Virus record (IMG/VR): IMGVR_UViG_3300050120_000213
Coordinates: 1 to 64,000 of that record
From: a virus
Strand: one strand, 5' to 3'
Length of the DNA stretch: 64,000 nt
In this document: piece after piece, positions 1 through 64,000 of the stretch
How the letters are laid out: each line of letters starts with the position of its first letter
Position numbering within the stretch: position 1 is the stretch's first letter
Translations under genes and position numbers: made by a program
Notes under the pieces: model-generated
Databases searched by the model: none
What the model was told of the DNA's origin: nothing
Seen by the model: only the letters and a program-made list of their open reading frames with translations

Positions 1-49
1 CGAGGCTGCTTGCCGGACTACTTTACCGCTGTTGCATAAGACAATGCTG

Positions 50-222
50 ACAGGTAATACGAAAATCATAAACTGGGTCTTTCCACATTCGCATGTGGGC
101 CTGTATCCACTCGGCCACCGTCCCGTCAAATGCGCGATCCGCAATCAATTGCACACTTGGCGGGACGGGCTGGATTCGAACCAGCGTAACCCGACGCCAA
201 CTATAACGACAACGCTACCTGT
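50..222 (-). ncRNA. Circularly permuted tRNA-like structured RNA (non-decoding)
   Basis: Minus-strand order: T arm GCTGG-TTCGAAT-CCAGC (185-169), CCGTCCC-G-CCA (168-158), extended hairpin linker, GGGACGG (124-118), D arm GCCG-AGTGGATAC-AGGC, hairpin CACAT-GCGA-ATGTG. Enclosed by pairings 188-192/75-79 and 216-222/50-56. Confidence 0.65.
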
Positions 223-236
223 TTCACATTTACTGC

Positions 237-1034
237 CTATACCGCGTTGTTGACCGGCGCTGCAAGCAGCGGCTCCATCAACAGCTTTTTGATCGCGTCG
301 CCAATCGAGGCGGCCTTGCTGACTTCGACCGAGTTGGCGCGTACCCGAGCAGACTTGACCGCGATAATCAGATCGTCAATGACCGCCAGCAAGTTGGCCT
401 TCTGAATCGCTGCCACCGCGCCGCTGGTGTGTTGGGTCGTGAACGTACCGACCACCTTATCTGCCGAACTGATCTTGACCTGGGCCGGGTGGTGTTGGGT
501 CGGCTGGACCATAATCACCGGGACTTCGACCTTTTCGGTCTTGGTCGTAACCGTTGCCTTGACTGCCCGATAGGTGCCCGGTTGCTCAGCGCTGGCGTCA
601 TACTGCCATTCACGGCTGGCGTCGAGCGTGGGGATGCGGAGCGCCAGCTTACGAAAATCTGTCAGCCGCACTTCCAGGCCCATCAATTCGTCAACCGGTA
701 CATCGTTGGCAATCGTGGTACCACGAAATTCGAGGTCGGCCATCGCACGGGTGTTCGTAACGTTCTTTTGCGCCAGCAACGTCTCGGCCTTGGCCCAATA
801 CGTCAGGTAATAATCGAGCGTTGCCACCACCGTGGTAGCCAGTTCCTTGTCTGCCCGGGCTGCGGCTTCGATGGACTTGTTGGCTTGGTCGTCGCCCAAC
901 ATCTCAAGGGTTTTTGTGCCCCCGGTGAAGAACGACTCCTGCTTGCCGAACTTGTTGTCTGTGTCTTCGGTCAGTCGATCACGAGCACTGGTAACCGTCT
1001 TTTCTGCCGCAAGCAATTCGTGTAACAAGGTCAT
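237..1034 (-). CDS. Hypothetical helical protein (265 aa) flanked by structured RNAs
   Basis: Long ORF; start moved to ATG 1034 behind the ATGGAG RBS; promoter at 1189-1216. Confidence 0.8.
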   Translation of the reverse strand: MTLLHELLAAEKTVTSARDRLTEDTDNKFGKQESFFTGGTKTLEMLGDDQANKSIEAAARADKELATTVVATLDYYLTYWAKAETLLAQKNVTNTRAMADLEFRGTTIANDVPVDELMGLEVRLTDFRKLALRIPTLDASREWQYDASAEQPGTYRAVKATVTTKTEKVEVPVIMVQPTQHHPAQVKISSADKVVGTFTTQHTSGAVAAIQKANLLAVIDDLIIAVKSARVRANSVEVSKAASIGDAIKKLLMEPLLAAPVNNAV

Positions 1035-1188
1035 AAAGCACTCCATTGTGGTGAAATGTGGTTAAGTAGACAGATTCTGCCAGTCATACAGCCCCTGGGC
1101 ATCCCCCAGGTGGGTATGAGTCCAACGAATCTATCCGCTTAACAACCCCCAACTTCTTTGGGGCCGTCGAGTTCCGCAGTGAGATTCC

Positions 1189-1216
1189 ATTATAGCAGTT
1201 CACTGCGGTTTGTCAA
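1189..1216 (-). promoter_or_regulatory. sigma70-type promoter TTGACA-N16-TATAAT with extended -10 TG
   Basis: Perfect consensus hexamers upstream of 237..1034. Confidence 0.85.
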
Positions 1217-1221
1217 ACGGT

Positions 1222-2079
1222 TTATTTGCCGACCGGCTTCAAATTGCCTAAATCCTGCAAGCTATTGACTGATAGCTTTATACTCCCTTCCAGCCAGGAG
1301 GTCAACCAGCGTTTCAGCCCCGACACTCCGCCGTTCAAACGCACAAACGGGGCATTAAGTTTCTTGGCGCTATGCTCCACATCATGCCCGATGAACTTGG
1401 TGATAGCGATCACCACATCGGCTTTGTCACTCTTTGCCAGCATCCCGTGGCCGCCACCCCCACCACTTTGCTGGGATTTGACGAACACAAAATCGATCCG
1501 CCCATCAAACGCGTGCTCTACATCAGCGGCCTGCTGATTGATCAGCCCCACGATTACCACGCGGGGCAAGCGAGTTCGTTCCGGTGGGCGTACCTTCTCC
1601 ACCACGGTCCTAGTTTCAGTAACTGGCCCACCGAAAACTAAGGGGTCTTTGGGTAACAGCGCCAGCAATTGCTGTTTCACCGACTGTTGGATGTGTTCGG
1701 TCAACGAAGTCAGCAGCGCCTCACCCACCTTGACCGCGAACAACTTGATGATGTCTTCCAAGCCCAGGTCTTTAACGACTGGCGGTTCGGGGGGTGCTTG
1801 TGGCGGCAAAACCTCTGCTTCCGTCTCCACTTCGGGGGGCGTGGCTGGGGGTTCTTCCACCACAGGCGGGGGACTAAGTTCCCGCAGGGCTGCCAGCAAC
1901 CCCTTAACTGTGTCCGTACTCTTGATGAACTTATGTCGCGTGGGGGGCAGCACATCGTCTTGCAGCTTGTTGACCTTGGCGATAAACCCATACTCGCTAG
2001 GGTCTAACTTCGTCTTAATGACCATTTCAGCCATCAAACGCGTTTCAGCTTGAGTCCAAAAAACTTTCTTTTTCATCAT
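1222..2079 (-). CDS. Hypothetical protein with Pro-rich linker and C-terminal DUF2325-like alpha/beta domain
   Basis: ORF; RVVIVG...ADVVIAITKFIGHD pattern; GGAG RBS. Confidence 0.6.
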   Translation of the reverse strand: MMKKKVFWTQAETRLMAEMVIKTKLDPSEYGFIAKVNKLQDDVLPPTRHKFIKSTDTVKGLLAALRELSPPPVVEEPPATPPEVETEAEVLPPQAPPEPPVVKDLGLEDIIKLFAVKVGEALLTSLTEHIQQSVKQQLLALLPKDPLVFGGPVTETRTVVEKVRPPERTRLPRVVIVGLINQQAADVEHAFDGRIDFVFVKSQQSGGGGGHGMLAKSDKADVVIAITKFIGHDVEHSAKKLNAPFVRLNGGVSGLKRWLTSWLEGSIKLSVNSLQDLGNLKPVGK

Positions 2080-2137
2080 GAGCTCCATTTCGTTACAACC
2101 AGCCCCCCAATTGCAATCAATTGCAACCCAGGGGAAT

Positions 2138-2785
2138 TCAATCTTTGGCGTTCTTTTCGATCAGTGCTGCGGCGTGCAGTTCGATATCCATGACTTTATC
2201 CGACACCTTGGGCGTCGCGGCCATCACGGGGGCGGCTTGAATCACCATGCCCGAGGTCACGGTCTGTCCCGTCATGGGGTCAACCATCGGCTCGCCCTTG
2301 GCTTCCCAATCTTTCTGGGACATAGGGCACCCGACACGTAGTACCGAGCCATCGCGTTGCTTGACCGGGTAGCCACCCGACACGGAAATAGCATAGCGCA
2401 TCTTGTTGTCGGTACAGAGCAGGGCAACCGCTGCCATCTGCTGACCCGAGTTACGCAGTGCCTGAGCATTTTCTCGCAAATCGCAACCGTCGTCTTTCCA
2501 GGTAGTGCCCAGGCTGAAGCCAAATTTTAAGGCTTCGACACCCCCAGTGCTGGATCCCATGCAAACGCCGGTCGCCAGCGGCGGCGCAATCGAAGACGAG
2601 GCGGGATACTTGACCGTGTTGGTGGATTCCGAAACCGGAGCAAACAACAACGCCCCGCCATTCGCTGACGAGGTAGATCCGACGCTTTGATTTTGCGTCG
2701 CTGCGGTACTAGCTGACTGCGCCATCGCGCTTGCAGCCACCAACATCACGGCAGATGCCAGCGACATCTTGAGACAGATATTCAT
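2138..2785 (-). CDS. Secreted/periplasmic Cys-containing protein
   Basis: Sec signal peptide ending ASAMA/Q; conserved-looking C-x-GS...GC...ALLC core. Confidence 0.7.
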   Translation of the reverse strand: MNICLKMSLASAVMLVAASAMAQSASTAATQNQSVGSTSSANGGALLFAPVSESTNTVKYPASSSIAPPLATGVCMGSSTGGVEALKFGFSLGTTWKDDGCDLRENAQALRNSGQQMAAVALLCTDNKMRYAISVSGGYPVKQRDGSVLRVGCPMSQKDWEAKGEPMVDPMTGQTVTSGMVIQAAPVMAATPKVSDKVMDIELHAAALIEKNAKD

Positions 2786-2871
2786 TGCAACCCCTTAGTT
2801 TTTTTATTGGTGGGTGGGAGTTTCCCCCCACCCAAACTACTCAGCTACGCAACTACTCGACCGACCAGAAA

Positions 2872-3684
2872 TTACTGCGATACGGTCGGGTCGTTGAAGT
2901 TACCCGACACGTTCACGGTGTTGTTGGCCGAACCGTTTTCCGTCGCGTTGTTGGCGATGGTTTGGAACGTCAACGCGTTGCCATTCGCATCCGTGCCCAT
3001 GCCCACATTGAGCACCGCAGCAGTATCGACGCTCGATACCGACGTCTTGTTGTCGTTGACTTGACCGTTGACGTTCACGCCGCCCGAGCTATTGGTATCG
3101 GCTTCGACCGTGCCATTGGCCGTGAAGGTGCCTGCCGAGTTGGCGGCAATCGCACCGCCGCCGTTGGTCGTGGCATTGACGTTGATCGAGGTTCCGACGA
3201 CTGCGGGGCCACCGTTGCCACCATTGAGGCCGGTGCCGATGCTGCCTTCGACGTTGAGCGTTTGCTCGGTACCGTAACCGTTGCCAATCGAGGCGACGCC
3301 ATCGGTGCCGTACGAACCCGACACATCCAGCGAGGTGTTGGCCGAACCGCTGGTGTTGGCCGTGCCGCTACCCGAACCGGTCGATACGTTGAAGGCGTTG
3401 CCGCTGTTGGAGGTCGAGGCTTGACCGGAAACGGTCATGCTGGCGGCGACGCTGTTCGGCGTGGTGGTTTGCGAGCCAAAAGCTTGGCCATTCGATACAG
3501 CGCTGGCGATACCGGTAGCGGAACTGAACGACGAACCGCTGCCATTGACTTGCGCGGACGTGGACAACGTGTTGGAAATATTACCGATATTGGTAAGGTT
3601 GAAGCTGGGGCCGCCTGCAAAGGCCGAAGTCGAGATCAAACCTGCTGCCAGCATACCTGCTGCCAAAAGATTACGCGTTTTCAT
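2872..3684 (-). CDS. Secreted low-complexity Gly/Ser/Asn/Thr-rich protein (beta-rich, adhesin- or fibril-like)
   Basis: Signal peptide ending SAFA/G; mature part almost devoid of charged residues; GGAG RBS. Confidence 0.7.
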   Translation of the reverse strand: MKTRNLLAAGMLAAGLISTSAFAGGPSFNLTNIGNISNTLSTSAQVNGSGSSFSSATGIASAVSNGQAFGSQTTTPNSVAASMTVSGQASTSNSGNAFNVSTGSGSGTANTSGSANTSLDVSGSYGTDGVASIGNGYGTEQTLNVEGSIGTGLNGGNGGPAVVGTSINVNATTNGGGAIAANSAGTFTANGTVEADTNSSGGVNVNGQVNDNKTSVSSVDTAAVLNVGMGTDANGNALTFQTIANNATENGSANNTVNVSGNFNDPTVSQ

Positions 3685-3789
3685 ATTTCACACTCCTTGT
3701 ATTATCAGTGTCCGACTGATCGCGGGTTTTTACTTCTTATTTCTACCGGCCAACCCCAATTTGTGAGCGGAGTTATTTAGTATGGATGC

Positions 3790-3817
3790 AGTTTAAGTCA
3801 CTAGATATATTTGTCAA
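3790..3817 (-). promoter_or_regulatory. sigma70-type promoter TTGACA-N16-TAAACT
   Basis: Same 16-bp geometry as the other promoters; upstream of the secreted-protein pair. Confidence 0.6.
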
Positions 3818-3841
3818 ATCATTTTTTATAAAGTGTGGTTT

Positions 3842-4243
3842 TCACTCCAATTTAGCCTGTTTATCGAGCGGGCAATGTCTTCCTGATCTCTCAGGCTCGC
3901 CGTCTGCCATTTGAGGACAACTCGTGTGAAAGCAGTCACCATCTTCCCCAGCCATGCAGTTGCTCAAGATTTTTACCACTACAGGAGGTTCTGATTTGGC
4001 AGTCAAATTCTCTAGCGCCACTTCCCCCCAAGTGCGAGGAATACTAGACAACCTACGTTGCTCCCGGCGCTCCATCGGCTCTCGTACTACCGTAGCGTCA
4101 AGATCTGCTTTAAAAAAAGCATCTCCGCGCTGAAAGCCAACTTTCCAGCCATTGATGGCGTCTCGGATATAGTCCTTGGTGTCAGTCACAGAAGCGCCGA
4201 CAGGGCGGCTTATTGTCACGTAATAACGTTCGCGTGGCATCAC
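3842..4243 (-). CDS. Hypothetical protein with C-terminal Cys/His motif
   Basis: ORF with GGAG RBS; C-x-AGEDGDC-x-H-x2-CPQ...HCPLD. Confidence 0.65.
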   Translation of the reverse strand: MMPRERYYVTISRPVGASVTDTKDYIRDAINGWKVGFQRGDAFFKADLDATVVREPMERREQRRLSSIPRTWGEVALENLTAKSEPPVVVKILSNCMAGEDGDCFHTSCPQMADGEPERSGRHCPLDKQAKLE

Positions 4244-4269
4244 AGCACTCCATTGCGGTTAGTTGATAT

Positions 4270-4297
4270 ATCTTACCACTAATCCCCTGCTTGTCAA
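4270..4297 (-). promoter_or_regulatory. sigma70-type promoter TTGACA-N16-TAAGAT
   Basis: Hexamers with 16-bp spacer. Confidence 0.65.
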
Positions 4298-4466
4298 AGG
4301 GATTTACCACGGTACAAACCCCAGCGTTCTTTATGACTGGCACTACGTTTTAGAGTGCGAACGCCAATACATTTTTGCCCCACTTCTGCGCCACATTTAG
4401 GGCAAGACACGGTTCTCACAAGCTGACGTAACGCTCTAGCTTCTGTGGTTGAAGTGTGGGCGTGAC

Positions 4467-4682
4467 TCATTTCTTAACCTTTTTCTTCAACTGTAGTTCT
4501 TCCAACAAACTCGCTGCCGCAATGCGCTGGCTGGCATTGGCGGATACGAGCCGTTCATAACGCTGTATCAGCAGCGTAAGGCCAGAAAACTCCCGGTTCA
4601 AGCGCTCGCCTTCTTGCTCCAGACGATCAAGTTCGGCGGTCAAACGGCCTTTCTTACCGTGCGGTGACTTGTTGGTGATCAT
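4467..4682 (-). CDS. Small coiled-coil hypothetical protein
   Basis: ORF coupled by ATGA overlap. Confidence 0.55.
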   Translation of the reverse strand: MITNKSPHGKKGRLTAELDRLEQEGERLNREFSGLTLLIQRYERLVSANASQRIAAASLLEELQLKKKVKK

Positions 4683-4867
4683 TTGTTACCCCCTAAGCCC
4701 CTCAGCGTTTGAATCGCCTTACGGCGGGACTTGATTTGTGCCAAACGTTTCTCGTGCTGGTCCATCAATCTACGTAGCACCTGACAGTTCTCGTTCAACG
4801 TGCGCTGCTCATTGATCAACCTAGCTTCCTCGTTATCTAGCTGGGCTAGACTTACCGTGCTGGTCAT
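4679..4867 (-). CDS. Small coiled-coil hypothetical protein
   Basis: ATG 4867 behind GGAGGAGG. Confidence 0.6.
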   Translation of the reverse strand: MTSTVSLAQLDNEEARLINEQRTLNENCQVLRRLMDQHEKRLAQIKSRRKAIQTLRGLGGNK

Positions 4868-5084
4868 CCCCTCCTCCTGCAATTGATTGCAAAACCCCGT
4901 GTGGCATCCAGGCGTAAATCGGTGCGCCATTGACCGTGACTTCTTCGGTTAAGGCGTAGTGGCCTTGGACGTTGTAAAACTTACAATCCTCAGTGCAGTT
5001 AATCACTGCCGGGGGGTTGATCGTGTCGAGGCCCCTGGTCTTCTTGTCGCGGGGGCCGCCCGTGAACTTGACACGCAATCTCAT
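4833..5084 (-). CDS. Hypothetical protein
   Basis: ORF; F-x-GGP-x-D motif common in small phage proteins. Confidence 0.5.
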   Translation of the reverse strand: MRLRVKFTGGPRDKKTRGLDTINPPAVINCTEDCKFYNVQGHYALTEEVTVNGAPIYAWMPHGVLQSIAGGGDDQHGKSSPAR

Positions 5085-5159
5085 TCTAGTGCCCCTTTAA
5101 AACGATATTTTTTAATAAACCGCAGTCCTTCCTTAAAGGCCATCCAACAGCGTTTCATA

Positions 5160-5525
5160 TCAACCTCTCCAATTCTTCATGGTTTCTGCACCCAACACGG
5201 GGTCGATCACTACACCGTCATCGACGGTCGTAAATCCTGGGAAAAGCTTTTCATAAGCCCTGTCCAACAGGGTAGCCTCTGCCCCGACTGCTTTAGTGTA
5301 GTCGTCGGAAGTCATCACGCCTTTTTCTATCAGAATGACTGCCATTGCATTAAGCTCCGCTCGCAGCAGCATCGACAACTCGCGGTGGTGCTTTACTGCG
5401 TCGCCTTCCGGGTCGCCTTTGGGGCGCAAGCCGAGTTGCCATCCCGCAAAGACTTGCCGCCACTTCGCCAGCTTGTTGACGGCGGCGTGAGTTATTTTTG
5501 CTATTTCATTGCTGTCCGCACTCAT
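5160..5525 (-). CDS. Hypothetical protein
   Basis: ORF; start moved to ATG 5525 (ATGA overlap, GGAG RBS). Confidence 0.65.
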   Translation of the reverse strand: MSADSNEIAKITHAAVNKLAKWRQVFAGWQLGLRPKGDPEGDAVKHHRELSMLLRAELNAMAVILIEKGVMTSDDYTKAVGAEATLLDRAYEKLFPGFTTVDDGVVIDPVLGAETMKNWRG

Positions 5526-5722
5526 ATCTTGATTCTCCCCGTTAGTCTTTCGAATAAGTACCATAACAACTCTTTCATGCGATCCGGTTCGTCGCTGGCG
5601 CTGATCGCTTCGCTGACAATATCGCATTCAGCGCTTTCCATATACTCTGACCACCTACTTTCGTCGCCATCGCTATGGACCGCCATAACCCGCGCCCGCC
5701 GTTCGATTTCGCTCTGCATCAT
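5522..5722 (-). CDS. Small hypothetical protein
   Basis: ATGA overlaps at both ends. Confidence 0.55.
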   Translation of the reverse strand: MMQSEIERRARVMAVHSDGDESRWSEYMESAECDIVSEAISASDEPDRMKELLWYLFERLTGRIKI

Positions 5723-5937
5723 GACCTCACTACTGGGTCGTACAATTCATCGACGCACCATACGGTAATCGTCGGTTTCTTCGGGTGGGGGCGGCGGGTG
5801 GCGCTGGCTTTCGCCGTGCGGGGGTCGCTCCACGTGTCATGCTTGACCCGGTACCGAAACACATCCCCCTTTACGATATCGCGCAGCCCCAGGAGGTACA
5901 CCCAACCCCCATTCCTCAATACTTGGATCGCGTGCAT
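5719..5937 (-). CDS. Small hypothetical protein
   Basis: ORF in a coupled gene chain. Confidence 0.5.
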   Translation of the reverse strand: MHAIQVLRNGGWVYLLGLRDIVKGDVFRYRVKHDTWSDPRTAKASATRRPHPKKPTITVWCVDELYDPVVRS

Positions 5938-6115
5938 CTAAACCCCTTATCTTAGCAACAGGTGCTGCAGGACCATGTAGAACAGTACGCCGACAAATAT
6001 GCCGGTGCCCAGGGAGATGATTTGACCACCCCAAAACATCTTGGTGCTGATCCCTAAGACTATCCCCAGGGGGAAGTAAGCATTAAAGCACACCAGCGCC
6101 AAGTAAGCGGCGAGT

Positions 6116-7036
6116 TTATCCCACATAGATCAGTGCCCCTAGTTGATCGGAAATTTGTACCCCAAGATTCAAGCGATGATAAGCTTGTACCAAAGCGTCT
6201 TCATGTACTTCTATCGGGCAATCCCAACCGGGGATGACTGTCCCCATCAGGTTACCAATGTTCGGGTGCACAATGCACGACCCCGACAACCGCGAGTCGA
6301 TCTCCATCACGCGGAGTTCGCCTCGGTAATAGCGCCACTGCACGTTGAAATGCAGTGGGTCTTCGATCTCGTGAAGCGTCCAGCTATTCAGTAGCTGTCT
6401 AATCTTCAGGTCTAGTTCGTGCCCCAGGGGGGTTTCATTGCCAAAAACATACACCTCGGTATCTCGGCCATCAACTCTAACCAAGGATTGCCGGTGGCAG
6501 CTTAAAAACACATCGCCACCCCCCATCACAAACACATCACTGATGTACTCCCTGGCATCGTCAGACCCCGCCTGAATCACATCGTCGTCAGCCATCGGGG
6601 GGGCTTCCTCCATCTTAGCGAAACGAATATTTTTCCCTCCTGACGAAACCGCAGGCTTAAGCACTACGCCGTGAAACGAATCAAAAATTGCCTTGTAGTA
6701 CTTAGCCAACATGTAGGGGATTTGTAGCCCAGCGGCTAGCTGGTTCAACTGGCGCTTATCATCGAAATAGCTCAGAACCAGCGGGTCCGTGGTCGGGGCG
6801 TAGCCATACCGCTGTAGGCGGGCTGCCGAACTACACGGCATTAGAATGGCGTCGCCGTACAAGGTCTTGGCTACGTGCAGTCCCATAGTACTGTATTCAG
6901 CGGCCACCCCTGGGTCGAAATCATCGACAACGAAAAACTGCACAGGTTGCTTAGTCATCTGCATCACGTGCTGAATGTACAGCGCCTTCAATTTGGCCGA
7001 ATAGCTTCCAGCATCGGGCATCAGAATTTGGATCAT
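6116..7036 (-). CDS. ATP-grasp fold protein
   Basis: DDK, VVLKPAVSSGGKNI, EYISD, FNVQ and MEIDSRLSG (E-I-N-x-R-like) motifs. Confidence 0.75.
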   Translation of the reverse strand: MIQILMPDAGSYSAKLKALYIQHVMQMTKQPVQFFVVDDFDPGVAAEYSTMGLHVAKTLYGDAILMPCSSAARLQRYGYAPTTDPLVLSYFDDKRQLNQLAAGLQIPYMLAKYYKAIFDSFHGVVLKPAVSSGGKNIRFAKMEEAPPMADDDVIQAGSDDAREYISDVFVMGGGDVFLSCHRQSLVRVDGRDTEVYVFGNETPLGHELDLKIRQLLNSWTLHEIEDPLHFNVQWRYYRGELRVMEIDSRLSGSCIVHPNIGNLMGTVIPGWDCPIEVHEDALVQAYHRLNLGVQISDQLGALIYVG

Positions 7037-7701
7037 AGGTAAAACGCCAGTAAGCTGTCAAAGGTCACTCGATCCCCTACCCCCACTGTGACGTTGAGAT
7101 TATCGGCAGGGATAAACAAATCTACTTGGGAGCCGCGCTGCACAAACCCCAGCACCATACGCTCGCCATAGGGGTAAAACAGGCTACTAAGTCGATTAAC
7201 GTACTTATCATAGATCAGGTCTGCAACGACGCCGTGACTAAAAAAGAACCGGGTACGGCGGTTGCCAGCGATGTACTTACTGATCTTACGCTCCCACCAA
7301 TCCCCCCACCACCGACTCGTGACCATGCGCCAGTCATCTTGGGCTTCCCACATCTTGTCAAACTTACCACCAATATCCAGGGTCTTCCATAACGTGTAAC
7401 TTTTACCTGGGCTGATTAGGTGGTGGTTATTCAGCGGGGTCATAAACACCCCAATCTGAATATAATCTAACGCGGTGTCGAGGTGACTCGGAATTGGGAA
7501 GTGCCGCCCCCCCTTATCGATTAAGCCTTTACCCGCTGCAATTGATTGCACGTAGACCACCCGGCCTTCGACTAAGCTGTAGATCCACTCCTTCCCCTCC
7601 AAGGGCGTGCCGTTTGCCACAGGCTTACGGTAAAAGTACACCGAACGTAGCCAAAAAGCGTACACATGCGCTATTGCCAGCAAAGCGAAGAACAATATCA
7701 T
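7033..7701 (-). CDS. Phosphatidylserine decarboxylase-like (pyruvoyl) protein
   Basis: N-terminal membrane anchor, EGRVV, IGVFMTPLNNH, and GSQVDLFIP resembling the Psd GS self-cleavage site. Confidence 0.65.
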   Translation of the reverse strand: MILFFALLAIAHVYAFWLRSVYFYRKPVANGTPLEGKEWIYSLVEGRVVYVQSIAAGKGLIDKGGRHFPIPSHLDTALDYIQIGVFMTPLNNHHLISPGKSYTLWKTLDIGGKFDKMWEAQDDWRMVTSRWWGDWWERKISKYIAGNRRTRFFFSHGVVADLIYDKYVNRLSSLFYPYGERMVLGFVQRGSQVDLFIPADNLNVTVGVGDRVTFDSLLAFYL

Positions 7702-8730
7702 CTAATAACCCTGAGAATCTAAAACTTTCTCGCGTAGTTTGTTGATCGCGCCATCTTCGATTAAGTGGGAAATCAAAGCCCGGAACTCGTACCAACGATC
7801 TATCGGCCAGCCCAATTGTGCCGCTTCAAAACGCTGTTCCAACTTATAGAGATTGGGGTTACCCCACCCTCCCGCAATCAGCACCCCTTCTTCGTAAAAC
7901 ACCGCGTCCCCGATTACGTTGGCTTTCGGAATCAGCGTAGGGGTGGCGTCGAAAAAATCTTTGATGATTTTGAATCCGGTCAGGCGAATCATCACGCCCT
8001 TACCAACTCGCGTATGCGTGTCATAGCAGTAGTCGGGTAACCCTTTCATCATTTGCGGTTCTGGTGCTTGCCACATACTTTGCGTCATCAACATGCTAGC
8101 TATAGGGCCATCAAGCATCTGGAACTTTAACATGCCTTCGCCACGCCAATTATTCTTTACCGCCCAATCCGTAGGTGCGCCGCATTCTTTGATACCGCTA
8201 AGCATTACCCCTTCTAAGTCGGATAAATTGTGCGGTAAAACCCCGCTTTTAAGTGCGTGTTCAATCACTGCCATCGAGCAGTAATCGTGGCTGCGCTCGA
8301 CTGCACACATCAACTCGGTCAGAAAGCATAGCACTTTGTACTGAAAGTCCGGGGCTTTTTTCGGCGTATAGATCGTGCCAGCGCAAATGACAAAGTTCAT
8401 CGCTTCGCGGCATCCAGGGCCAATGTCTTCCGCTGCAATACAACAGACTCGTTTCCAGGCGTAACCGAGTTCGGCGGGCAACGAACACATCGCGCTCACC
8501 AATCGCAACGCCAGCGCGGTATCGCCGCGTCGAATCGTCTTCTGATAAGCGGACATCAATTCCCATTTCCGCTCGGCGTGGGCCAATTTTAACGACATTG
8601 GTGGGGGTTCGTAGATCCGCAGCGCTTCACAAGCGTCGGTCCACCACTCTATACCTGCCATCCCCTCCCACGCTAATCTGGCTTTATACATCTGTTCTAC
8701 TGGCATATCGGGAAAAAGCTGATCAGTCAT
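7702..8730 (-). CDS. RarA/MgsA C-terminal-like helical protein
   Basis: SAYQKTIRRGD, WKR...AAEDIG, D-x-HT-x2-G motifs; no Walker A seen. Confidence 0.6.
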   Translation of the reverse strand: MTDQLFPDMPVEQMYKARLAWEGMAGIEWWTDACEALRIYEPPPMSLKLAHAERKWELMSAYQKTIRRGDTALALRLVSAMCSLPAELGYAWKRVCCIAAEDIGPGCREAMNFVICAGTIYTPKKAPDFQYKVLCFLTELMCAVERSHDYCSMAVIEHALKSGVLPHNLSDLEGVMLSGIKECGAPTDWAVKNNWRGEGMLKFQMLDGPIASMLMTQSMWQAPEPQMMKGLPDYCYDTHTRVGKGVMIRLTGFKIIKDFFDATPTLIPKANVIGDAVFYEEGVLIAGGWGNPNLYKLEQRFEAAQLGWPIDRWYEFRALISHLIEDGAINKLREKVLDSQGY

Positions 8731-8764
8731 GCTGACTCCATTCGGCGTTTAAATGCGTAGGTTC

Positions 8765-8792
8765 ATTATAGCAGAATGCGGTGGTTTGTCAA
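8765..8792 (-). promoter_or_regulatory. sigma70-type promoter TTGACA-N16-TATAAT with extended -10 TG
   Basis: Perfect consensus. Confidence 0.85.
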
Positions 8793-8793
8793 A

Positions 8794-9162
8794 TTAATGG
8801 TCTTGCCAAAACCCATCGTCTTTGCCAGCAATCTTCTTGAATTCCTCAATAAATTCGGCGTCTGTGCCGTGCAGCGCACGATCTACTGCCTTGGCGTACT
8901 TACGTCCAATCTCAAGAAGATCGTCATCGGAAACAATCTGGTAGGCAATTCCCTTGTCACGACTACAGTGGGCCGACCGATCCCAGGCATCTTGAAAAAC
9001 GTAGACGCCCGCATCCTCTATCTTAGTCGTGTAGCCACTACTATCGGGCCGCCACCATGCTTTATGTTCTCCCGACCAAATCACTACCAGATAGGGCTGA
9101 AAGAACTCCTTCAGCTTGGGGTTGGCCTTGAGATAGGTCAGGGTGCGTCCGAAGCGCTTCAC
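8794..9162 (-). CDS. Hypothetical protein
   Basis: Likely GTG start 9162 (GTGA overlap); WWRP-x-S-x-GYT-x4-AG-x-Y motif. Confidence 0.6.
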   Translation of the reverse strand: MKRFGRTLTYLKANPKLKEFFQPYLVVIWSGEHKAWWRPDSSGYTTKIEDAGVYVFQDAWDRSAHCSRDKGIAYQIVSDDDLLEIGRKYAKAVDRALHGTDAEFIEEFKKIAGKDDGFWQDH

Positions 9163-9353
9163 GATATAAAATCCAGTAGCGCCAGCGTGACTTCCTTGAC
9201 CTCGGTGCCATGCTGCACAAACAAGGTGGCGGGGTTGCCGTCGCGGGAATCGAGTTCTTTGCACTGGGCCGTGTACGTGACGACGCCCAGGTAGGTGTGC
9301 TCTAGCTGAGCGCCAGCTTCGAGGAAGGCTTTGTGAATCGGAGTGGTTCTCAT
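9159..9353 (-). CDS. Small hypothetical protein
   Basis: 4-bp overlaps at both ends. Confidence 0.55.
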   Translation of the reverse strand: MRTTPIHKAFLEAGAQLEHTYLGVVTYTAQCKELDSRDGNPATLFVQHGTEVKEVTLALLDFIS

Positions 9354-9652
9354 AGGTGGGTATGAAGTCCGGTAACTTTTTCAAAAATGGATTGCAATTG
9401 ATTGCAACCGACTGCGTGCTTACTATTGATCAGTTTGATCGACGTACCGTATATCGAATAAAACGCCATGGTGTACAAGTCATCCCCGGTCAATAAAATT
9501 TGTACTCGACGGATGTTTTTACTACGCGGAATAAAAAATTGCAGGCCATTTTTTAATGCAATAAATTTACTGGCACCGGTCATGACCGCAAAACGATTAC
9601 CACCTAACTGACGTAGGATGGTGGCCCCTACTTCTTTATCAATTATTTCCAT
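9350..9652 (-). CDS. Hypothetical phage protein
   Basis: TILRQLGGNRFAVMTGA...TGLHTHL; ATG 9652 behind ATGGAG RBS. Confidence 0.75.
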   Translation of the reverse strand: MEIIDKEVGATILRQLGGNRFAVMTGASKFIALKNGLQFFIPRSKNIRRVQILLTGDDLYTMAFYSIYGTSIKLINSKHAVGCNQLQSIFEKVTGLHTHL

Positions 9653-9685
9653 GATTTCGGACTCCATTCCGTTGATTTAGATTTA

Positions 9686-9713
9686 AGTATAGCACTGTTT
9701 GCTGGATTGTCAA
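9686..9713 (-). promoter_or_regulatory. sigma70-type promoter TTGACA-N16-TATACT
   Basis: Consensus hexamers, TG extension; lies just after the array terminator. Confidence 0.85.
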
Positions 9714-9716
9714 AGG

Positions 9717-9750
9717 AAAAATGCAGCTAACCCCGAAAGATTAACTGCAT
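9717..9750 (-). terminator. Intrinsic terminator closing the GGY-NN array
   Basis: ATGCAGTTAATCT-TTCG-GGGTTAGCTGCAT-TTTT: 13-bp stem whose G-U pairs work only on the minus strand, UUCG loop. Confidence 0.8.
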
Positions 9751-9759
9751 CCCGTTCCC

Positions 9760-10112
9760 GTACCTCACCCTACCCGACCAAACCTCACCGCACCTGGCCT
9801 AACCCTACCGCACCTGCCTTACCGCACCCAACCTTACCGTGCCCAACCGTACCTTGCCCTGCCTGCCCAACCCTACCACACCTCACCCTACCGAACCCCA
9901 CCAAACCGCACCTGCCTAACCCTACCTTACCTAACCACACCAAACCGGACCATACCTGCCGTACCTGACCGGACCACACCTTACCTAACCATACCGGACC
10001 CTACCACACCTGCCATACCTAACCTCACCTCACCACACCGTACCAAGCCGCACCATACCTGCCATACCAGACCTCACCGCACCTCACCTCACCGGACCAC
10101 ACCTTACCTGCC
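9760..10112 (-). ncRNA. Array B of GGY-NN pentamers, 7 GGCA-delimited units (candidate guide RNAs, VIPR-like)
   Basis: Plus-strand tgcc at 9815, 9864, 9913, 9957, 10011, 10060, 10109 (spacings 49, 49, 44, 54, 49, 49 = 4+5n); strict GGY-NN register between them. Confidence 0.85.
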
Positions 10113-10763
10113 TCAATCTACCGCCACTTCTATTGCCTCGCTGATCAACCCTAACTTAATATTGATTAAGTCCAATAAATCTTGCAAAGGGATGTCCGTC
10201 AGCGGGAAAAACTTATTGCTGTTAATTGCGCTGGTGATGTTGCCGCGTGCTGATAGCAAACAGTGACGTAGATTTGAAAGGGACTGATACTCGCTCTTAG
10301 CGATTTCTTCCGATTCTTTCACCCCCATAGCTAGCCCAGTTTTACTAAAGGCGGGCATAAGCGCCGCTATTTCATCTTTAGAACCCAGCGGGGTTGATTT
10401 TACTGGGAAGCTCAAGGTGGTGATTTTAGACTCGTGTTTAATCACCGTTAGGTAAAGCACCTTAACTTCTTTATACAGCAAACTAACCTGCATAAGCAGG
10501 TACTTTTCTTGAGCGTAGTCCTTATTCCACGCCTCTTTAAACAAGTTGTGGAGGATGTCACTCGGGTTTCTAGCGGCGTCAATTAGCGCCTTTTTGTTTA
10601 GCAGTTTCGTCTGGGGGTCCACAAAGCCCATGAAATACAGGATCTGGGCTTTTGACATCTTTTTGCTCTTACTACGGTAGAGCTTTTCCAGTGCCATATA
10701 TTCCTCAGACAGATGCCCTGCTTCTGAGGATGAGTGGTCTATGGTCGTTCCTTCTTGCAACAT
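10113..10763 (-). CDS. Partner protein of the RAMP-like/array module (function unknown)
   Basis: ATG 10763 behind AGGAG; stop codon abuts the first GGCA of array B; LIDAARNPSDILHNLF...W...AQEKY motif. Confidence 0.75.
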   Translation of the reverse strand: MLQEGTTIDHSSSEAGHLSEEYMALEKLYRSKSKKMSKAQILYFMGFVDPQTKLLNKKALIDAARNPSDILHNLFKEAWNKDYAQEKYLLMQVSLLYKEVKVLYLTVIKHESKITTLSFPVKSTPLGSKDEIAALMPAFSKTGLAMGVKESEEIAKSEYQSLSNLRHCLLSARGNITSAINSNKFFPLTDIPLQDLLDLINIKLGLISEAIEVAVD

Positions 10764-10824
10764 AGTAAGTCTCCTAAACAAAACACCGGGGGTGGGTGCC
10801 CCCGGAGAGCGCCACGGCCAATTC

Positions 10825-11628
10825 TTACCCAGCCTTCATTGCCTTCAGACCCACGGGTTCCAAAGTCTGCCCGCGCTTCTTGATTTCTTCCTCAAACCAC
10901 TTGTTGATGTCCGCCGTGTCCCTGTCGAAATACGTGGGGTTATCAAAAGCGAGTTCTTGTGCGTGTCGCCCTTGCTTTTCGATTATTTCCAACACCCGTG
11001 GGTCATCGGGCTGTGCCACCAAAAACTTGCCGTAAGGGCCGCCTTTCTGGGGACGCCAATCACCAATCCCTACGATCCGCCCCGCCGCGTGGGCTAAGTT
11101 GGCAATCGAAGTATCATTGAGGGGGTTGGCCTTGTATGTAATGCGGACTCGTGGGATCACCCACTGGCGGAAAATGGGCCGAGTGCGGGGATCGGGCACG
11201 CTAGTCATGCCTGAATTCTTTGCCATCGTAGTATACAGTTCCGGCACGCCAAACAGGTTCAACTGCATGTCTTCATCCTGACTGGTTACGCTAATCCAGC
11301 GTTGGGCTTCGGACTTCCTGATCCCCGGCAAATCCAGCGCCACCGAGGACAAAGCCCCTTGAATCATTGCCACCGGCACATGAAACAACGTGGGTTCATC
11401 ATCGTTGCTGTTCATGTAAAAGCACTCTTGGTACTCCTTAAGCGGATAGTGCTTAATGTTCTCCGCTTTCGCCTGCTTGTTCATCGGTGCTTTGGGCAGC
11501 ATCAATTCCTGAAATGCCTTGCGTGCATAACGGTGCATGATGAAGGGGGATTGCCCAATCAAAGCCAAGTCGATACTCTCGACTTTAACTTCTTCAATAC
11601 TGATCTCTGCATTTTTAACGACCATCAT
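10825..11628 (-). CDS. RAMP/Cas7-like RNA-binding protein (Vipr-like)
   Basis: N-terminal strand LIGQSPFIMH, VPVAMIQGAL (like RAMP IP-x-S-x2-KG-x-L), RTRPIF-x2-W, C-terminal Gly-rich loop AGRIVGIGDWRPQKGGPYGKF; arrays on both sides. Confidence 0.75.
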   Translation of the reverse strand: MMVVKNAEISIEEVKVESIDLALIGQSPFIMHRYARKAFQELMLPKAPMNKQAKAENIKHYPLKEYQECFYMNSNDDEPTLFHVPVAMIQGALSSVALDLPGIRKSEAQRWISVTSQDEDMQLNLFGVPELYTTMAKNSGMTSVPDPRTRPIFRQWVIPRVRITYKANPLNDTSIANLAHAAGRIVGIGDWRPQKGGPYGKFLVAQPDDPRVLEIIEKQGRHAQELAFDNPTYFDRDTADINKWFEEEIKKRGQTLEPVGLKAMKAG

Positions 11629-11668
11629 ATCACTCCATTGTTGATAACTGTAGCACCGATTGGTACTA

Positions 11669-11692
11669 GGAAGCCCACGTTAATAGGCTTCC
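11669..11692 (-). other. Hairpin at the 3' end of array A
   Basis: GGAAGCC-N10-GGCTTCC, no U tract; possible processing or stability element. Confidence 0.55.
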
Positions 11693-11698
11693 CACTAC

Positions 11699-11864
11699 TA
11701 ACCTTACCTGCCAAACCCGACCTTACCAAACCTAACCGTACCTTACCAAACCGCACCTGCCTTACCGCACCTTACCTAACCAAACCTCACCTGACCTCAC
11801 CGCACCATACCTCACCTGCCTAACCATACCCCACCCAGCCATACCTCACCTGACCATGCCTGCC
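11699..11864 (-). ncRNA. Array A of GGY-NN pentamers, 3 complete units plus a 2-pentamer stub
   Basis: Plus-strand tgcc at 11709, 11758, 11817, 11861 (spacings 49, 59, 44); 8, 11 and 9 NN dinucleotides in transcript order. Confidence 0.85.
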
Positions 11865-11892
11865 ACACAAAAATTGCAATCAATTGCAACGC

Positions 11893-12360
11893 TTACGCGC
11901 CCATGTCGTCACGACGGTTCTTGTACTCAGCAGCCAACTTGGCTTCGGCCAGTTCGCCTTGCCACACCATCGCGTTCATTTGCTGCTCATCCGACTCGGT
12001 AAAGTCATCCGGGGTCGTGGGTTGCTTCGGTTCTGCTGGCTCAATCGGACGGATTTCGCGGCCATTCTGTGCGGCAATTTCCGCTAGCTGAGCCCAGTAC
12101 TTCGGCATTTTTTTCCTGGCAATCACCATCTGTTTCGGTGTCAGCGAGCCGTACTTGAGGATGCCCTTGGCAAACGAGGTGAGTATTTCTGCGTCTGTGC
12201 TATTAAACCCAACTCCATTTGCATCATGGGTGGCCTCTGACGATTGCTCTGCTGCTGTCTGCCGTTCGTAGATCCGCAGCACCCCGCGAACTACGGCACG
12301 ATCATTTGTTTGCAAAAGGGCCTGAATCGACTCTTTAACTACTTGTTGGGCTTTGTTCAT
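11893..12360 (-). CDS. Hypothetical phage protein
   Basis: IYERQT...NGVGF...DAEILTSFA...KYWAQL motifs; ATGGAG RBS. Confidence 0.75.
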   Translation of the reverse strand: MNKAQQVVKESIQALLQTNDRAVVRGVLRIYERQTAAEQSSEATHDANGVGFNSTDAEILTSFAKGILKYGSLTPKQMVIARKKMPKYWAQLAEIAAQNGREIRPIEPAEPKQPTTPDDFTESDEQQMNAMVWQGELAEAKLAAEYKNRRDDMGA

Positions 12361-12393
12361 TTTGCGGACTCCATTCCGGTTGGTAATGAATGT

Positions 12394-12421
12394 AGTATAG
12401 CAGCGTGACGCAGTTTGTCAA
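12394..12421 (-). promoter_or_regulatory. sigma70-type promoter TTGACA-N16-TATACT, nearest upstream promoter of the array/RAMP unit
   Basis: Consensus hexamers, TG extension. Confidence 0.85.
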
Positions 12422-12427
12422 ATAAAA

Positions 12428-12940
12428 TCAGCCCTGTACGGCTTTTAGTTGCTCGGCCAGCGAGACGACTTCGGCGTGTACATACTGTTGATCGCGGTAG
12501 ACCCCTGTATCACCAAAAGACAGGTAGCTCGGGTTGTGGCACAACCCGGGCATAAAGTCGCCGTAGTGGGCGCAGTCGAAACCAAAGTACCAAAGAATAT
12601 TCTTATTTTTCTTGGTCAGCCATCCCGAGTACGTCAGGCCACCATGGACTTGGATCAGCGTGTCAATCGATTCTTCACCGTCTTTGCCGTCCGCCATCGC
12701 AATCTTAAACAACGACAGTATGCTGGTTTTATCCAGATCGATAGCTCGATCTTTCCAGTTACCCACGATGGTGGATGTGGGCACTGTCTCACCATAATCC
12801 TTTTTAAACCACGGATGGTCTTTCTGCACACCCACATAACCGCACCATGTGCCGGTTTCCATGTTACGTCGCATCACACACCCCATACGGCCCATGAGCC
12901 AGATCTGCACGTCGGGTTCGTTTTCCCAAGTCTTAATCAT
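12428..12940 (-). CDS. Hypothetical phage protein
   Basis: WCGYVGV, VHGGLTY, FGFDCAH motifs. Confidence 0.75.
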   Translation of the reverse strand: MIKTWENEPDVQIWLMGRMGCVMRRNMETGTWCGYVGVQKDHPWFKKDYGETVPTSTIVGNWKDRAIDLDKTSILSLFKIAMADGKDGEESIDTLIQVHGGLTYSGWLTKKNKNILWYFGFDCAHYGDFMPGLCHNPSYLSFGDTGVYRDQQYVHAEVVSLAEQLKAVQG

Positions 12941-13149
12941 GTTTTCTCCACGTTGCGATATTCCACGACAACTGGCACATCATGCCATGCGCCAATGGAT
13001 TCGTATTTGAATTGCAGCACAGGCCCAAACTCGTTGACAAGTTGCTTCTTGGCCGCTGCCATCGTGCAAGGCAAACTTGCCGCAAGTTCTACAACTTGTT
13101 CCGCTGTGACTTTATTCTTTCTAATAAGCCAGCGTAGTTCCACAATCAC
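12937..13149 (-). CDS. Small hypothetical protein
   Basis: GTG 13149 in GTGA overlap, GGAG RBS. Confidence 0.5.
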   Translation of the reverse strand: MIVELRWLIRKNKVTAEQVVELAASLPCTMAAAKKQLVNEFGPVLQFKYESIGAWHDVPVVVEYRNVEKT

Positions 13150-13382
13150 ACTCCATTGATAACAGGTAAGGATTTCAGCAGCGCCCAGGCGGACTCCACT
13201 GCTGCCTCGACGTCTACCTTCATTTGCCGGTACTGCTCCGGCCACACGATACACTCGTAGCCCTTTTTCAAAGCTTTGCGTTGTTCGGTGGTAATGCCGC
13301 CTCGAAAATCACTTGCCATCTTCAGAGCGCCCTTGCGGTCGCCAGCGGCAATTAGGGATTGGACTTGTGCGGTTTTGGTCAT
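13146..13382 (-). CDS. Small hypothetical protein
   Basis: TAATG coupling with the upstream gene. Confidence 0.65.
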   Translation of the reverse strand: MTKTAQVQSLIAAGDRKGALKMASDFRGGITTEQRKALKKGYECIVWPEQYRQMKVDVEAAVESAWALLKSLPVINGV

Positions 13383-13678
13383 TACATCATGCCCAATTCG
13401 CGGGCTTCGTTGAACAAACGGAACTGGTCGCGGGTGCGGTTGGTGGCCTGGAGTTCGGTAGCGCCGTTGGCGATCAATTCAGCGATTACATCAGCGCGGA
13501 ATTCAGCCGAGGTGAAGTATTCTGAATCAGCCTTGACTGATTTGGCGGTTTTGATTTCCGCCAGGGCGTTGATTGCCTTGCCGCTGTAAAGGGTGGTGCG
13601 CCCTTGGGTAGTCATGGGGGCGAGGTTAAACTCCTTGACCAGCTTAAGTTCGGTAGCAGTGAGAGGGCGGTTTGACAT
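13382..13678 (-). CDS. Hypothetical protein
   Basis: ATG 13678 behind ATGGAG RBS. Confidence 0.7.
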   Translation of the reverse strand: MSNRPLTATELKLVKEFNLAPMTTQGRTTLYSGKAINALAEIKTAKSVKADSEYFTSAEFRADVIAELIANGATELQATNRTRDQFRLFNEARELGMM

Positions 13679-13714
13679 TTTGGACTCCATTCCGTGTGTC
13701 GTTTCAGTGATTCA

Positions 13715-13742
13715 AGTATAGCACTTGGCACTGATTTGTCAA
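13715..13742 (-). promoter_or_regulatory. sigma70-type promoter TTGACA-N16-TATACT
   Basis: Consensus; 14-bp motif copy at 13760. Confidence 0.85.
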
Positions 13743-13774
13743 AGTATTTACTGATTTTTTGCAATCAATTGCAA

Positions 13775-13939
13775 TTAGCGCTGTGATTTCCAAAGGGCCA
13801 CCAGGGCTTGCTTTAGCTGATCAGCGACTACTTTACCTCGTACTGCCTCAACTTCCTTGAGATAGCTATGCCGTTGCCAAGACGGTAGCACATAAATGGC
13901 AAGCAGTTCTTTATGTTGCGCTTCTTGTTCGGTCATCAT
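13775..13939 (-). CDS. 54-aa hypothetical protein (below ORF-track cutoff)
   Basis: MMTEQEAQHKELLA...LWKSQR with GGGAGG RBS. Confidence 0.55.
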   Translation of the reverse strand: MMTEQEAQHKELLAIYVLPSWQRHSYLKEVEAVRGKVVADQLKQALVALWKSQR

Positions 13940-13976
13940 AGCCTCCCAGCGTTAGACTATTGTAACTAGCTAGAGG

Positions 13977-14537
13977 CTAACTGCCTACTGATAGTGCAGC
14001 ACCCATATACTGGGGTGTACGAACCTTAGAATTAAACAACATTCGCCCCGCGTTACAGCCATTACAAGACGGTACTACATTACTCCAGGCGTTGTTATGC
14101 CGGTCATGATCTAAGTGATCAACATGAATAGGCTCACACTTACCACTTTCTTCTGGAAACCACTCCAGTGGGGCTGCGCACCAAAAACAGGGCACTCTAG
14201 CATTACCAATTTGCTCATACAGAGCTACTCTGTGAGCGTATACACGTCCACGTACATCTGCTAAAAAATGCCCGTGTAACGTTAGCTGTTTGTATCTTTT
14301 TGGATTTAGGGTTCTTAGATTGCCATCAAGGGGCAGCCCTTTACGGAATCTTCGTAGATGGGTTTGGCATAAACCATTACTCTTATGCCTACTAGAACAG
14401 CCCTCTACAGAACATATAACTACAGGACGAGTGTAATTTACGTCACCGTAAAAACGTAAACGCCAACTATGCATTTGGCACAGCCCGCCTTTCCTACAAC
14501 TAGGCTTTACGCAACCATTAACCGAACAAGTTTTCAT
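13977..14537 (-). CDS. HNH endonuclease with N-terminal Cys/His repeats
   Basis: C-x4-C...GLC-x2-H twice; HVDHLDHDRHNN...NVVPSC-x2-CN. Confidence 0.8.
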   Translation of the reverse strand: MKTCSVNGCVKPSCRKGGLCQMHSWRLRFYGDVNYTRPVVICSVEGCSSRHKSNGLCQTHLRRFRKGLPLDGNLRTLNPKRYKQLTLHGHFLADVRGRVYAHRVALYEQIGNARVPCFWCAAPLEWFPEESGKCEPIHVDHLDHDRHNNAWSNVVPSCNGCNAGRMLFNSKVRTPQYMGAALSVGS

Positions 14538-14848
14538 GTACCCAATACCGGTCCAATGCTACCATCCCGCTCAACCCAGTTAAACTCCACTACTGGATAG
14601 TGGCTATCGCATATACAACAAAACGTACCATCGTAAAACTGTATGTCGTGCGCCCAGGTTTCAGCCAAGTCTTGACCCATTCGAGTCTGTGACCCACATT
14701 TCGTGTGTATGTATGAGCGGCGCACCGGTCTAATGAATCCCTTAGCGCGTTCTTCTTCAGACAGTACAAGGTACTTGTTCTGCATACCCGGCTCGCCAAA
14801 ATCTTTGCGAACCAACTCAGGATCATTCGGGTCAGTAGTCAGGCTCAT
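14534..14848 (-). CDS. Zn-binding hypothetical protein
   Basis: YIH-x2-CG...TFC-x2-C-x2-H motif. Confidence 0.65.
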   Translation of the reverse strand: MSLTTDPNDPELVRKDFGEPGMQNKYLVLSEEERAKGFIRPVRRSYIHTKCGSQTRMGQDLAETWAHDIQFYDGTFCCICDSHYPVVEFNWVERDGSIGPVLGT

Positions 14849-14857
14849 TTTCTTACC

Positions 14858-15364
14858 TTAGTCGTAATCACTGTTATTCATGGCGCGTTCCGACGCCCCG
14901 AGTGCTTCTTTGATACGCTTGGACAAACTACTAGTGGCCTTAGTCGCGCCACCCTGCGGGACTTTTTTAAGCTGGGCTGCGTCAAACTCGATCTGTGCTC
15001 GTTGCAGTGCTGCCAAGGTAGCCTGATACCCTTCGATCAGCTTGTTGGTGGCATCGAGCGGGATCGGCATGTCCTTCTCTTTTTCCATCGCCTTATCGAC
15101 GCGAGCTTTTTGCAGCCGCGCCAGCGCCAACAACTCGTCAAGAGGGCTGAATGGCGCTAAGACCAGATCATCCGGCGTAATCTTTTTTGGAATCAGACTT
15201 TTGCGGTATGCCGTAATCAATTGAGCCACTGAATCCCGCACCACATCGGTGAAGTGTCCTTCTTTCTGGAGGTGTTCTGCAATAGCCAACGAATCCAATT
15301 GGCTGGTCTTAATCACCAATAACGTGACTTCTGGAAGTTCTTCAATGCGGTTAAATTTCGACAT
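14858..15364 (-). CDS. Hypothetical helical protein
   Basis: 168-aa ORF in the operon. Confidence 0.65.
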   Translation of the reverse strand: MSKFNRIEELPEVTLLVIKTSQLDSLAIAEHLQKEGHFTDVVRDSVAQLITAYRKSLIPKKITPDDLVLAPFSPLDELLALARLQKARVDKAMEKEKDMPIPLDATNKLIEGYQATLAALQRAQIEFDAAQLKKVPQGGATKATSSLSKRIKEALGASERAMNNSDYD

Positions 15365-15860
15365 TTACATGCCCCCATGTAGCCCCACGCTTTATATCAC
15401 TAACCGTCATTACGTGAACGCCGAACTCTTTTGCTAACACGTTGCCACGTTCCCCGCCCAATAACCTAATTTTAATTTCTCTGACTTGGATTTCGGTCAA
15501 TTTAGACGGGCCTGCATCTTCTCCAATAGGGAGTCTTCCCCGAATAATTTTATCTTTGCAATTATCTCCGTGTGTCCCAGCAACTAAATGATTAGGGTTA
15601 CAACACGGAGGATTATCGCAAGTATGTCTAATTACTATCCCCTCAATATCTTCTAGTGATAATTTATGGGCCACTGCATAAGATAGTCGGTGAGATAAAG
15701 TGTTTCCAACCCCCTCCCATGAACACCTACCGTAGCCATTTCTATCTATTCGGCCAGGGTATAGCATACATTCTCCGTACCCTTCTGCAATCAATTGCAC
15801 GGATTTAATAACATTAAGCCAATACCTTACTTTCTTACCAGCATTTCTAATCATTCTCAT
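15351..15860 (-). CDS. HNH endonuclease with C-terminal HTH
   Basis: HRLSY, RHTCDNPPCCNPNHL-x-AGT-x2-DN, SKLTE. Confidence 0.85.
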   Translation of the reverse strand: MRMIRNAGKKVRYWLNVIKSVQLIAEGYGECMLYPGRIDRNGYGRCSWEGVGNTLSHRLSYAVAHKLSLEDIEGIVIRHTCDNPPCCNPNHLVAGTHGDNCKDKIIRGRLPIGEDAGPSKLTEIQVREIKIRLLGGERGNVLAKEFGVHVMTVSDIKRGATWGHVNVEI

Positions 15861-16689
15861 CTATACTCTCCAGAGTAGGCAATTCAATCCCCTCTGAAAT
15901 TATAACTTTCTCGCCATTCTCAATTAATTTATTCAGTATCTGACTACCTTTTTCTGATAGTGAGAAATCAATCAATCCGTTTAGAACAGCATCTAATGCC
16001 ACTGCTCCGTCGATGCACTTGTGCCCCAACGCGATTAACTTTTTCCTCTCAGCCGACGCCATCCTTATCCACACACTATCTCTGCCACCATAATCCAACA
16101 GCATGAAATTGTAGTCGAGGGTATTTCCGTATTTGCTGAACATCCCGTTAAGTAACTTGCTTAGGCCATCGATGGTTTTAAGTTCTTTGGCCGCCTTCTC
16201 GAAATCTGCCTGCAACTCCTTTGGCAAAGATTTCGACATTTGTTTAGTCAGTTTCTTAAAGGCTTCTTCGTCTGCGAAGCCGAAGGCTTCGGCCATGATC
16301 TCAGCTTCGTACTTCTTGTCCAGAGAGTTGTACAACGCCATGAACTTATCCGGCGACATCTTACCGCGTATCACATTCATCCTGACGACTTGGAATTTTT
16401 CTTGATCGTCGTCAAACTCGGGATCATCAATGATTGTGCAAGGCACTTCCTCAAAACCATGTAGCTTAGCCATTTCCCAACGATGGTGACCACCGACAAT
16501 CCGGTACACGTCTTCCGCGATACGCCGTACAAAAATCGGATCGGTTATCCCGATCTTGTCGAAATTGTCACTGAGCATATTAAACTCAGCGTCCGACATC
16601 GTGTTAGGGTTGTCTTTGTTCGCCACCAACTGACCAATAGGCAGGTTGCGGCGCTCTAAGGCGTTGGTCTTCGAAAGTGCGTCACTCAC
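15847..16689 (-). CDS. ParB/Srx N-terminal domain protein
   Basis: NPN-x-MS, PIFVR, YRIVGGHHRW, RMN-x-IRG. Confidence 0.8.
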   Translation of the reverse strand: MSDALSKTNALERRNLPIGQLVANKDNPNTMSDAEFNMLSDNFDKIGITDPIFVRRIAEDVYRIVGGHHRWEMAKLHGFEEVPCTIIDDPEFDDDQEKFQVVRMNVIRGKMSPDKFMALYNSLDKKYEAEIMAEAFGFADEEAFKKLTKQMSKSLPKELQADFEKAAKELKTIDGLSKLLNGMFSKYGNTLDYNFMLLDYGGRDSVWIRMASAERKKLIALGHKCIDGAVALDAVLNGLIDFSLSEKGSQILNKLIENGEKVIISEGIELPTLESIDEND

Positions 16690-18100
16690 GGATCATCACT
16701 CCTACATCCTTAGTGTCGGTCCAGCCTAACTGGGCGGCCACAATTTTCAACATGATCGTGCTGGGGGTGCGCCCTAATACCCGAGACTCAGTGTTCTCTA
16801 TGGTAGTCCCCATTTTGAACATTGTCTCATTTATTACCGCGTTGAGATCCAAGGTTGGCCCTGCAATTGATTGCAACCGTTCCCGATAGGTTTGGCCCAT
16901 GTCAGACGTAAGCACGTTGCGTCGTGCCTCAAAATCTGCCACCAACTCCACCAACTTATCGCCTGTGGTGACGTTCTTAGCCGGATCCGCCACATAGGCC
17001 GCCCAGTAATTTTCTTCCCAGGTTTTGAACTGCTCGTACATAAAAAAGTAGTCGTCGGCAAACTTCTTTAACAACGTATAGGCTTCGAGTTCGTTCTTGA
17101 CTCTAAACGGGTATTCTTTGCCCAAAAATGCATTCCAGGGCCGTTCATACAACACCATAGGCACGCCTGCCAACAACGTTTCCCAGGTAGACAACGAAAA
17201 ATCCTCGGTGTCTACCATGGACACCACTACGTGCTGGGTGTCTAGGTACTTCCAGAATTTCTCCCGGTCGTTTAGCTGAATGTCCATAAACGACATATCG
17301 AGCACTTCCGCCCCACCCGTCGAATTGGAGTTGGTGCTCACACTAAACTTCATAGACTTGTTCGGGCCGATGGGGTAGCTGAAATGCTTTTGAAAAAGCT
17401 CTACCACGTCATTGAAGTTGCGGCCCGAAGTCATACGCCCCACAAATCCCACGTTAAAATCAGCAGCGGTGACTGTGGGTACATTACGCATATTCAGCCG
17501 CGTCAGGCGCACCGGCACCACCTCATGGATCTTATCCAATACCTTTTTCTGCCATGCTGGCGACAACATCTCCTTCAACACCGGGCGTAGCGCGGTCTTA
17601 GTCCACTGATTATTAATCAGAGTGGCATCCACCAGCCCATACGTCGCCAACGTATCTGCCCACAAATGCTCGTGCCAAGGCACCGTATCCCTAAATGGCA
17701 GGATCGGCATTTCTTCCAGGCCGATATACAGACGCTGCCACGGCATCTTGTCGGACAGCGGGCGGGCTGCATGAACCGGAAAGTGCTTAAGCATCGGGAT
17801 GCGACTACTCACTACCACATCGACGTCCCAGGCCAGCCCGCACCACGGGTTGAGGTAGGTCCGCAACTCGTTGCGAATCATGTACAACTCGCTGAGTCGA
17901 TCCGTGGGATCGGACGGCAGATCTAGCAACGTGACGCGATCCGGGTGTCGGGAGAGAAAATCGAGATCTTCTGGCTCGCAGCGGTCTGCGGGGTAGGTCA
18001 GATAAATAAATACATCGTCGCGCCACGCGATTAACTGCTCTATCAGTTCCCAGGCAAGGTAGCTCGTGGAACATATCCGGGGCCGCTGGGTGTAAACCAC
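16682..18100 (-). CDS. Glycosyltransferase (GT-B/GT4-like)
   Basis: VGFVGRM-x3-RNF and EDFSLSTWETLLAGVPMV (E-x7-E) motifs; true start may be about 18 nt upstream. Confidence 0.7.
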   Translation of the reverse strand: MVYTQRPRICSTSYLAWELIEQLIAWRDDVFIYLTYPADRCEPEDLDFLSRHPDRVTLLDLPSDPTDRLSELYMIRNELRTYLNPWCGLAWDVDVVVSSRIPMLKHFPVHAARPLSDKMPWQRLYIGLEEMPILPFRDTVPWHEHLWADTLATYGLVDATLINNQWTKTALRPVLKEMLSPAWQKKVLDKIHEVVPVRLTRLNMRNVPTVTAADFNVGFVGRMTSGRNFNDVVELFQKHFSYPIGPNKSMKFSVSTNSNSTGGAEVLDMSFMDIQLNDREKFWKYLDTQHVVVSMVDTEDFSLSTWETLLAGVPMVLYERPWNAFLGKEYPFRVKNELEAYTLLKKFADDYFFMYEQFKTWEENYWAAYVADPAKNVTTGDKLVELVADFEARRNVLTSDMGQTYRERLQSIAGPTLDLNAVINETMFKMGTTIENTESRVLGRTPSTIMLKIVAAQLGWTDTKDVGVMIRE

Positions 18101-18105
18101 GTCGA

Positions 18106-18723
18106 TTAAGCACTTAATTTTAGGGCCTCTCTTGGGTCAATTTTACGTTTAACGATACGTTGATAAGCGGTATTGTACTTGACACCAGTTTGCTCACACC
18201 ATTCACGTAATGTCTTAGTAACCCCATCAATTGTCACCTGATGTACATTACGTCGATTTATTCCTTGTTCTATCTTGGTGGCCCAACGCACGTTCCCTGG
18301 CTCGTAATTGCCATCGTTGTTTGGAAAACGGTCTAAAGTCATGCCATCTGGCGGCGAACCTACGTCCTCAAAGAAATTCTCAAATACCATCCACCTCTCA
18401 CAAACAGTTATACCTCTCCCACCGTAATCAGAATATGCGGGGCAATTAACATCAAAACATCTCTGTTTCATGCTCATCCACGTATTATGGATTGAGGTGT
18501 GGGACATACCATGCCGGTACTGAGAATTAACAATTCCCGTTACTCGACTACACCCACAAGATTTGTGGTAGCCAGCACGTACATACTTTGCTTCAATCCA
18601 TTTCTCTGCACCACATTCACAACGACACAACCACCAAAGCCAGCCAATGCCTTTCCTATTTTCATGCTGTCTACGTTCAGACTTTATTACGGTCAATTTA
18701 CCGTACACTGTCTCTGAAATCAT
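18106..18723 (-). CDS. HNH-family homing endonuclease-like protein
   Basis: WLCRCECG, SCGC, MKQRC, YGGRGITVCERW, LDR...GNYEPGNVRWAT. Confidence 0.8.
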   Translation of the reverse strand: MISETVYGKLTVIKSERRQHENRKGIGWLWWLCRCECGAEKWIEAKYVRAGYHKSCGCSRVTGIVNSQYRHGMSHTSIHNTWMSMKQRCFDVNCPAYSDYGGRGITVCERWMVFENFFEDVGSPPDGMTLDRFPNNDGNYEPGNVRWATKIEQGINRRNVHQVTIDGVTKTLREWCEQTGVKYNTAYQRIVKRKIDPREALKLSA

Positions 18724-19796
18724 TCTGCCCTCATCCAGTGACGGATTTCCTTGCTGGTCATGCCTTCAAAGGTCTTTTCCCCTATGGGCAAGCACATATG
18801 CCCTTGCGCCCAGGCTTGGCTGTTATGCAGCGGCACCGGGTATTCAACAAAATGGGCTTTAGCCGCGCATCGAACCTGATCAGTCAAACTGTAAACTTTA
18901 CCGGTTTGCTTGAAGCCACCTTCCGCCACGACGGGGTACTTGTAGTAATTCGAATGAGTATTGACTTCACCCATCAGGCAGAGGAACCCAGCGTCTTGTA
19001 ATTGGGTTGCAGCGACTAGCCGGTTCGCCAGTACCTCGTCTAAATAATTCATCTGTACGCCCAATACAGCGGCGTCGAACTCACTCATGCGCAAGTTAAA
19101 ACCCCGCCCATACCGAATTACGCCTTGGCTATCTTTAAACTTGCCATAACTACGAAACTCTAAGGAGAATTCTGGTATAGAACATTGCCAGTCGCGCCAG
19201 ATCAATACACCCCCCTCGCCACCCGGGACTGCCTTAGTAGGGTAAAAACTGAAACATGCAGCGGTAGAGAGATCTCCTGCAGCGTGGCCTTGCGCGTTGC
19301 GCACCCCAAACACATGAGCAGCGTCCTCAATCAACACTATTCTATGCTCATCGCACCACGTTGCAATCGCCTCATAGTCTTGGGCAACCCAGCCGCCAAC
19401 GTGGGTTAAGCACACCACGGTAGCCTTGCTGGCCGTAACGGCGGCAATCATGCTATCCACGCCCATACTAGGGTCAGTAGGGGAGGAATCACAGACCACG
19501 GGAGCTAGGCCAGCCTCTACCGCCATCGCCACAGTGGCGTAAAAAGTATTGTTCTGCAGCACAATCTTGTTGTGGCCCAGAGATTGCAACCAGCTAAATA
19601 TTGTATAAAGCGCTGCACCACAGTTGCTAAAGCTAACCGCCCCAGCAGAATGGTAGTGCTCACACACTTTAATCTCGAATTCCGAGGTATGTTCACCCTC
19701 GCTGTAGCACCCGCTACGCATGATACTGTCCACCGCGCCCATCACATCATGGATCTTACGCTCGTCGTTAAGACTATCAACTATGGGGCGGTTCAT
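18720..19796 (-). CDS. DegT/DnrJ/EryC1/StrS-family PLP sugar aminotransferase
   Basis: LIEDAAH, FSFYPTK, GEGG, GFNLRMSE motifs. Confidence 0.9.
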   Translation of the reverse strand: MNRPIVDSLNDERKIHDVMGAVDSIMRSGCYSEGEHTSEFEIKVCEHYHSAGAVSFSNCGAALYTIFSWLQSLGHNKIVLQNNTFYATVAMAVEAGLAPVVCDSSPTDPSMGVDSMIAAVTASKATVVCLTHVGGWVAQDYEAIATWCDEHRIVLIEDAAHVFGVRNAQGHAAGDLSTAACFSFYPTKAVPGGEGGVLIWRDWQCSIPEFSLEFRSYGKFKDSQGVIRYGRGFNLRMSEFDAAVLGVQMNYLDEVLANRLVAATQLQDAGFLCLMGEVNTHSNYYKYPVVAEGGFKQTGKVYSLTDQVRCAAKAHFVEYPVPLHNSQAWAQGHMCLPIGEKTFEGMTSKEIRHWMRAE

Positions 19797-20797
19797 GCAA
19801 CTTTACTCCGAATCTTCTGACGTAAGAGGTCCGTAAATGCGGGGGCGCTCTTGCCGTAAAAATGCAAGGCGTTCTGTCTGTGATATTCGGGCATACGCAT
19901 GATATACCTCACCGTATTTGCAATTGATTGCACAAACGGAACTTCAGTTTTCATCCCTACGGATTCCCAGTAGCTCATATCTGCTTTGAGCATGATGTCA
20001 TCGCCTTCTCCTTCCCGCATTTTTATATGCTGAATCTCACTAAATGACTTAGTACCCAAAGACGCCAATTCGTGGTCAACAGCATTCAAAATCAATGCAC
20101 AAGCATCATTGCAACTAATGTCGTTACCACTACCAAGATCAACGACAACAGGATGCTTGCCAAGATTACGGCAGGCGTGAAGGGTAAAGCGTGACATGTC
20201 TTCCACATCAATCGGGTCAATCGTTTGATTACCACTACCATAAATTTCAAGAGGGAAGTCATAGAGGGCTAGCAGAACCATCATAGGCAAGAACTTGCGT
20301 ACTGGGTACAAATGTTGGTGTGGCCCGACGGCATTCAGCCACCGCACCGTCGCCACGTTCATGTCGTACTTGTCACGGTACAGCAGCCCCAGCAACTCCC
20401 CGGCGTGTTTGGTCAGAGTGTATGCGTTCTCCGCGTAGCCTTCGAAATGGGGCTTCGCAACGTTATACACGCGTCTAACGCCTTGGATTCGGGCAGCGTC
20501 GAGCACATTTGCGCATCCAACCACATTCGTTTCAACGGCCAAACTGACGCAGGCCAATAGCTCGCTCGTACCGAGGACTCCAGCCAAGTTATAAACTTCA
20601 TCTACGTCCTCGAAGGCGTCAATCAACGATTTTAAGTTACGGATATCGGCGTACACGTACGTGGTTTTCGGCCCTAGTGGTATGCAGGGGGCCACCAAAT
20701 CAATCAGCACGATTTCCGTATCCGGCTCTTTGCGCTGCAGATAATCAGTTAGGTTACTTCCGATGAAGCCTGTACCACCCGTTATCGCTACGCGCAT
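19793..20797 (-). CDS. NAD-dependent nucleotide-sugar epimerase/dehydratase
   Basis: ITGGTGFIGS, YNLAG, Y-x3-K (YTLTK), NAVGP. Confidence 0.9.
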   Translation of the reverse strand: MRVAITGGTGFIGSNLTDYLQRKEPDTEIVLIDLVAPCIPLGPKTTYVYADIRNLKSLIDAFEDVDEVYNLAGVLGTSELLACVSLAVETNVVGCANVLDAARIQGVRRVYNVAKPHFEGYAENAYTLTKHAGELLGLLYRDKYDMNVATVRWLNAVGPHQHLYPVRKFLPMMVLLALYDFPLEIYGSGNQTIDPIDVEDMSRFTLHACRNLGKHPVVVDLGSGNDISCNDACALILNAVDHELASLGTKSFSEIQHIKMREGEGDDIMLKADMSYWESVGMKTEVPFVQSIANTVRYIMRMPEYHRQNALHFYGKSAPAFTDLLRQKIRSKVA

Positions 20798-20805
20798 AGA
20801 ACACC

Positions 20806-21405
20806 CTATTTTTCCAATTTATACAAAGTACCGCGTTGGTGACGATTGTACAACGCCGGGTAAGAGATTCCCAGCTTTTCTGCAAGCTCTACAAGAGCTA
20901 TTTTGTCTCTTTTGAAAATAACCATAACTGTATTTCTTCTATTTCTATTTTGCTCTGTATCCGTGGCCCACCGACAGTTGTGCGGTTCGTAATTCCCATT
21001 AACATCAGGGTATCGATCTAAAGACAATCCCTCCGGTACTTCTCCCATGTCGGCTAGGAAGTTCTCGAACTTTAGCCAGCGGTCGCAAACAATTATCCCT
21101 CTGTCACCATAGTCTTTATAGGATTTGTGCTTGGAGTTGTAGCACCGTTGCTTCATGTGGTCCCAGCAAAAATATGTTGGGGTTTTACTATACCCATGCT
21201 TCATTACTCCGGTTGCCAATTCTTTTTGAAGGCAACCACAAGATCGGGTATTCCCGCTTCTTAGCCCATTTGAACGTGCTGAAATCTCAGTCCCGCAAGA
21301 GCATTTACATCTATAGCGCACCCTACCCCCGGCGCCATTAGCTACTCGATGTAACACCAAAAGACGTCCATAGGTATGCCCAGTTAAATCGATAATCTTT
21401 GTCAT
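20806..21405 (-). CDS. HNH-family homing endonuclease-like protein
   Basis: DLTG-x2-YGRL, CKCSCG, SCGC, MKQRC, GNYEPHNCRWAT; start 21405 by ATGA overlap. Confidence 0.8.
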   Translation of the reverse strand: MTKIIDLTGHTYGRLLVLHRVANGAGGRVRYRCKCSCGTEISARSNGLRSGNTRSCGCLQKELATGVMKHGYSKTPTYFCWDHMKQRCYNSKHKSYKDYGDRGIIVCDRWLKFENFLADMGEVPEGLSLDRYPDVNGNYEPHNCRWATDTEQNRNRRNTVMVIFKRDKIALVELAEKLGISYPALYNRHQRGTLYKLEK

Positions 21406-22091
21406 TTTTGCAGCCACAAAGTATAAGGCTCCGCCAGAGCCTCCCCTATAACGCTACCACATTGCATAGCATGTGCTCTAATATTTTCAGGAGAACGTGG
21501 GTGTGGGTGCGCCCTTATTTCATCCACATATGTAGCAACAGCTTTTTGTTTCACTTCCAATTGGTCCTCAGTCATCAACTCAAACCAATTTGCCCCTGTA
21601 GGGGTGCCACCATCGTGTGCGTGAGCTATTAGTACTCTTTTTACGCACCTCAAATTTGCGGGCCGCAAAGCAATTTTGCATATCCGACTTAAGTGTTCGT
21701 GATCTTGATTCAAATCTGAGGGACTAGGGATTACCACTTCATCATAGAAGCCGCCGCCCAGCGCCAACGTACCTTCGATGTGGGATAGCAGCATGTAGTG
21801 GCCGTGCTGGTATGGCTCGCCTTCTGCCAAACCCAAATACGTGGATATGATTGGGCCGTTTTTACTGTCTTTCGCCAGCACGGCTAAACTTTCTGAGAAA
21901 TTCTCCTTTTGGCGTCTCGCTAGGGCCACCGAAATGATTGAGTCGGGGTCATACTCAGGGTAAGCCCTTCCATGCACCACTAGCACCGTAACCAGCCCCT
22001 CGGGGTTTTGTAAGCGGTTCTGGATTAACCCCCCGCAAGAAAGAGCCTCGTCATCCGGGTGTGCGGCGACGATAAGTGTTTGAAAAGACAT
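21402..22091 (-). CDS. PIG-L/LmbE-family deacetylase
   Basis: AAHPDDE-x3-CGG and DLNQDH motifs. Confidence 0.85.
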   Translation of the reverse strand: MSFQTLIVAAHPDDEALSCGGLIQNRLQNPEGLVTVLVVHGRAYPEYDPDSIISVALARRQKENFSESLAVLAKDSKNGPIISTYLGLAEGEPYQHGHYMLLSHIEGTLALGGGFYDEVVIPSPSDLNQDHEHLSRICKIALRPANLRCVKRVLIAHAHDGGTPTGANWFELMTEDQLEVKQKAVATYVDEIRAHPHPRSPENIRAHAMQCGSVIGEALAEPYTLWLQK

Positions 22092-22097
22092 AGTTTT

Positions 22098-22298
22098 CTA
22101 CCCCAATGTGGCGGTCGTTTTATTGCAATTGATTGCACCCGCCGTCAACGCTTTGTGCTTCTTTAACTCTGCCAACCGTTGTTCATTACGCTGGCGTAGA
22201 GCGCGAAGTTCTTCGTTTAATGGCGTGGTGTCTTTGCTAGCTGTGACGTCACGTAAGGCTGGAAAAAATGTGAAATCTGTTTCTAGTTCTGTTCCCAT
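22098..22298 (-). CDS. Small hypothetical protein
   Basis: ORF with GGGAG RBS. Confidence 0.5.
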   Translation of the reverse strand: MGTELETDFTFFPALRDVTASKDTTPLNEELRALRQRNEQRLAELKKHKALTAGAINCNKTTATLG

Positions 22299-22318
22299 TT
22301 ATAACTCCCAGCACCCAA

Positions 22319-22582
22319 TTATCGCCACACAGGGGTGTAGTAAGCACATTCCCGTGCGCCAACTTTGGGATGCAATAATTGGCCGTGATTCCCTTTTAAT
22401 TTTACTTTTCCACTAACTGGGTCATACGACAACACTCTATACCCCTCCCCAGTTTCTCTATGTACCAACATCAATGTTTCTTTACGGGTATGCAATTCGG
22501 CCAATGCCGACAGAATCGTGTATTCAGCAGGGTCTACCGGCACTGCTACAGCTACACTTTTTTTGATAAAAACGACTGCCAT
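22319..22582 (-). CDS. Small hypothetical protein
   Basis: ORF with ATGGAG RBS. Confidence 0.6.
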   Translation of the reverse strand: MAVVFIKKSVAVAVPVDPAEYTILSALAELHTRKETLMLVHRETGEGYRVLSYDPVSGKVKLKGNHGQLLHPKVGARECAYYTPVWR

Positions 22583-22608
22583 ACTTTCTTACTCCATTAG
22601 CAGTAGGC

Positions 22609-22639
22609 AAAAAAAGGCAGAGACAGTTAGTACTCTGCC
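22609..22639 (-). terminator. Intrinsic terminator
   Basis: GGCAGAG-N10-CTCTGCC followed by T7. Confidence 0.7.
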
Positions 22640-22685
22640 CAAAAAAACCACGCGGCGAATGGGGGATAAGCCGCGCTTGATGCTC

Positions 22686-23489
22686 TTACGCTTCAGGCGT
22701 TTCCGGCATGGTGACTTGAAGATCGATCGTCGGGTACAACTCGCCAAACAACGTCAGGACCGCTTCCCAGCCGCTTTCTGCCATCGCCGCTTTGAGGTCA
22801 CCCCCCGTGCCAGCCGCGCCCATATTGCCGCTCAGATACAGCGCGCAAATGTTTTCCAGCGCCACGGTGTCGAATTCGGTCTGACATTCGCCCTTGGCCT
22901 TTGCCAACGCGTGGTTGATGGTTTCCGCCTGATCGTTCTTGACCTTGTACTTCAGGGTCACGATTTCGTCGGTGGTGGGCGTCGAGGATGCATTGTCGGG
23001 CTTGGCCTTGAGTGCGGCTTGCAACTCCAACACCGTCATAATTTCGGCCTTCGCCACCCATTCTTCGAGGTTTTCCAGCGTCAAGATCGGCGCGAGATCC
23101 TTGAGTTTGGTCCAGCCGAGATGATGGACTTTTTCCCAGGGGATCTGCTTGGTGACGAGATCTTCATAGATCTGCATCAGGTAGCGGGCCTTGCGGCTTT
23201 GGAAGCCGAATTTTTCGAACACGAACACGTCGAAGGATTCGAAACCTTCGAACCAGCTATTGTCGCTGATCACCTTCAGCACGCCGCCGAGCTTGAAGTA
23301 ATTCGCTTCAATGTTTTCGCTCAAGCTGGCCGCCAAATTCAGCGCCTTGGTCTTGTTCAGGTGTTCGATCTCGAATGCGACATCGGCAATCAGGTCGCCC
23401 GTGGCCTTGGCTTTGCCCTTGACCTTTTCTTCTTGAACCGCTTCCGGTTTCGCTTCTTGTTCTTGCACTTCGTCTTGATCTTCGCTCAT
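22686..23489 (-). CDS. Acidic helical protein, probably abundant; possible DNA-binding protein
   Basis: Strong codon bias, own promoter and terminator; ATG 23489 behind ATGGAG. Confidence 0.7.
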   Translation of the reverse strand: MSEDQDEVQEQEAKPEAVQEEKVKGKAKATGDLIADVAFEIEHLNKTKALNLAASLSENIEANYFKLGGVLKVISDNSWFEGFESFDVFVFEKFGFQSRKARYLMQIYEDLVTKQIPWEKVHHLGWTKLKDLAPILTLENLEEWVAKAEIMTVLELQAALKAKPDNASSTPTTDEIVTLKYKVKNDQAETINHALAKAKGECQTEFDTVALENICALYLSGNMGAAGTGGDLKAAMAESGWEAVLTLFGELYPTIDLQVTMPETPEA

Positions 23490-23532
23490 GTTCAACTCCA
23501 TATATTTCGTGATGTATGCGTTACGTGTATCC

Positions 23533-23560
23533 AGTATAGCGCATTCCGGGGGTTTGTCAA
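23533..23560 (-). promoter_or_regulatory. sigma70-type promoter TTGACA-N16-TATACT
   Basis: Consensus; 14-bp motif copy at 23568. Confidence 0.85.
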
Positions 23561-23595
23561 AGGGAATTGCAATTGATTGCACCCCTACCAACTTC

Positions 23596-24270
23596 CTACG
23601 ACTCCGCGTGCTCTGCGGCGGCGTCTTCCACTACGGGCGCTGTCTTGGCGTGTTTTTCAGCCAGCGCGGCAGCTTCCATCGCTTTCAACTGCTCAGCAGC
23701 GACCTTGTACGCGTCCTTGTCCGCCGAAAACAGTCCGGTCGGGTAGCCCGCTTCGAGGCGTGCGCTATAGCTTTCGAACACCACGGACGGGGTTACCGCC
23801 AATAGGTCGTACGTCAGCGGCCACAACACTTCGATCACTTGGTCGATCACCATCTTGATGGCTTCGGTGTCCCACACGCCACCGTTAAACACGCCCATGG
23901 CTTGGTACAACAGTTCCACGGACAGGCTGTTCAATTTCAGCAGCGCTTCGGTCTTGGTGTAGTGCTTCAAATGCACCTTCTTACCCGAGCCAGGGATCTT
24001 GACTTTCAAGGTCTTGGCGAGCATCACGGTGTAGTAGCTCACGCCGCCCAGCGAGGTGAAGGTGTTTTGCAGCAACGTATCGTTCAACTGCTCGCCCAGC
24101 AGGTAGGGGTTAAGCCCTTGCAACAGCCCGCCGACCTCCGTGTTGAACCCGATAATGCCGTGAAACAGGTTCGTGGTGGGACTGGTACGCGCAGTGTCCC
24201 GTAAGCCGACCTTAGCGGTCTTTACCAGCACCGTTCTAAAAACGTTACGTTTAAAAATTCCGGTGTCCAT
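23596..24270 (-). CDS. Hypothetical protein, degenerate MazG-like helical fold possible
   Basis: ATG 24270 behind GAGG; HGIIGFNTEVGGL...LGGVSYY resembles MazG but lacks the acidic ligands. Confidence 0.55.
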   Translation of the reverse strand: MDTGIFKRNVFRTVLVKTAKVGLRDTARTSPTTNLFHGIIGFNTEVGGLLQGLNPYLLGEQLNDTLLQNTFTSLGGVSYYTVMLAKTLKVKIPGSGKKVHLKHYTKTEALLKLNSLSVELLYQAMGVFNGGVWDTEAIKMVIDQVIEVLWPLTYDLLAVTPSVVFESYSARLEAGYPTGLFSADKDAYKVAAEQLKAMEAAALAEKHAKTAPVVEDAAAEHAES

Positions 24271-24304
24271 TTCTAACCTCTGCTGGTAATTGATAAGAAG
24301 GGCA

Positions 24305-24826
24305 TCATACCGCAATTTCACCCAAAGGGCCGTACCCATATGCAACACCCTTGGGGTATTTCTCTACTTCTACTGCTAACAAATGCTGGCCCATCCGTGC
24401 CAAAGCGTAAGCATCTACGATATCGTTGGACTTATTTTTAAAACCCCAGCGGGCCGCAACATATTCCGCCATCCCATCTTTGTTCATCCCTCCCTGACCA
24501 GGGCCGCCTACCCACAGCTTTAGGGTTGATGGTCGAATCATGCGCCAGGGGATACCGTGGTGGTGCAACCCTACCCGTAAAATCGTACCAATTTCAATCT
24601 GGGTGATAATTGTACTACCACTTTTCTGCAACCCCAAAGCGTATTCTTCGATAAACGCCACATCGGGCTTGCGGGCTTCTAAAAAGTGGTCGAAGTTCAC
24701 TGCAATCAATTGCAACCGCTCAAACCCCTCGATGCCTTCGATATGCAGCAGCTTCACAAAGGATTCGTCGCCATCCAGCACGGCTAGTCCGGTTTTCGTT
24801 GAAGCGTCGATCCCCAGCACCCTCAT
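24305..24826 (-). CDS. ruvC: RuvC-like Holliday junction resolvase
   Basis: MRVLGIDAS, AFIEE, PSTLK, NDIVDAYALA. Confidence 0.85.
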   Translation of the reverse strand: MRVLGIDASTKTGLAVLDGDESFVKLLHIEGIEGFERLQLIAVNFDHFLEARKPDVAFIEEYALGLQKSGSTIITQIEIGTILRVGLHHHGIPWRMIRPSTLKLWVGGPGQGGMNKDGMAEYVAARWGFKNKSNDIVDAYALARMGQHLLAVEVEKYPKGVAYGYGPLGEIAV

Positions 24827-25287
24827 ACGTGACTCCACGCTTTTCCGTACTTTATATCTGTAACTATGTAATAACCCACTCCCAATTCCTTTGCTATATG
24901 AGTCATTTTCTCTTTCTGATTAAGAAGGGCTTTTATGCGTCTAGCAGTATCCTCATTGATTATCGCGTTACCGTGAGTCTCGCCGTGGCAATGCCGCCCT
25001 TTGGTAACTGCGTCTTGGACGTTTTCTTTTTGAGTTCCCGCCAATAGATGATCTGGTCTAACACATAAAGGAGTATCACAAATGTGGCGAATAACATACC
25101 CTTCAGGAACAGGGCCATTAACAAGTGTGTAGCTGTATATATGGGCACGGATGCCTTTTCGCTTCACAGCAAACTGCCCATAACCCTTACACTGGCCTGC
25201 TGTCCATAACCAACACTCACCAGTCTTGTCTACTTTAGTCCAAAACAATTCTTCTGGGGACATACGAAGGTAAACACCGCTAGGCAT
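24823..25287 (-). CDS. HNH endonuclease
   Basis: FWTKVDK-x3-CWLW, RHICDTPLCVRPDHL-x-AGT-x2-EN. Confidence 0.85.
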   Translation of the reverse strand: MPSGVYLRMSPEELFWTKVDKTGECWLWTAGQCKGYGQFAVKRKGIRAHIYSYTLVNGPVPEGYVIRHICDTPLCVRPDHLLAGTQKENVQDAVTKGRHCHGETHGNAIINEDTARRIKALLNQKEKMTHIAKELGVGYYIVTDIKYGKAWSHV

Positions 25288-25308
25288 ACTAATCTCCCAG
25301 TACGCGCA

Positions 25309-26217
25309 TCACAACTCCAACGCCGGTTGGGTCGCCGGGTAGTTGCCGCTGAAACAGGCGGCACACTCACCACAGTTCTTGGCGTATTTGTCAGTGGGTA
25401 GTTTGCAAATACCGGACGGCATATTGATTGCCCCGCTAGGCAAACTTTCCCGAAAGACTTTTACTTGCTTCGCCATATCCAACAGGGGCTGTATCCGTTT
25501 GTCATCGCGTTTAACAATAAATTCCCTAAATGGCAAAATTTCCCCGTCGTGGTCTAGGTTTTTCTTGCCGTAACCCCGGCTCACATACACCACCCGGGCT
25601 TCGTGCAGATTAATTCGGTCCTTATACACACTGGCGCTGTCAGCAATCAGCTTCAGGTAAAGCTGGGTTCTCTGGCTGTGCTCGGGCAGCGGGGTAGTGA
25701 TTTTCTCAAAATCTTCTACCCGGATGATTTTTAACTCCGTCACCGCCACCATCAGCACGCCTAGATCGACCATGACATCGATGCTGCCCGACACGCCGTA
25801 CTGCTGTGATTCGAAGACCACTTCGGCGTATTCCCAGTTGCACATACCTTGCTTCTTACAGCCGTTGGCTGGCTTGGAACAGAAGGTCCGCTGATCGCCA
25901 CAGCTACGGCACTTCCAGTTACCAACAGCCGCATCGCCCAGCCATTCATCGGTAACCAGCTTCGCGGTCGCATTGCCGATGTCAAACGTGGTTTGAAGCG
26001 CGGTGGCAATGTACTCATCTTTTTTCTTCTTTGCCAATAAATCGAGCAATGCCCATTGACGCGGGCAAAAATTGGGCTTGGTCACGTCTGAGGCGTGCAC
26101 CACATCCCGGGAGCGCGCAGGTTGATACCCCCCAACGTGCATCTTCAATCGCGTGATGATGGACATTGTGGGGGTTGCGCTGTCTAATACTGCATTTTTA
26201 AGCCATCCGGTCGCCAA
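25309..26217 (-). CDS. Cas4-like PD-(D/E)xK exonuclease with Zn-ribbon insert
   Basis: HASD...CPR, SGSID, ELK, Q-x-QLY, C-terminal Cys cluster. Confidence 0.75.
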   Translation of the reverse strand: MATGWLKNAVLDSATPTMSIITRLKMHVGGYQPARSRDVVHASDVTKPNFCPRQWALLDLLAKKKKDEYIATALQTTFDIGNATAKLVTDEWLGDAAVGNWKCRSCGDQRTFCSKPANGCKKQGMCNWEYAEVVFESQQYGVSGSIDVMVDLGVLMVAVTELKIIRVEDFEKITTPLPEHSQRTQLYLKLIADSASVYKDRINLHEARVVYVSRGYGKKNLDHDGEILPFREFIVKRDDKRIQPLLDMAKQVKVFRESLPSGAINMPSGICKLPTDKYAKNCGECAACFSGNYPATQPALEL

Positions 26218-26228
26218 AATTCACTCCA

Positions 26229-26459
26229 TTAATGCAGCGTGCCATTATCGCGCATCACTTCAACTTCTTCGTGGTTGAGAATGTATTCAGTTAATACGGT
26301 GTTCACCGTAGGGTTATCGAGACTGCTTACATGTACCACTTTTGCGTGGGGGCCGTCTTGGGTCGCCAGCACTAGAATAAAGTCCCACGCGGGGTCCATC
26401 ACACCAGTAAGGGCTTCCACGCAAACTTGCAAATGTTTTAACGCTTGGTCCTTGTCCAT
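26229..26459 (-). CDS. Small hypothetical protein
   Basis: ATG 26459 directly after the upstream stop. Confidence 0.55.
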   Translation of the reverse strand: MDKDQALKHLQVCVEALTGVMDPAWDFILVLATQDGPHAKVVHVSSLDNPTVNTVLTEYILNHEEVEVMRDNGTLH

Positions 26460-26460
26460 A

Positions 26461-26832
26461 TCAATCCCCGGTGAGTTCGTCAAAGGCGCTACGGGGTAGC
26501 ATAACCCAATCTTCCTTGATACCCCGTAACTTTCCTGCCGAATCAACAAAACTCACCGTCAGTAAGGGTTTGGCCCCTTGGCTAAGTGCTTCCGCCGTGA
26601 TTTTGGTCAGCCACCCTAAGTCTACCTTCAGGGTATCACCAGTAGTCGATTTAGCCTCCGCCAAAAACTTGGTGTTTCGCGCCAATTTAAAGTCGCCTTT
26701 GGCCGACGCTAGTGCCCCGCTGGCCGGTTGCAGACGCCCACCCATAGCCTTGGATAGACGCTTCTCCGAAGCCCGCCCTGAGTCGCCTATATTCGCGCCC
26801 TCTATCCGCTTCATGAATGGGTTATTGGGCAT
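26461..26832 (-). CDS. Small PD-(D/E)xK nuclease (Hjc-like resolvase)
   Basis: G-x2-SE, SGA...KGD...EAKST. Confidence 0.7.
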   Translation of the reverse strand: MPNNPFMKRIEGANIGDSGRASEKRLSKAMGGRLQPASGALASAKGDFKLARNTKFLAEAKSTTGDTLKVDLGWLTKITAEALSQGAKPLLTVSFVDSAGKLRGIKEDWVMLPRSAFDELTGD

Positions 26833-28048
26833 CAGCTTGTTCTTCTTCCGACAACGAGGTTTTTTCGCTATGATCAAGTACCATCTTTTGCCCTGCATAG
26901 AGGGCAATCACTTGCGCCTGTAATTGCATGGCAAATTCCTTCTCAGCGGCGTAAGTGTCCCCGATGGTGGACAAGGTGCCGTAAGTCTTGCCATCCAGCA
27001 CCCAGCCCGTACCCTTCTGGGCTTTTACTAATTTCCCTGCCGCTTGTAGTTCATTCTTAACCAGCGTCCAGCTATCGCTTTCACCACACGACAAATCACC
27101 ATGCTCAACCAGGGCCATGTCGTAATTGAAGTTGGCGCGGATAATGCCCACTTTAGCTTTCTTGATTACCGCCACGGTTTCCTTCAGCATGGGGACATCG
27201 GGGCCGCATTCCTTAATATATTTCGGCTTACCGTAAACTCGTACCGTCAGGGAAGACAAGAATTTCATTGTCTGCCCCCCTGGCATCGTTTCAGGGTCGC
27301 CAAACATAACGCCAATTTTCATTCGGGTTTGATTGACGAAAATTACAGCCGGGTCGTGGTCCCGCTTGGCTTCTTCTGACAAAGCAATCGTCACCTTGTT
27401 GCACAGCCGCTTAACTAAAATTGAGGCTGTACCCACATCGAACTTTTCGACAGATTGCTCAACTTCTTTGCTCGATACCACCATCGCCAATGAGTCCACT
27501 ACAATCAACGCCACATCATCAGCGTGAATTAGCCCATCGATAATATCGACCGCTTCTTCGCCATAGCCGGGTTTAACTACCACCAGCCGGTCAACATCTA
27601 CTCCCATACGGGCTGCCCACTTCGGATCGAAAGTGTGCTCAAGGTCGACCCAAATAACCACATTACATTCTTCTGGGCCTTTCTGCGCGGTGGCTGCCGC
27701 CAGATAGCACATATTTGATTTACCCGACGATTCGGGGCCGTAAATAATCGAGTACCTCCCACGTGGAAAACCACCCCCGGTTGCAAAATCAAACTCAAAT
27801 AGCCCCGTGGCAATCCGCCGAACATCTGGCACTTGATTGCCCATAATAATGGTCTTTTCCCCTTTGGCTTTCTTAATAGCCGCGATCACCGCCGCCACCT
27901 CAGAGCCCTTCTTCTTTATCACTACTGTCTCTGCCACCACGGCTTTGACAGGGGCGGGCTTAGCCACCGCAGGGGCAGTAGGCGCTGCTGGGGTCTTGAG
28001 TGAGGGTGACCCCGTGGTCGCTGCGTGATTAGCTATTTGGACGGCCAT
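26822..28048 (-). CDS. recA: RecA-like recombinase
   Basis: GGFPRGR, YGPESSGKS, DLEH-x-FDP, IVVDS, FVNQ-x-R-x-KIGVMFGDPET-x-PGG. Confidence 0.92.
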   Translation of the reverse strand: MAVQIANHAATTGSPSLKTPAAPTAPAVAKPAPVKAVVAETVVIKKKGSEVAAVIAAIKKAKGEKTIIMGNQVPDVRRIATGLFEFDFATGGGFPRGRYSIIYGPESSGKSNMCYLAAATAQKGPEECNVVIWVDLEHTFDPKWAARMGVDVDRLVVVKPGYGEEAVDIIDGLIHADDVALIVVDSLAMVVSSKEVEQSVEKFDVGTASILVKRLCNKVTIALSEEAKRDHDPAVIFVNQTRMKIGVMFGDPETMPGGQTMKFLSSLTVRVYGKPKYIKECGPDVPMLKETVAVIKKAKVGIIRANFNYDMALVEHGDLSCGESDSWTLVKNELQAAGKLVKAQKGTGWVLDGKTYGTLSTIGDTYAAEKEFAMQLQAQVIALYAGQKMVLDHSEKTSLSEEEQADAQ

Positions 28049-28049
28049 A

Positions 28050-28415
28050 TCAATTTTGTCCTTTGGCGTCTTTGACTGCTTTCTGAATGCGCTCTGACAC
28101 CCAATCAGATGCCCAATCATAAGCCTCCGTCAATTCTTCCTTGGTGCAAGGCACGGTCAGGCGCACATCGATTCGTGCACTCTCATAGTTGCCCAGGTTG
28201 ATCGTCATCCCGCCGCCGACTTCTACCTTGTGCAACTCTTTGGTTGCCACCACCAAGCCCTTGCTCAGTTGCTCGTCTACCGACGACATCAGTTTTTCTT
28301 CTTTCACCCCTGCCCCCTTGCTGGTCACTTTCGTGGTGGTAGTTGTCGCATTGACTGCCGTGCTCGACAAATGTTCGGCGTAGGGGTTTGGTTTGTTCTT
28401 AATACTGATTGCCAT
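28050..28415 (-). CDS. Hypothetical phage protein
   Basis: TINLGNYESARIDV motif. Confidence 0.7.
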   Translation of the reverse strand: MAISIKNKPNPYAEHLSSTAVNATTTTTKVTSKGAGVKEEKLMSSVDEQLSKGLVVATKELHKVEVGGGMTINLGNYESARIDVRLTVPCTKEELTEAYDWASDWVSERIQKAVKDAKGQN

Positions 28416-28417
28416 GA

Positions 28418-28837
28418 TTAGCCCCACTCTGCGTAGATTTGCTTAACGATAATTTGGAGTTCAGCGCGTTGAACTGCGCTAAGCCGTTTGATGCTGTTGC
28501 TGTCTAGGTAGTGCTGAATACGGGCCAACAATCGCACTTGGGCTTCGGTGAACCACAACTCCCAGTGATCAAACTTATTCGGCTCGGGGAAGTACTCCAT
28601 TTTTCGCCAGTTACGCAGCGTCCAAATCGTCACCCCTAATTCTTCCGCCGCCGCCACAAGACTGACGTTGTAACCAGGGGGCTTGGGGTTTTGTTTGCGT
28701 CGGTCATCACGGGCCTTGCGTGCCGATGCCAGCACCCGGGCCTTATACTTGGGATCGTTTTGGTAGCGCTTACGCCGTTGGGAGTTGAAATCTTCCTTAT
28801 GGGTCTTGTACCACTTATCAAACGCTTCGTTAGCCAT
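28418..28837 (-). CDS. MerR-type HTH DNA-binding protein
   Basis: AAEELGVTIWTLRNW...FPEP...FTEAQV; ATG 28837 in TAATG overlap behind GGAGG. Confidence 0.7.
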   Translation of the reverse strand: MANEAFDKWYKTHKEDFNSQRRKRYQNDPKYKARVLASARKARDDRRKQNPKPPGYNVSLVAAAEELGVTIWTLRNWRKMEYFPEPNKFDHWELWFTEAQVRLLARIQHYLDSNSIKRLSAVQRAELQIIVKQIYAEWG

Positions 28838-29337
28838 TACAACCACCTCCAAATGCGCCCTGTATTTATATCTGAAACTGTCATTTGGTGAATTCCGAAT
28901 AAACTCGCTATCTTTGTCTGTGGTATTTTTTGTCTTAGTAGCTCTCGTATTTCTAATACTTGAGATTCTTTGAGTTTGCACTGGGAATTTTTCTTCCCAC
29001 GGGTGGAATTTCCATTCCTAACCATATCGGACCCATTCTCTTTTGAAGTGCCATAGCGCAAATTACTTAAACAATCATTACTACCAATGTCATCCCAATG
29101 TAAGACCATCCTACCTTCTGCAGGGCCTAAGAAGGCTTCAGCTACCAACTTATACGGGTAGCGTTTGTAGCCTACCCCGTTAACAAAAAGTCGAACAAAT
29201 TTACGACCATTTCCATTATCTTGCGGGGTTAAAATATTTCCACCTAGACGCACCACTTTCGTGGATCTAACCCTACCTAGGCTAGAAATTTGATAGCGTC
29301 CTTCAAAACCAACAACAGGCTTCCATAATTCAATCAT
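28837..29337 (-). CDS. NUMOD4-HNH homing endonuclease
   Basis: WKPVVGFEGRYQISSLGRVRS; VLHWDD-x3-N-x3-NLRYGT. Confidence 0.88.
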   Translation of the reverse strand: MIELWKPVVGFEGRYQISSLGRVRSTKVVRLGGNILTPQDNGNGRKFVRLFVNGVGYKRYPYKLVAEAFLGPAEGRMVLHWDDIGSNDCLSNLRYGTSKENGSDMVRNGNSTRGKKNSQCKLKESQVLEIRELLRQKIPQTKIASLFGIHQMTVSDINTGRIWRWL

Positions 29338-30671
29338 TTTAACCTCACAATCTCCGCACCGACCCCGTAGTACTGAGTTAAGCGTGACATGTGGAACCCA
29401 GCGTATATCTTATCCCAGTCCACTAAATCAAGAGCAACTGGCTGTTTCTTTCCTTCCATCGCCCTCAATATTCTACCCAGTGATTGCCTTATATCCGACC
29501 TGGGAGTAGCAAAAACTAGAGAATTCCAATGCGGGACATTTGTTCCGGTTGAAACCATAGCATACGTCGCCAGCACCACCTTGGCTTTCTTAGTGGTTTC
29601 GTACTCGTGCTTCTTCATGCCGCCAATGTAGTAGCCAATTTGCTCCCCAGGCACGCCATTTTCAGTCAGCAGCAGAAACAACCGCTTGAGGTGATTATCG
29701 ATCAGGTCGCTGAGAACGAGGGTAGTCCGACCGGCTTTATAAGCCGCCTGGACAAACTCCACTATCTGCATGTTGCGGGAGTTGCTGGCACACATAGCGC
29801 GGGTAACCAGCGTCATATTGCCGGGGGTGTAGGGTATCGGCGTTTCTATCAAATCACCATTCAGATACTGCTTACGCCGTGGGATTTTCCAGCCGGTCTG
29901 CTTGACCAGAATCTTTGGGGTCATTGGCACCATTACACCGTGAATCAGCACGGGGCCAATGTTGCAGGTCACGATCTTCCACTTACCATCTTTGCGGTCG
30001 GTGGTGGCCGAGAAACCCAAGCGGTACTTAGCTGGAAATAACTTGAATACCACCGAGAAAAAATCGGGGGCCATCTGATGGACTTCATCCACGATCAAGA
30101 GGCCAAAATGTCGAAACATCTCTGGGGGGTAGCGATCCGGGATACACACGCTATGCGCCATCCCAATCACAATGCGCTTACCCTGCCAGTCACAAGTGTC
30201 TTGTTGTACTTTACCTACCAGATGCGGGGGCACGCCCAGTACATTAACGATAGCGTCGTACCAACTGTCCATCAGGTCAGTTTTATTGACAATAATCATT
30301 GTCGGCTGACCCAATGCACAGGCAATCACTCCGCCCGCTATCGACTTACCCCAGCCCGTGGGGGCATTAAAAATGTGGTTCTGCCCACTTTTTAATAACT
30401 CCAAGGATTTAAACGGTAGGATCTCTTGTTCTTTGTGCCGGGGGACAAAATTGCAATTGATTGCAACGGGGGGATAAGACTTCCGGTAGTCTACTTTCCC
30501 CAGGGGGACGCATTCACGTGGCACATACAAATTCCCGCCATCCCGGTACGACATATTCACGGGGTCGCCATACTTACTTATGAACTTGAATTCTTTTTCC
30601 AGCGTCGCACTCCACGGGTACGCTGCCATGGCTGCGGTAAATTCAGGTTGGGTATTTACGAGATAAACCAC
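29334..30671 (-). CDS. Superfamily 2 DNA helicase
   Basis: APTGWGKS, IVDEVH, GFSAT, QSLGRILR. Confidence 0.88.
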   Translation of the reverse strand: MVYLVNTQPEFTAAMAAYPWSATLEKEFKFISKYGDPVNMSYRDGGNLYVPRECVPLGKVDYRKSYPPVAINCNFVPRHKEQEILPFKSLELLKSGQNHIFNAPTGWGKSIAGGVIACALGQPTMIIVNKTDLMDSWYDAIVNVLGVPPHLVGKVQQDTCDWQGKRIVIGMAHSVCIPDRYPPEMFRHFGLLIVDEVHQMAPDFFSVVFKLFPAKYRLGFSATTDRKDGKWKIVTCNIGPVLIHGVMVPMTPKILVKQTGWKIPRRKQYLNGDLIETPIPYTPGNMTLVTRAMCASNSRNMQIVEFVQAAYKAGRTTLVLSDLIDNHLKRLFLLLTENGVPGEQIGYYIGGMKKHEYETTKKAKVVLATYAMVSTGTNVPHWNSLVFATPRSDIRQSLGRILRAMEGKKQPVALDLVDWDKIYAGFHMSRLTQYYGVGAEIVRLK

Positions 30672-30804
30672 ATGCACTCCATTGAAGGTAAAGGGGGCTG
30701 GGCGGTGTCGAATCTATTTAAGCACACACCCACTCGACTTAGGTGCTGAACCCATCGCGGGCAGTTACGCCCACGATGTCTGCTCTATTGCCCAGCCCTT
30801 GATC

Positions 30805-31572
30805 TTACAACTCGGCTGAGTAATCCGTAGCCGTACCTTGACTTGCTGCAGCCGGGGTGCTGTAGCCGCTGACGTTAGGGCTACCCAGGCCCATCTTGGT
30901 CAATTCTTCGCCCGTGCGGAATACGATTTCCACCTCGTAATTGGCTGGGACGAAAATCGACTTGCTGGACTTGACGTTGGTTTTCGGATCAGTGTACTCG
31001 CGCATGTATTGCTGCACCAATTCTTCCACCGGGGTCTTCTTCACGAAGTCAAACATCGACCCGACTGCCGGTGATTTATCGCCGCTCCGCGTCACATCGA
31101 AGGTTGCCCCCGCCAGCCCGCCGCGCTTAATGGCGATCTTGTTCAAGATCTCCATGGTGCCTTTCTTGGCAACGAACAACTTTTGAGTGTCCTTGTACTT
31201 CTTGGACGGATCTTTAACCCCCGTGAATTCGCGGTGATCGATAATGGTGAACAGCGATACCAAGGTCGGGTTATCGCCACTCGCACAAATCGGGCAAGTG
31301 TCATTCAGGTGTGGCGTGGTCTTTTGCGGGCAGACAAACGTATTACCCCAACGGCCATTCAGGTACAAATTATGCTCATAATACCGGGGCGGGACCAAAA
31401 ACCCGTCTTTGGACAACTCGCCGTCCACAAAGGTGACTGCAGCTTCCTCACCTTCCTTGATGAAGAACCGGAACATCTTGCCCTGTTCTTCTTTACGTAA
31501 TTCGGCTTCAACTTGTTCTTGCTTAGCGATAGCGGCAGAATCAGCGCCTTGTTTGAGCCAACTGACGGACAT
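30805..31572 (-). CDS. Single-stranded DNA-binding protein (gp32-like, Zn-binding)
   Basis: EH...C...CPIC, aromatic-rich, position in replication cluster. Confidence 0.65.
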   Translation of the reverse strand: MSVSWLKQGADSAAIAKQEQVEAELRKEEQGKMFRFFIKEGEEAAVTFVDGELSKDGFLVPPRYYEHNLYLNGRWGNTFVCPQKTTPHLNDTCPICASGDNPTLVSLFTIIDHREFTGVKDPSKKYKDTQKLFVAKKGTMEILNKIAIKRGGLAGATFDVTRSGDKSPAVGSMFDFVKKTPVEELVQQYMREYTDPKTNVKSSKSIFVPANYEVEIVFRTGEELTKMGLGSPNVSGYSTPAAASQGTATDYSAEL

Positions 31573-31636
31573 GGTGGACCCCTGAGTAATAATGTGGACT
31601 AAACCACGGTTGAGTACCTCATACGGTACTGCTTCT

Positions 31637-31664
31637 ATAGTATAGCAACGGGGGAATTTGTCAA
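31637..31664 (-). promoter_or_regulatory. sigma70-type promoter TTGACA-N16-TACTAT
   Basis: Hexamers upstream of the SSB gene. Confidence 0.6.
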
Positions 31665-31670
31665 ATGGAA

Positions 31671-32669
31671 TTAATCGAACAACGCGGTAATTTGATCGTA
31701 CAAATACGCGGAGCAGGCTTCGTCTGCGTCCTTGACGGTATCGGGCAGACGCAAGACTTTGAGGGGGTGGGAGTGTTTGTCGTGAAACGCCCGATACTTA
31801 GTGATACTAGCTTCTCCCGTGGCGTCATTATCGGGAATGAGTATCGTGCCTTCGGCTTGCAAAAGCTTATTCAGCTTAACTAACGAGGGCTTGGCCGTCA
31901 GGTTCGCCACAACTTTGGGCCACATTTCCGCCACACGCATACAATCCATCTGCCCTTCTACCACCACGACCCAGCCGGGTAGCTGCAGAGCTTCTTCGTT
32001 GAACCAAACTAATGATGCGTTATTGATGCCATTCCATGTGTAATCATAGTGGCTCTTGCTAGTAATGGACCGGCCACGCATTCCGGCAAGGCGGCCATAA
32101 GCATCACGATATGGGAATACAACCATCCCTTTGCCGTGGTCGTATCTAAGATCAAAATTGTGTGCCGATTTAGGCGTATGCCCACGACAACTTTGCCCAA
32201 ACTCGTTGTGGTGTTCCCGGTCACTAAGTAAGTACTCGTTCGCCAAGAAGACATTGGTGGCCTTTACAAAAGAGGACAGATATTCTTCGGGCCAAGGCTT
32301 AAACGTCTTGGTGTCCACGTGTCCAAATTCTTGGTACTCGGGCAATTCCAGCATCACCAGTTCTTGACCGGCGAGGATCTCATGGGCTTGCTTGAAATTG
32401 TAGGCAGGGGCGTTGGGGGTTTGGCTGGCGTACAGTTCTAGGATCTGCAGTAGCTCGGCAGCGGTACCGCTACGGCAACTAAAACAATGAAAAAAGGGCT
32501 CGTCATGAACCCCTAATGCCAAGGCAAAAGACGGGTTAGCGTCCTTGTGGTTTTGATGCGTCCAAAACGCTAAAGGACAACTGCAGCGTAGCCACTTATT
32601 ATCAGCTTTTATATTTGAGCTTTTAACACCCAAGCACTCTAAAAATAATTTACTTTGTTCCGGAGTCAC
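31671..32669 (-). CDS. DNA primase (Zn finger plus TOPRIM)
   Basis: CP...H...D-x2-PSF...HCFSC; VVVEGQMD; PDND-x2-G. Confidence 0.85.
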   Translation of the reverse strand: MTPEQSKLFLECLGVKSSNIKADNKWLRCSCPLAFWTHQNHKDANPSFALALGVHDEPFFHCFSCRSGTAAELLQILELYASQTPNAPAYNFKQAHEILAGQELVMLELPEYQEFGHVDTKTFKPWPEEYLSSFVKATNVFLANEYLLSDREHHNEFGQSCRGHTPKSAHNFDLRYDHGKGMVVFPYRDAYGRLAGMRGRSITSKSHYDYTWNGINNASLVWFNEEALQLPGWVVVVEGQMDCMRVAEMWPKVVANLTAKPSLVKLNKLLQAEGTILIPDNDATGEASITKYRAFHDKHSHPLKVLRLPDTVKDADEACSAYLYDQITALFD

Positions 32670-33111
32670 GTATGAGCCTGTGTACGTAAGATTTTGAAAC
32701 GCCAGTTAAAGCAGCAATTTTTCTAGTTGTTAGACCTGTCTGACTAAGTTGTTTAATTTTATCTCTAAATGCATCAGCAATTGGGGTTGGCTGCACTCCG
32801 ACACGCTTATTTTCATTTTGTTCTTTAGGAGTGGCCCACCGGCAGTTACCCGGTTCGTAATTACCATCTTGGTTTGGGTAACGGTCTAATGACTTACCTT
32901 TAGGGCACTCGCCCATATCGGCATAGAAATTTTCAAATACCCACCACCGGTCACAAACTTTGACCCCTCTACCCCCGTAATGTACGTATTCTGGATCTTT
33001 CCTGTTATAACACCGTTGTTTCATTCTGGACCATCTACCATAAGTCTTAGACTGAATACCATCAGCGGTGCGTGTCATTCCATGGGTTCGATGTGCCATG
33101 TCTACATCCAA
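32650..33111 (-). CDS. HNH-family endonuclease-like protein with C-terminal HTH
   Basis: MKQRC, YGGRGVKVCDRW, GNYEPGNCRWAT. Confidence 0.75.
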   Translation of the reverse strand: MDVDMAHRTHGMTRTADGIQSKTYGRWSRMKQRCYNRKDPEYVHYGGRGVKVCDRWWVFENFYADMGECPKGKSLDRYPNQDGNYEPGNCRWATPKEQNENKRVGVQPTPIADAFRDKIKQLSQTGLTTRKIAALTGVSKSYVHRLIRDSGTK

Positions 33112-33359
33112 GTCTCGACTATCACGGGGTCATCGTCGGGGTGGCGGGGGAAATAGCTTAGGTCTGGGTAGTTAAATGCCAGCAACACCCGCAAACCCCC
33201 CAGCGTCTCGGCTTTCAGAATCACTTCAGTGGGCGCTCCGTTATCAAACCGGCGTGCCACGTAATCTTCGGGGAAGTCGCTGGGGCACTTGTACACCACC
33301 CACAGGTGGAGAATACGCCGCTGGTATTCTGCCACCACCTGTTTAAGATTGTCTTTCAA
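33102..33359 (-). CDS. Small hypothetical protein
   Basis: P-x-DFP-x2-YVAR...DDPVIVETW motif. Confidence 0.6.
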   Translation of the reverse strand: MKDNLKQVVAEYQRRILHLWVVYKCPSDFPEDYVARRFDNGAPTEVILKAETLGGLRVLLAFNYPDLSYFPRHPDDDPVIVETWM

Positions 33360-33688
33360 AAGTTGATATACTCCTGCGCCTTATCACCATTGGGACGCCT
33401 ACGGCCCGTGCTGGGGTGGCGGTGCCAGCCCTCGGGTTCGGTGTCGTCCTCGCCACTCCAGGCCATCAGCGCCCGCTTAGCCGTCGCGTAGTCACAGAAG
33501 CACCACCGGTCCCCATACCCACAGTTCGACAACTCGCTAAGGATCGCATAGGTAAAAGCGAACTTGTGAATACAGGCTTCTCCCCCACTAGGGAACTCGG
33601 TGTAATCGCTATAGCCCCAGTGTTCGCTGTACAACTCTTGCAGTTCCGGGTGGCGTAGCGTGCCTTCTACGGTAGCTTCTTCACTCAT
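33356..33688 (-). CDS. Small hypothetical protein
   Basis: DRWC...EPEGW-x-RHP-x-TGRRR motif. Confidence 0.65.
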   Translation of the reverse strand: MSEEATVEGTLRHPELQELYSEHWGYSDYTEFPSGGEACIHKFAFTYAILSELSNCGYGDRWCFCDYATAKRALMAWSGEDDTEPEGWHRHPSTGRRRPNGDKAQEYINF

Positions 33689-33712
33689 TTTGGCCTCGTG
33701 CGGTTAACGATA

Positions 33713-34585
33713 TCAATCTTCCGTCGAGACAGGATCGGTACCAAGTACGACGGCCTTCATCGTGCGGGCACCCGGCACCGTCGCCGTGAAGTGGCTCAGT
33801 TCATTTTCCGACAATAGCTTCTTCGCTTCGGTCAGCGTGATTGAAGCCACGACGTTAAATATTTCTTGGCCCACCGCCGCAATCAAACCGTTTTTATCGA
33901 CAATCTTAGTCGAATTGACTTGCGGAGAGAACTCCACATAGTTCTGGTGGGTGCCCCACAACTGCACCGATTTGTTCGAAGGGAAGTGGTCAGATTTTGC
34001 AATCAATTGCAATTTCTTCTTCAATTCCTCCTGGCGCTTGAGCAACGGTGTTACGTCCACCTTATTGAGTTCGCGCTGAATTTCCACGTACTCGTCTACC
34101 AACGTTAAAACCTCGCTGCTGGCTTCTTCGGTAGCAATCAGCGATTGTGGCTCTTGCTGCTGCGAGACCTGTGCAGGTGACAGTTCCTGCACTTGGCTGC
34201 CGCCCTGCTGAGCAGTTTGATGCAATTCGTCAATGACGGCGTGAGTAAACGTGTTGCCCTGGATCTTGACAGACACAATAGGCTTCTTTTTTACACCATC
34301 GGCATGGGTCACATGCATCACTGTACCGTCTACCCCATATAGAGTTTCAAACGAACTTGAAAGTGCCTGTATCGGCATCTTTGCGGTATCGCTAGGAATG
34401 GGAGCCACGGTTTGGTCTACTGCGACCTTAACTTTGGCTTCTACATCCTTTTTCATTTTTAGGAGATAGTCTGCATTTTGTTTTTCAAAAGCGGCATTTT
34501 CTGCAGGGGTAGAACTCGGTACCGGCTTATCAATCGTGGGTTCCACGACCTTCACCGGCTTACCTTTTACGAATGATAAAGCCAT
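33713..34585 (-). CDS. Hypothetical protein
   Basis: ATG 34585 behind AAGGAG; own promoter. Confidence 0.7.
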   Translation of the reverse strand: MALSFVKGKPVKVVEPTIDKPVPSSTPAENAAFEKQNADYLLKMKKDVEAKVKVAVDQTVAPIPSDTAKMPIQALSSSFETLYGVDGTVMHVTHADGVKKKPIVSVKIQGNTFTHAVIDELHQTAQQGGSQVQELSPAQVSQQQEPQSLIATEEASSEVLTLVDEYVEIQRELNKVDVTPLLKRQEELKKKLQLIAKSDHFPSNKSVQLWGTHQNYVEFSPQVNSTKIVDKNGLIAAVGQEIFNVVASITLTEAKKLLSENELSHFTATVPGARTMKAVVLGTDPVSTED

Positions 34586-34613
34586 TTTGCACACTCCTTG
34601 TGGTCCTGAATTG

Positions 34614-34641
34614 AGTATAGCACTAATATATGTACTGTCAA
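34614..34641 (-). promoter_or_regulatory. sigma70-type promoter TTGACA-N16-TATACT
   Basis: Consensus with TG extension. Confidence 0.85.
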
Positions 34642-34661
34642 ATATATATTGCTATAGATTG

Positions 34662-35954
34662 CTATAGAAATTCCTCAGACAGCTTATCGACGGGCTGTTC
34701 TTCCCCGTCTATGGTGATCTGGTTGAAATTCATATTCAGGAAGTTCCACTCAATCTCGAACTCCCCTACCTCGCCGCCCCGGCCCTTCAAGACCCGTATC
34801 CGTTTGCGGTTCATTGTCTCGACGCCATCCTCTTGAAAGAGGCCCAGCACGATACTACTAATCTGACCAATCGCATCCGAGTAACCGATGTCATCTAGGG
34901 TGCCACCCGCTGGCTCGCCCTTGGCCTTCTTCTTCGACGCCTCACGGTTAAACTGCCAGCTACTGAATGTCCCTACCTGAAGATCTTCACTAAAGCGCTT
35001 CATCAGTTCGCAATTTTCCGCAGCGCGGGTAAATCGATCTAACCGAGTGTTCTTGTGCCGTGCCAGATACGCACCATCAATGATAATCGATGCACATTTC
35101 AACTGGTCAGCCAGGGTGTACATATCTTCCACATCAGCGGCCAAATTGCCATTCACGATGTAGAGTTTCGGTCCAGGGCTATCGCTAGGGGCCGCAACAC
35201 TAAACATGGAACTGGCGAACTTATCGTAGGTCTTACTTGCGTAGGCCCCTTGTTTCAATTGGGTCAGGTTGGTCCCGGCAATCATTGCTGCTGCGCGTTG
35301 GGCCATCGGCAAATGGCTCATCTCCATACTGACCACCAATACGCTTTGCTGACGCACCCGCCAATTATGCAACGCGGTATATAACGATAAAAAGCTCTTG
35401 CCCGCTTGTGGCCGCCCAATAAAACTTGCTACGTCCCCTGGCATCACCCCACCCATCTTGTCCATGTACGGCCAGCCAAACTCACTGACATTCTCCAGGG
35501 AATGGATATTGTGATACGCCTGTAACAGCATCGGGCCTGCTTCCGCGCCAAAGTCCATAATCTTGGTGCGATAATTCTGCAAGGTAATCCGATTAATTGT
35601 CCCCCGCAAGATATTAACAGCCGGTTCCCAGGCATTTTGATCGGCCTTTAGTACCTTGGTGGATTCAACATTCGCGTAGTTGATCTGGCTGTAAAAATAT
35701 GCGTTCTCCAAAATCTGCACATAGTAGCTAGCAGGTTCCGGGGTGGGTGCATCCATAACTTCAGGAAACATCTGGGAAAGCGTCTCAATCTGAGGCAAAT
35801 TATGGTGCTTTCGGACATGCTCATCCACCCACTGAAACACTGGGAGTTCGTTAGGTTTGAATAGTGCTGGTGTTAGCTTTGCTCTAAACCATTCTATTGA
35901 TTGCTGTTGTTCGCATAGGCGACGGATCGCCTTAAGGCCGCTGTTATACGACAT
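34662..35954 (-). CDS. dnaB: DnaB-like replicative helicase
   Basis: GRPQAGKS, SMEM, IIIDG, QFNR, SDAIGQ, KGRGG. Confidence 0.88.
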   Translation of the reverse strand: MSYNSGLKAIRRLCEQQQSIEWFRAKLTPALFKPNELPVFQWVDEHVRKHHNLPQIETLSQMFPEVMDAPTPEPASYYVQILENAYFYSQINYANVESTKVLKADQNAWEPAVNILRGTINRITLQNYRTKIMDFGAEAGPMLLQAYHNIHSLENVSEFGWPYMDKMGGVMPGDVASFIGRPQAGKSFLSLYTALHNWRVRQQSVLVVSMEMSHLPMAQRAAAMIAGTNLTQLKQGAYASKTYDKFASSMFSVAAPSDSPGPKLYIVNGNLAADVEDMYTLADQLKCASIIIDGAYLARHKNTRLDRFTRAAENCELMKRFSEDLQVGTFSSWQFNREASKKKAKGEPAGGTLDDIGYSDAIGQISSIVLGLFQEDGVETMNRKRIRVLKGRGGEVGEFEIEWNFLNMNFNQITIDGEEQPVDKLSEEFL

Positions 35955-35974
35955 GTTCTTATTGCCCCGGTTTT

Positions 35975-36526
35975 TCAGGCTATGGTCTGAAAATGTTCTT
36001 TTATGTGTTCCGCAAACACTGGCCCATATGCAAGCTTCAGCCCCTCCAGGGACTCCACACACACCACCGTGGGCTTGTTAGCGGTTAACCGATTTAATAA
36101 AACGTCATATACCGACTGCACTTGCCATGCGGTCAGTTGTTTACCAAAGCTATTCAGATACAAGTTAGGTACCACTAATACGGTCGGCTCCATGGCTTCG
36201 ACAGGGTGACTGACTATGGTATTCAACGAGATCACCCGGGCATCAATAAAATTGCGAACCAATGTCCCGGCAATCGCCATGCACCGGGTTTCTGCGTGAT
36301 CAGCCCCGACGAGCGCCAGCCCGCCCAAGCCGTCTTTACGGCTGACATTAAAACTACGGACCCACTCAATTTCGCCGTCTTGGCAAAAACTTTTCATAGA
36401 ATGACGGATGAACGAAGCGGGGACATTGGCGATCTCGCAGACGCGTTCCATATCTGCAATGATTCGCCCATGCACCACTGGGTCTAACACCACCACCGGT
36501 GCGGTCGCTTTCACGGTCGCATTCAC
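35975..36526 (-). CDS. DnaC-like helicase loader (degenerate ATPase)
   Basis: Between initiator and helicase; R-x4-KPTVV sensor-like motif; Walker A eroded. Confidence 0.55.
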   Translation of the reverse strand: MNATVKATAPVVVLDPVVHGRIIADMERVCEIANVPASFIRHSMKSFCQDGEIEWVRSFNVSRKDGLGGLALVGADHAETRCMAIAGTLVRNFIDARVISLNTIVSHPVEAMEPTVLVVPNLYLNSFGKQLTAWQVQSVYDVLLNRLTANKPTVVCVESLEGLKLAYGPVFAEHIKEHFQTIA

Positions 36527-36529
36527 GAT

Positions 36530-37627
36530 TTATCCTTTTGACTTCACTAAAGCCATCATCTGCTCAAGGGCCGTCTGTTGTTGGGCTTCAGAAGCCAGAT
36601 CAGGCGGGTGGGCAACAAGCTCCTTAATAGGATTATTAGAAGCTTGTGGCACTGTACCTGATTTAATCGGTTTCAGCGAGGTAGGTATGTTCGGTGGCGC
36701 ACCATGTTTCTCTTTCTGCTCTGCAATCAATTGCAAAAGGATAGGGTAGTGGTTCCTGAAAAATTTCAAGGTGGGTTGGGTAGGGGGCTCCGCTACAGAC
36801 TTTCTAATCTTGCACTCCCAGATAAACGTGCCCCAATCAGACAGGGCAAACAGCATACACTCTCGCGTTTTTTCTTCACCAATGTCCGCTTGAATATCTT
36901 TCAGCCAGCGCTGCTCTAATCTACTCATGGAGAGCTGCCTTACCCCAGTGAGTGCAGACATCTCATTCAACCAAGTAAATTGTAGAGGCTTACCCTGTTT
37001 TTTCTTCTCTGTAAGTCGCTTTAACACTTCTACGAGGTTTGTCATAGCTACATCAGAGGGTGTTGCCTCTGCCTCATTTTCATTCTGCCCTGAAAGCATT
37101 ACCAGGGGTGGGGGGGTTTGTATTTCTGTGGCTGGTTTTTCAGCCACCAAAGAATCTTCTTTTAAATCTTTTCTTTTAATTAGGCATGTGGTCGTTATGC
37201 CCGAATCCATCTGGGCGTTATGCCCGGTTGCAGCCGTACCAAGGGCGGCCATGAGTTCTTCTTTGATATCCTTTTCAATGATGCGTTCGATCACTGCTAG
37301 TACATCTATCCGAAGATGGGTCACCGGCTTACCCCGACTATTTTGATAAATAGCTTTGTGCAATAGCCCTTCGTCAGCGAGGCGTTTCATCGCGGTGCGA
37401 AGACTGCGCTCGGAGAGTCCGGTTTCCTCACACCACTCTTGGCGTGAACGCCCTACCCATTGTTGCCCATCGCGTTCAATCCATGCCCGCGTCTTACCGG
37501 CTTTAGATTGGGTGCCGTAATAGAGCAGTTGGGAAGCCAGCCGCCCTCCTTGCAGCCCAAACAGGGTATTGAGTTCGGAAAGAACGTAGCCGCCCCGGCG
37601 CTTACTTATTTCTGTCCAAGGGGTCAT
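36530..37627 (-). CDS. Replication initiator-like winged-HTH protein
   Basis: SQLLYY, WCEETGLSERSLRTA-x3-L-x3-GLL; upstream of loader and helicase. Confidence 0.7.
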   Translation of the reverse strand: MTPWTEISKRRGGYVLSELNTLFGLQGGRLASQLLYYGTQSKAGKTRAWIERDGQQWVGRSRQEWCEETGLSERSLRTAMKRLADEGLLHKAIYQNSRGKPVTHLRIDVLAVIERIIEKDIKEELMAALGTAATGHNAQMDSGITTTCLIKRKDLKEDSLVAEKPATEIQTPPPLVMLSGQNENEAEATPSDVAMTNLVEVLKRLTEKKKQGKPLQFTWLNEMSALTGVRQLSMSRLEQRWLKDIQADIGEEKTRECMLFALSDWGTFIWECKIRKSVAEPPTQPTLKFFRNHYPILLQLIAEQKEKHGAPPNIPTSLKPIKSGTVPQASNNPIKELVAHPPDLASEAQQQTALEQMMALVKSKG

Positions 37628-38247
37628 TCTGCTTCCTCGTCAGCCATCTCGGCGTAGAGTTCTTCTATCAGGGTATTTTTTGGCACCTCTCCAAATTCGA
37701 ACCTAGCTTCGGTCGCATCTTTGATAGCTGCGCTTATCCACTCTTTATCAAATTCCGTAAGCCCACCATCTAGTAAAGCCATAGCGTCCCCCATAATATG
37801 GGCTACTAATTCCTCAAACATTGACCCATTCTTGCCCTCAACTGCCCCAAATTCTGGGTGCACCATATAAACGGTATGCTTGCCGGGAGTGCCACATAGA
37901 AAGTAAGCGTGTGGGAATTTGCCTAGTGCTGCGATGGCTTGTAATTTTTTTATTTCTTCATCGGATGGGGGGGCAGGCTTTATTTCTACAAATAAAAAAT
38001 CCCAACACCCTAAAGGAATCTGTGCCTTGTACACCCAACCAACACTCCAAGTCTCTGTGTACTCCGGTGGATACCTATTTGATATTTTAAAGTCAGGCAG
38101 ATAGCAACTACTATCAGATAGTTTGTATCCTTCGTCTTCGTACACCCATTTGATGTCGCCTAGCGACTCAAAAAACACAGCCCAACGGGCTTCGAGCCGT
38201 GAGCGGAAACGGTAACCTTTATATTTAGTTTCTATGGCTGTGACCAC
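37624..38247 (-). CDS. PD-(D/E)xK-like nuclease domain protein
   Basis: YRFRSRLEARWAVFF...YLPDF...VEIKP; GTG 38247 behind AGGAG. Confidence 0.7.
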   Translation of the reverse strand: MVTAIETKYKGYRFRSRLEARWAVFFESLGDIKWVYEDEGYKLSDSSCYLPDFKISNRYPPEYTETWSVGWVYKAQIPLGCWDFLFVEIKPAPPSDEEIKKLQAIAALGKFPHAYFLCGTPGKHTVYMVHPEFGAVEGKNGSMFEELVAHIMGDAMALLDGGLTEFDKEWISAAIKDATEARFEFGEVPKNTLIEELYAEMADEEAE

Positions 38248-38399
38248 AACAAGACTCCTAACGAAAAAAGTCCCACCTGCTCGCTCCCTCTCATTGTTTA
38301 GAGAGGGTTGGCCGACACGGACCAAAGAACCGTGCAGCGAGCATGTGGGACTTCCTTTGGGTTTTCCTAACGGCCAAGCTAGGCTGTACTGAGGTTTCC

Positions 38400-38427
38400 A
38401 GTATAGCACACCCGTTAAGGAATGCAA
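38400..38427 (-). promoter_or_regulatory. sigma70-type promoter TTGCAT-N16-TATACT
   Basis: Extended -10, weaker -35; precedes a structured leader. Confidence 0.65.
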
Positions 38428-38436
38428 TAGGGTTGT

Positions 38437-38964
38437 TTAGGCTGCAACAGCCCCGGCAGTGAAGTTCGGCAGTGCTACAGGCGGCGTAAACGGCAGTTGC
38501 GGGCGCTTGCCGCCCCGAGTCGGGTGTAGCGCACTGGCGACCTTAGCGCGCAGCGCACGCGGCATTTCGAAGGCGGACTGTACACCTTCAGCGGGGCATA
38601 CCGTGACGTTGCGGGTTTGCTCCAGCGCGGCCAGCAATTTTTCCACGCCCTTACGGGAGGTGTAATAGCGCTGGTACCCCGCCGATTCCTTGTGGCGCGA
38701 AAGGAAGTCCCTGGCGTCGTACTTGTCTTCCAGACCGGCCTTGGTAAAACCCCAGTCTTCGAACTTGCCGTACATCTTGACCTTGTAACTATCCTGGCCG
38801 AACTTGCCGATCACGATGGCTTGGTAGTCATCAGCGCTGGTTTTCGTGGCCGCGATCAGGTAGAACAATTCGTGTGATAGCCCGTCGATAAATACCGGGT
38901 GAGTTGACAGCCCCGCCGCCCATGCGCCCTGTTTTTCGAACAAGGGCTTTTTTGCTTTTGCCAT
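38437..38964 (-). CDS. Hypothetical protein
   Basis: 175-aa ORF with biased codons. Confidence 0.65.
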   Translation of the reverse strand: MAKAKKPLFEKQGAWAAGLSTHPVFIDGLSHELFYLIAATKTSADDYQAIVIGKFGQDSYKVKMYGKFEDWGFTKAGLEDKYDARDFLSRHKESAGYQRYYTSRKGVEKLLAALEQTRNVTVCPAEGVQSAFEMPRALRAKVASALHPTRGGKRPQLPFTPPVALPNFTAGAVAA

Positions 38965-39039
38965 GTCGTTCTCTCTTGTTAGGTAATGACGGAAAGCCCG
39001 TCCTACTGCCCTCTACAAGAAAGGGCAGTGAGCCGAGTC

Positions 39040-39225
39040 CTACCGGAAGTGCTTCTCGTAAATCTGGTCAAGTACGTCTAGTTGCTTATCGGTCAAGTCA
39101 CCGATCTTTTCAGCCAGCGCCGCCCGCTCTACCGATTCCATGAACTGCTTTTCCCAGTTCGTCAGATCGTGGGGCGTGAGCGACCGGCACTTTTCGACTT
39201 TTTTGTTGGTCGATAGCAACTCCAT
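39040..39225 (-). CDS. Small hypothetical protein
   Basis: LT-x-WE-x2-F...LT-x-KQ...IY motif. Confidence 0.6.
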   Translation of the reverse strand: MELLSTNKKVEKCRSLTPHDLTNWEKQFMESVERAALAEKIGDLTDKQLDVLDQIYEKHFR

Positions 39226-39226
39226 T

Positions 39227-39808
39227 TCAGGCCCCTTCCTCGTCGTCGGATTCGCTGGGCGGCGTGGGGTTCTGGCCGTACTTGGAGTAGTCGATCTGCG
39301 TTTCTTTGGCGGCGTACTCGCCCAGGGGTTTCAACGCCAGCGGGTAGTACTTGGCGTCTGCAGTGGCCGTGTTACCAAAGAACTGGTTGAATATGTCCGA
39401 CGAGTTATTGAAGGTCGGCACAATTGCGGCGGCCTCCAGCGTTTCATCGAGCCACTTTTGCAAGACCGGGAGTTGAGTCTCCAAATAGGCCGACAGTTCG
39501 AAGCTGGACAAATTTTCACCCAGCACAACCATGATTTTGTTCAAACGGTGGCCGGGATGTATCGGCAACTTGCCGGTGGGCTTTTCGTTGAAGGCCACCA
39601 GGAAACTACCGCCGTGCCGTGATTTGAACGGGCTACCTTCCGGGGGATCATTCAAGCAGGCCAGCGCCAAAATCAACGACACTTTATTTTCCTTGCCGCT
39701 GATTTCAACGTTCAGGCCATAAATCGTTTCGCCCTGTACGCCGACCACGCTATAGATGCGGCTTTCGCCTCGGAACATGTACGGAATTGCGTTTTGTGCA
39801 TCAGACAT
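39227..39808 (-). CDS. Hypothetical protein with acidic tail
   Basis: ATG 39808 behind ATGGAG. Confidence 0.7.
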   Translation of the reverse strand: MSDAQNAIPYMFRGESRIYSVVGVQGETIYGLNVEISGKENKVSLILALACLNDPPEGSPFKSRHGGSFLVAFNEKPTGKLPIHPGHRLNKIMVVLGENLSSFELSAYLETQLPVLQKWLDETLEAAAIVPTFNNSSDIFNQFFGNTATADAKYYPLALKPLGEYAAKETQIDYSKYGQNPTPPSESDDEEGA

Positions 39809-39847
39809 TTTAAACACTCCATTGAGTAAAAAGATGTTTCAGGGGTA

Positions 39848-39875
39848 AGAATAGCACTTATTGCTAGTTTGTCAA
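39848..39875 (-). promoter_or_regulatory. sigma70-type promoter TTGACA-N16-TATTCT
   Basis: Consensus; 14-bp motif copy at 39885. Confidence 0.8.
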
Positions 39876-39936
39876 AGATATTTTTGCAATCAATTGCAAT
39901 TTCTTCTTCAAGGGGCTAGGGGCCAATCCTCTGGTT

Positions 39937-40440
39937 TTATTTTAACCACCCCCAGTTCTTTTTTAGGTGTATGCCAAGTACAGTACTACGTGTCACACCG
40001 TATATTTCTGCAATTTTTGACTGTGGCATTTTTGTAAGTAGTAGCTTACGGATTTCTACCACATCTTTAGGAGAAAGTTTTGCCATACCATGCCTAGCGC
40101 CCCTACGTATTCTGCCATTTCTAATGGCGTCATCTAAGTTATCTTTCCTGCCACCATACCGTAAATTACCAGGGGTGTTATTAGTGGGGGTGTCATCCCA
40201 ATGCAGAACCATTCTGCCATTCCTAGGGCCAATAAAAGCCTCCGCCACCAAAACCGAAACAAGCTTATGCCTACGCTTATTATGTTTGTACAAACTTACT
40301 TGTGGGCGTCCCCCATCTTTTATACTCGTGGCTATTATTCCTCCTGGGGTACAGGGGCGTGGAAGTGAACGAACTCGACCCTGGTTAGACACCTCATATA
40401 GCCCTTCATAACCCTCTATAGGCAACCAATTTTCAATCAT
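39937..40440 (-). CDS. NUMOD4-HNH homing endonuclease
   Basis: WLPIEGYEGLYEVSNQGRVRS; VLHWDD-x3-NN-x3-NLRYG. Confidence 0.88.
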   Translation of the reverse strand: MIENWLPIEGYEGLYEVSNQGRVRSLPRPCTPGGIIATSIKDGGRPQVSLYKHNKRRHKLVSVLVAEAFIGPRNGRMVLHWDDTPTNNTPGNLRYGGRKDNLDDAIRNGRIRRGARHGMAKLSPKDVVEIRKLLLTKMPQSKIAEIYGVTRSTVLGIHLKKNWGWLK

Positions 40441-40766
40441 ATGCCGAGCGCCACACAGCGTTTATGGAAGTTAACCAAAAGTGACCTAATACCGAACCAC
40501 CCAGAGCCTTTGTAGGTGTCAGCGGCTGCGCCAGCTTCTTCTAACAATTGCTGATCGTTGCCAGGGTATTGGTACTTCTTGGGGTCGCGCTTCATCAGCG
40601 TCATAAGGGCTTCCCTCAGATAGAACGGGTCAGGGTTTCTCTTGACTAAAAAAAGTCGTTCTTCGTGTGGCAAGCGCACAAAAAAATCCCAACAGTCTTG
40701 AGATTCCTTAAGGTCTGTCACCTTCTGCTCTAACTCTCGCAGACGTAGTTCTTGTTCGGGGGTCAT
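40437..40766 (-). CDS. Hypothetical protein
   Basis: ATGA overlaps at both ends. Confidence 0.6.
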   Translation of the reverse strand: MTPEQELRLRELEQKVTDLKESQDCWDFFVRLPHEERLFLVKRNPDPFYLREALMTLMKRDPKKYQYPGNDQQLLEEAGAAADTYKGSGWFGIRSLLVNFHKRCVALGI

Positions 40767-41944
40767 AATTTTAACCAATTACCTTTTTTGATCGCATCGT
40801 ACACGATATCGGCCACTTCACTATGGGCCAACTCCGCCTTGCCCGTGGCTTCAATTGCCTCACGCAATTTATTCTGTACCGCCATGGCGGGGGCGTGGCC
40901 CGAAATGTCTTTGAACACTTCCAAACAAAATTGCTTGGCGTCTTTCAACGACAGTTTGGGTAAGTGCAATACCATATCCAAGCGCCCCGCCCGATACAGT
41001 TCCGGGGGAATTTTTTCTATGGCGTTGGTGGTCATGACAGTAAGTACCCGACTACGGTGCTCATTAAGCCACCACAGCAACGTGCTGAGTATCCGGGTAA
41101 TCACCCCCGTGTCATCAGAGTGATTGAAGATCTTTTCGATCTCATCCAGCAGAATCACGCACGGACTTTCCTGTTCGGCCAGGATTAGGCTGCGCTGCAC
41201 GCGGTTTTCTGATTCACCGATGTAGCGGTTGAGCGCTTGAGAAATATCAAGACGGTAAAGTGGGGTGCCTAAGCGCCGCGCTACCGCACGGGCCGCCATC
41301 GTCTTACCTACTCCCGGGGGGCCAGCCAGCATCACGCCGCGTGGCACCAGCTTATGGGGAGTGTTTTCAGATTCGAAGAATTTCTGATTCACCGTGAGCC
41401 ATTCTTCTAGCTTAGGCGGCCACACGTAAAAATCGTCGGAATCGGTGTCTAACGGAATTAACCCCTGAATTCCCCCCGTCAACGACAGGCGGGTTTTACG
41501 CACTTCGTGCGGGAGTAGTCCACTGGTGCGGGCAATCGTCAGATCCACCACTTCACTGGCAGTCTTTAGCGATAGCCCCTTCAGAATCTTTATTAGCGCT
41601 TCACGCTGGCTGGCCTGTGTGAAGGGCTTCAGGTAGTCATGCAGCATGTCGGGTGGCGCTGGCAACATACCACCATCAAACATCAGGCTGGAGGGCTTGG
41701 AGGGATTGATCACCACCAAACTAGCTTGGGCCTTCTTGAGCCTCTGATAGCTGTGTAGGGTTGCTACCTTTTCATCCAGCGTCCAGTAGACGTTGGGAAG
41801 TACCACGCCCTTGTCACCAACGTTGCCCCAGTCGTGAACTTTCTTGGGGCCTGCAATTGATTGCAAAACTTCCTCGCAATGCACCAGATCATCGGTAGTG
41901 CAGGAGATGAGGGGGATACGGGCTTTTATCGCGTCGTGAAGCAT
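40763..41944 (-). CDS. AAA+ ATPase (Ycf46-like architecture)
   Basis: GPPGVGKT, ILLDEIEK, TTN, PPELYRAGRLD. Confidence 0.88.
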   Translation of the reverse strand: MLHDAIKARIPLISCTTDDLVHCEEVLQSIAGPKKVHDWGNVGDKGVVLPNVYWTLDEKVATLHSYQRLKKAQASLVVINPSKPSSLMFDGGMLPAPPDMLHDYLKPFTQASQREALIKILKGLSLKTASEVVDLTIARTSGLLPHEVRKTRLSLTGGIQGLIPLDTDSDDFYVWPPKLEEWLTVNQKFFESENTPHKLVPRGVMLAGPPGVGKTMAARAVARRLGTPLYRLDISQALNRYIGESENRVQRSLILAEQESPCVILLDEIEKIFNHSDDTGVITRILSTLLWWLNEHRSRVLTVMTTNAIEKIPPELYRAGRLDMVLHLPKLSLKDAKQFCLEVFKDISGHAPAMAVQNKLREAIEATGKAELAHSEVADIVYDAIKKGNWLKL

Positions 41945-41956
41945 GGGTATCCATGT

Positions 41957-41974
41957 AAAAGCCCCTTGCGGGGC
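41957..41974 (-). terminator. Intrinsic terminator
   Basis: GCCCC-GCAA-GGGGC-TTTT. Confidence 0.65.
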
Positions 41975-41979
41975 AGAAA

Positions 41980-42156
41980 TTACTTCGCTTTACGACGATA
42001 CAACTCGGTCGCGGCGTCGTTGATTTGGTCAAGGTATTTGCACTCAGCTTGCTCGTTGCCTAGCTCGCGTGCGCAGGTTGCGGCCTCGTGGGCATCGCTC
42101 ATGATATAGCGAAGCTCGGCTTCTGATTTGGCACGCATCATTTGAAGGTTGGTCAT
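41980..42156 (-). CDS. Small hypothetical protein
   Basis: ATG 42156 behind ATGGAG; own promoter and terminator. Confidence 0.7.
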   Translation of the reverse strand: MTNLQMMRAKSEAELRYIMSDAHEAATCARELGNEQAECKYLDQINDAATELYRRKAK

Positions 42157-42188
42157 GTCGCACTCCATTGCGGTTTGGGTATGAGTTA

Positions 42189-42216
42189 ATTATAACCCAT
42201 TTTATCGCTTTGTCAA
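42189..42216 (-). promoter_or_regulatory. sigma70-type promoter TTGACA-N16-TATAAT
   Basis: Perfect consensus. Confidence 0.85.
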
Positions 42217-42220
42217 AGGA

Positions 42221-42301
42221 TTAATACGGCCACAGCACAATAAAAGCCGCCCCACAGAGCGTAACCGCGAATCCTATGGTCATCCAAAAGAGCTTATCCA
42301 T
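42221..42301 (-). CDS. 26-aa hydrophobic peptide MDKLFWMTIGFAVTLCGAAFIVLWPY
   Basis: Translated by hand; GAGG RBS; single TM helix; below ORF-track cutoff. Confidence 0.5.
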   Translation of the reverse strand: MDKLFWMTIGFAVTLCGAAFIVLWPY

Positions 42302-42454
42302 GCTGAGACCTCAGAGGATTTCCCTTCATGGAGGGGCGCAGACTAAAGCTGTCAACTCGTGATGGAGCACGAGGATCGCTCTATACCGTTGCGGCGAGCG
42401 CCGCAGGGTGTCTACGCCCTTTCACGAAGGGGCTGGGATTGCCCCAACAAATTC

Positions 42455-42482
42455 AGTATATCGCATTTGCGGCAATTGTCAA
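42455..42482 (-). promoter_or_regulatory. sigma70-type promoter TTGACA-N16-TATACT
   Basis: Consensus; precedes the structured RNA at 42322-42431. Confidence 0.8.
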
Positions 42483-42488
42483 AAGAAT

Positions 42489-42962
42489 TTACACCGTTGC
42501 TGGGGGAATTACGTCAAGAGCCTGTAGGCCGTGTTGCGCAATGATCTCACCGATCTTCTGCCCATATAGCGGGTCCGTCGCGTAATTAGCAGCGGCCACC
42601 GCGTTGGCGAAGCTAGGACCATCTGTACAAGCGAAGGCCGGGGCATAACGTGGGTTGGTAATCAGGAACTGTGCGTGATCATTCAGGCTGGCGAGCCACG
42701 TGCTGTACTTACGAAACAGCGCTGGCTCCATCACCCAATGGCCTTTAAGAAACTCCCGAGTTTGGATCGCATACGTAGGTCCGGTCCAACTCGGGTCCGC
42801 CTTTACCCCAAACAAGTTCATTGCAGCTTGGGTCAGTTGCGAACCCCCCCACCCGCTCTCTAGCGCAGCATCAGCAATAACAAAACTGGCCGGGATGTTG
42901 GTGGCGGCCATGGACTGCTGAGCCGGGGCCGTCAACATCTGAATGAAAAATTGCGGGGTCAT
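42489..42962 (-). CDS. Endolysin, GH73 glucosaminidase (FlgJ-like)
   Basis: AALESGWG, NLFGVKA, FRKY, YATDP; ATG 42962 behind AGGAG. Confidence 0.88.
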   Translation of the reverse strand: MTPQFFIQMLTAPAQQSMAATNIPASFVIADAALESGWGGSQLTQAAMNLFGVKADPSWTGPTYAIQTREFLKGHWVMEPALFRKYSTWLASLNDHAQFLITNPRYAPAFACTDGPSFANAVAAANYATDPLYGQKIGEIIAQHGLQALDVIPPATV

Positions 42963-42992
42963 CGCCACTCCTAGTTTTGCAATCAATTGCAA

Positions 42993-43481
42993 TTAGCGCT
43001 TGGTGCTGCCGCTCCACCACAGCCATTTGTCTTGTGTTGGGGTAGGCACAACGGGGGGTGCTTTTACTGTTGAGGCAGTTTCTGCTACTTTTGCAGACAA
43101 ATAATCAGTTTTTGCTGAATTGATCTTAGCTTCCTTTAAAGCGTCTTGAGCAACAGCCTGGGCCTTATCTACAGTAGCGGCGTGCTTATCAACCTTACTC
43201 GATAAGCCACCAACCTTTTCCGTTAGGGCTGTCACAGCTAGACTTAGGGTATCCAGTTCCCTATCGGACCTCGATAATTCTTGCTGGCTATGGGCATCCT
43301 GATCACTCAAACGCTTCTCATAATCTGAGCGTAAATCTGAAATCGTCTTGGCATTGTGTTGTTCTGTTATAGACGCTCCTGTGTATAGGCCGGTGATACC
43401 GCTACACAGACCAGACATCACGATCACAGTAACCCATAGCCATGGGCGGCAATCCAGAGTCTTAGTGGAAGGGGTAGACAT
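42993..43481 (-). CDS. Membrane-anchored coiled-coil protein (i-spanin-like)
   Basis: N-terminal TM plus coiled coil next to the endolysin; no o-spanin identified. Confidence 0.45.
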   Translation of the reverse strand: MSTPSTKTLDCRPWLWVTVIVMSGLCSGITGLYTGASITEQHNAKTISDLRSDYEKRLSDQDAHSQQELSRSDRELDTLSLAVTALTEKVGGLSSKVDKHAATVDKAQAVAQDALKEAKINSAKTDYLSAKVAETASTVKAPPVVPTPTQDKWLWWSGSTKR

Positions 43482-43646
43482 AGGGGGTTCCTTGTTACCG
43501 AAGCACGTCTAACAAACGAAGTATCATCGGCAAATTAAAATTATGGGTTTCAGCAGCGAAAAATAAATGTAGCCCATTCGCTGCAAAGAGAAACAGTATA
43601 AATAGGGTTACCACCCAGCATTCTTTACACTCACGTATAAATTGTC

Positions 43647-43853
43647 TCATTTCAAACCCAAATGGCCGATTAAGGAAATGATTACCGAAGTCAAGATGAT
43701 TCCGGTTAATCCGTATGTAATAAGCTTTACGGGGATGAATTCTTCGCGGGTGACTAGCGTATCAACGGTATTGGACAAATTCTCATAATTCGCTTCCAAC
43801 GTTGCTAGTCTTTCTCGCTCGCTCGGTTGCTGCTGGTACCCAGGCACGGTCAA
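43647..43853 (-). CDS. Small membrane protein, holin-like
   Basis: ERLATLE coiled coil plus C-terminal TM, in lysis position. Confidence 0.5.
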   Translation of the reverse strand: MTVPGYQQQPSERERLATLEANYENLSNTVDTLVTREEFIPVKLITYGLTGIILTSVIISLIGHLGLK

Positions 43854-43899
43854 ACCCCTATAAAAATAATGAATTCTTTTGCAAAAAACTCCCTTCTAA

Positions 43900-45252
43900 T
43901 TACGCACCAATTCCCGTGTACTCGATGAAATACAAGGCATAAAAAGGCGGAAGAATGCTAAAAGGGGTACCAGAACCTACTGCCCCTGAACTAGCAGTTA
44001 TCCCTGTCCCAGAAAACGTAGTTTGGGTACCCCCCGCGCTTTGCTGAACGGCATTCGGCCCTGGGGAACCTTGCCCGATACCCGCCGCACCTGCCGATAA
44101 GTGAGCGTGTGTAGGGTCAGAAATAAAAATTGGGTGATTATGCGACGCCATATTCGCTAAACTCAGCGCTGCTGTGCTAGATCCCCCCGTCTGATTAAGG
44201 GTAAAGGTTGTGCCAGCCCCAATCGGCACCTTACCACGGTAATCCCCCGTACCATTGGTCCCGTCAGCAAGTTGCCAACCCGGTCCCCATACCGCTGCAA
44301 TGTTAGCGATAATGCCGTGCCACAGCTTTACTTCACCCACCTTGTACACATTCTGCAATTGCTGTCCGGTCACGACTTGGGTACTGGCGCTGTTCACTGC
44401 CCCATTTGCCGCCGTAACCGTTTCTAGCGCAGAACCCCCCACGTTTGTAACCTTGACCCCACCATTGGCTTCCAAGGTCAATGTAGCTGCCCCAGAAGTC
44501 GGGGACGCCACAACGGGGGTATTCAACTGTGATGCGGCAAACGCTTGGGTTGATAATCCGGCTAGCTGAGCGTAGTTGGTATTGGCTTGGCCCAGTGTGA
44601 TGGCCTGATTGCTGGCAGTGGCCGCCGCTGTTTGCGTTGCGCCGCCCGAACTATACAACAACACGTAGCTAGCCAGTGCCGCATCAAAAGTCATACAGCT
44701 AAACGCGACAACCTCCCCGCCTTGCAAAGCGCTACGGGCTTTACCCAGCAGTGGGTAAGTAGAGCCACCATTAACCACCACCGTGGAAAACGTGGTGTTG
44801 GGGTTAGCCGCCAGAAAGTAGATCAATGCCCCAGGCACCGGAGTGGACAACGAGGTGGGGTTTAGCGTAATGGCGTACGCGTTAGCTGAACCCGTATCCA
44901 CGGCGTAATTAAGCGTGTTTTGCTGAACTTGCTGCTGCTGAGTCAAGTTAGCCATAGCCCCACCAGTTGGGCCGCAAAATACCCTATCCCCGGACGCCCA
45001 TGCCAACGCGGTCGTATTTTCCTGCCCACGCAAAATCGTGCACACGTCCCCCCCGCGGGAGGTCACATAAACAATCTCGAATTCCAACCCCGTCAACACG
45101 TCGTTGAACGTCATACGGAAAAACTGCCCTGCAGCGGGGTTAGGAAAGGTTGCCCCTGTGCCGGATAACAGTGTTACGGACACCGCAGTTGGGCTAATAC
45201 CCGAGGCAATTGTCGTTTGATCATTATTGCCATAGATCTCCAAAGCCATCAC
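43900..45252 (-). CDS. Tail fibre protein with collar domain
   Basis: RGQE-x-T-x-A-x2-W, YAVDTGSANAY, GWQLADGTNGT-x-D-x-RG, PPFYALYFI. Confidence 0.8.
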   Translation of the reverse strand: MMALEIYGNNDQTTIASGISPTAVSVTLLSGTGATFPNPAAGQFFRMTFNDVLTGLEFEIVYVTSRGGDVCTILRGQENTTALAWASGDRVFCGPTGGAMANLTQQQQVQQNTLNYAVDTGSANAYAITLNPTSLSTPVPGALIYFLAANPNTTFSTVVVNGGSTYPLLGKARSALQGGEVVAFSCMTFDAALASYVLLYSSGGATQTAAATASNQAITLGQANTNYAQLAGLSTQAFAASQLNTPVVASPTSGAATLTLEANGGVKVTNVGGSALETVTAANGAVNSASTQVVTGQQLQNVYKVGEVKLWHGIIANIAAVWGPGWQLADGTNGTGDYRGKVPIGAGTTFTLNQTGGSSTAALSLANMASHNHPIFISDPTHAHLSAGAAGIGQGSPGPNAVQQSAGGTQTTFSGTGITASSGAVGSGTPFSILPPFYALYFIEYTGIGA

Positions 45253-45338
45253 AACCCCCTAGTATCTTTATAAAAACCCTGCATTACCATTTCTAAAAAA
45301 TGCAGGGGGTGCCTATTATTTTTTCGGCGGTTGGAATC

Positions 45339-45989
45339 TTAAAGTGTAACGGTGTACGTGTATTGAAAGGGCAAATTCAACGCCTGAGATTGCAGGGCGG
45401 CTTGAAAAATGGTGGGCAACTGAGACGAAGGCTGTGAAGCAATATACGCGGTTAAATCAATCGTGATCGCCCTAGACCCACCATAAGTGACGCTAATCAA
45501 ATACGTCTGATCAATACCCGGGTCGGTGCCATTTAGTCCATTTAAAAACCGCAACACCCGGCGCTTTAACCACGCGGGATTGAAAATCCTCCCATCGCCT
45601 TTGTACAAGTTCCACGTCAAAATACGCTTAAAAATATCATCTGATGTGGCGATTGTGGTAACAGACCCGAGAGACTTCAGCGTGTCATACGGCACGGTGT
45701 CGTAAGGGGTGCTGTCATACCCCCCAACCACCTTCAAATTGCTAAACGACAGTACAGGCCGGTCTACCCCGTAGATCCCCTTAGCCACCCAATCTAACAC
45801 CGGGCCAACGATTAAGTCGCTGGTGTATATCGGTAAATTGAGCGCATTAAACGTGTTGAGAATCTGCTGGGCCAGGGTGTTGTACGATGCCACAAATGCC
45901 TGCAAATCCACATCATCGTTGTACTGCCAGTACAGATAGCTGGGGATGACCTGCTGCACAGTAGTCGGAGCGGTCGGCAAGCTGGTCAT
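45339..45989 (-). CDS. Baseplate wedge protein
   Basis: LDWVA-x-GIYG-x2-RP, SDD-x-FKRIL; follows the baseplate J-like gene. Confidence 0.7.
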   Translation of the reverse strand: MTSLPTAPTTVQQVIPSYLYWQYNDDVDLQAFVASYNTLAQQILNTFNALNLPIYTSDLIVGPVLDWVAKGIYGVDRPVLSFSNLKVVGGYDSTPYDTVPYDTLKSLGSVTTIATSDDIFKRILTWNLYKGDGRIFNPAWLKRRVLRFLNGLNGTDPGIDQTYLISVTYGGSRAITIDLTAYIASQPSSQLPTIFQAALQSQALNLPFQYTYTVTL

Positions 45990-47410
45990 AGCTGCACCAC
46001 GCTAATAGCTGCAGCCGTGGTAGAAAACGAGGATTCTAGGTCACCCACAATAATGTCGGTACCAGATTCCGGGGCCGTGATAACACCATTGACCGTTACA
46101 AGGAAGGTCAAGCTGATCAACAGTTGGGCTGGCAGAATGCTCGCCACCGCCGTCTGGAATATGCCCTGCAAATCCAACAAGTTTAGCGGCTGGCCCACCG
46201 TGATGTTATTGATATACGCAACCATCGCGGGCTGAGCTAACGAGGCCACCGCAGCAGGGGCCACAAAATTACTGGAAATAGTGTTCCACGTCGCAGTCAA
46301 TCCCACGACTTGCTGGGGTGGATTAACAAACGGCACGGTGTAGGTGTTGGGGTAATCGTTTATGCTGACAGTGATATTCCGCAAGTTCGGGGTTACAACC
46401 CCACCACTCACATACGCCCCGAAACTTGTAGTGTTCTCCCCAACGCTAAAGGACGTCAGAGACAACACAGTGATTGTCAGATTGACGCCATTCAAGGCGG
46501 TCATACCAACAATGCCGTTGATTTGAATCACCTGACCGGTAGCGAACCCGTGGGTTATGTTGGTGGTCACCACCCCAGGGTTTGCTTGGGTGATGTTAGA
46601 CACCGTGAGGGTGGATCCCACCAAATTCGAGATGTCACCTATCCCCGTAAATATGGCGAACGCCACCTGATAGGGATCCCCACCACCGACAATCACTTCC
46701 CACTGACCAGTCTTCTGTAAGACTGACACAAGGTTAGGTTGCACTCCAGGCACGGCCTGAATGGCGGTACGTAGGGTCGTAGCCATGCCTTGGCATTGAG
46801 CTAACCCGGCTTGTACCACTCGGGCTTGGTAGGCTTCAATACTTTCCCCACTTGACCCAGGTACCCCAGCAATCGGGTTGGTTACCGTCAACGTGATGCC
46901 AGCAGGCACCGAACTTTTGATTTGTACCACAGTGTTGGCGGGAACCGCGAATGACCCGGACAAGATAGCTAAGCAAAAAACTGCCCCAGTTTGCCCAGAA
47001 CTCGCAATAATGGCCGCATCCTGCACAACGTACTGGTAAGAGCCGTCACTAACGGTAAAACCTTTTGATATAACAAAGCCAGCGGGGCCAGTAAAAATGA
47101 CGTTCACGCCGGTATTAAACCCAACCCCCTGGGGGATTCCTGCCTGTTGACCGAGCTGAGTCAGGATAAACGGGTTAGCCGAGGTGGGGGAGACCGAATT
47201 AATTGTCTCAACAAACGCAGCATCACAGAGCGCAAGCGCCCCTACATCGGTGCTGCTGATGTCTTCGATCAGCGTACCCGGTAAATTGGCGGTGTATCCA
47301 GGGTTAGAAGCGGCAACGTTAGCCAACAGTTGTGCCAACAAACTGGTCGGACTCTGGGGTTGCACACCAGCAGGTGTCATTACGATAGGGATCGTGCTCG
47401 GTGTGCTCAT
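45986..47410 (-). CDS. Baseplate J-like protein with inserted beta module
   Basis: Size, position and TVTNP...G...ES-x3-Y-x2-R motif. Confidence 0.75.
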   Translation of the reverse strand: MSTPSTIPIVMTPAGVQPQSPTSLLAQLLANVAASNPGYTANLPGTLIEDISSTDVGALALCDAAFVETINSVSPTSANPFILTQLGQQAGIPQGVGFNTGVNVIFTGPAGFVISKGFTVSDGSYQYVVQDAAIIASSGQTGAVFCLAILSGSFAVPANTVVQIKSSVPAGITLTVTNPIAGVPGSSGESIEAYQARVVQAGLAQCQGMATTLRTAIQAVPGVQPNLVSVLQKTGQWEVIVGGGDPYQVAFAIFTGIGDISNLVGSTLTVSNITQANPGVVTTNITHGFATGQVIQINGIVGMTALNGVNLTITVLSLTSFSVGENTTSFGAYVSGGVVTPNLRNITVSINDYPNTYTVPFVNPPQQVVGLTATWNTISSNFVAPAAVASLAQPAMVAYINNITVGQPLNLLDLQGIFQTAVASILPAQLLISLTFLVTVNGVITAPESGTDIIVGDLESSFSTTAAAISVVQL

Positions 47411-47504
47411 TAAGATGGCCCGATAGTTATGGTCTTCCAAGTGTTAGGAGCATAACATTTACGGCATCTCGTCTGGAAGCCCCGCTGCAATTGATTGCAA
47501 ACGC

Positions 47505-47846
47505 CTATCCCGGAATAACGGCGTTGAACGTAGTACCGTTAAACATCAATATTTGGATGTTATACGTGGGAGTTGGGGACGCCACTTTGCTAATGATCAA
47601 GCTGGCGAAGTACTGTTGAAATTGTGCCTGTACTTGGGACACGTACCAATCGGGAAATATTTGCTGAATTACGGACTGGACTGCGGGGATGCCCCAGTTG
47701 GCGTAGAACGGGCTTTCCCCCGTCACCAGCTTAAGGACTTGGATAAGCTGGGTGATGTACACGTACTCATTGCTGCCCTGGGCGTCCGTTTGGACTATTT
47801 GCCACGTGGGCACGCCATTCACAAGGGATCTTCCATATACGCGCAT
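47505..47846 (-). CDS. Baseplate sheath-initiator-like protein
   Basis: L-x3-GESPFYANWGIP. Confidence 0.65.
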   Translation of the reverse strand: MRVYGRSLVNGVPTWQIVQTDAQGSNEYVYITQLIQVLKLVTGESPFYANWGIPAVQSVIQQIFPDWYVSQVQAQFQQYFASLIISKVASPTPTYNIQILMFNGTTFNAVIPG

Positions 47847-47892
47847 AGTGGCTCACCAAATCTTGGTTAGGTACTTTTGCAATCAATTGCAA

Positions 47893-48381
47893 TCAGGGGT
47901 TGACGGCGAACATACCACTGTCAGGCAAGTAGATAAAAGTGCTATTAAAGTACCCTGCTGTCATGCTCTGGTTATAAATCACCGACCCACCCACAGAAGA
48001 CGGGTCCAATTCCGCTGGAAGTTGATAGCTGAATTGCGTGTTAGTTAGGATCGAGCAATTAAACGCCCCGTTGTACCCAGAAGGAGTTGCCCCAGAAATC
48101 ACCAGGGGCACAATAGTACCGATCCTAAACGTGTGGGGCACAGTCGTAGTCGCCACCGCAATATTAGCGTTAGCTGTAATCGAGCTTATAACATACCCTA
48201 GGGTGGACCCAATCAATGGCCTGCTGACTATTAGCGTTCCCGCCACAGAGTAAATATTGACGTAATATCGCGCCCCAAACAAATTCCAGGTAACCACCAC
48301 GTTATAAAGCTGGTTGTCGAACGTGGCTGGAAACTGAAAATTCTGGTTTACCGAGGGAGTAAAAGGCGTGAAAGTAGTCAT
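47893..48381 (-). CDS. Baseplate plug-like protein with inserted beta module
   Basis: WN-x4-RYYVNIY...PLIGS; synteny. Confidence 0.55.
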   Translation of the reverse strand: MTTFTPFTPSVNQNFQFPATFDNQLYNVVVTWNLFGARYYVNIYSVAGTLIVSRPLIGSTLGYVISSITANANIAVATTTVPHTFRIGTIVPLVISGATPSGYNGAFNCSILTNTQFSYQLPAELDPSSVGGSVIYNQSMTAGYFNSTFIYLPDSGMFAVNP

Positions 48382-49130
48382 ATTATGCTGCTCACTGAAC
48401 CAATAGCTGACGACACAGTTGAACTCGCGGACCCAACCAAACCACTCACAGTGGAGGTGATGCTACCCGCCGCGCCTGTTACGGCGCTAGTGACTGTCGA
48501 AGCCAGCCCAGACCACGAGGGGGTTAGGGACGTCGGCAGACCGCCAGCAATCTTATTCATTAACGAATTATAGACTTGCTGGGCTTGATTAAGCGTCACC
48601 AGGGGTTGCACAAAATCAAACTGCCACGTGTGCTGTACCTGTTTCGAATCGCCGCCCGACACGTCGCGCACGCTCACCAACAAGCAGTTGGTCCAAATCT
48701 GTGACGGGGTAGCAATCGTATATGTTCCACCAGCGGCGTTATGTTGCAACAACGTTTGTTGCAGGACGGTCAGGGTGGCGAGCTTCGTTGTGTAACCCCC
48801 GCTAGCTTGCACGGGGCAGTCCATCAACATGGAAACCGTCAAAGGCTGGGCAATGATCGCGTTGCCAGCCACCGCCTGATTAGCAAACGGGTACGTGGCA
48901 ACTTGATTTGATATCAAAGTCGTGCCCGGTAGTGGTTTCCAGTGTGCAAAAAACTGATCTAAGTCAGGCACGCCATTACCACTGAGTAGCCCCAACGTGA
49001 AATTGGCGGCCTCGGTAATAGCTACGATAGGCAGCATTTGCCCCGGGATCTGCGACGCAATCCCATTCACCATGATAATTGGGGAAATCTGATACCCCAA
49101 CTTGAAGATTTCCATCCCTAGTGAACTCAT
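48378..49130 (-). CDS. Tail/baseplate protein (tube-initiator-like)
   Basis: Synteny; C-terminal WQFDF-x-QP. Confidence 0.55.
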   Translation of the reverse strand: MSSLGMEIFKLGYQISPIIMVNGIASQIPGQMLPIVAITEAANFTLGLLSGNGVPDLDQFFAHWKPLPGTTLISNQVATYPFANQAVAGNAIIAQPLTVSMLMDCPVQASGGYTTKLATLTVLQQTLLQHNAAGGTYTIATPSQIWTNCLLVSVRDVSGGDSKQVQHTWQFDFVQPLVTLNQAQQVYNSLMNKIAGGLPTSLTPSWSGLASTVTSAVTGAAGSITSTVSGLVGSASSTVSSAIGSVSSII

Positions 49131-49162
49131 TCCTGCCCCTAGCTAAATTGCAATTGATTGCA

Positions 49163-49894
49163 CTACGTTCCTGCTACTGGTGCACTGGTATCTGTACCCG
49201 GTGCCGAGGAAACATGTACGTGATCGATTAGGGAAATCCCCCCAGCAATCACATCTCCTATCACCGTAAGTGGGCCATTTAATGAGGCGTTATAGGCGGT
49301 TGCCCCTTCGCCTTGACTAAGCTGCCCATCTAAAACAATGGAGGGCACTTTAAGCGTAACGGTAGAGGGGGCAGTCATCGTAATACTACTCCCGTCCATT
49401 GCTACCGAGGTACTACCAATCGTCGCCACAATCGAAGTCGGGTGTAGCACCACTGTAGCCCCACTCCCAGTATCACGAATCGTCACCCCATTAGGGGCAT
49501 AGATTGTTACTTGAGCCGGATCGACCGCTACCCAATTCTTATTGCCTAGGGGCATAAAGAAAATCGATTCTAAATTCCCAGGGGTGGAGAGATCAGGAAT
49601 ACCGCCACCTTGTCCACTGGTATATCCGAGTCGCGCATCACAGGGAATAACAACCCCGAGATCGGTAGCTTTAATCGGGTAGCGAACGTACTCAGGCCCA
49701 AACAGGGGAATCGTCACGGTGGGCAGGGTATAAAGCCCACTAACATCAAAGGCCACTGTGATTAGAGCACCCTCTACTGCTATGACGTGGCAAGGCAGTG
49801 CTTTCCCCGTCAACTGCACGGCGTCCATAATCTGGGCCGTTACGCCTGCTGGCAAACTGCGAGCAAGCGGGGTTTTTAGATGGTCGGTTGCCAT
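49163..49894 (-). CDS. Baseplate spike protein
   Basis: N-terminal OB-like region, beta repeats, terminal ISL-x2-HVH...T-x2-P. Confidence 0.75.
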   Translation of the reverse strand: MATDHLKTPLARSLPAGVTAQIMDAVQLTGKALPCHVIAVEGALITVAFDVSGLYTLPTVTIPLFGPEYVRYPIKATDLGVVIPCDARLGYTSGQGGGIPDLSTPGNLESIFFMPLGNKNWVAVDPAQVTIYAPNGVTIRDTGSGATVVLHPTSIVATIGSTSVAMDGSSITMTAPSTVTLKVPSIVLDGQLSQGEGATAYNASLNGPLTVIGDVIAGGISLIDHVHVSSAPGTDTSAPVAGT

Positions 49895-51117
49895 TATTGA
49901 GTAAACCCATAAATGTTATTGCTGGCGTTCTTATAAACAAAAGGCAGCGCCGCCACGGGAGAAGTCGAAGCCTGCAAAAAAATTAAATCATACAATGTGC
50001 ACCACGCAGTACCGGAGGCATTACGACTGTCGCCAACGTGCCGCACGCTTTTTACAAAGAAAACCCCAGAAAACACGGACCCGTCTTTCTGGGTGCTGTT
50101 AAACGGGTTCGTGCCCGCCTGAGAAGCCGCGCCACCTGTAATGGTGCCTTGTGCTGGCGGTAGCTTGATGTAATCCCCAGCTTGAATATCAGCCCTTAAC
50201 ACCGTTGTAACTTGTACCTCCCCTGGGGAATTCCAAGTCGGCTGCCCGATCATGTCTTGGAACGCAATGGGGATTGGCGTTGTCTGGGTGCTGTTATCAT
50301 TAACGTAAAGAACCCCACCTTGTAGGAGGATACTTATCCCACCATACGTGGAATTCTGTGCCGTGAAATAGATGTTATTCGCTGGGGTAGGGCCAGCAAT
50401 AATGGAAACGCTCACGTCGTTAATAAACTGTGCGAACTGCTGCAACGTCTGGAAATACCCGACCTTCGCAGCGCCTGAATTCCAAACCAGATTTGCATTT
50501 ACTTCCCCCGCCACATTCAGTTGGGGAAATGCAGTGCTCAAAGTCGTGGTGATAGCCTGCATGATGGGCTGGCCTTGCTGCCAATTGAAAATCAAATTGG
50601 CCGGGGTATCGCCAGTTACCGGGATCAGACCAGCAGCCCCACCAGCAGCTTGGCTATAGGCTGTAGCTGATCCCCCCGGGATGATGTACGCACATAACGA
50701 TTGCTCGGTGCCGATCCAGTTACCAAAAGCCCGTAAGATCTGCCCGCTAGTAATCAACCCTGTTTGTTGCGGGTTCGCCAACGGCAGGCCCTTCGCCATA
50801 CCGGCTTCTACCGATATAAATTTTCCATTCAGGTACGAAGCTTGATTGATCTGAGCCAGCGGCACGCCGTAAATCTTAACGTATGGGCTAGCCTTAGTAT
50901 AAGGAATGTGCATAGCGGTTGTGGATATATCCACCTCCACACGCTGCGCAGCCAAGTTACTACCACCCACGGAAAACACCGTGGCTTGAGGATTTAGCGT
51001 GGTCCAAGTACTAGCGTTTGGGTCGGAGCTAAGAGAGAACCCCACGTTTTGCACAGGGCTAGGCACCAGAATTTTTCCGGTGGAGGGGTCAACAACCTTG
51101 ATTCGATAATAACGCAT
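49894..51117 (-). CDS. Baseplate hub protein
   Basis: MRYY-x-I, AGM-x-KGLPL, IGQP, VRHVGDSR...W-x-T. Confidence 0.7.
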   Translation of the reverse strand: MRYYRIKVVDPSTGKILVPSPVQNVGFSLSSDPNASTWTTLNPQATVFSVGGSNLAAQRVEVDISTTAMHIPYTKASPYVKIYGVPLAQINQASYLNGKFISVEAGMAKGLPLANPQQTGLITSGQILRAFGNWIGTEQSLCAYIIPGGSATAYSQAAGGAAGLIPVTGDTPANLIFNWQQGQPIMQAITTTLSTAFPQLNVAGEVNANLVWNSGAAKVGYFQTLQQFAQFINDVSVSIIAGPTPANNIYFTAQNSTYGGISILLQGGVLYVNDNSTQTTPIPIAFQDMIGQPTWNSPGEVQVTTVLRADIQAGDYIKLPPAQGTITGGAASQAGTNPFNSTQKDGSVFSGVFFVKSVRHVGDSRNASGTAWCTLYDLIFLQASTSPVAALPFVYKNASNNIYGFTQ

Positions 51118-51124
51118 AGTGTTT

Positions 51125-53023
51125 TTATTGAACTAGGCTTGCGCCAGTCACAGAAACATCGGCACCAGGGGCGGTGTTTACCGTTACCCCGATGTTTTGC
51201 TGGGGTGTAACGGTGTTATTTGCTTTTCTAGGGGCGTCTTGGTCATTGTTCATACGCGGGCCGAAAATCTGATTGCCACCCCCCTCACGGAACAGGCTCT
51301 TGATGTAGTTGGCGTATTCCGTCATCTTTACGGACGCGGCACTAGGTGGCACTCCGGTGTGGTTGGGAGTTTGCGTAGCTGGCTGCACTCCGGTAGGAGT
51401 GGGAGTTTGCGTAGCTGGCTGGGCGGCAGAATTAGAGGGATCGTAATCCGCTAAGTTTAAGTCCACCCCATACGCGTCATACTTATTCAAATAATCTGAG
51501 GTTTCTTTCGGCAAAAACTGATCCCACTGGTCGCCATGCCCAGCGTGCCACACACCTTTCTTATCCTTGTACCCGTTGATATCCTTGTCGAGATTGCCCT
51601 CACCCCAATCGTAAGCGGCGAGAGCTTTTCTCATATCCCCGAACTTGGCAAGATCGTGCTGCAACAACTTTTGGGCAGCACCCCGTGAAGCCTTTTCATC
51701 AAATGGGTCAACTCCGTACTGCTTAGCAGTATCGTCCATTAACTGATAGGCCCCCTTAGCATGGCTATTGGGGTTTTCTGCGTTGGGATTATTGTCACTC
51801 TCAATGCCCTTGACCGAATCGAGCAGTGCGTTCCAGCTACTAGTAGCCCCACCAGCCGAGGGGGCAAGCCCTTCTGGTTGTCCCGCTTCAGTGTGATTTT
51901 TCTTCCATCCACCCAATACGTTATCCCAGATCCAGTCCCCAGCTTTTTGAAATCCACCCACTACGCCAGGGGCGTAAGGCTCGCCCTCTTTGTGGGGTGG
52001 AGACGCAACGGCATCAACTAAATTTGCAGCGCCTGCTATCAAGCTGACGCTAAGTTTAGTGGCAGCATCAGACCAGCGATCTAATGCGGGGGTGAGCTTA
52101 ATAACAGCAGCATCAAACGCGGTTTCGATTTCTTTGAAATTGGCAGCTTGGTGCGTGTCAAACGCGCTAGCTTCGTCAGCCTGTGATTGGCTAACCCCCA
52201 TTTCTTTCCAATGCGAATTGAATTGATCTTGCGCTTTGTCAAGTTCGCCGCTATTAGCGTACGAACCCAGGTTCCGCATTTGGTCGGGGCTGTAGAAATT
52301 CGTGTAGCCGAACGCCTGCGCTTGTGTCAGCGCAAAAGCAGGGCTGGTCTTTTCCCATTCGGAATACTGCTTGCCTACGCGCTTAGCGAAGTCAAACTGT
52401 AATTCTTCAGCGTCTTCGCTGTTGATTTGCTTGCTGGTGATGCCAGCATTCAAGAGTGGAGTTTGCTGAGTAACGTCTTCCTTAGCGTTTTCCATTGACT
52501 CTAGATCATTGGAATTTAAGCCAAATCTCTTGAAAAATGTGTTGAAAGCGGATTCTTTGCCGAGTTCGAGACCTAGACCACGACTGGAGGAATTCTGGGC
52601 GGCCACGCTACTGGCGGAAAGTAACGTGCTGCCGAATATCGTCGCGCCCAGCCCACCAATAGCCCCGGCCAAACCACCAAACGCCGAGAAATTGATCGAG
52701 CCGCGCACCAGACCTTGCATGAATTTGGAGCTTTTCTCGATTTCTTTCGAGATATTGCCCCACGACTTCTCGCTGGCCTTAGCGTTCTTGGTGATGAGAT
52801 CGAAAGCACGGGGTACAGCAGGGTCTTTCGCACCCTTTTGTACCCTATCAAAAGCAGTCCCCGCCGACTCAAACGCGTTCTTAACCCCGCCGATTTCTTT
52901 ATTGACGGATGCCCAGGCTTCGGGGTTGTTCTTTAAATGTTCGCGGTAGGCGTTGAATTTATCCGCAAACACGTCAAAGTCTTCGCTATCGACTTCGATC
53001 TTGATAATTGGTTTATCAGCCAC
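51125..53023 (-). CDS. Tape-measure protein with lytic transglycosylase domain
   Basis: IES...AKGAYQLM-x2-TA, ALAAYDWG-x-GN, ET-x2-Y; follows the chaperone. Confidence 0.8.
   Translation of the reverse strand: MADKPIIKIEVDSEDFDVFADKFNAYREHLKNNPEAWASVNKEIGGVKNAFESAGTAFDRVQKGAKDPAVPRAFDLITKNAKASEKSWGNISKEIEKSSKFMQGLVRGSINFSAFGGLAGAIGGLGATIFGSTLLSASSVAAQNSSSRGLGLELGKESAFNTFFKRFGLNSNDLESMENAKEDVTQQTPLLNAGITSKQINSEDAEELQFDFAKRVGKQYSEWEKTSPAFALTQAQAFGYTNFYSPDQMRNLGSYANSGELDKAQDQFNSHWKEMGVSQSQADEASAFDTHQAANFKEIETAFDAAVIKLTPALDRWSDAATKLSVSLIAGAANLVDAVASPPHKEGEPYAPGVVGGFQKAGDWIWDNVLGGWKKNHTEAGQPEGLAPSAGGATSSWNALLDSVKGIESDNNPNAENPNSHAKGAYQLMDDTAKQYGVDPFDEKASRGAAQKLLQHDLAKFGDMRKALAAYDWGEGNLDKDINGYKDKKGVWHAGHGDQWDQFLPKETSDYLNKYDAYGVDLNLADYDPSNSAAQPATQTPTPTGVQPATQTPNHTGVPPSAASVKMTEYANYIKSLFREGGGNQIFGPRMNNDQDAPRKANNTVTPQQNIGVTVNTAPGADVSVTGASLVQ
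51342..51421 (-). repeat. 36-bp tandem duplication in the tape-measure gene
   Basis: Encodes QPATQTPTPTGV-QPATQTPNHTGV. Confidence 0.7.
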
Positions 53024-53185
53024 GGCGGTTTCCTATTCGTGCAATCAATTGCAAAACTTAGCGCCCCCGCTTAGACTTCAACGCCGCCAAAATGTAACGC
53101 TGTCGGTACTGCTGGGCCTCTATAAAACCAAAATCATAAATGGACTGGCCGAAGAACTGTTCGAATCCTTCCTCACTTACCCATG

Positions 53186-53746
53186 TCAGGATGGTACTGA
53201 CGAGACTATCGGCGTCACGCCAGTACTGTCTACTGGTGTCAAGGTCGGCAAGGAAGCTTTGTACGCGGTACAGTCCAACGACGTAGTTTGCCCATCCCAG
53301 AATTTCGTCATCCCAGCTAAAGCTTTTACCTTTTCTGGCGTTCTGTGCATGACAGAAGCCAAAGTAAAAAAAACTAACGCATTAGTGACCTCCGACACTT
53401 CGCTATCGTTCAACAGGTTTTGCCGGGTAGCCTCGTACATGGGCAATGTGTTCCACCCGTTATCGCTGGGTAGCATCACGTTAGTCAGGCGATAAATTTC
53501 ATTCATCAAACCCTTCTCGACACCCTCGGGGCCTCCCCACAAACCGTCTTCGATGGAGACTTGCTTTAAGATCATGTACGCCACGCGGGGGCCAGCCAAC
53601 GAACCCAGCCCCTCGGCGTACACGCGCGCAAAGGCTTTCGAGATTGGCAGAAAGTACTTTTCGAAAATCGCATACGAAATCGGGGTTGCGTGTACCCAAC
53701 CGCTCTCTAGCGGGATAACGAGATTCAGGGCTTTGTCGATTTTCAT
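53186..53746 (-). CDS. Tail assembly chaperone, probable -1 frameshift extension to 53058
   Basis: Between tube and tape measure; -1 frame open from about 53380 to TAA at 53060-53058. Confidence 0.65.
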   Translation of the reverse strand: MKIDKALNLVIPLESGWVHATPISYAIFEKYFLPISKAFARVYAEGLGSLAGPRVAYMILKQVSIEDGLWGGPEGVEKGLMNEIYRLTNVMLPSDNGWNTLPMYEATRQNLLNDSEVSEVTNALVFFTLASVMHRTPEKVKALAGMTKFWDGQTTSLDCTAYKASLPTLTPVDSTGVTPIVSSVPS

Positions 53747-53772
53747 TTGGTCTCACTCATTGAGTACGAAGT

Positions 53773-53792
53773 AAAAACCCCCGTTAGGGGGC
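53773..53792 (-). terminator. Intrinsic terminator after tail tube gene
   Basis: CCCCC-TAAC-GGGGG-TTTTT. Confidence 0.7.
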
Positions 53793-53822
53793 TTATGGAC
53801 TGCTGCCCAACTGCAGGCTATG

Positions 53823-54269
53823 TTACAGCAAATTCCAGAGCGCGTTATTCACCAGCCAGTAGCCGCGAATCGTGACGGCAAACCCCGCATCTTCACCGCT
53901 AAGATTCAATTCACGAACCCCTTCGAGGGCGCAGTTCACAATCGGAAACACCGGTAGCGAGGTGGTGTCGGTAATCACCGTACCATTGCCCAGAACCGTG
54001 GTGTCCTGCATCTGGGATTGGTACTGTGCGGCGAGACCATTGGTTTTCAAGATGTTCATGGTGAGCGTGATCATCTGATACGGCTCGGGGGACGTGACCG
54101 CCCCCGTCATCGTCTGCACAAAGGTCGTCGCCTCACCGTCAAGGGCCAACCGGATGCCTTCTTTATTCAAGAATGGCGCGGTGACGTTGAGGTTTGGAAA
54201 ATCAGTCCAAACCACACTCGCCCGCAACCGGTTAAGCGTGCCCTGGGGGATAAGAGGATTCGTAGCCAT
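53823..54269 (-). CDS. Tail tube protein
   Basis: 148 aa directly after the sheath; biased codons. Confidence 0.65.
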   Translation of the reverse strand: MATNPLIPQGTLNRLRASVVWTDFPNLNVTAPFLNKEGIRLALDGEATTFVQTMTGAVTSPEPYQMITLTMNILKTNGLAAQYQSQMQDTTVLGNGTVITDTTSLPVFPIVNCALEGVRELNLSGEDAGFAVTIRGYWLVNNALWNLL

Positions 54270-54283
54270 GATCTAGTTACCCT

Positions 54284-55663
54284 TTAAGCGATGTTCGAAA
54301 CATTCAGGTTGAACAAGATCTGTTCAAATCCGCGAGCAGGCGTGTACAGGGCAGCCATACCCCCGTAGATACCCTCAGAGAACGTGCTGGGGTTAGCCGC
54401 CGTCCACGTTGCAAACGGTATCGCATTGACCACCACGTTACCGACGTACAACCCTGCCGACACGTTGTTAGCAAACGTGGTCGGGTCAAGCTGGGTTTGT
54501 ATCAACTGACCCAGTGCCAGCCCGAACGAAATGGCTTGCTGCATAGTCTGCACCGCCGACGCCTGCAAGCGATTCACGCCTTGCTGGTCGTAGTACAGCG
54601 GGTTGATCGTGGTATTCGAACCGTTAATGATCGTGTTCGAAATATTCAGGTCAAGGTTAATCTGTGTCCAATCAGCCGAATACCAGTAGTTCCACGGGTT
54701 GCCGTCAGGCATATTGCCCCACTGCAACATGGTATTGCTGATACCCCCTTCGGCACCGGTCGCCACGAAGTTGACGTTGCTCGACTTGAACGAGGTCAAT
54801 TGCGGCCCAGTCCACGTACCAGCAGTCACACCCACGAGGAACGTGAAGCACAGCGGCGGTACTTTGTTCGAAGACGAGGGATTCGCATTCAGCGTGGCCC
54901 AAAACATCGCCGCCATACTGTACTCATCAGCGGGCAGTGCCGGGGTCACCGATTCGATCATGACCGGGCAGCACTTGTTCAAGCCGTTGCTGGTCAGGCT
55001 GGCGAAAGTGCTGAGCGTCACCGTGGTGTAGAAATACACCTTGGCGGTGGTGGAATTGAAGTTAGCCACGAACGGGGCGTACGTCGCATCGGCATCCCAA
55101 CCACGCGGGATTAGATACGAGTAGAAGAAACCCGGATTTGCGATGATGTACGCGTCGAGCGCGGCAATACCAGCGGCGGCAGTGTTCGGACCCAACTCCA
55201 GCACATACACCGAAAGCTGCCCCGGCTGGTCATAAAACGTGTTGACCATCGCGCTCAGCACCGAAGTGTTCGTCGCTACCACCGTGCCTGCAACAGTCTG
55301 CGTGCCCGGGTTAGCCACCAACGCGTAGGTGAAGGTCGTCGTGCTGGCAATCGTACACGCGAACGTGCCGTTATAACCAGCAGGGGTTACACCAGCGACC
55401 GTAAGGTTGATAGTCTCCCCGACAGGGTATCCGTGGGCCACCGCGCACGTGGCCGTCACCACAGACGAGAGCCACGTCAAACTGGTAATCGCCTGTGGTG
55501 TAGGTAACAGCGGCGTCAGGTCGCCTTGTGCGGTTAGCAGGCTGTACGTGCCCGTGGGCAGATTAGTACCCCCCTGCGAGATCAACGCGCCTGTGCGCTG
55601 CAGCTTATTCGGAGCAGGCGCAATCGTCTGTGATACGTTAACTTGTACGATGGCGTTAGTCAT
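54284..55663 (-). CDS. Tail sheath protein
   Basis: 459 aa; WY-x2-DW-x-QI, NPLYYDQ-x-G-x2-RL; synteny. Confidence 0.7.
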   Translation of the reverse strand: MTNAIVQVNVSQTIAPAPNKLQRTGALISQGGTNLPTGTYSLLTAQGDLTPLLPTPQAITSLTWLSSVVTATCAVAHGYPVGETINLTVAGVTPAGYNGTFACTIASTTTFTYALVANPGTQTVAGTVVATNTSVLSAMVNTFYDQPGQLSVYVLELGPNTAAAGIAALDAYIIANPGFFYSYLIPRGWDADATYAPFVANFNSTTAKVYFYTTVTLSTFASLTSNGLNKCCPVMIESVTPALPADEYSMAAMFWATLNANPSSSNKVPPLCFTFLVGVTAGTWTGPQLTSFKSSNVNFVATGAEGGISNTMLQWGNMPDGNPWNYWYSADWTQINLDLNISNTIINGSNTTINPLYYDQQGVNRLQASAVQTMQQAISFGLALGQLIQTQLDPTTFANNVSAGLYVGNVVVNAIPFATWTAANPSTFSEGIYGGMAALYTPARGFEQILFNLNVSNIA

Positions 55664-55701
55664 TGCCGATCCTTATATAGTGGGGGGTTCTAAGCTGGGG
55701 C

Positions 55702-56067
55702 TTAAGCAAACGAAACTGAAGCCACGCCCGCCGTACCGACCACAACCACAATACCGTTTGCGCACGGCCAGTCGAGATCAACGATCTGTCCTTCGGTGGT
55801 GGTAGCTGCTTGCCAAATCAGCGTGGCGGCACCAATACCTCCCACAGTGGCGGTGTCATAAACACCACACACACCGGTAGCAGCGGTGGTAAAACTCACA
55901 CGCGCTACACGACCAGCAGCGGCCTTGACCACGTTGTTGCCAGCGGCAAGATTAAGCTTTGAGCTAGTACCACCACGGGTCACGCGAAGATCACCAGCCG
56001 CGCCAACATTGGTGGTAACCAGTGCGCCAGCGGGATTCTTGGAATTCAGATTCAACGGGGTTTGCAT
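55702..56067 (-). CDS. Small beta-rich virion protein
   Basis: Composition and position. Confidence 0.55.
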   Translation of the reverse strand: MQTPLNLNSKNPAGALVTTNVGAAGDLRVTRGGTSSKLNLAAGNNVVKAAAGRVARVSFTTAATGVCGVYDTATVGGIGAATLIWQAATTTEGQIVDLDWPCANGIVVVVGTAGVASVSFA

Positions 56068-56100
56068 TTTGTGGCTCCTAAGAAAATACTAATGAAATTA

Positions 56101-57087
56101 CTAGTCAGCGAAACCGAAGGTCGGGATGCACTTTAAGATCAGTTGCCGAGCGATGTTACGTGCCCGAACCTGATAGTAATTGATCTCCAACTCAAACACC
56201 TTTTTCTGCGCCAGGATGGTTAGCTCGGACTGCGTTCGCTTCTCATCCTGCATCACTGGGGTGTTGCACAGACCCCAAACACTGGGGTTATCAAGACTGT
56301 TCTGAAACAGGTAGTCTTGAAAGTCCAAGGCGTTGTAGTTCCTTAAACCGTACAGCGTGATCTTAACCTTTTCACGTACTAACTGGGAATGCGTACCTGT
56401 GCGATCCCAAAATGGGGCTGCGCCGATTGCTCGTGTGCTATCAGGGGGAATATGCACCGAGGCATAGGGCGGTTCTAGGTTTTCTTGCACTAAAAATGAC
56501 GGATACATCGGCATGAACTTATTCAGTGCCAGCCAAATCGGCAAGCTATTACTCACCACCACATTGGTGGCATCAAAATCTTCTAGGCAATCGACCAGTT
56601 GGGAAGCCAGCGCGGGGTAAACAGCGTCCCCTGTGTAGTGGAACAGGCCCGCTTGCTGGTAGAACGACTCACGGCGATTGAAGGCAAAACGTAGCCCTTC
56701 AAACTCACCGATATACATCACGCAGGGGCCTACCTTATTGAAGTCTTGTACCTCGCTTTCAGCGGTAAAGGTCACGCTTCTTACGGCGATGCTCTCATCC
56801 TCATTCTGCTTGACTTGAGTGGCGTAGTGCAGCGACCCAGGCACGCAGATAACTGGCGCGGGGGGCGGGCCACCCCCATCCGGCACAGAGTAGGAATACG
56901 CGCCACCCAGCGCCATGTCACTCACTAAGTCCGAGCGCACCCAGAATACATAGCGGTCTAGCGGTAGAATCAGCTTCACATACAACGTGAATGTGATTTG
57001 TTGGCTAGCAGAAAGCGTATCCAGCCCCTCTTTTAGCGGGCCTTGGAGAGGGTTGGCACTATTGATACTTTCTGCTATGGAGGGCAT
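56101..57087 (-). CDS. Head-closure/tail-completion protein
   Basis: Synteny between neck and sheath genes. Confidence 0.5.
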   Translation of the reverse strand: MPSIAESINSANPLQGPLKEGLDTLSASQQITFTLYVKLILPLDRYVFWVRSDLVSDMALGGAYSYSVPDGGGPPPAPVICVPGSLHYATQVKQNEDESIAVRSVTFTAESEVQDFNKVGPCVMYIGEFEGLRFAFNRRESFYQQAGLFHYTGDAVYPALASQLVDCLEDFDATNVVVSNSLPIWLALNKFMPMYPSFLVQENLEPPYASVHIPPDSTRAIGAAPFWDRTGTHSQLVREKVKITLYGLRNYNALDFQDYLFQNSLDNPSVWGLCNTPVMQDEKRTQSELTILAQKKVFELEINYYQVRARNIARQLILKCIPTFGFAD

Positions 57088-57115
57088 GTTAGCTCACTGC
57101 AATTGATTGCAAAAT

Positions 57116-57616
57116 TTAGTCGTCTTCAATCCACGCTTTCATGGAATTCTGATATAGCCCTGTATCGATAAAAGACGGACGTGGCGAGCCACGACTGATC
57201 TTGAGGCGGTGATTGACCCCCCGCTGGGCGGCCTTGGTTGGGACGCCTGCCACCCCAGCAGCCTCGACTTCGTTCTCATCTAGGAAGGTGCGGAATTCCT
57301 GCTGCAAATTTTCCATTGCAGACTCAAGCGGGAAAGCGGTAGGGGGAGCGCCCAAACTGAGATTAACAATCGCCCCCGAGATCGCCTTCTCAAACTCCAT
57401 GGTAATCACCGGCATCTGTTGCTCTACGAAGGTATCCATGATGTGGTACTCATCTTCGAGCCACTCTGCTACATCCCCGGTGGTTACTTGCTTGTCACTG
57501 CCAAAACTTTTGGCCTTGTGGGGCTTGTTACGCTTTCCAGGCTTAGCATGGGAAACTTTCTGCGTAGGTGTGTCGTGAGCGTAGGGCAGTACCACCACCC
57601 CCAGAACGAGCTTCAT
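57116..57616 (-). CDS. Neck/tail-completion protein
   Basis: C-terminal RPSFIDTGLY-x2-S motif. Confidence 0.6.
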   Translation of the reverse strand: MKLVLGVVVLPYAHDTPTQKVSHAKPGKRNKPHKAKSFGSDKQVTTGDVAEWLEDEYHIMDTFVEQQMPVITMEFEKAISGAIVNLSLGAPPTAFPLESAMENLQQEFRTFLDENEVEAAGVAGVPTKAAQRGVNHRLKISRGSPRPSFIDTGLYQNSMKAWIEDD

Positions 57617-58068
57617 TACGAGAGACCCCAGACCGCGCCAAACTTTTGCGCTATCGATAGGTACGTCCGCCCGTAGGGGGTCTTCAGCAATTGCAGGTCG
57701 AACAGCGTCAAGTCGCCCAGCGAATCGGGTACTTTAAGTGAGGTGGAAGTCGATACGTCTGCCGTAGAGGCCACCACCCCTGAGACGAACCCGGTGATGT
57801 TGAACTTCTTACGTAGATCTTCAAAATAGGTGCTACACATCTGGTCATTAGCCCAGTTGATCAGGTAGTCACCCGCGAAGTTATACACCGCGAGGTTGTA
57901 ATACGTGAGGCTGTGGATCTTGATTAACGGGTTCACCGTGTCCAGCGCTATGCAAAATGCCGTGGTGATATCGGGGGACGTCAAAGGCAAAGCTGCTACC
58001 GGTACCCCCATCACACTCTGGATGAAGTACTCAAAGTCTGTAATGTTGGCAAAGGTAGCAGGGTACAT
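57616..58068 (-). CDS. Head-tail adaptor protein
   Basis: V-x-STAD-x-S-x-S and TPYGR-x-YL motifs. Confidence 0.65.
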   Translation of the reverse strand: MYPATFANITDFEYFIQSVMGVPVAALPLTSPDITTAFCIALDTVNPLIKIHSLTYYNLAVYNFAGDYLINWANDQMCSTYFEDLRKKFNITGFVSGVVASTADVSTSTSLKVPDSLGDLTLFDLQLLKTPYGRTYLSIAQKFGAVWGLS

Positions 58069-58077
58069 GATGAGCCT

Positions 58078-58599
58078 TTAAGCGTTAGCCGCACGTTCGG
58101 CACCGCGAGCAGCGGCCTTGCTACCGGGCTTAGCCACTTGGATGGTTTCAACCATCTTGGGATCATTGTTGCCCACCTTTTGCTGCTCTTGGATTTCAAC
58201 TTCCATGCCCTGCAGCTTGCTTTCCGAACCCATCAGATTGTTGTCGATCTTGTCGCTCAAGCTGGCCGCCTGATACTTGCGTAGTTCATGGCCGCGTAGT
58301 TCCAGTGCTTCGTCGTTATGCTGGATCGCGTTCATCATCTTTTCGACGTTGATTGGGGTATCGAAGCTATAGCACAGACCGAAAAAACCTTTGGTGCGGT
58401 CGATCTCGCTAACGGGGATCAACCCATACTTGAGGTGCTGGTCAACAATCGCCTCCAGAATCTCGCGGCTGGTGTCTTTGTACACCTGATTTTGCCCACC
58501 CACGGCAATCGTGGTTTTGAACAGTTGCTGCACTTCCGGCACGCGAAAGATGAAATCTTGGACAAACTTAGAGCAGTTCGCAATATACAGCTTGGTCAT
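58078..58599 (-). CDS. Hypothetical virion-associated protein
   Basis: Follows the capsid gene. Confidence 0.6.
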   Translation of the reverse strand: MTKLYIANCSKFVQDFIFRVPEVQQLFKTTIAVGGQNQVYKDTSREILEAIVDQHLKYGLIPVSEIDRTKGFFGLCYSFDTPINVEKMMNAIQHNDEALELRGHELRKYQAASLSDKIDNNLMGSESKLQGMEVEIQEQQKVGNNDPKMVETIQVAKPGSKAAARGAERAANA

Positions 58600-58640
58600 G
58601 TTATGTACTCCGTTGTTTATAAAGGTGCGGTTTTAAATGC

Positions 58641-58674
58641 AAAAGCCCGACGCCCATAACGGGAACCGGGCTTT
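58641..58674 (-). terminator. Intrinsic terminator after major capsid gene
   Basis: AAAGCCCG...CGGGCTTTT. Confidence 0.6.
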
Positions 58675-58700
58675 CACATTGTACAGCTACTTTTGGTAGC

Positions 58701-59720
58701 TTAGAACGGTGCGCTGATAATGGTCAGAGCTTCAGGGCGAAGCGTCCAACCGCTGGTGATGCGCAGTTCCGACAACACATCAATCGCGCCACCCGGCAAC
58801 GGCGTGGGAATCTCACGCGGGGCTGCCATGTCGCACAACTGGATGTTACAGCCTTCGAATCCCGGTGCCAAACGAGCGAACTCGTTGGTGTTGATCGGGC
58901 TGCCAACTGGCTTCTTTACTTCCGGTGCGGTCATGATGATAGCGTCCGTACCGCCAGCACCTTGGCCGATCAGGGTGTCGTCTGCTACCCAGATAACCTT
59001 GTCACCCTGATTAGCTGCGACAGCGCTCACCACGCCAGCGGTCACGTCAGTACCTGCACCCACGCGTTGGTATTGCACCAACTGTACGATACCGACATAC
59101 GACATCTGAGCAATGACCCGTTGCGGGGCAAGAATCGTGATCGCGGTCGGCTGACCGATTTGCAGCGTGCGGGTCTTCAATGCGCCAAGTTGGGTCAAGA
59201 AGAAAATCGCAAGCTGGCCGTTGTCGTACGTGCTGATCGATACATCGCCGTTGCTGTCTGCCGGGAGCGTAACTGCGGTTGCCCCTTGGGTATTCAGCAA
59301 ACCTTCGCCGTTGGCGGCATTGAAGCCGTACAACAGCGCGGTACGCATTTGCTGGAAAATACCCTGACGCACGCCGAGGCGTTGTGCGTCTACCAGCGAA
59401 GCGCCCCACTGACCGAAGGCAGCGATGTCGTGGTGATCGTACTCAGCGCGCACGCGCACCAAGTAGGTCGCCGTGCTGATCATGCGCGGCGTGATCGAGA
59501 CGGACGGCAGTTGGTTGTATGCGCTTTGACCCGAAGCCGTGGCCGTGCGAATGTCGAATGCCTTGACATAAGCAACCAAGTCCCCTTGTCCGAGGCGCGT
59601 CAACGGCTCGCCGCCCTGCAGGGTTTCGAATGCTCCCGAAGCCTGCTGATACTGCAGGATAACTTCGGGCATGACATACGACGGGTGAAGCTGGACGTAT
59701 GAGGGGGTTACACCGGCCAT
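58701..59720 (-). CDS. Major capsid protein
   Basis: 339 aa, LYG...GLLN, terminal G-x3-RPEA; biased codons; synteny. Confidence 0.8.
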   Translation of the reverse strand: MAGVTPSYVQLHPSYVMPEVILQYQQASGAFETLQGGEPLTRLGQGDLVAYVKAFDIRTATASGQSAYNQLPSVSITPRMISTATYLVRVRAEYDHHDIAAFGQWGASLVDAQRLGVRQGIFQQMRTALLYGFNAANGEGLLNTQGATAVTLPADSNGDVSISTYDNGQLAIFFLTQLGALKTRTLQIGQPTAITILAPQRVIAQMSYVGIVQLVQYQRVGAGTDVTAGVVSAVAANQGDKVIWVADDTLIGQGAGGTDAIIMTAPEVKKPVGSPINTNEFARLAPGFEGCNIQLCDMAAPREIPTPLPGGAIDVLSELRITSGWTLRPEALTIISAPF

Positions 59721-59732
59721 GGTAAGGCTCCT

Positions 59733-60611
59733 TTAGATCAATGCGATGGCCGTGGAGCCATTGTTAGTCCAGTGGACCAGATTATTCACCGCATCGTAGG
59801 TCACGATTTTGCTGTTGCCGATGTTCAGCTTCAGGATCTTGACCGACAGTGCACCCGTGCCGTAATTCAGGAGCAACGTGCCACCCAGCGCACCCGTAGC
59901 GATAGCACCCGAAGCTGCCGTCACTTGGAACGAGAAGTGTTGGTTGTCAGTGAACGCCGTAACGATCTGGTTACCGTTCACAAGGCTCGCGCCCGTGCCG
60001 GTCACACCGCTGATGTTGATCGCGTCACCGACTGCGCCGACCGGGGTAGCGACCGCGCCAACCACCGCGAAGGTGTACACGCCGTTGGCAAACGACGAGG
60101 TGATCGACGTAAGCGAGTAGGTCGCGGTAGCTGCATCGAACGGTTGCAGGCGCTGGTTGTTGAAGTCCCACGAAACTTGCTGGGTGATCAAGCCACCATC
60201 CAGCGTGACCATCGACGGATCGATTGCCAGCGCGATGCGCGCACCGGAACCCAGGCGGTAGAACGGCACGGTGGTGCCGACACCAGCACTCGGGCATTCC
60301 GACTGCGGGCTGGTAACCCACGCGGTAGCCTGATTGAGCACCGAGAACCCGGTAAGGTTCGTCAGCGAGGTAGCGCGACCGATGTTGCTGCCGACCGAAC
60401 TGTTTTGCGTCGAAGTCGGGATATTTTCGAAGATACCCACGCCACCCCACATCGGGAGTGATTCGGTCGCAGCTAGCGGGCCACCCGACAGGGCAAACCG
60501 GATTGCCGGATCGTCAAGGGCGACGCCCTGTACGTAACCGTCCGATTGGATCGAGAACGAACCAGCGGCGTTCGTGGTCGCAAACGGTTGGAAAGAGATA
60601 TTCGCGGCCAT
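59733..60611 (-). CDS. Capsid decoration/cement protein with inserted beta module
   Basis: Between scaffold and capsid genes. Confidence 0.6.
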   Translation of the reverse strand: MAANISFQPFATTNAAGSFSIQSDGYVQGVALDDPAIRFALSGGPLAATESLPMWGGVGIFENIPTSTQNSSVGSNIGRATSLTNLTGFSVLNQATAWVTSPQSECPSAGVGTTVPFYRLGSGARIALAIDPSMVTLDGGLITQQVSWDFNNQRLQPFDAATATYSLTSITSSFANGVYTFAVVGAVATPVGAVGDAINISGVTGTGASLVNGNQIVTAFTDNQHFSFQVTAASGAIATGALGGTLLLNYGTGALSVKILKLNIGNSKIVTYDAVNNLVHWTNNGSTAIALI

Positions 60612-60612
60612 T

Positions 60613-61494
60613 TTAGTTGAACTCCTTGTTGATACGAACTTGCAGTTGAGCAGGCGACTTGAACTGGTCCATCCACGCGCTCGGGGAACCTACGAACTCG
60701 CTGATACGGCGGCCCGTGCGGTCATGCTTGACGATCTCGCGCAGCGTGCCTGGGGCAATGTCTGCCGGGTGAGCGGCGACGCGTTCTGCGTCAGCGTAGA
60801 TTGCCTTTTCGGCCACATCGAGCATCGAGTCAGGCACGACGGACAGATCGCGGTCTTTCCAGTCCGAGCTATGCGGCTTGAACTTGGCGGCCAAACGGCG
60901 GCGGTAATTCACCGGGGTTTCACCAGCCAGGGGGCCGGGAGCGCGGTCACCGAACGCATTTGCGACACCATCGGCACGGGCTTGAATTTCAGCCAGCGCC
61001 ACGCGGTCAGCGTCCGAGATGTGCACAGCGCCGGTCAGCGCGGCGAGGCGGTCTTGCATGTCCTTGAATTCAAGGTCACGCTTGGCCGAATCGGCTTTGG
61101 CTTCAGCTTCCGCATCGGCACGCATTTTGTCGGCCTTGGCTTTTTCTTCAGCTTCTGCGTCGGCCTTGGCCTTATCGGCAGCGGTTTCAGCGGGCTTTGC
61201 AGCAGCTTCGGCTTCAGCATCGGCACGAGCTTTATCAGCTTTTGCCTTTTCTTCAGCTTCAGCGTCAGCGCGGGCCTTGTCAGCCTTAGCCTTTTCTTCC
61301 TTCTCTTTTTCTTCGGCATCGGCGCGCATTTTGTCAGCGCGTGCCGCATCGTTCTTGAACACGTCCATCACCGCGTCACACTTGGCGGAGAGATTCTTTG
61401 CCCACGCAGGTTCTGCATCAGCGCGAGCCGCATCGGCCTTTGCCTTTTCAGCAGCTTCCGTATCAGCTTTGGCCTTCAACTCTGCTTCAGTCAT
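60613..61494 (-). CDS. Capsid scaffolding protein
   Basis: Repeated KAKADKARADAEAEE helices; follows the protease. Confidence 0.7.
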   Translation of the reverse strand: MTEAELKAKADTEAAEKAKADAARADAEPAWAKNLSAKCDAVMDVFKNDAARADKMRADAEEKEKEEKAKADKARADAEAEEKAKADKARADAEAEAAAKPAETAADKAKADAEAEEKAKADKMRADAEAEAKADSAKRDLEFKDMQDRLAALTGAVHISDADRVALAEIQARADGVANAFGDRAPGPLAGETPVNYRRRLAAKFKPHSSDWKDRDLSVVPDSMLDVAEKAIYADAERVAAHPADIAPGTLREIVKHDRTGRRISEFVGSPSAWMDQFKSPAQLQVRINKEFN

Positions 61495-61521
61495 TTCAAC
61501 TACTCCTTGGTGGTTTCAGAA

Positions 61522-62871
61522 TCAGGCTTGGGTTGCGGTGGCGGATTCAGAAATAATTCCGTATGGATCGCCACCCTTATCCCACACCCCTTGCTCACAA
61601 ATCGCCAGATGGTCAAGCAGGCTGGGTTCGCCTTCAATTAACAGTACCGAACCATCATTGAGTGCAATAGTACTATTTACCGTTCTATCGTGGAACACCA
61701 CAGAAGGTGAAGTTGACATATTTTCGTTATCGAGAATTGTCACCGTGTCTTCGTCATAGATCTTGGCGATACCCCATACCTCTTTTCCCAGGATAAACGG
61801 GCAAACCATCATACCTACCAGTCTTTCACTGAACTCAATCGAGTTCAAAACTTTCTTCTCGGGGTGTTGAAAAATCACCGCTAGACCTTGGCACCGGTCC
61901 AGAAAATCTTGATTCAGGTAGCTCTCTGGCCGACGAAAAACGTACTCGTCTTTGATTTCCACCTGAGTAACCTTGCCGTCCTTATCCTTTTTCTCGGGCT
62001 GGCCACGTCGAAAAGCCTTACCAGTGCCAGTGATACGCATCTTGTACATCGACACGTTGGCATATTTCTGTGGCGACGGCAGTGAACCATTCGTCATGGC
62101 CCGTGCGATGTGTAACTCGTTCATCTTGGTCAGACGCAAGGCCGTGACTTCTGGGGAATTGATCACTTCGAGCAGGCCGGGGATTACCGGGCCGCCCATC
62201 AACTCACCCATCGACAACCATTGATAGCTGACGTGTTCTTCATTCAGCACCACTTCGAACGGTTTGCACACGTTGACGAAGTAGGTGAACTCTGTGCCGT
62301 CCACCAGCGTCTGTGCAATCAATTGCAATCGGCCTTCGACTTCATGGCCGGTTTCTTCCAGCACCTCACGGATGGCGGTAAATTCCAGCGTCTCACCTTC
62401 CTCGTGATGGCCGCCAAAAATTCCCCAGTGGCCCTGGTATTCGCCTTGTTCCGCCCGCAGGCCCACTAGCACCTTGCCCCCGCTGGTAATAAACAAGATG
62501 CCCGCCGCCTGCTTCTTTACTGCCTCGTCATCTTTCTTGATGATGGGGGTGGGGTCGGCAGAAAACTCCACGTCATCAGCGCGGGTTTCCGCTGAATCAG
62601 CTTTTACGTCTGGTTCAAACAGGCATTCAGTTTCTTGGATGGTTTGAATCCCCAGCGACTGCAAAAACACGAGTAAGGGCCACCGACCTTCCCCGACGCA
62701 GTATTCCTCTAACGACTGGGCGGTGTCACCGTGAGTTTCCAGAAAGCGGTCTCGCGCTGCAATCACTTGCAGTGCGGAACCCGAACCCAAATTGGCGTGC
62801 GCAATGGCCCGCTTGGCGTATTCAGCCGGGGTGAGCTTCGAGGTTTCCATAATCTGTTCGGCGGTGCTCAT
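61522..62871 (-). CDS. NUDIX hydrolase fused to a DUF2213-like prohead protease
   Basis: Nudix box GGHHEEGETLEFTAIREVLEETG; C-terminal QHP...STSP...DHLAIC-x2-G. Confidence 0.75.
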   Translation of the reverse strand: MSTAEQIMETSKLTPAEYAKRAIAHANLGSGSALQVIAARDRFLETHGDTAQSLEEYCVGEGRWPLLVFLQSLGIQTIQETECLFEPDVKADSAETRADDVEFSADPTPIIKKDDEAVKKQAAGILFITSGGKVLVGLRAEQGEYQGHWGIFGGHHEEGETLEFTAIREVLEETGHEVEGRLQLIAQTLVDGTEFTYFVNVCKPFEVVLNEEHVSYQWLSMGELMGGPVIPGLLEVINSPEVTALRLTKMNELHIARAMTNGSLPSPQKYANVSMYKMRITGTGKAFRRGQPEKKDKDGKVTQVEIKDEYVFRRPESYLNQDFLDRCQGLAVIFQHPEKKVLNSIEFSERLVGMMVCPFILGKEVWGIAKIYDEDTVTILDNENMSTSPSVVFHDRTVNSTIALNDGSVLLIEGEPSLLDHLAICEQGVWDKGGDPYGIISESATATQA

Positions 62872-63674
62872 GCTGTGGCCTTTGCAAGTGCGTTGCGACC
62901 TTTCTCGGTCAACAGTTCGGTCGGCACATCTGTGATGTTGTACACGTACCTATAGTTGCAGCTACAAAACGGTTCCTCGGCGGGTTGGGTGATATCATCG
63001 GTATAACCATCGGGGCCGACTTTCATCAAGCCCTTTTCCATCGCCCAGTTGCCCTTGATTACATAGAACTTCAAATCACGTTCTTTGTGGTCCTCCCGGT
63101 AGTTATACCCGGGCCGCCGCCAATGGCTATGCCACACCGCACCTAATGCGGCGCGATCTGTAGCGATGATGCTATTCAGCGACGAAAGAAACTTGTGGCC
63201 CTGGTCAATTGCGACCCGGCGTTCTTCAAACGGTAGTTGCGCCAGCGACTTACGGATGTTGGTTTTCACCTCCACCTTTTCCACTACGTCGCTACCACCA
63301 GCAGGAATACTGGTGCTCCAGCCCGCAAAGCGCTGCAGGGTTTTCTGTATCGCCGCTTCACGATTGAGTTTGATCAAGTTGGCGTTCGCCATGATGCGCC
63401 GATCTAACTCGTTACGTAGCTTGGGCCGCAACATATCCAGCGTGTAGCGGGCCACCCCAGGGTGGTGCTCCAAGATGTTGCCTTTGACCACCATGCGTTG
63501 ATAGACCGCACGTAGGTTATTCGCCACATCCTTTTCTACCTGGGGGAGTGGAATCAACGACGCCAGTGCCGCTTGGCGCATATTCGACAACCACTTATCA
63601 ACCCGGGCTTGCGAATCGTAGCCATGCAGGGAAATATCTTTTACCGCAGCGGTAACCGTCTCGTAGAAATTCAT
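62868..63674 (-). CDS. Head morphogenesis protein (Mu gpF/SPP1 gp7-like)
   Basis: IDQ-x2-K, W...R-x2-H, P-x-EEPFC-x-C. Confidence 0.75.
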   Translation of the reverse strand: MNFYETVTAAVKDISLHGYDSQARVDKWLSNMRQAALASLIPLPQVEKDVANNLRAVYQRMVVKGNILEHHPGVARYTLDMLRPKLRNELDRRIMANANLIKLNREAAIQKTLQRFAGWSTSIPAGGSDVVEKVEVKTNIRKSLAQLPFEERRVAIDQGHKFLSSLNSIIATDRAALGAVWHSHWRRPGYNYREDHKERDLKFYVIKGNWAMEKGLMKVGPDGYTDDITQPAEEPFCSCNYRYVYNITDVPTELLTEKGRNALAKATA

Positions 63675-64000
63675 TACTTAAACGCCATTTTTACACCGGG
63701 TTTAACCGGCACCACCCCGGCGCTGCCTTCTGGGGCCAATATTGGGGCGGGCATCGTATTCACGGAATCCGACCGGCTCAACTGATCAAGTGGCTTAGGT
63801 TCCGCTGTAGGCTCTGGCGGAACGTAATTGCGTAAAGCCTCTATATCCAGACTCATCTCATGCTTGAACAACAGTTTCTGTTCGTTAAAGTTGTCCTGAA
63901 TCCACTGCACCATGGATGCCTTGTTGTCCGGGTCGAGTACCGGGAGCATTACTTCGGCTGCAGTTACAATAGCCTTGATTCTGGCCTCGTCTACCTTAAC
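63674..64000 (-). CDS. Probable portal protein, C-terminal end (truncated by window)
   Basis: Frame open to the window edge; position upstream of the gpF-like gene. Confidence 0.5.
   Translation of the reverse strand, partial: VKVDEARIKAIVTAAEVMLPVLDPDNKASMVQWIQDNFNEQKLLFKHEMSLDIEALRNYVPPEPTAEPKPLDQLSRSDSVNTMPAPILAPEGSAGVVPVKPGVKMAFK

Follow-up and report, generated by a model that had tools for sequence, protein, structure and literature searches.

The 99.5-kb phage genome carries one exact 14-bp near-palindrome, TGCAATCAATTGCA, about every 2.5 kb, even inside its genes, and these sites are most likely docking sites for the phage's own ParB/KorB-like DNA clamp. The same lattice is present in the cultured Stenotrophomonas phage DLP5, where it is unreported in the papers consulted. 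The window, that is, the whole stretch of 64,000 nucleotides analyzed (positions 1 to 64,000 of IMG/VR virus record IMGVR_UViG_3300050120_000213), holds 24 exact copies (reverse complement TGCAATTGATTGCA), 12 per orientation, and two copies with one mismatch; the complete genome (99,510 bp, one contig) holds 40 exact copies (22+/18-) and 4 one-mismatch copies. Markov models of order 1-5 expect 0.002-0.06 copies on both strands, and the figure of 0.0005 for 64 kb given in the first-pass annotation is the right order. The copies in the window are compiled below, where G002, G008, G013 and G001 denote related phage genomes used for comparison; the first entry accounts for the start at 141 in the first-pass annotation.

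140..153 (+): one-mismatch copy CGCAATCAATTGCA, with the 12-mer core intact
2112..2125 (+): exact copy, gene junction, 12 bp after the upstream stop
4878..4891 (-): exact copy inside ORF 4679-4930, read as CNQL
7537..7550 (-): exact copy inside ORF 7033-7701, read as VQSIA
9393..9406 (-): exact copy inside ORF 9350-9667, read as CNQL; absent at this spot in G002
11875..11888 (+): exact copy, intergenic, 4 bp after the upstream stop
13760..13773 (+): exact copy, 17 bp upstream of the -35 of a TTGACAAA...GTGCTATACT promoter; G002 has a site within a few bp of the mapped position (intergenic, approximate)
15786..15799 (+): exact copy inside the HNH gene 15351-15860 (VQLIA), 47 bp downstream of the parB-like stop; orthologous copy in G002
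16862..16875 (-): exact copy in the 3' part of the GT-like gene (LQSIA), 172 bp upstream of the parB-like start; orthologous copy in G002
19919..19932 (-): exact copy inside the epimerase/dehydratase gene (VQSIA)
22124..22137 (-): exact copy, junction between minus-strand genes 21402-22091 and 22319-22582
23568..23581 (-): exact copy 7 bp upstream of the -35 of a strong promoter; G002 has a site within a few bp of the mapped position
24701..24714 (+): exact copy inside the RuvC-like gene (LQLIA); conserved in G002 and G013
30452..30465 (-): exact copy inside the SF2 helicase gene (AINC); conserved in G002 and G013, flipped in G008 (AIDC)
33998..34011 (+): exact copy inside ORF 33713-34594 (LQLIA); G002 has LAQIA here, so this is a substitution, not an insertion
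36722..36735 (+): exact copy inside the replication-initiator-like gene (LQLIA)
39885..39898 (+): exact copy 9 bp upstream of the -35 of a strong promoter
41852..41865 (-): exact copy inside the AAA ATPase gene (LQSIA); conserved in G013, absent in G002
42978..42991 (+): exact copy at a gene junction / 5' end of ORF 42489-42992; orthologous site in G002 with flipped center
47486..47499 (-): exact copy, junction, 5 bp after the upstream stop
47878..47891 (+): exact copy, junction, 1 bp after the upstream stop
49149..49162 (-): exact copy, junction, abutting the upstream stop
53040..53053 (+): exact copy, junction upstream of the lytic tail protein gene; G002 has a site within a few bp of the mapped position
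57098..57111 (-): exact copy filling a 28-bp junction between virion genes
62314..62327 (+): exact copy inside the NUDIX-domain gene (LQLIA); conserved in G002 and G001
62758..62771 (+): one-mismatch copy TGCAATCACTTGCA

The gene context described in the first-pass annotation (readings within genes, a copy in the HNH gene, copies at junctions and copies upstream of -35 boxes) holds. Beyond the window, two copies supply the TGA stop of a gene (75200, 90762). Of all 40 copies, 25 are not fully inside a minus-strand ORF, against 5.6 expected (P=2.5e-12). The spacing is far more even than chance, with a CV of 0.53 in the window (P=4e-4) and 0.50 in the genome (P<5e-5), a minimum gap of 392 bp and a maximum of 5751 bp, such that 88% of the genome lies within 1.5 kb of a site; even spacing recurs in four independent genomes (CV 0.50, 0.56, 0.51 and 0.47, P<=2e-4 each). 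Position -1 is T27/G7/C6/A0 and position +14 is A28/G9/C3/T0, so that the site is effectively a 16-bp dyad; the 14-bp core has arms TGCAAT/ATTGCA around a 2-bp center. Nothing is conserved beyond +/-1 bp, and in-gene copies align without gaps to orthologues lacking them, in contrast to what is expected of miniature mobile repeats of the REP/MITE type, whose copies are insertions with shared flanks.

Selection acts on the DNA itself, as copies sit at orthologous positions in relatives whose proteins are only 45-65% identical. About 10-13 of the 19 core sites of G002 sit at or within a few tens of bp of the mapped positions of the sites of the present phage (G000), and in 11 orthologous in-gene pairs the arms are 110/110 identical and third codon positions 33/33, while the flanks are 56% identical, 38% at third positions. 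In the helicase, AINC in three genomes becomes AIDC in G008, that is, the site is flipped and an amino acid is changed. An assembly or adapter artefact is excluded by this conservation. Furthermore, the motif travels with the early/replication module and not with the virion module. G008 and G013 share only 21-27 proteins with this phage, namely the early/replication block including the ParB-like gene, plus DNA polymerase, and keep the same 14-mer 40-47 times, whereas G004 and G005, which share only the virion module, have no ParB_N gene and no lattice. In phages with unrelated virions, including DLP5, the same 14-mer occurs 26-47 times; the same 26 sites and the orthologous protein (gp114) exist in the cultured phages DLP5, DLP3 and Summit. 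One exact site has accordingly been held for a very long time, across phages with unrelated virions, from 51 to 58% GC, and across hosts of at least two proteobacterial classes.

The first-pass annotation had inferred a binding site for a dimeric protein, laid over the whole genome and selected at the DNA level, and this inference is supported by the exactness of the site, its positional conservation in diverged relatives, its use in either orientation, its even spacing and its fixed position upstream of promoters. Of the three candidate binders named there (the ParB-like protein, the MerR-HTH protein and the 22686 protein), the ParB-like protein is clearly the best supported. The relevant genes are the following.

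15847..16689 (-): candidate binder, 280-aa ParB/Noc/KorB-like protein (ParB_N domain, helical middle domain, extra C-terminal alpha/beta domain), with GGHHRW in place of GERRxR
16682..18100 (-): 472-aa GT4-like glycosyltransferase, which overlaps the parB-like start by 8 bp and is linked to it in nearly all relatives
14858..15364 (-): 168-aa partner gene downstream of parB-like (an HNH gene is inserted between them here), with a weak small-terminase-like lead only
28418..28981 (-): MerR-like HTH regulator, a rival candidate binder

The candidate binder matches Pfam ParB_N (PF02195, E=1.8e-10), a phmmer search of PDB sequences finds ParB and Noc, and by Foldseek its AF2 model (pLDDT 81) matches Noc, ParB and KorB over about 190 columns, covering the N-terminal and DNA-binding domains. 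Such proteins typically bind 13-16-bp palindromes with adjacent half-sites (for KorB, PMC11790492), which is the geometry seen here. The middle domain, however, is modelled with low confidence (pLDDT 54-80), and recognition residues that change with the site could not be located. In the CTP pocket, G66, G67 and R70 are invariant in 42 homologues, but the acidic and first arginine positions are changed. No ParA/IncC ATPase or KorA partner was recognized among about 80 proteins scanned with Pfam, PHROGs or NCBIfam, a scan that was not exhaustive for small ORFs.

Among 36 viral loci with homologues of this protein, more distant lineages carry their own dispersed dyads of 14-18 bp, namely TGCAATTAATTGCA, TGCAATTAACTGCA, TGACATTAATGTCA, TGCAAGCGCTTGCA and TCCGCAAACGTTTGCGGA. 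A 6-bp-arm palindrome recurring 3 or more times is found in 15 of the 36 loci (14 of the 24 with at least 39% ParB identity), against 3 of 88 control loci. Many parB-like genes hold a copy in their own C-terminal coding part; in one of these loci, L320, it carries that lineage's TA center, with LQLIA kept by a synonymous change, and DLP5 gp114 holds one at 70676. On the other hand, ParB identity does not track the site simply, since the protein of G002 is 78% identical but its sites have C..G flanks, while those of loci L331/L333 are 33-35% identical and have the identical 14-mer. In addition, all early-module genes co-inherit with the site, so that the linkage is not unique to ParB.

Another feature is the position of the site relative to promoters. 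In this genome it lies upstream of the -35 box at 9 of about 22 promoters, these nine strong and of sigma70 type, in both orientations (4 CA / 5 TG), at a distance of 6-9 bp in seven cases and 17-19 bp in two. The same arrangement recurs in G008, G013 and the viral loci L319 and L315 with different site sequences.

Taken together, and in the absence of binding data, the best reading (probability about 0.55) is that the 14-mer is the high-affinity docking or loading site of an orphan, partner-less ParB/Noc/KorB-type protein (15847-16689). Dimers of this protein are inferred to bind the dyad and, like KorB on plasmid RK2, may spread or slide from it, a notion which the spacing fits; at the nine promoter-proximal copies the protein would modulate early transcription, while the other copies would give genome-wide coverage. 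This coverage might serve silencing in a plasmid-prophage state, genome organization or segregation, or bringing the genetically linked glycosyltransferase/amino-sugar module to phage DNA, and none of the purposes suggested in the first-pass annotation (organization, repression, self-marking) is settled. Two further features speak against this reading. The center is always CA/TG and never the palindromic TA or CG (0 of 129 sites in three genomes), which a simple symmetric dimer does not explain, and two Burkholderiales genomic islands, one looking like a satellite of DLP5-like phages, carry dense arrays without encoding a ParB_N protein; these would be read in trans by a helper phage's protein.

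Other readings appear less likely. A different protein of the same early module, such as the MerR-like regulator, the 168-aa gene product or the initiator-like wHTH protein, might bind the lattice as a global operator or stoperator-like set, as these genes co-inherit with the motif in G002, G008, G013 and DLP5 and the promoter-proximal copies look like operators. This is unlikely, given that the initiator is only 24-29% identical and the MerR-like protein 34-35% identical between genomes with the identical 14-mer, and that MerR-type operators generally lie between -35 and -10 and not upstream of -35. Moreover, within 10 kb of the parB-like gene of L319, which has its own dyad lattice, only the ParB-like and GT-like proteins of this phage find homologues, and orientation is not tied to transcription, unlike in stoperators. 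It is similarly doubtful that the site is a cis-acting signal for packaging (pac-like) or for replisome loading/priming, which satellites copy in order to be replicated or packaged. In favor of such a signal, the two islands with arrays lack the phage's proteins, one having a scaffold-like N-terminus matching DLP5 gp005 and a weak TerS-like gene; the motif travels with the replication module; and in DLP5 and RcZahn the parB-like gene and its partner, which has a weak Terminase_5-like lead, sit directly upstream of TerL. However, this phage and G002 have a different terminase pair (TerS 85980-86975, TerL 84646-85980), shared with lattice-free G005, and still keep the lattice under strong selection; no known packaging or priming system needs an exact 14-mer every 2.5 kb, and the fixed position upstream of -35 boxes is not explained.

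An enzymatic target, either a site-specific nick by a ParB-like nuclease domain or an HNH nickase, as in T5-type interrupted genomes, or a site-specific base modification, is less likely still. The invariant asymmetric center would suit an enzyme that must pick a strand, several HNH genes are present, and DNA of the relative DLP3 resisted 15 restriction enzymes, so this group modifies its DNA (PMC7326821). Resistance to 15 different enzymes nevertheless points to global rather than site-specific modification, a modification target would not need to be kept at even spacing or next to promoters, and some lineages (loci L320, L330 and L337) use perfect palindromes. A host-encoded factor (an uptake sequence, a Chi-like site, a host transcription factor or nucleoid protein) is largely refuted. 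Unrelated mobile elements in Burkholderiales share the site, and the 12-mer core is commoner than a reversed control in 301 Burkholderiales genomes, but the reversed control is full of stop codons and therefore poor. Host chromosomes hold about one core per genome, scattered and nearly all inside genes, and none of 20 examined had the T..A flanks, consistent with chance QLIA-type codon strings. The 5 copies of the Comamonas genome all lie in one 5-kb island, and 24 of 28 in the Paraburkholderia genome lie in two copies of one island; the same 14-mer is found in phages of a gammaproteobacterium (DLP5), and a looser form in a Rhodobacter phage.

A speculative and rather improbable possibility is that the lattice is an address code for DNA modification. 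The ParB-like clamp would load at the 14-mers and carry, or license, the co-inherited GT4 glycosyltransferase and amino-sugar pathway (deacetylase, dehydratase, aminotransferase) along the DNA, such that only DNA bearing a loading site every few kb becomes hypermodified, and satellite islands would copy the lattice to obtain the same protection. This would explain together the near-universal ParB-GT gene linkage, the even spacing, the restriction-resistant DNA of DLP3 (PMC7326821) and the arrays in ParB-less islands.

Among published systems, KorB and its 12 OB operators on IncP plasmid RK2 (PMC11790492) likewise comprise a ParB-family protein with many copies of one 13-16-bp dyad spread over a mobile genome, some next to -35 boxes and others far from promoters or inside genes, and KorB slides up to 1.5 kb from its sites. 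The present case concerns a phage, not a plasmid, with about 40 sites instead of 12, strikingly even spacing, an altered CTP motif and an extra C-terminal domain; the site center lies near -49.5, as computed from the 7-bp gap to the -35 hexamer. The 17-bp dyad repeats TGTTCGGNNNCCGAACA of Cluster O mycobacteriophages (PMC4351075) occur in more than 30 copies throughout a phage genome, about a third inside genes and most not at promoters, with orientation not tied to transcription; the authors predicted a dimeric binder, and those phages also encode a ParB-like domain protein and glycosyltransferases. Sequence, host phylum and phage group differ, however, and even spacing, deep conservation across virion types and copies in satellite-like islands were not reported there. 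The function of these repeats has stood as unknown since 2015, and the authors did not link them to the ParB-like protein. "ParB-like nuclease domain" proteins without a ParA partner are annotated in many phages (25 records matched this one in the phage collection), with a largely unknown role, and the reading favored here would link the two. Noc with its 14-bp NBS sites and chromosomal ParB-parS, the best structural matches of the candidate binder, use 14-16-bp palindromes and commonly have a site inside or beside the parB gene, but neither appears to form a lattice at 2.5-kb intervals and both work with cellular partners. Stoperators of Cluster A mycobacteriophages are also dozens of exact short sites over a temperate phage genome, intergenic and intragenic, with one at a promoter; they are asymmetric, bound by the immunity repressor and oriented with transcription (as summarized in PMC4351075), whereas the sites described here are dyads used in both orientations in a genome transcribed in one direction.

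The repeated motif is TGCAATCAATTGCA, with arms TGCAAT/ATTGCA placed around a non-palindromic CA. The window holds 24 exact copies (12+/12-) and two one-mismatch copies, and the single 99,510-bp virus record as a whole has 40 exact and 4 one-mismatch copies (22+/18-), in contrast to the 0.002-0.06 copies expected from Markov models; degenerate copies are almost absent. The position before the site is T in 27 of 40 copies and never A, and the position after it is A in 28 and never T, such that the site is effectively a 16-bp dyad. Gaps between copies run from 392 to 5751 bp with a CV of 0.50, against 0.98 for random placement (P<5e-5; window alone CV 0.53, P=4e-4). 88% of the genome lies within 1.5 kb of a copy and no point is further away than 2.9 kb. 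A search of the literature for the 12-mer returned only unrelated primers.

The genome encodes a tail sheath, baseplate and tail fibre, so it is myovirus-like, and a TerS/TerL pair. [quoted passage not shown] Essentially all genes are on the minus strand; the ten plus-strand ORFs tested have no Pfam match, and promoters were found only on the minus strand, so the genome is unidirectional and a divergently transcribed repressor was rejected. The following features are of note:

window 1216-42482 and genome 75193-98339, minus strand: about 22 strong sigma70-type promoters of the form TTGACAAA-N-GTGCTATACT, with the shared extended form TTGACAAA-N(11-12)-(G)TGCTATA(C/G)T, all facing the gene strand
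window 237-1046: DUF7873 protein
window 13977-14537, 15351-15860, 24823-25287 and 39937-40440: four HNH-type endonuclease genes
window 15847-16689: the ParB-like protein
window 18106-18723, 20806-21417 and 32650-33111, and genome 83955-84692: four ORFs (three of about 200-245 aa, one of 153 aa) that look like one mobile gene family
genome 89989-90004: one perfect chromosomal-type parS, TGTTTCACGTGAAACA
genome 94338-95111: PAPS-reductase-like gene (phrog_424), about 22 kb from the ParB-like gene

With respect to the distribution of the copies, 25 of 40 are not fully inside a minus-strand ORF, against 5.6 expected (P=2.5e-12). Many lie 0-5 bp after the stop codon of the upstream gene, and two supply the TGA stop itself. 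Copies within genes use mostly one frame (xQ[L/S]IA, 17 of 21 in the first ORF set), and also AINC and CNQL. Notably, nine copies lie just upstream of the -35 box of one of the strong promoters (6-9 bp for seven, 17-19 bp for two), in either orientation (4 CA, 5 TG).

Relatives were identified through the sheath protein, and their comparison shows that selection acts on the DNA. The closest relatives (G001-G003, 76-79% sheath identity) carry the same 12-mer core with C..G instead of T..A flanks. About 10-13 of the 19 sites of G002 fall at or within a few tens of bp of the mapped positions of sites in the present genome, although the surrounding proteins are only 45-65% identical. In 11 orthologous in-gene pairs the arms are identical at 110 of 110 positions and at 33 of 33 third codon positions, whereas the flanking 25 codons are 56% identical, and 38% at third positions. 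These pairs were chosen because both members carry the core; the unbiased figure is that 5 of 9 alignable in-gene sites are retained in G002, 3 of 3 in G013 and 1 of 1 in G008, the latter two being phages described below. The copies are substitutions, not insertions (LQLIA here, LAQIA in G002), and the gap-free alignments rule out an inserted mini-element. In the helicase, the same position reads AINC in three genomes and AIDC in G008, i.e., the site has been turned over at the cost of an amino-acid change. G002 has fewer core sites (19 in 80 kb, CV 0.64) and three copies with a palindromic TA centre. The site may be drifting in this lineage. The promoter form listed above occurs in G002, G008 and G013 as well. 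The four ORFs of the putative mobile family, possibly homing-endonuclease-like and with two of them inside the sugar cluster, all hit the same single locus in G002 and in G008. The HNH gene at 15351-15860, inserted between the parB-like gene and its usual downstream partner, is 84% identical in G002. The DUF7873 protein is 92% identical to its G002 homologue, far above the genome average of 56%, which suggests recent exchange or strong constraint.

A scan of IMG/VR for the 14-mer found many contigs with multiple copies. Two complete ones, G008 (97.8 kb, terminal repeats) and G013 (93.4 kb), have 40 and 47 copies with equally even spacing (CV 0.56 and 0.51), and the centre is CA/TG in all 129 sites of the three genomes. 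There is a weak bias towards CA on the coding strand (103 versus 72 sites, P=0.02) in hand-pooled counts. G008 and G013 share only 21-27 proteins with the present phage, at about 42% identity; all of these lie in the early/replication block (15-42 kb) or are the DNA polymerase, and none is a virion protein. On the other hand, G004 and G005 share the virion module only, and have no ParB_N gene and no lattice; a repeat noted in G004 is a 27-bp tandem coding repeat at the contig end. The ParB-like protein led to cultured relatives. Stenotrophomonas phage DLP5 (96.5 kb, 58% GC) has the identical 14-mer 26 times with a CV of 0.47 (P=2e-4), one copy lying inside its parB-like gene gp114, and Rhodobacter phage RcZahn has a looser version, TGCAaTcAAyTGCA, at about 9 per 50 kb against 0.3 expected. 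DLP5 is temperate and was recovered as a phagemid, and DLP3 DNA resisted all 15 restriction enzymes tried (PMC5834331, PMC7326821). Neither those papers nor the RcZahn paper mentions the repeat.

The candidate binder is the 280-aa protein with its ParB_N domain, whose closest solved relatives by sequence are ParB and Noc. An AlphaFold model built on 42 homologues (pLDDT 81) matches Noc, ParB and KorB over about 190 columns, covering the N-terminal and DNA-binding domains, and an extra C-terminal alpha/beta domain follows in the model. The CTP box reads GGHHRW rather than GERRxR. Thirty-six viral loci encode homologues, and those down to about 39% identity, as well as a few below, carry recurrent dyads within 10 kb of the gene. 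The dyad differs by lineage: TGCAATTAATTGCA, TGCAATTAACTGCA, TGCAGTTAATTGCA, TGACATTAATGTCA, TGCAAGCGCTTGCA and TCCGCAAACGTTTGCGGA. A perfect-arm palindrome recurring three or more times is found in 15 of the 36 loci (14 of the 24 with at least 39% identity), against 3 of 88 control loci, while distant homologues, including three that are short at the C-terminus, show none. No clear positions of recognition-residue covariation were found in the ParB-like alignment with the 24 sequences at hand. Many parB-like genes carry the site in their own C-terminal coding region (..LQLIA../..LQSIA..), and in one of the viral loci, L320, this internal copy has the TA centre of the lineage through a synonymous change. 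In two further loci, L319 and L315, the dyad of the lineage again sits 7-10 bp upstream of TTGACA boxes. Furthermore, the ParB-like gene is next to the GT4-like gene in nearly every locus, and the two overlap by 8 bp in the present phage. The GT-like protein has no Pfam or PDB sequence match of its own, but some homologues carry GT1/GT4 families.

The scan of bacterial genomes gave mostly single chance hits and two clusters, the rest of the two genomes concerned being nearly free of the core:

Comamonas testosteroni SWCO2, scaffold 10 (L149:12797-19777): small island beside tRNA-Ser, with five copies of the motif within 5 kb
Paraburkholderia elongata 5N, contig C163 (L146:17287-L147:15557), duplicated on contig C293: island of roughly 22 kb, with twelve copies within 18 kb

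Both are integrative islands with a P4-type integrase and a weak Rep_trans-like initiator. The Paraburkholderia island carries defence-like cargo, i.e., a 1441-aa NOV_C protein, DUF4145, an ADP-ribosylglycohydrolase and a Sel1 protein, and holds two copies of a longer repeat that embeds the 14-mer (..cttTGCAATCAATTGCAgaatccg..cgcaattgcttggctgc..). Neither island shares a detectable protein with the present phage (none at E<=1 of any weight), and neither has a ParB_N gene nearby. The Comamonas island, however, has a 235-aa ORF whose N-terminus matches that of the scaffold-like gp005 of DLP5, the gene after the prohead protease (41% over 88 residues, E=2e-14), and next to it a weak small-terminase-like ORF. 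It therefore looks like a satellite of DLP5-like phages, an inference which rests on two weak to moderate matches.

The data fit an arrangement similar to KorB/OB, with a ParB-family protein as the candidate binder, many copies of one dyad over a mobile genome, and some copies beside -35 boxes with others in genes. KorB slides up to 1.5 kb from its sites (PMC11790492), which gives a rationale for the spacing rule, should the phage protein behave likewise. The published phage analogue is the 17-bp dyad repeat of Cluster O mycobacteriophages, a repeat of unknown function with more than 30 copies, a third of them in genes, in genomes that also encode a ParB-like protein and glycosyltransferases (PMC4351075). 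A host uptake sequence, a Chi site or a host-factor site was rejected by whole-genome counts: 301 Burkholderiales genomes hold about one 12-mer core each, and these are scattered and, in the 20 cases examined, lay almost always inside genes with random flanks. The apparent 20-fold excess of the 12-mer over a reversed control in Burkholderiales comes from a poor, stop-rich control and from QLIA-type codon strings. The conserved ParB-GT linkage and the modified DNA of DLP3 leave room for a bolder reading, in which the lattice directs DNA modification to self DNA, but this remains speculative. Finally, the single parS is absent from G002, G008, G013 and DLP5, and could let the phage use a host ParABS system if it persists as a plasmid.

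What the first reader, a model, noticed from the sequence alone, without database searches (positions are those of the whole stretch)
9717..11864. Candidate phage RNA-guided system: RAMP/Cas7-like protein with GGY-NN pentamer arrays (VIPR-like)
Seen: one minus-strand unit runs promoter (12421-12394), orf155, array A (11864-11699), hairpin, 267-aa gene, 216-aa gene, array B (10112-9760), UUCG terminator. Both arrays alternate a constant GGY with a variable NN, and GGCA cuts them into 10 complete units of 8-11 pentamers. Known: the 267-aa protein has RAMP hallmarks (SP-h-h-H first strand, P-x5-G-x-L helix, C-terminal Gly-rich loop GIGDWRPQKGGPYGKF), and RAMP/Cas7 proteins polymerise on guide RNA with a fixed step. 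Inference: one subunit binds each pentamer, holds GGY and displays NN, giving a programmable non-contiguous guide. No cas1, cas2, cas3 or cas6 and no canonical CRISPR array is present in the window. The layout matches my recollection of the recently reported VIPR (viral interference programmable repeat) systems; I cannot verify that here, and this locus's targets are unknown.
Basis: partly seen in the sequence, partly recalled or inferred. Interest (0 to 1): 0.97.

Follow-up and report, generated by a model that had tools for sequence, protein, structure and literature searches.

The report
Phage VIPR guide-RNA silencing locus
An uncultured 99.5-kb tailed phage carries a genuine VIPR system, a CRISPR-like class first described in 2026: a lone Cas7-like protein, a partner gene and ten guide RNAs built from GGY-NN five-base repeats, so it is a new member of a known class, and one guide appears aimed at a sister phage's tail gene.

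Summary
On the minus strand, one transcription unit holds orf155, array A, a 267-aa gene, a 216-aa gene, array B and a strong terminator. All 93 pentamers are GG-pyrimidine-NN. GGCA, a one-base frame slip, cuts them into 10 units of 8-11 pentamers.

The 267-aa protein is a Vipr:
- Its clade profile hits only the solved SUSP1 Vipr in the PDB (E 1e-9).
- All five published GGY-contact residues are kept.
- 73 of 80 viral and 50 of 53 bacterial homologue loci carry same-strand arrays.

The GGCA slip recurs across the family. It fits the 'staggered array' that the VIPR paper describes but did not confirm experimentally. The 216-aa gene belongs to a conserved vipr-adjacent family unrelated to SUSP1-type vap1.

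Targets are unknown for nine guides. Guide A3 reads, codon by codon, a peptide of this phage's tail-lysin gene (16/18). It fits the one known sister phage's orthologue better (9/9 residues, at least 17/18 bases).

VIPR is published, and this scan has already noted it in at least 268 other genomes. This is a new member of a known kind.

The parts
12394..12421 (-). Sigma-70-type promoter (TTGACA, 16 nt, TG-TATACT) that starts the transcription unit
   Evidence: 11 of 12 hexamer matches plus an extended -10 TG. No other minus-strand promoter-like site lies between it and array B.
11893..12360 (-). orf155 (phrog_21015, function unknown); co-transcribed but not a conserved VIPR partner
   Evidence: It has no relative beside vipr in any of 80 related loci.
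11699..11864 (-). vrRNA array A: a leading GGCA, units A1 (11860-11821, 8 pentamers), A2 (11816-11762, 11) and A3 (11757-11713, 9), each closed by GGCA, then a 2-pentamer stub
11667..11694 (-). Stable hairpin after array A (12-bp inner stem, no U-run); a possible 3' cap or processing structure ahead of vipr
   Evidence: -29.5 kcal/mol, z -4.5, 1 of 200 shuffles folds as well.
10825..11628 (-). vipr: 267-aa Cas7-like RAMP (core residues 12-209) with a clade-specific C-terminal helical extension (residues 210-267)
10786..10805 (-). GC-rich terminator-like hairpin plus U-rich tail between vipr and the next gene; a possible attenuator
   Evidence: 7 GC pairs, tail TGTTTTGTTT. Its energy is not exceptional against shuffles (z 0.2).
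10113..10763 (-). vap-like accessory gene, 216 aa; member of a conserved family that sits directly downstream of vipr
   Evidence: 37 of 56 downstream ORFs join its profile; shared PLHxxFEWDDxxAA motif. No Pfam match. Fold unresolved. Unrelated to VpaE1 vap1.
9760..10112 (-). vrRNA array B: a leading GGCA and units B1-B7 (9, 9, 10, 8, 9, 9, 11 pentamers); B1-B6 are each closed by GGCA
9714..9759 (-). Intrinsic terminator: long stem with a UUCG-type loop followed by a U-run; ends the unit
   Evidence: -22.5 kcal/mol, z -5.2, 0 of 200 shuffles folds as well. The next promoter starts at 9713.
52523..52550 (-). Near-match of guide A3 inside this phage's own tail-lysin gene (51125-53023). It marks the gene family that A3 reads; the better match is in a sister phage's orthologue
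   Evidence: 16 of 18 NN, skip base on the wobble position; peptide score z 6.8; sister protein P0031 gives 9 of 9 compatible residues.

Best explanation
This is a VIPR (Viral Interference Programmable Repeat) system of an uncultured myovirus. One promoter drives orf155, array A, vipr, the vap-like gene and array B, and a strong terminator ends the unit. By analogy with the solved SUSP1 system, Vipr protomers bind the transcript one per pentamer. They grip each GGY through H32, R150, D190, W191 and R192 and display the NN dinucleotides. The NN bases then pair with double-stranded DNA that has one skipped base per pair, which blocks transcription of the bound gene. Here the guides have no individual 3' tails. 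Each unit ends in GGCA followed directly by the next GG, so the pentamer register slips by one base. I infer that a filament cannot read through the slip, so each unit becomes its own ribonucleoprotein; this is the 'staggered array' form. The biological role is most likely interference with competing mobile elements. Guide A3 reads codon positions 1-2 of a nine-residue stretch of the tail-lysin gene as it occurs in a sister phage, and this phage's own copy differs at two read positions. Shown here: the anatomy, family membership, conserved contact residues, array co-occurrence, the conserved slip, and the A3 match. Inferred: transcription and processing, DNA binding and silencing, and the self/non-self meaning of the two A3 mismatches.
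Against: No RNA or binding data exist for this locus. Transcription, processing at GGCA and DNA binding are all inferred from a type II system whose Vipr shares detectable sequence only in the thumb and G-loop region. Staggered arrays are the one array form the paper did not confirm by small-RNA sequencing. A terminator-like hairpin between vipr and the vap-like gene could limit expression of array B. Nine of ten guides have no identified target. Exact 1-nt-skip patterns for seven guides in IMG/VR, one in GTDB genomes and two in JGI metagenomes gave nothing above chance. The DNA of the sister phage was not obtainable, so 17 or 18 of 18 is deduced from its protein, and the Arg codon family there is unknown. 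The own gene at 16 of 18 (89%) would count as a target under the paper's 80% criterion, so self-avoidance is not demonstrated. The vap-like protein's fold and function are unresolved.
Confidence: 0.92

Rival explanations
1. The system partly regulates the phage itself. Guide A3 binds the phage's own tail-lysin gene despite two mismatches and delays or damps expression of this late gene, so the locus acts as a temporal regulator as well as, or instead of, a weapon.
For: The own gene matches A3 at 16 of 18 NN (89%), in the wobble register and in coding-strand sense. This is above the 80% match that the VIPR paper accepts for natural targets. The locus sits behind a strong constitutive-type promoter among small early-looking genes.
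Against: The sister phage's orthologue fits the guide better (9 of 9 residues against 8 of 9, and at least 17 of 18 bases). The paper found no self-targeting at 80% or more in its own sets and reports that disturbing NN pairing abolishes silencing. Only one of ten guides shows any self-similarity.
Confidence: 0.15
2. It is a VIPR relative with a different output. The ribonucleoprotein recruits the 216-aa partner or a host factor to damage or degrade the target, or it binds RNA, rather than acting as a simple transcriptional roadblock.
For: The paper reports that accessory genes differ between types and that some types carry nucleases or helicases. The vap family here is unrelated to SUSP1-type vap1 and has no recognisable fold. 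This Vipr also has an extra C-terminal helical domain that the 202-residue solved SUSP1 Vipr chain has no room for.
Against: The vap-like protein has no nuclease or helicase signature. Its only weak resemblances are to PadR-like winged-helix regulators with a coiled coil, which fits the DNA-binding class of vap proteins. A3 has coding-strand sense, so it cannot pair with the mRNA.
Confidence: 0.1
3. The A3 match and the L063 guide match to this phage are coincidences, and the true targets of all ten guides lie in unsampled elements such as satellites, prophages or host genes.
For: Both signals are post hoc finds among many tests. Family-wise p is about 0.01-0.03 for A3 before the sister-phage check, and about 0.01-0.04 for L063. 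The L063 match has its skip base on codon position 1, not the wobble position. Exact A3 hits in IMG/VR are chance-like.
Against: The prediction made from the guide, Tyr instead of Phe, was met by the only known homologue. The second mismatch is a synonymous Arg codon-family switch. The match lies in the true reading frame of a real gene.
Confidence: 0.25
4. The pentamer tracts are not guide RNAs at all. They are simple-sequence DNA, such as a G-rich structural or recombination element, or the coding sequence of a repeat protein.
For: Short ORFs can be drawn across the tracts. G-rich repeats can form unusual DNA structures (general knowledge).
Against: A 5-nt period with -1 slips cannot hold a reading frame. 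The tracts are strictly strand-specific relative to vipr in well over 100 independent loci across phyla. The NN positions vary while GGY is fixed. The homologous SUSP1 tracts are proven RNAs bound by Vipr.
Confidence: 0.02

Closest known systems
VIPR systems with 'staggered' vrRNA arrays (bioRxiv 10.64898/2026.04.26.720920, text and legend of fig. S18)
   Same: A lone Vipr RAMP, an adjacent accessory gene, and GGY/NN pentamer guides that abut with a 1-nt overlap. Here GGCAG is the last pentamer of a unit and its final G is the first G of the next. The context is a phage, with no cas genes found and no CRISPR array.
   Different: The paper's figure and type tables could not be read, so the VIPR type is not assigned. 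The paper says only the ribozyme-array and single-guide forms were confirmed by small-RNA sequencing.
Type II VIPR of Escherichia phage SUSP1 and Felix O1-like phages such as VpaE1 (experimental reference; PDB 36pp)
   Same: The gene order is the same: upstream guide(s), vipr, accessory gene, downstream guides. Both use GGT-NN pentamers, to the point that array B finds VpaE1 by blastn. The thumb Arg and the G-loop D-W-R that read GGY are identical.
   Different: In VpaE1 each vrRNA stands alone with its own leader and a structured 3' tail of about 40 nt; the units here have no tails. This Vipr is 267 aa against 195-202 aa and aligns only over about 55 residues by BLAST. The accessory proteins are unrelated (hhalign probability 0.1%). 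SUSP1 targets a satellite's recombinase; the one readable guide here points at a sister phage's tail-lysin gene.
CRISPR class 1 backbone proteins Cas7, Csm3 and Cmr4
   Different: No Cas1 was found and there is no repeat-spacer array. The step is 5 nt with 2 displayed bases instead of 6 nt with 5. The guide is noncontiguous. The system is phage-borne.

Membership tests
VIPR system | Vipr protein: a RAMP fold (RRM core, thumb, glycine-rich loop) outside any CRISPR-Cas context | tested here: met
VIPR system | Sequence relationship to characterised Vipr proteins | tested here: met
   The only significant PDB hit of the clade profile is the SUSP1 Vipr protein 36pp (E 1.1e-9). The single sequence gives E 0.006. 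BLASTP to the VpaE1 orthologue gives 4e-8 over the thumb and G-loop.
VIPR system | Residues that recognise GGY (SUSP1 H17, R138, D177, W178, R179) | tested here: met
   They align to H32, R150, D190, W191 and R192. R150, D190 and R192 are invariant and W191 near-invariant in 27 homologues. The H32 position is H or N across the clade (pattern), and its alignment comes from a weak first-domain match.
VIPR system | vrRNA genes made of tandem YNNGG/GGYNN pentamers with conserved GGY and hypervariable NN, beside vipr on the same strand | tested here: met
   93 of 93 pentamers conform and all 16 dinucleotides occur at NN. Same-strand arrays occur in 73 of 80 viral and 50 of 53 bacterial homologue loci.
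VIPR system | Minimal locus with a vipr-accessory (vap) gene | tested here: met
   The 216-aa gene directly follows vipr and belongs to a family found in that position in 37 of 56 related loci. Which of vap1-6 it is, if any, could not be determined; it is not the VpaE1-type vap1.
VIPR system | vrRNAs are expressed, processed and bound by Vipr | not testable with these tools
   This needs small-RNA sequencing and pull-down. Only promoter, terminator and hairpin predictions are available.
VIPR system | Targets follow the 1-nt-skip rule on double-stranded DNA and are silenced | tested here: inconclusive
   A3 matches a real gene with a 3-nt period and the skip base on the wobble position (16 of 18 in the own gene; at least 17 of 18 deduced for sister P0031). 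A guide from related locus L063 matches this phage 16 of 16 under the same rule. The other nine guides have no target. Binding and silencing are untested.
VIPR staggered-array architecture | Adjacent vrRNAs share a 1-nt overlap with no tail or ribozyme between them | tested here: met
   Nine GGCA-then-GG junctions, with unit spacing always 4 mod 5. No Rfam family, including hammerhead ribozymes, matches the locus. The same slip occurs 248 times in relatives.
VIPR type II (SUSP1 clade) | Stand-alone vrRNAs with a conserved structured 3' tail, and vap1 | tested here: not met
   Units abut without tails, in contrast to VpaE1. The vap family is unrelated to VpaE1 vap1.
CRISPR-Cas | Repeat-spacer array and adaptation or processing genes (cas1, cas2, cas6) | tested here: not met
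   No Cas1 (PF01867) match in the 99.5-kb genome, with the control search positive in 7 of 14 reference genomes. Tandem Repeats Finder finds only the two pentamer arrays and two unrelated 2-copy repeats. cas2 and cas6 were not searched separately.

The most novel reading that the evidence does not exclude
Kin-directed VIPR targeting with self-avoidance written into the codons. Guide A3 would silence the tail-lysin gene of sister phages that co-infect the same host. This phage would spare its own copy through just two changes at read positions: a Tyr-to-Phe change and a synonymous Arg switch from the CGN to the AGR codon family. Such a switch is one of the few silent changes visible to a system that reads only codon positions 1 and 2. 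In return, a guide in another phage's staggered VIPR array (L063) matches this phage 16 of 16. Together these would be a natural example of reciprocal guide-based warfare between related lytic phages, and of how self and non-self are told apart without a PAM.
Probability: 0.35. Interest if true: 0.6.

Novelty: new member of a known kind. Interest (0 to 1): 0.4.

Why it matters
VIPR is a months-old class and its only worked examples are type II systems of E. coli and Pseudomonas phages. This locus is a clean, compact example of the tail-less 'staggered' array form, which the discovery paper described but did not confirm experimentally. It sits in a complete 99.5-kb uncultured myovirus genome, with clear transcription signals, ten well-delimited guides, a family-wide conserved GGCA delimiter and a defined accessory-protein family. 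That makes it a good candidate for testing how guides without tails or ribozymes are matured. The A3 result gives a concrete, falsifiable natural target, a sister phage's tail-lysin gene. It also offers a natural pair of near-identical sites, own and sister, for measuring how many NN mismatches VIPR tolerates, which bears on self versus non-self discrimination in a system with no PAM.

Tried and rejected
1. Exact 1-nt-skip target scans.
- A2, B7, B3, B1 and B5 gave 0 hits in IMG/VR.
- A3 gave 2 hits, both out of the wobble register and in unrelated contigs, which is about the chance number.
- B2 gave 1 hit in a baseplate-wedge gene of an unrelated phage. It is in the wobble register, but no other guide converges there and about 1.5 chance hits are expected, so it is not claimed.
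- A2 in GTDB genomes, and B7 and A2 in JGI metagenomes, gave 0 hits.

2. Self-targeting at the DNA level. Nothing rose above shuffles except A3.

3. Guides against the 80 related VIPR loci gave nothing. The peptide-level search of all held loci gave nothing new.

4. Host inference failed.
- There are no tRNAs in the window.
- The large terminase subunit is at most 44% identical to phages of mixed gammaproteobacterial hosts.
- The tail lysin has only remote hits.
- Vipr relatives in bacterial genomes are scattered over many phyla at 37% identity or less.

5. Kin search. None of the 26 vipr-bearing IMG/VR records encodes the tail-lysin orthologue.

6. The vap-like protein.
- No Pfam match for it or for 28 family members.
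- One relative among 1.84 billion representatives, and only itself in the word-seeded search.
- The fold model is mediocre (pLDDT 72.7, pTM 0.41), and Foldseek gives nothing below E 0.5. The PadR-like rows are only a hint.

7. Rfam gave no match in the locus.

8. VIPR type assignment was not possible, because the types are defined in figures and tables that are not held as text.

10. I considered whether orf155 is part of the system and rejected it, because it never accompanies vipr elsewhere.
Full report
**1. What is there**

The window is the first 64 kb of a 99,510-bp IMG/VR virus record rated 100% complete. The phage is a myovirus. It encodes a tail sheath, baseplate wedge, portal and both terminase subunits. 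All large genes lie on the minus strand and GC is 51.6%.

On the minus strand between 12421 and 9714 lies one unit:
- a near-consensus promoter at 12421-12394;
- orf155;
- array A (11864-11699);
- a stable hairpin;
- a 267-aa gene (11628-10825);
- a GC-rich terminator-like hairpin;
- a 216-aa gene (10763-10113);
- array B (10112-9760);
- a long UUCG-loop hairpin with a U-run.

A second promoter of the same quality starts at 9713, so the unit is cleanly bounded.

**2. The arrays are real and highly ordered**

A search for four or more consecutive GGYNN pentamers gives ten runs on the minus strand. All lie in the two arrays, and there are none on the plus strand or anywhere else in the genome. 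Parsed by hand and by script, array A holds units of 8, 11 and 9 pentamers plus a 2-pentamer stub. Array B holds units of 9, 9, 10, 8, 9, 9 and 11.

All 93 pentamers begin with GG, and the third base is T in 86 and C in 7. All sixteen dinucleotides occur at NN. Nine of the ten units are followed by GGCA and then GG. This is a 4-nt element that shifts the pentamer register by -1. Put another way, GGCAG is a terminal pentamer whose last G is the first G of the next unit. All seven slip-to-slip distances measured in the window are 4 mod 5.

**3. The 267-aa protein is a Vipr**

Pfam has nothing for it and PHROGs gives only an unnamed family.

- **Sequence.** Against all PDB sequences the single protein's best hit is 'SUSP1 Vipr protein' (36pp, E 0.006). 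The alignment runs through RPIFRxW and G(I/V)GDWRP. A profile of 27 homologues raises this to E 1.1e-9, with no other significant hit.
- **Contact residues.** The cryo-EM paper names the residues that read GGY in SUSP1: H17 on the first strand, R138 in the thumb, and D177, W178 and R179 in the G-loop. They align to H32, R150, D190, W191 and R192 here. R150, D190 and R192 are invariant and W191 near-invariant in the clade.
- **Extension.** Residues 210-267 form a helical extension that is conserved in the close clade. The 195-202-aa type II proteins have no room for it.

**4. Homologues carry the same arrays**

IMG/VR holds 236 contigs that encode a relative, and 80 loci were fetched. Of these, 73 have same-strand GGYNN runs next to the gene, with almost none on the opposite strand. 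The seven without runs end within about 1 kb after the gene.

In one-genome-per-species bacterial and archaeal assemblies, 53 loci encode a relative. They are scattered over Actinomycetota, Chloroflexota, Acidobacteriota, Alphaproteobacteria, Binatia and others, and 50 of them carry same-strand runs.

Cultured-phage relatives are only 26-28% identical: Gordonia and Mycobacterium phages, Pseudomonas LESphi2 and a cyanophage. All are annotated as hypothetical.

**5. The GGCA slip is a family trait**

In the 80 viral loci the gaps between adjacent runs are almost only 4 nt (129 cases), 5 nt (117), 9 nt (31) or 10 nt (31). The only register change is therefore -1. Most 4-nt gaps are the same GGCA followed by GG.

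A stricter count finds 248 such slips and none on the opposite strand. Slip-to-slip spacing is 4 mod 5 in 72 of 111 cases, and unit sizes are mostly 7-12 pentamers.

[quoted passage not shown] The paper states that the ribozyme-array and single-guide forms were confirmed by small-RNA sequencing, and it does not list the staggered form among them. Rfam finds no ribozyme or other family in the locus.

For contrast, the Felix O1-like E. coli phage VpaE1 (SUSP1-like, type II layout) has separate vrRNAs, each with its own leader and a tail of about 40 nt.

**6. The accessory gene**

The usual order in relatives is vipr, then an overlapping or adjacent ORF of about 140-180 aa, then an array that starts 430-700 nt after the vipr stop. 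An iterated profile started from orf216 gathers 37 of 56 such ORFs in two rounds. They share a motif of the form LTPxxVVxAAR...PLHxxFEWDDxxAA...R..QA..LIR.

The family has no Pfam match. orf216 itself has one relative among 1.84 billion representatives. Its model is mediocre, and Foldseek gives only weak PadR-like winged-helix rows. It is unrelated to the VpaE1 accessory protein.

orf155 and the other neighbours never accompany vipr elsewhere.

**7. How it most likely works**

From the SUSP1 work:
- one Vipr protomer binds each pentamer;
- two neighbouring protomers sequester GGY;
- the NN bases pair with a DNA strand in which every third base is skipped;
- the complex blocks transcription.

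Because the contact residues and the repeat grammar are conserved, I take the same mechanism to apply here. The inferred addition concerns the slip. After GGCAG the next pentamer in the old register would read GYNNG, which lacks the second G that the thumb Arg and G-loop Trp hold. A filament should therefore stop there and a new one should start one base earlier. This would turn one transcript into ten separate guide complexes, whether or not a nuclease then trims them.

**8. Targets**

I applied the published rule, replacing each GGY by one wildcard.

- **Exact-pattern scans.** Scans for seven guides in IMG/VR, one in GTDB genomes and two in JGI metagenomes gave nothing beyond the chance number.
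- **A3 against its own genome.** Only guide A3 stands out. It matches 16 of 18 NN at 52523-52550 inside the tail-lysin gene (51125-53023, which carries an SLT-type transglycosylase domain). The match is in coding-strand sense, with the skip base on the codon wobble position.
- **A3 read as codons.** A3 spells A-(F/L)-(K/N)-T-Y-(F/L)-(K/N)-R-(F/L), and the phage has AFNTFFKRF. Against the six-frame proteome this scores z 6.8. None of 1500 order-shuffles and 4 of 2500 random guides reach that score, and the other 19 guide/orientation tests have z below 2.
- **The two mismatches.** One is TAx (Tyr) against TTT (Phe). The other is CGx against AGA, both arginine.
- **The test.** I predicted that a relative would carry Tyr at that position. 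The only homologue of this protein region in 5.8 billion clusters is P0031 (79% identical there, from a 14-kb JGI contig). It reads AFNTYFKRF, which is 9 of 9 compatible residues. By the genetic code its gene must match A3 at 17 or more of 18 positions.

I could not obtain its DNA.

**9. A reciprocal hint**

I tested 57 guides from the related loci against all held DNA. [quoted passage not shown] The site lies in a 286-aa gene of unknown function (phrog_10079).

Simulation puts the expected number of such hits at about 0.01-0.04. The skip base falls on codon position 1 rather than the wobble position, so I treat this as a lead only.

**10. Comparison and verdict**

The locus meets every testable defining feature of a VIPR system and of its staggered-array form. 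It does not meet the type II features of per-guide tails and vap1. The VIPR type cannot be assigned, because the types are defined in figures and tables not held as text.

The class is published (three preprints, April to October 2026). This scan has already noted it 342 times in at least 268 genomes, including another staggered example. The finding is therefore a correct call of a known kind.

Its residual value lies in three things: a clean staggered-array specimen; the family-wide GGCA statistics and vap family; and a specific, testable natural target with an own-versus-sister site pair.

Noticed in passing
window 11874-11889, 9392-9407 and 20 further sites: A 16-bp near-palindrome, TTGCAATTGATTGCAA, occurs 22 times in the window at one mismatch or fewer (chance expectation 0.01). 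One copy sits between the orf155 stop and the start of array A, and another lies just past the next gene downstream of the locus. Other first-reader notes on this genome describe it; its function is unknown.
   Followed up: partly
G000 79011-79034 (outside the window; L082 16012-16035): A complete 8-pentamer guide of another phage's staggered VIPR array (L063:2589-2628, IMGVR_UViG_3300032820_000761) matches this phage 16 of 16 under the 1-nt-skip rule, inside a 286-aa gene of unknown function (phrog_10079). The expected number of such hits is about 0.01-0.04. The skip base is on codon position 1.
   Followed up: partly
L063:2480-2900: The L063 array uses additional delimiters besides GGCA, with recurring GGCCGTTAAGG and GGCAG(G)TTCCGG junctions. 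Punctuation in staggered arrays is therefore not uniform across the family.
   Followed up: no
L101, L106, L108, L114-L131, L133, L135 and L138 (Vicinamibacterales MAGs): Several Vicinamibacterales genomes hold many copies (up to seven in one assembly) of a short match to the Vipr G-loop region (about 23 residues, 56-70% identical). In most copies it is followed within about 60-130 nt by one or two short GGYNN runs. This looks like a multi-copy, perhaps mobile, mini-VIPR or a decayed unit.
   Followed up: no
window 10786-10805: A seven-GC-pair hairpin with a U-rich tail lies between vipr and the accessory gene. If it terminates transcription, array A and vipr would be expressed more strongly than the accessory gene and array B.
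   Followed up: partly
window 12360-12385 and 9660-9685: The two genes that follow the two near-identical promoters share an almost identical leader, CGGAATGGAGTCCG, just before the start codon. This suggests a common translational or early-gene control element.
   Followed up: no
L140:7127-7152: Guide B2 has one exact 18-of-18 match in IMG/VR. It lies in the true frame of a baseplate-wedge gene (phrog_219) of an unrelated 21-kb phage contig, with the skip base on the wobble position. It cannot be told apart from chance on present data.
   Followed up: yes

Follow-up and report, generated by a model that had tools for sequence, protein, structure and literature searches.

VIPR (Viral Interference Programmable Repeat) is a CRISPR-like, phage-borne system of RNA-guided DNA silencing that was first described in 2026 (bioRxiv 10.64898/2026.04.26.720920,.720927, 10.64898/2026.10.15.759431). 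Its two components are a minimal RAMP protein, Vipr, and vrRNAs with 9-16 GGY/NN repeats. Each repeat is bound by one Vipr protomer, and the GGY is hidden while the NN is presented (VIPR preprints, bioRxiv 2026). The NN dinucleotides pair with DNA as NNxNNx, i.e., with a 1-nt skip (bioRxiv 10.64898/2026.04.26.720920,.720927), and the skipped base usually falls on the wobble position of a codon. Targets of the complex are rival phages, satellites, or other VIPR systems, whose transcription it represses, and guides aimed at the vipr genes of rivals are a published theme (VIPR preprints, bioRxiv 2026). Seven types (I-VII), 670 typed Vipr proteins, and the accessory genes vap1-6 have been distinguished (VIPR preprints, bioRxiv 2026). 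The characterised systems are the type II system of Escherichia phage SUSP1 and that of a Pseudomonas fulva prophage (bioRxiv 10.64898/2026.04.26.720920,.720927, 10.64898/2026.10.15.759431). vrRNAs are recognised as at least four tandem YNNGG/GGYNN repeats with a fixed GGY and hypervariable NN, on the same strand as an adjoining vipr gene. One architecture is the staggered array, in which adjacent vrRNAs overlap by 1 nt according to the legend of fig. S18 of the VIPR paper.

The locus described here is very probably the vrRNA array, in two parts (array A and array B), of a VIPR system in an uncultured 99.5-kb myovirus. VIPR and staggered arrays were both described previously, and array B is a new, uncultured example of an already known system. 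The window, i.e., the whole 64-kb stretch of DNA analysed, is the first 64 kb of a 99,510-bp IMG/VR virus record that is rated 100% complete, with a GC content of 51.6%. Sheath, baseplate, and tail-fibre genes mark the phage as a myovirus. Its tail sheath has just 45% identity to the sheaths of Klebsiella, Yersinia, and Pantoea phages. Every gene around the arrays is on the minus strand (Table 1). In order of transcription the locus reads promoter-like site, orf155, array A, hairpin, vipr, hairpin, partner gene, array B, and terminator hairpin. The promoter-like site upstream of orf155 could possibly drive the whole unit. orf155 is not conserved in relatives. The hairpin that closes array A sits about 40 nt ahead of the vipr start codon, and the terminator-like hairpin between vipr and the partner gene may act as an attenuator of transcription that continues into the partner gene and array B.

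Table 1. Positions of the features of the VIPR locus within the window.
Feature	Position	Strand	Description
Promoter-like site	12394..12421	-	TTGACA-16-TATACT, 11/12 match, extended -10 TG; upstream of orf155
orf155	11893-12360	-	Between the promoter-like site and array A
Array A	11699..11864	-	Units A1 (8 pentamers), A2 (11), and A3 (9) plus a 2-pentamer stub; GGCA punctuation as in array B
Hairpin closing array A	11669..11693	-	GGGAAGCC-N9-GGCTTCC; MFE -30.5 kcal/mol, z -4.7
vipr	10825..11628	-	267-aa RAMP-fold protein (predicted); G-loop GIGDWRPQKGG, thumb motif RPIFRQW
Hairpin between vipr and partner gene	10786..10805	-	7-bp all-GC stem, T-rich tail; terminator-like
Partner (vap-like) gene	10113..10763	-	216 aa, ATG start, AGGAG ribosome-binding site
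Array B	9760..10112	-	Seven vrRNA units, B1-B7, each after a 4-nt GGCA
B1	10108-10064	-	9 pentamers
B2	10059-10015	-	9 pentamers
B3	10010-9961	-	10 pentamers
B4	9956-9917	-	8 pentamers
B5	9912-9868	-	9 pentamers
B6	9863-9819	-	9 pentamers
B7	9814-9760	-	11 pentamers
Intrinsic terminator closing array B	9717..9751	-	15-bp hairpin, then U5; MFE -21 kcal/mol, z -3.8
Next promoter-like site	9713-9686		Beyond the array B terminator

Other repeats occur in the same genome. A dispersed 17-bp motif, TTGCAAT-(CAA/TTG)-TTGCAAT, has 47 strand-matches with at most 2 mismatches, against 0.85 expected. About 24 sites lie in the window, e.g., at 2110-2127, 9391-9408, 11873-11890, 13758-13775, 30450-30467, 33996-34013, 39883-39900, 42976-42993, and 47876-47893. 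Many of the sites inspected are intergenic; one is 10 bp upstream of array A and one lies just past orf105. The motif probably serves as an operator, promoter, or terminator element specific to the phage. Two tandem repeats are located within minus-strand genes: a 36-bp repeat (2 copies, 51349-51421) in a tail lysin/tape-measure-like gene of 632 aa, and a 45-bp repeat (2.1 copies, 61206-61299) in a gene of 293 aa.

Array B begins right behind the TGA stop of the partner gene. Read on the minus strand from 10112 to 9760, it holds 65 GGY-NN pentamers that are cut by GGCA into seven units. The first GGCA occupies 10112-10109, and the last pentamer stops at 9760. The seven strings of NN dinucleotides that a sequence-only reading of this DNA had listed are, letter for letter, those of B1-B7. 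That reading had also stated that all 16 dinucleotides occur and that no unit repeats another. The first statement holds when arrays A and B are counted together, and the second agrees with our finding that any two units have at most 3 NN in common in register. Across the 95 pentamers of both arrays, the first position is G in 95/95 and the second is G in 95/95; the third is T in 88 and C in 7. With 8-11 pentamers, each unit carries 16-22 informative bases. The two arrays flank two genes and share their strand, as VIPR vrRNAs do. They are the only such arrays in the record. A pattern of six GGTNN pentamers with at most 2 mismatches gave 58 minus-strand matches in the 99.5-kb genome, all within arrays A and B; neither the plus strand nor a backwards control gave any match in the same genome. 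Each frame of the transcribed (minus) strand of the array contains 5-10 stop codons. Thus, the array is non-coding and a translated repeat is ruled out.

The boundaries between units are very small. GGCA is a true 4-nt separator, so the 5-nt register moves by one base at every GGCA. Viewed as pentamers, the boundary is a GGCAG and a following GGYNN that have one G in common. The start of B6 reads GGCA|GGCAG|GGCAA, so its first pentamer is ambiguous and is possibly a second separator. We found no tail, ribozyme, or hairpin between units; hairpins occur only behind the last unit of each array. A search of the window against Rfam returned no family, with no ribozyme and no CRISPR repeat family.

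The gene between the two hairpins encodes a protein of the RAMP fold, as judged from its predicted structure. An AlphaFold2 model built with 26 homologues reached a pLDDT of 85 and a pTM of 0.82 (a single-sequence model, with a pLDDT of 32, was unusable). In a Foldseek search with the former model, 46/46 matches at E <= 0.001 were CRISPR RAMPs (Cmr4, Csm3, type VII Cas7, and gRAMP), with a best E of 1.5e-5. The window Vipr is therefore modelled as a Cas7/Csm3-like RAMP with the RRM core, glycine-rich loop, and thumb that define the VIPR fold. It matches the profile phrog_4652 (E 1.1e-16) over residues 16-204. VpaE1_087 of the Felix-O1-like Escherichia phage vB_EcoM-VpaE1 matches the same profile with an E of 7.9e-97, and the two proteins are related to each other by BLASTP (E 4e-8) and by hhalign (probability 96.9% over the thumb and G-loop). 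VpaE1_087 has H17, K33, E71, M72, R138, C173, D177, W178, and R179 at the numbering of the SUSP1 cryo-EM paper. We take it as SUSP1-type because it possesses all nine published residues and lies between tailed GGTNN arrays, an assignment by residues and context and not by the SUSP1 sequence itself. R150, D190, W191, and R192 of the window Vipr align to R138, D177, W178, and R179 of VpaE1_087. By inspection, H32 lies in the same PF(I/L)xH motif as H17. All 26 homologues keep R150, D190, and R192, and nearly all keep W191. By alignment, then, the window Vipr appears to keep the counterparts of the published GGY-reading residues H17, R138, D177, W178, and R179. More distant homologues of Vipr (25-28% identity) are encoded by Gordonia and Mycobacterium phages, Pseudomonas phage LESphi2, and a Cylindrospermopsis cyanophage, in each case with the annotation 'hypothetical protein'.

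The second gene is poorly matched by existing databases. The partner protein had no match in Pfam, PDB profiles, or the atlas and no close homologue, and it has no recognisable DNA-binding or nuclease domain. Its family in related loci is phrog_15946 (30 of 31 members), which itself has no Pfam or PDB match. The 216-aa protein of the window is tied to this family by BLASTP and is a divergent member. The family comes after vipr in 58 of about 75 related loci that have a downstream ORF. vipr and this accessory, vap-like gene form a minimal operon, as in described VIPR loci.

We found 238 relatives of the locus in IMG/VR and fetched 80 loci for comparison. The order of vipr, partner gene, and GGCA-punctuated array is kept among these 80 loci. 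Runs of at least 5 perfect pentamers occur on the vipr strand in 69/80, and the 4-nt GGCA punctuation recurs: 194 GGCA-delimited units lie on the vipr strand and none on the other. In most loci, the start of the array coincides with the stop codon of a partner ORF of about 155 aa directly 3' of vipr, or follows it within a few hundred bases. Arrays of close relatives vary in which whole units they contain and in what order, as spacer cassettes do. Six relatives (L014, L024, L025, and L026-L028) carry very long arrays downstream of vipr, of 1.5-2.4 kb and dozens of units, with many degenerate pentamers in which the 5-nt register is retained. A BLASTN search with the region matched only unannotated intergenic DNA of Felix-O1-like coliphages. 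In Escherichia phage vB_EcoM-VpaE1 (L001, KM657822.1, ~57.9-59.7 kb) there are five unannotated GGTNN arrays around VpaE1_086/087, each with a conserved leader (CACTTAAGAGTCTT..TAAGTGA) in front and a hairpin (GGGTAGTTAATCGGAGCTAC) behind. Arrays and genes together make up a SUSP1-type VIPR locus that the record leaves unannotated.

One unit from this clade has a candidate target. We compared 137 units with at least 9 NN each, taken from the window and its relatives, with 2.5 Mb of related phage sequence at skips of 0-3, allowing mismatches and with shuffled controls. The sole perfect match in the clade was found at a skip of 1. A unit of relative L014 (L014:4860-4904; NN string TA AA GC CC CG TA TC GC AA) agrees at 18/18 positions with a site in the vipr gene of L010 (L010:3675-3700), another relative. 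Agreement is 17/18 with the vipr genes of L017 (L017:3663) and L018 (L018:3072); for shuffled units, sites with 0-1 mismatch numbered 0.0. In the L014/L010 pair, each of the eight skipped bases is the third base of a codon within the conserved motif F-A-E-Y-R-G-A-F-Y. The match halts at the GGCA boundaries of the unit. The 'AG' of GGCAG does not belong to the recognised string in this pair. The pair reproduces the published 1-nt-skip rule and the theme of targeting a rival's vipr in independent data and in the staggered architecture.

A cross-phage match of 18/18 with wobble-aligned skips means that the NN carry information. This bears on whether the array is a guide at all. It might instead be a slippage-derived pentanucleotide satellite, a series of two-tier G-quadruplexes, or a protein-binding platform in which the NN are neutral, as with TRAP on GAG repeats or CsrA sponges. 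A 5-nt period with a fixed GG in every repeat would permit G2N3 quadruplexes, and TRAP reads triplets spaced by 2-3 nt. The positional entropies of the 95 pentamers are 0, 0, 0.38, 1.90, and 1.93 bits (maximum 2), so the NN are near random, and only 3 adjacent pentamers in both arrays are identical. Slippage would not be expected to leave this pattern, and the contrast with a slippage satellite drawn earlier from the letters is borne out. Quadruplexes leave unexplained the conserved T/C after GG and the strict tie, in strand and position, between array and RAMP gene across 80 loci. We regard a non-guide array as extremely improbable. TRAP-like or CsrA-like sponges, two-tier G-quadruplexes, a Rho-loading element (C-rich on the antisense strand), and Shine-Dalgarno mimicry were each considered and dropped given the RAMP neighbour and the VIPR papers.

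The sequence-only reading had proposed that each unit is a separate guide for a gapped target. The proposal is supported in kind by the VIPR mechanism and by the L014/L010 match bounded by GGCA. The predicted RAMP fold, the GGY-reading residues, and the synteny of partner gene and array in 80 relatives add further support.

For the units of the window itself we did not find a convincing target. The IMG/VR, metagenome, and genome collections were scanned for exact 1-skip patterns only, and published guides accept near-matches down to 80%. The patterns of B7, A2, B3, B1, and B5 had 0 matches in IMG/VR, and those of B7 and A2 had 0 matches in the metagenome and genome collections. The B6 pattern matched 18 IMG/VR contigs, which collapse to about 3-5 site families; one is in an unknown 402-aa protein, one in a portal gene, and one in marine T4-like contigs of 39% GC. 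For the three families with an assigned reading frame (Family 1, L104, and Family 2), the skip falls on the first codon position. No other unit of the window converges on the contigs matched by B6, and its backwards control matched 2 contigs. We judge the B6 matches to be chance because the site families are so few, the skip falls on codon position 1 and not 3, no second unit converges, and the backwards control also found 2 contigs. Against 49 whole related phage records and 31 further loci (2.5 Mb), with skips of 0-3, the window units gave nothing with at most 2 mismatches beyond the shuffled rate. In the genome of the phage itself, no site for them exceeds the shuffled controls; a 16/18 match of A3 at about 52.5 kb, on the reverse strand of the record, is at chance level. 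The comparison of gapped strings with shuffled strings that had been suggested as a check therefore gave no enrichment for the window's own strings, and none of the ten units gained a convincing target from the exact scans (six units in IMG/VR, two of them also in metagenomes and genomes) or the mismatch-tolerant scan of 2.5 Mb.

A lack of targets would also be expected if the units were decoys or competitors that soak up or redirect the Vipr of a rival, or if they autoregulated the locus. Satellites and VIPR-null phages do carry solo vrRNAs that redirect VIPR complexes (VIPR preprints, bioRxiv 2026). The L014 guide, moreover, matches the vipr gene of L014 itself at 16/18, the two read positions that differ doing so via amino-acid changes (Y/F and F/Y). 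These 16/18 are 89% of the bases, near the published 80% threshold, and raise the question of how self-silencing is avoided. The decoy vrRNAs described are solo RNAs on elements that lack vipr, whereas this phage has its own intact vipr and partner gene beside the arrays, and no site in its own genome matches above the controls. We consider a decoy or autoregulatory role very unlikely.

We infer Vipr binding, the processing of units, DNA silencing, and the role of the partner from the literature or from homology. On the guide reading, minus-strand transcription would run through array A, vipr, the partner gene, and array B and end at the terminator at 9751-9717. Vipr protomers would bind one per pentamer, sequester the GGY, and present the NN. 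Each GGCA-delimited unit of 8-11 pentamers would then act as one guide with its 16-22 informative bases, pairing with double-stranded DNA in the pattern NNxNNx... with one skipped base per repeat. The bound complex would shut down transcription in a competing mobile element. As a separator that shifts the register by one base, the 4-nt GGCA would be the boundary of a tail-less staggered array.

An alternative concerns the separation of the units. The array could stay uncut as one RNA of about 350 nt with several Vipr filaments in series, GGCA being a mere hinge or register shift, or with only some units functional. The interior of the array, where neither a tail nor a hairpin nor a ribozyme (Rfam) was found and hairpins are confined to the array ends, is compatible with this. 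So is the published record, since sRNA-seq confirmed two other special VIPR architectures but not staggered arrays (VIPR paper). The legend of fig. S18, for its part, describes individual processed vrRNAs that abut with a 1-nt overlap. The L014/L010 match covers exactly one GGCA-delimited unit and ends at its boundaries, and the length of the units is close to the 9-16 repeats of characterised vrRNAs. We therefore think an uncut array unlikely. For the guide reading with separate units, we tentatively suggest that GGCA itself may be the maturation and length-setting signal: at the shift, one Vipr filament would stop and another begin, or the RNA would be cleaved there, and the phage would hold ten guides against unsampled competitors. 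We put this forward as possible rather than probable. If true, a short single transcript would yield seven or more guides without a repeat handle, ribozyme, or pseudoknot, and the delimiting of guides by GGCA would be a principle so far without experimental demonstration in any RNA-guided system.

It has been proposed that the RAMPs of CRISPR descend from VIPR in viruses, and that VIPR offers a new, programmable logic of DNA binding. The locus adds an intact example, from an uncultured myovirus of about 100 kb, of the least-studied, staggered type, with only 4 nt between guides, and is useful as a clean case of how tail-less arrays are delimited. The 80 loci with vipr, phrog_15946, and a GGCA array, with their cassette-like turnover and one guide-to-rival-vipr pair, provide a comparative set for studying maturation and guide turnover. 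Such arrays are unannotated in public phage records (e.g., the five in Escherichia phage VpaE1) and are easily taken for satellites.

The locus is most similar to the characterised VIPR systems of SUSP1 and P. fulva. It is phage-borne, has a two-gene operon of vipr plus partner, and encodes a predicted RAMP-fold Vipr with a GDWR G-loop and an RPIFR thumb motif. GGY/NN pentamers on the same strand lie both upstream and downstream of the genes, and a putative guide/target pair in the clade (L014/L010) has the 1-nt skip, the wobble alignment, and a rival vipr as target. Repeats number 8-11 per unit here against 9-16 in the characterised systems. The window Vipr differs in its length (267 aa against about 195 aa) and in an added C-terminal helical region. 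Its similarity to the SUSP1-type protein by BLASTP and hhalign is limited to the thumb and G-loop, whereas the PHROG profile spans residues 16-204. The partners differ as well: phrog_15946 here and the unrelated phrog_5926 in the Felix-like case. Unlike the characterised SUSP1 vrRNAs, the internal units of the window lack individual leaders and a 3' tail of about 40 nt or pseudoknot, and GGCA alone separates them. A 3' tail (hairpin or pseudoknot) that caps each vrRNA is a trait of the type II architecture, not of VIPR as a whole, and the VIPR paper includes staggered arrays without tails as a further architecture. The GGCA-punctuated, tail-less arrays fit the published staggered type as its fig. 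S18 legend describes it. The likeness, drawn from that legend alone, is that units are contiguous, each beginning where its neighbour ends, and that GGCAG and GGYNN share one G, a 1-nt overlap.

CRISPR-Cas is a more distant comparison. A tandem-repeat scan of the window found no identical 23-50 nt repeats with unique spacers. We detected no cas1/cas2, Cas6, or nuclease; the locus consists of a RAMP gene and a partner gene only. The guide in VIPR is non-contiguous and phage-encoded, and is without known acquisition machinery. The resemblance is to the backbone of Class 1 systems (Cas7/Csm3/Cmr4 on crRNA), which has the same protein fold, one protomer per fixed step of RNA, and a thumb that periodically breaks the guide-target duplex. 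As in Class 1 systems, there are many different guides, which turn over as cassettes among relatives. The step differs between the two: it is 5 nt with 3 bases hidden in VIPR and 6 nt with 1 flipped base in Class 1 CRISPR-Cas.
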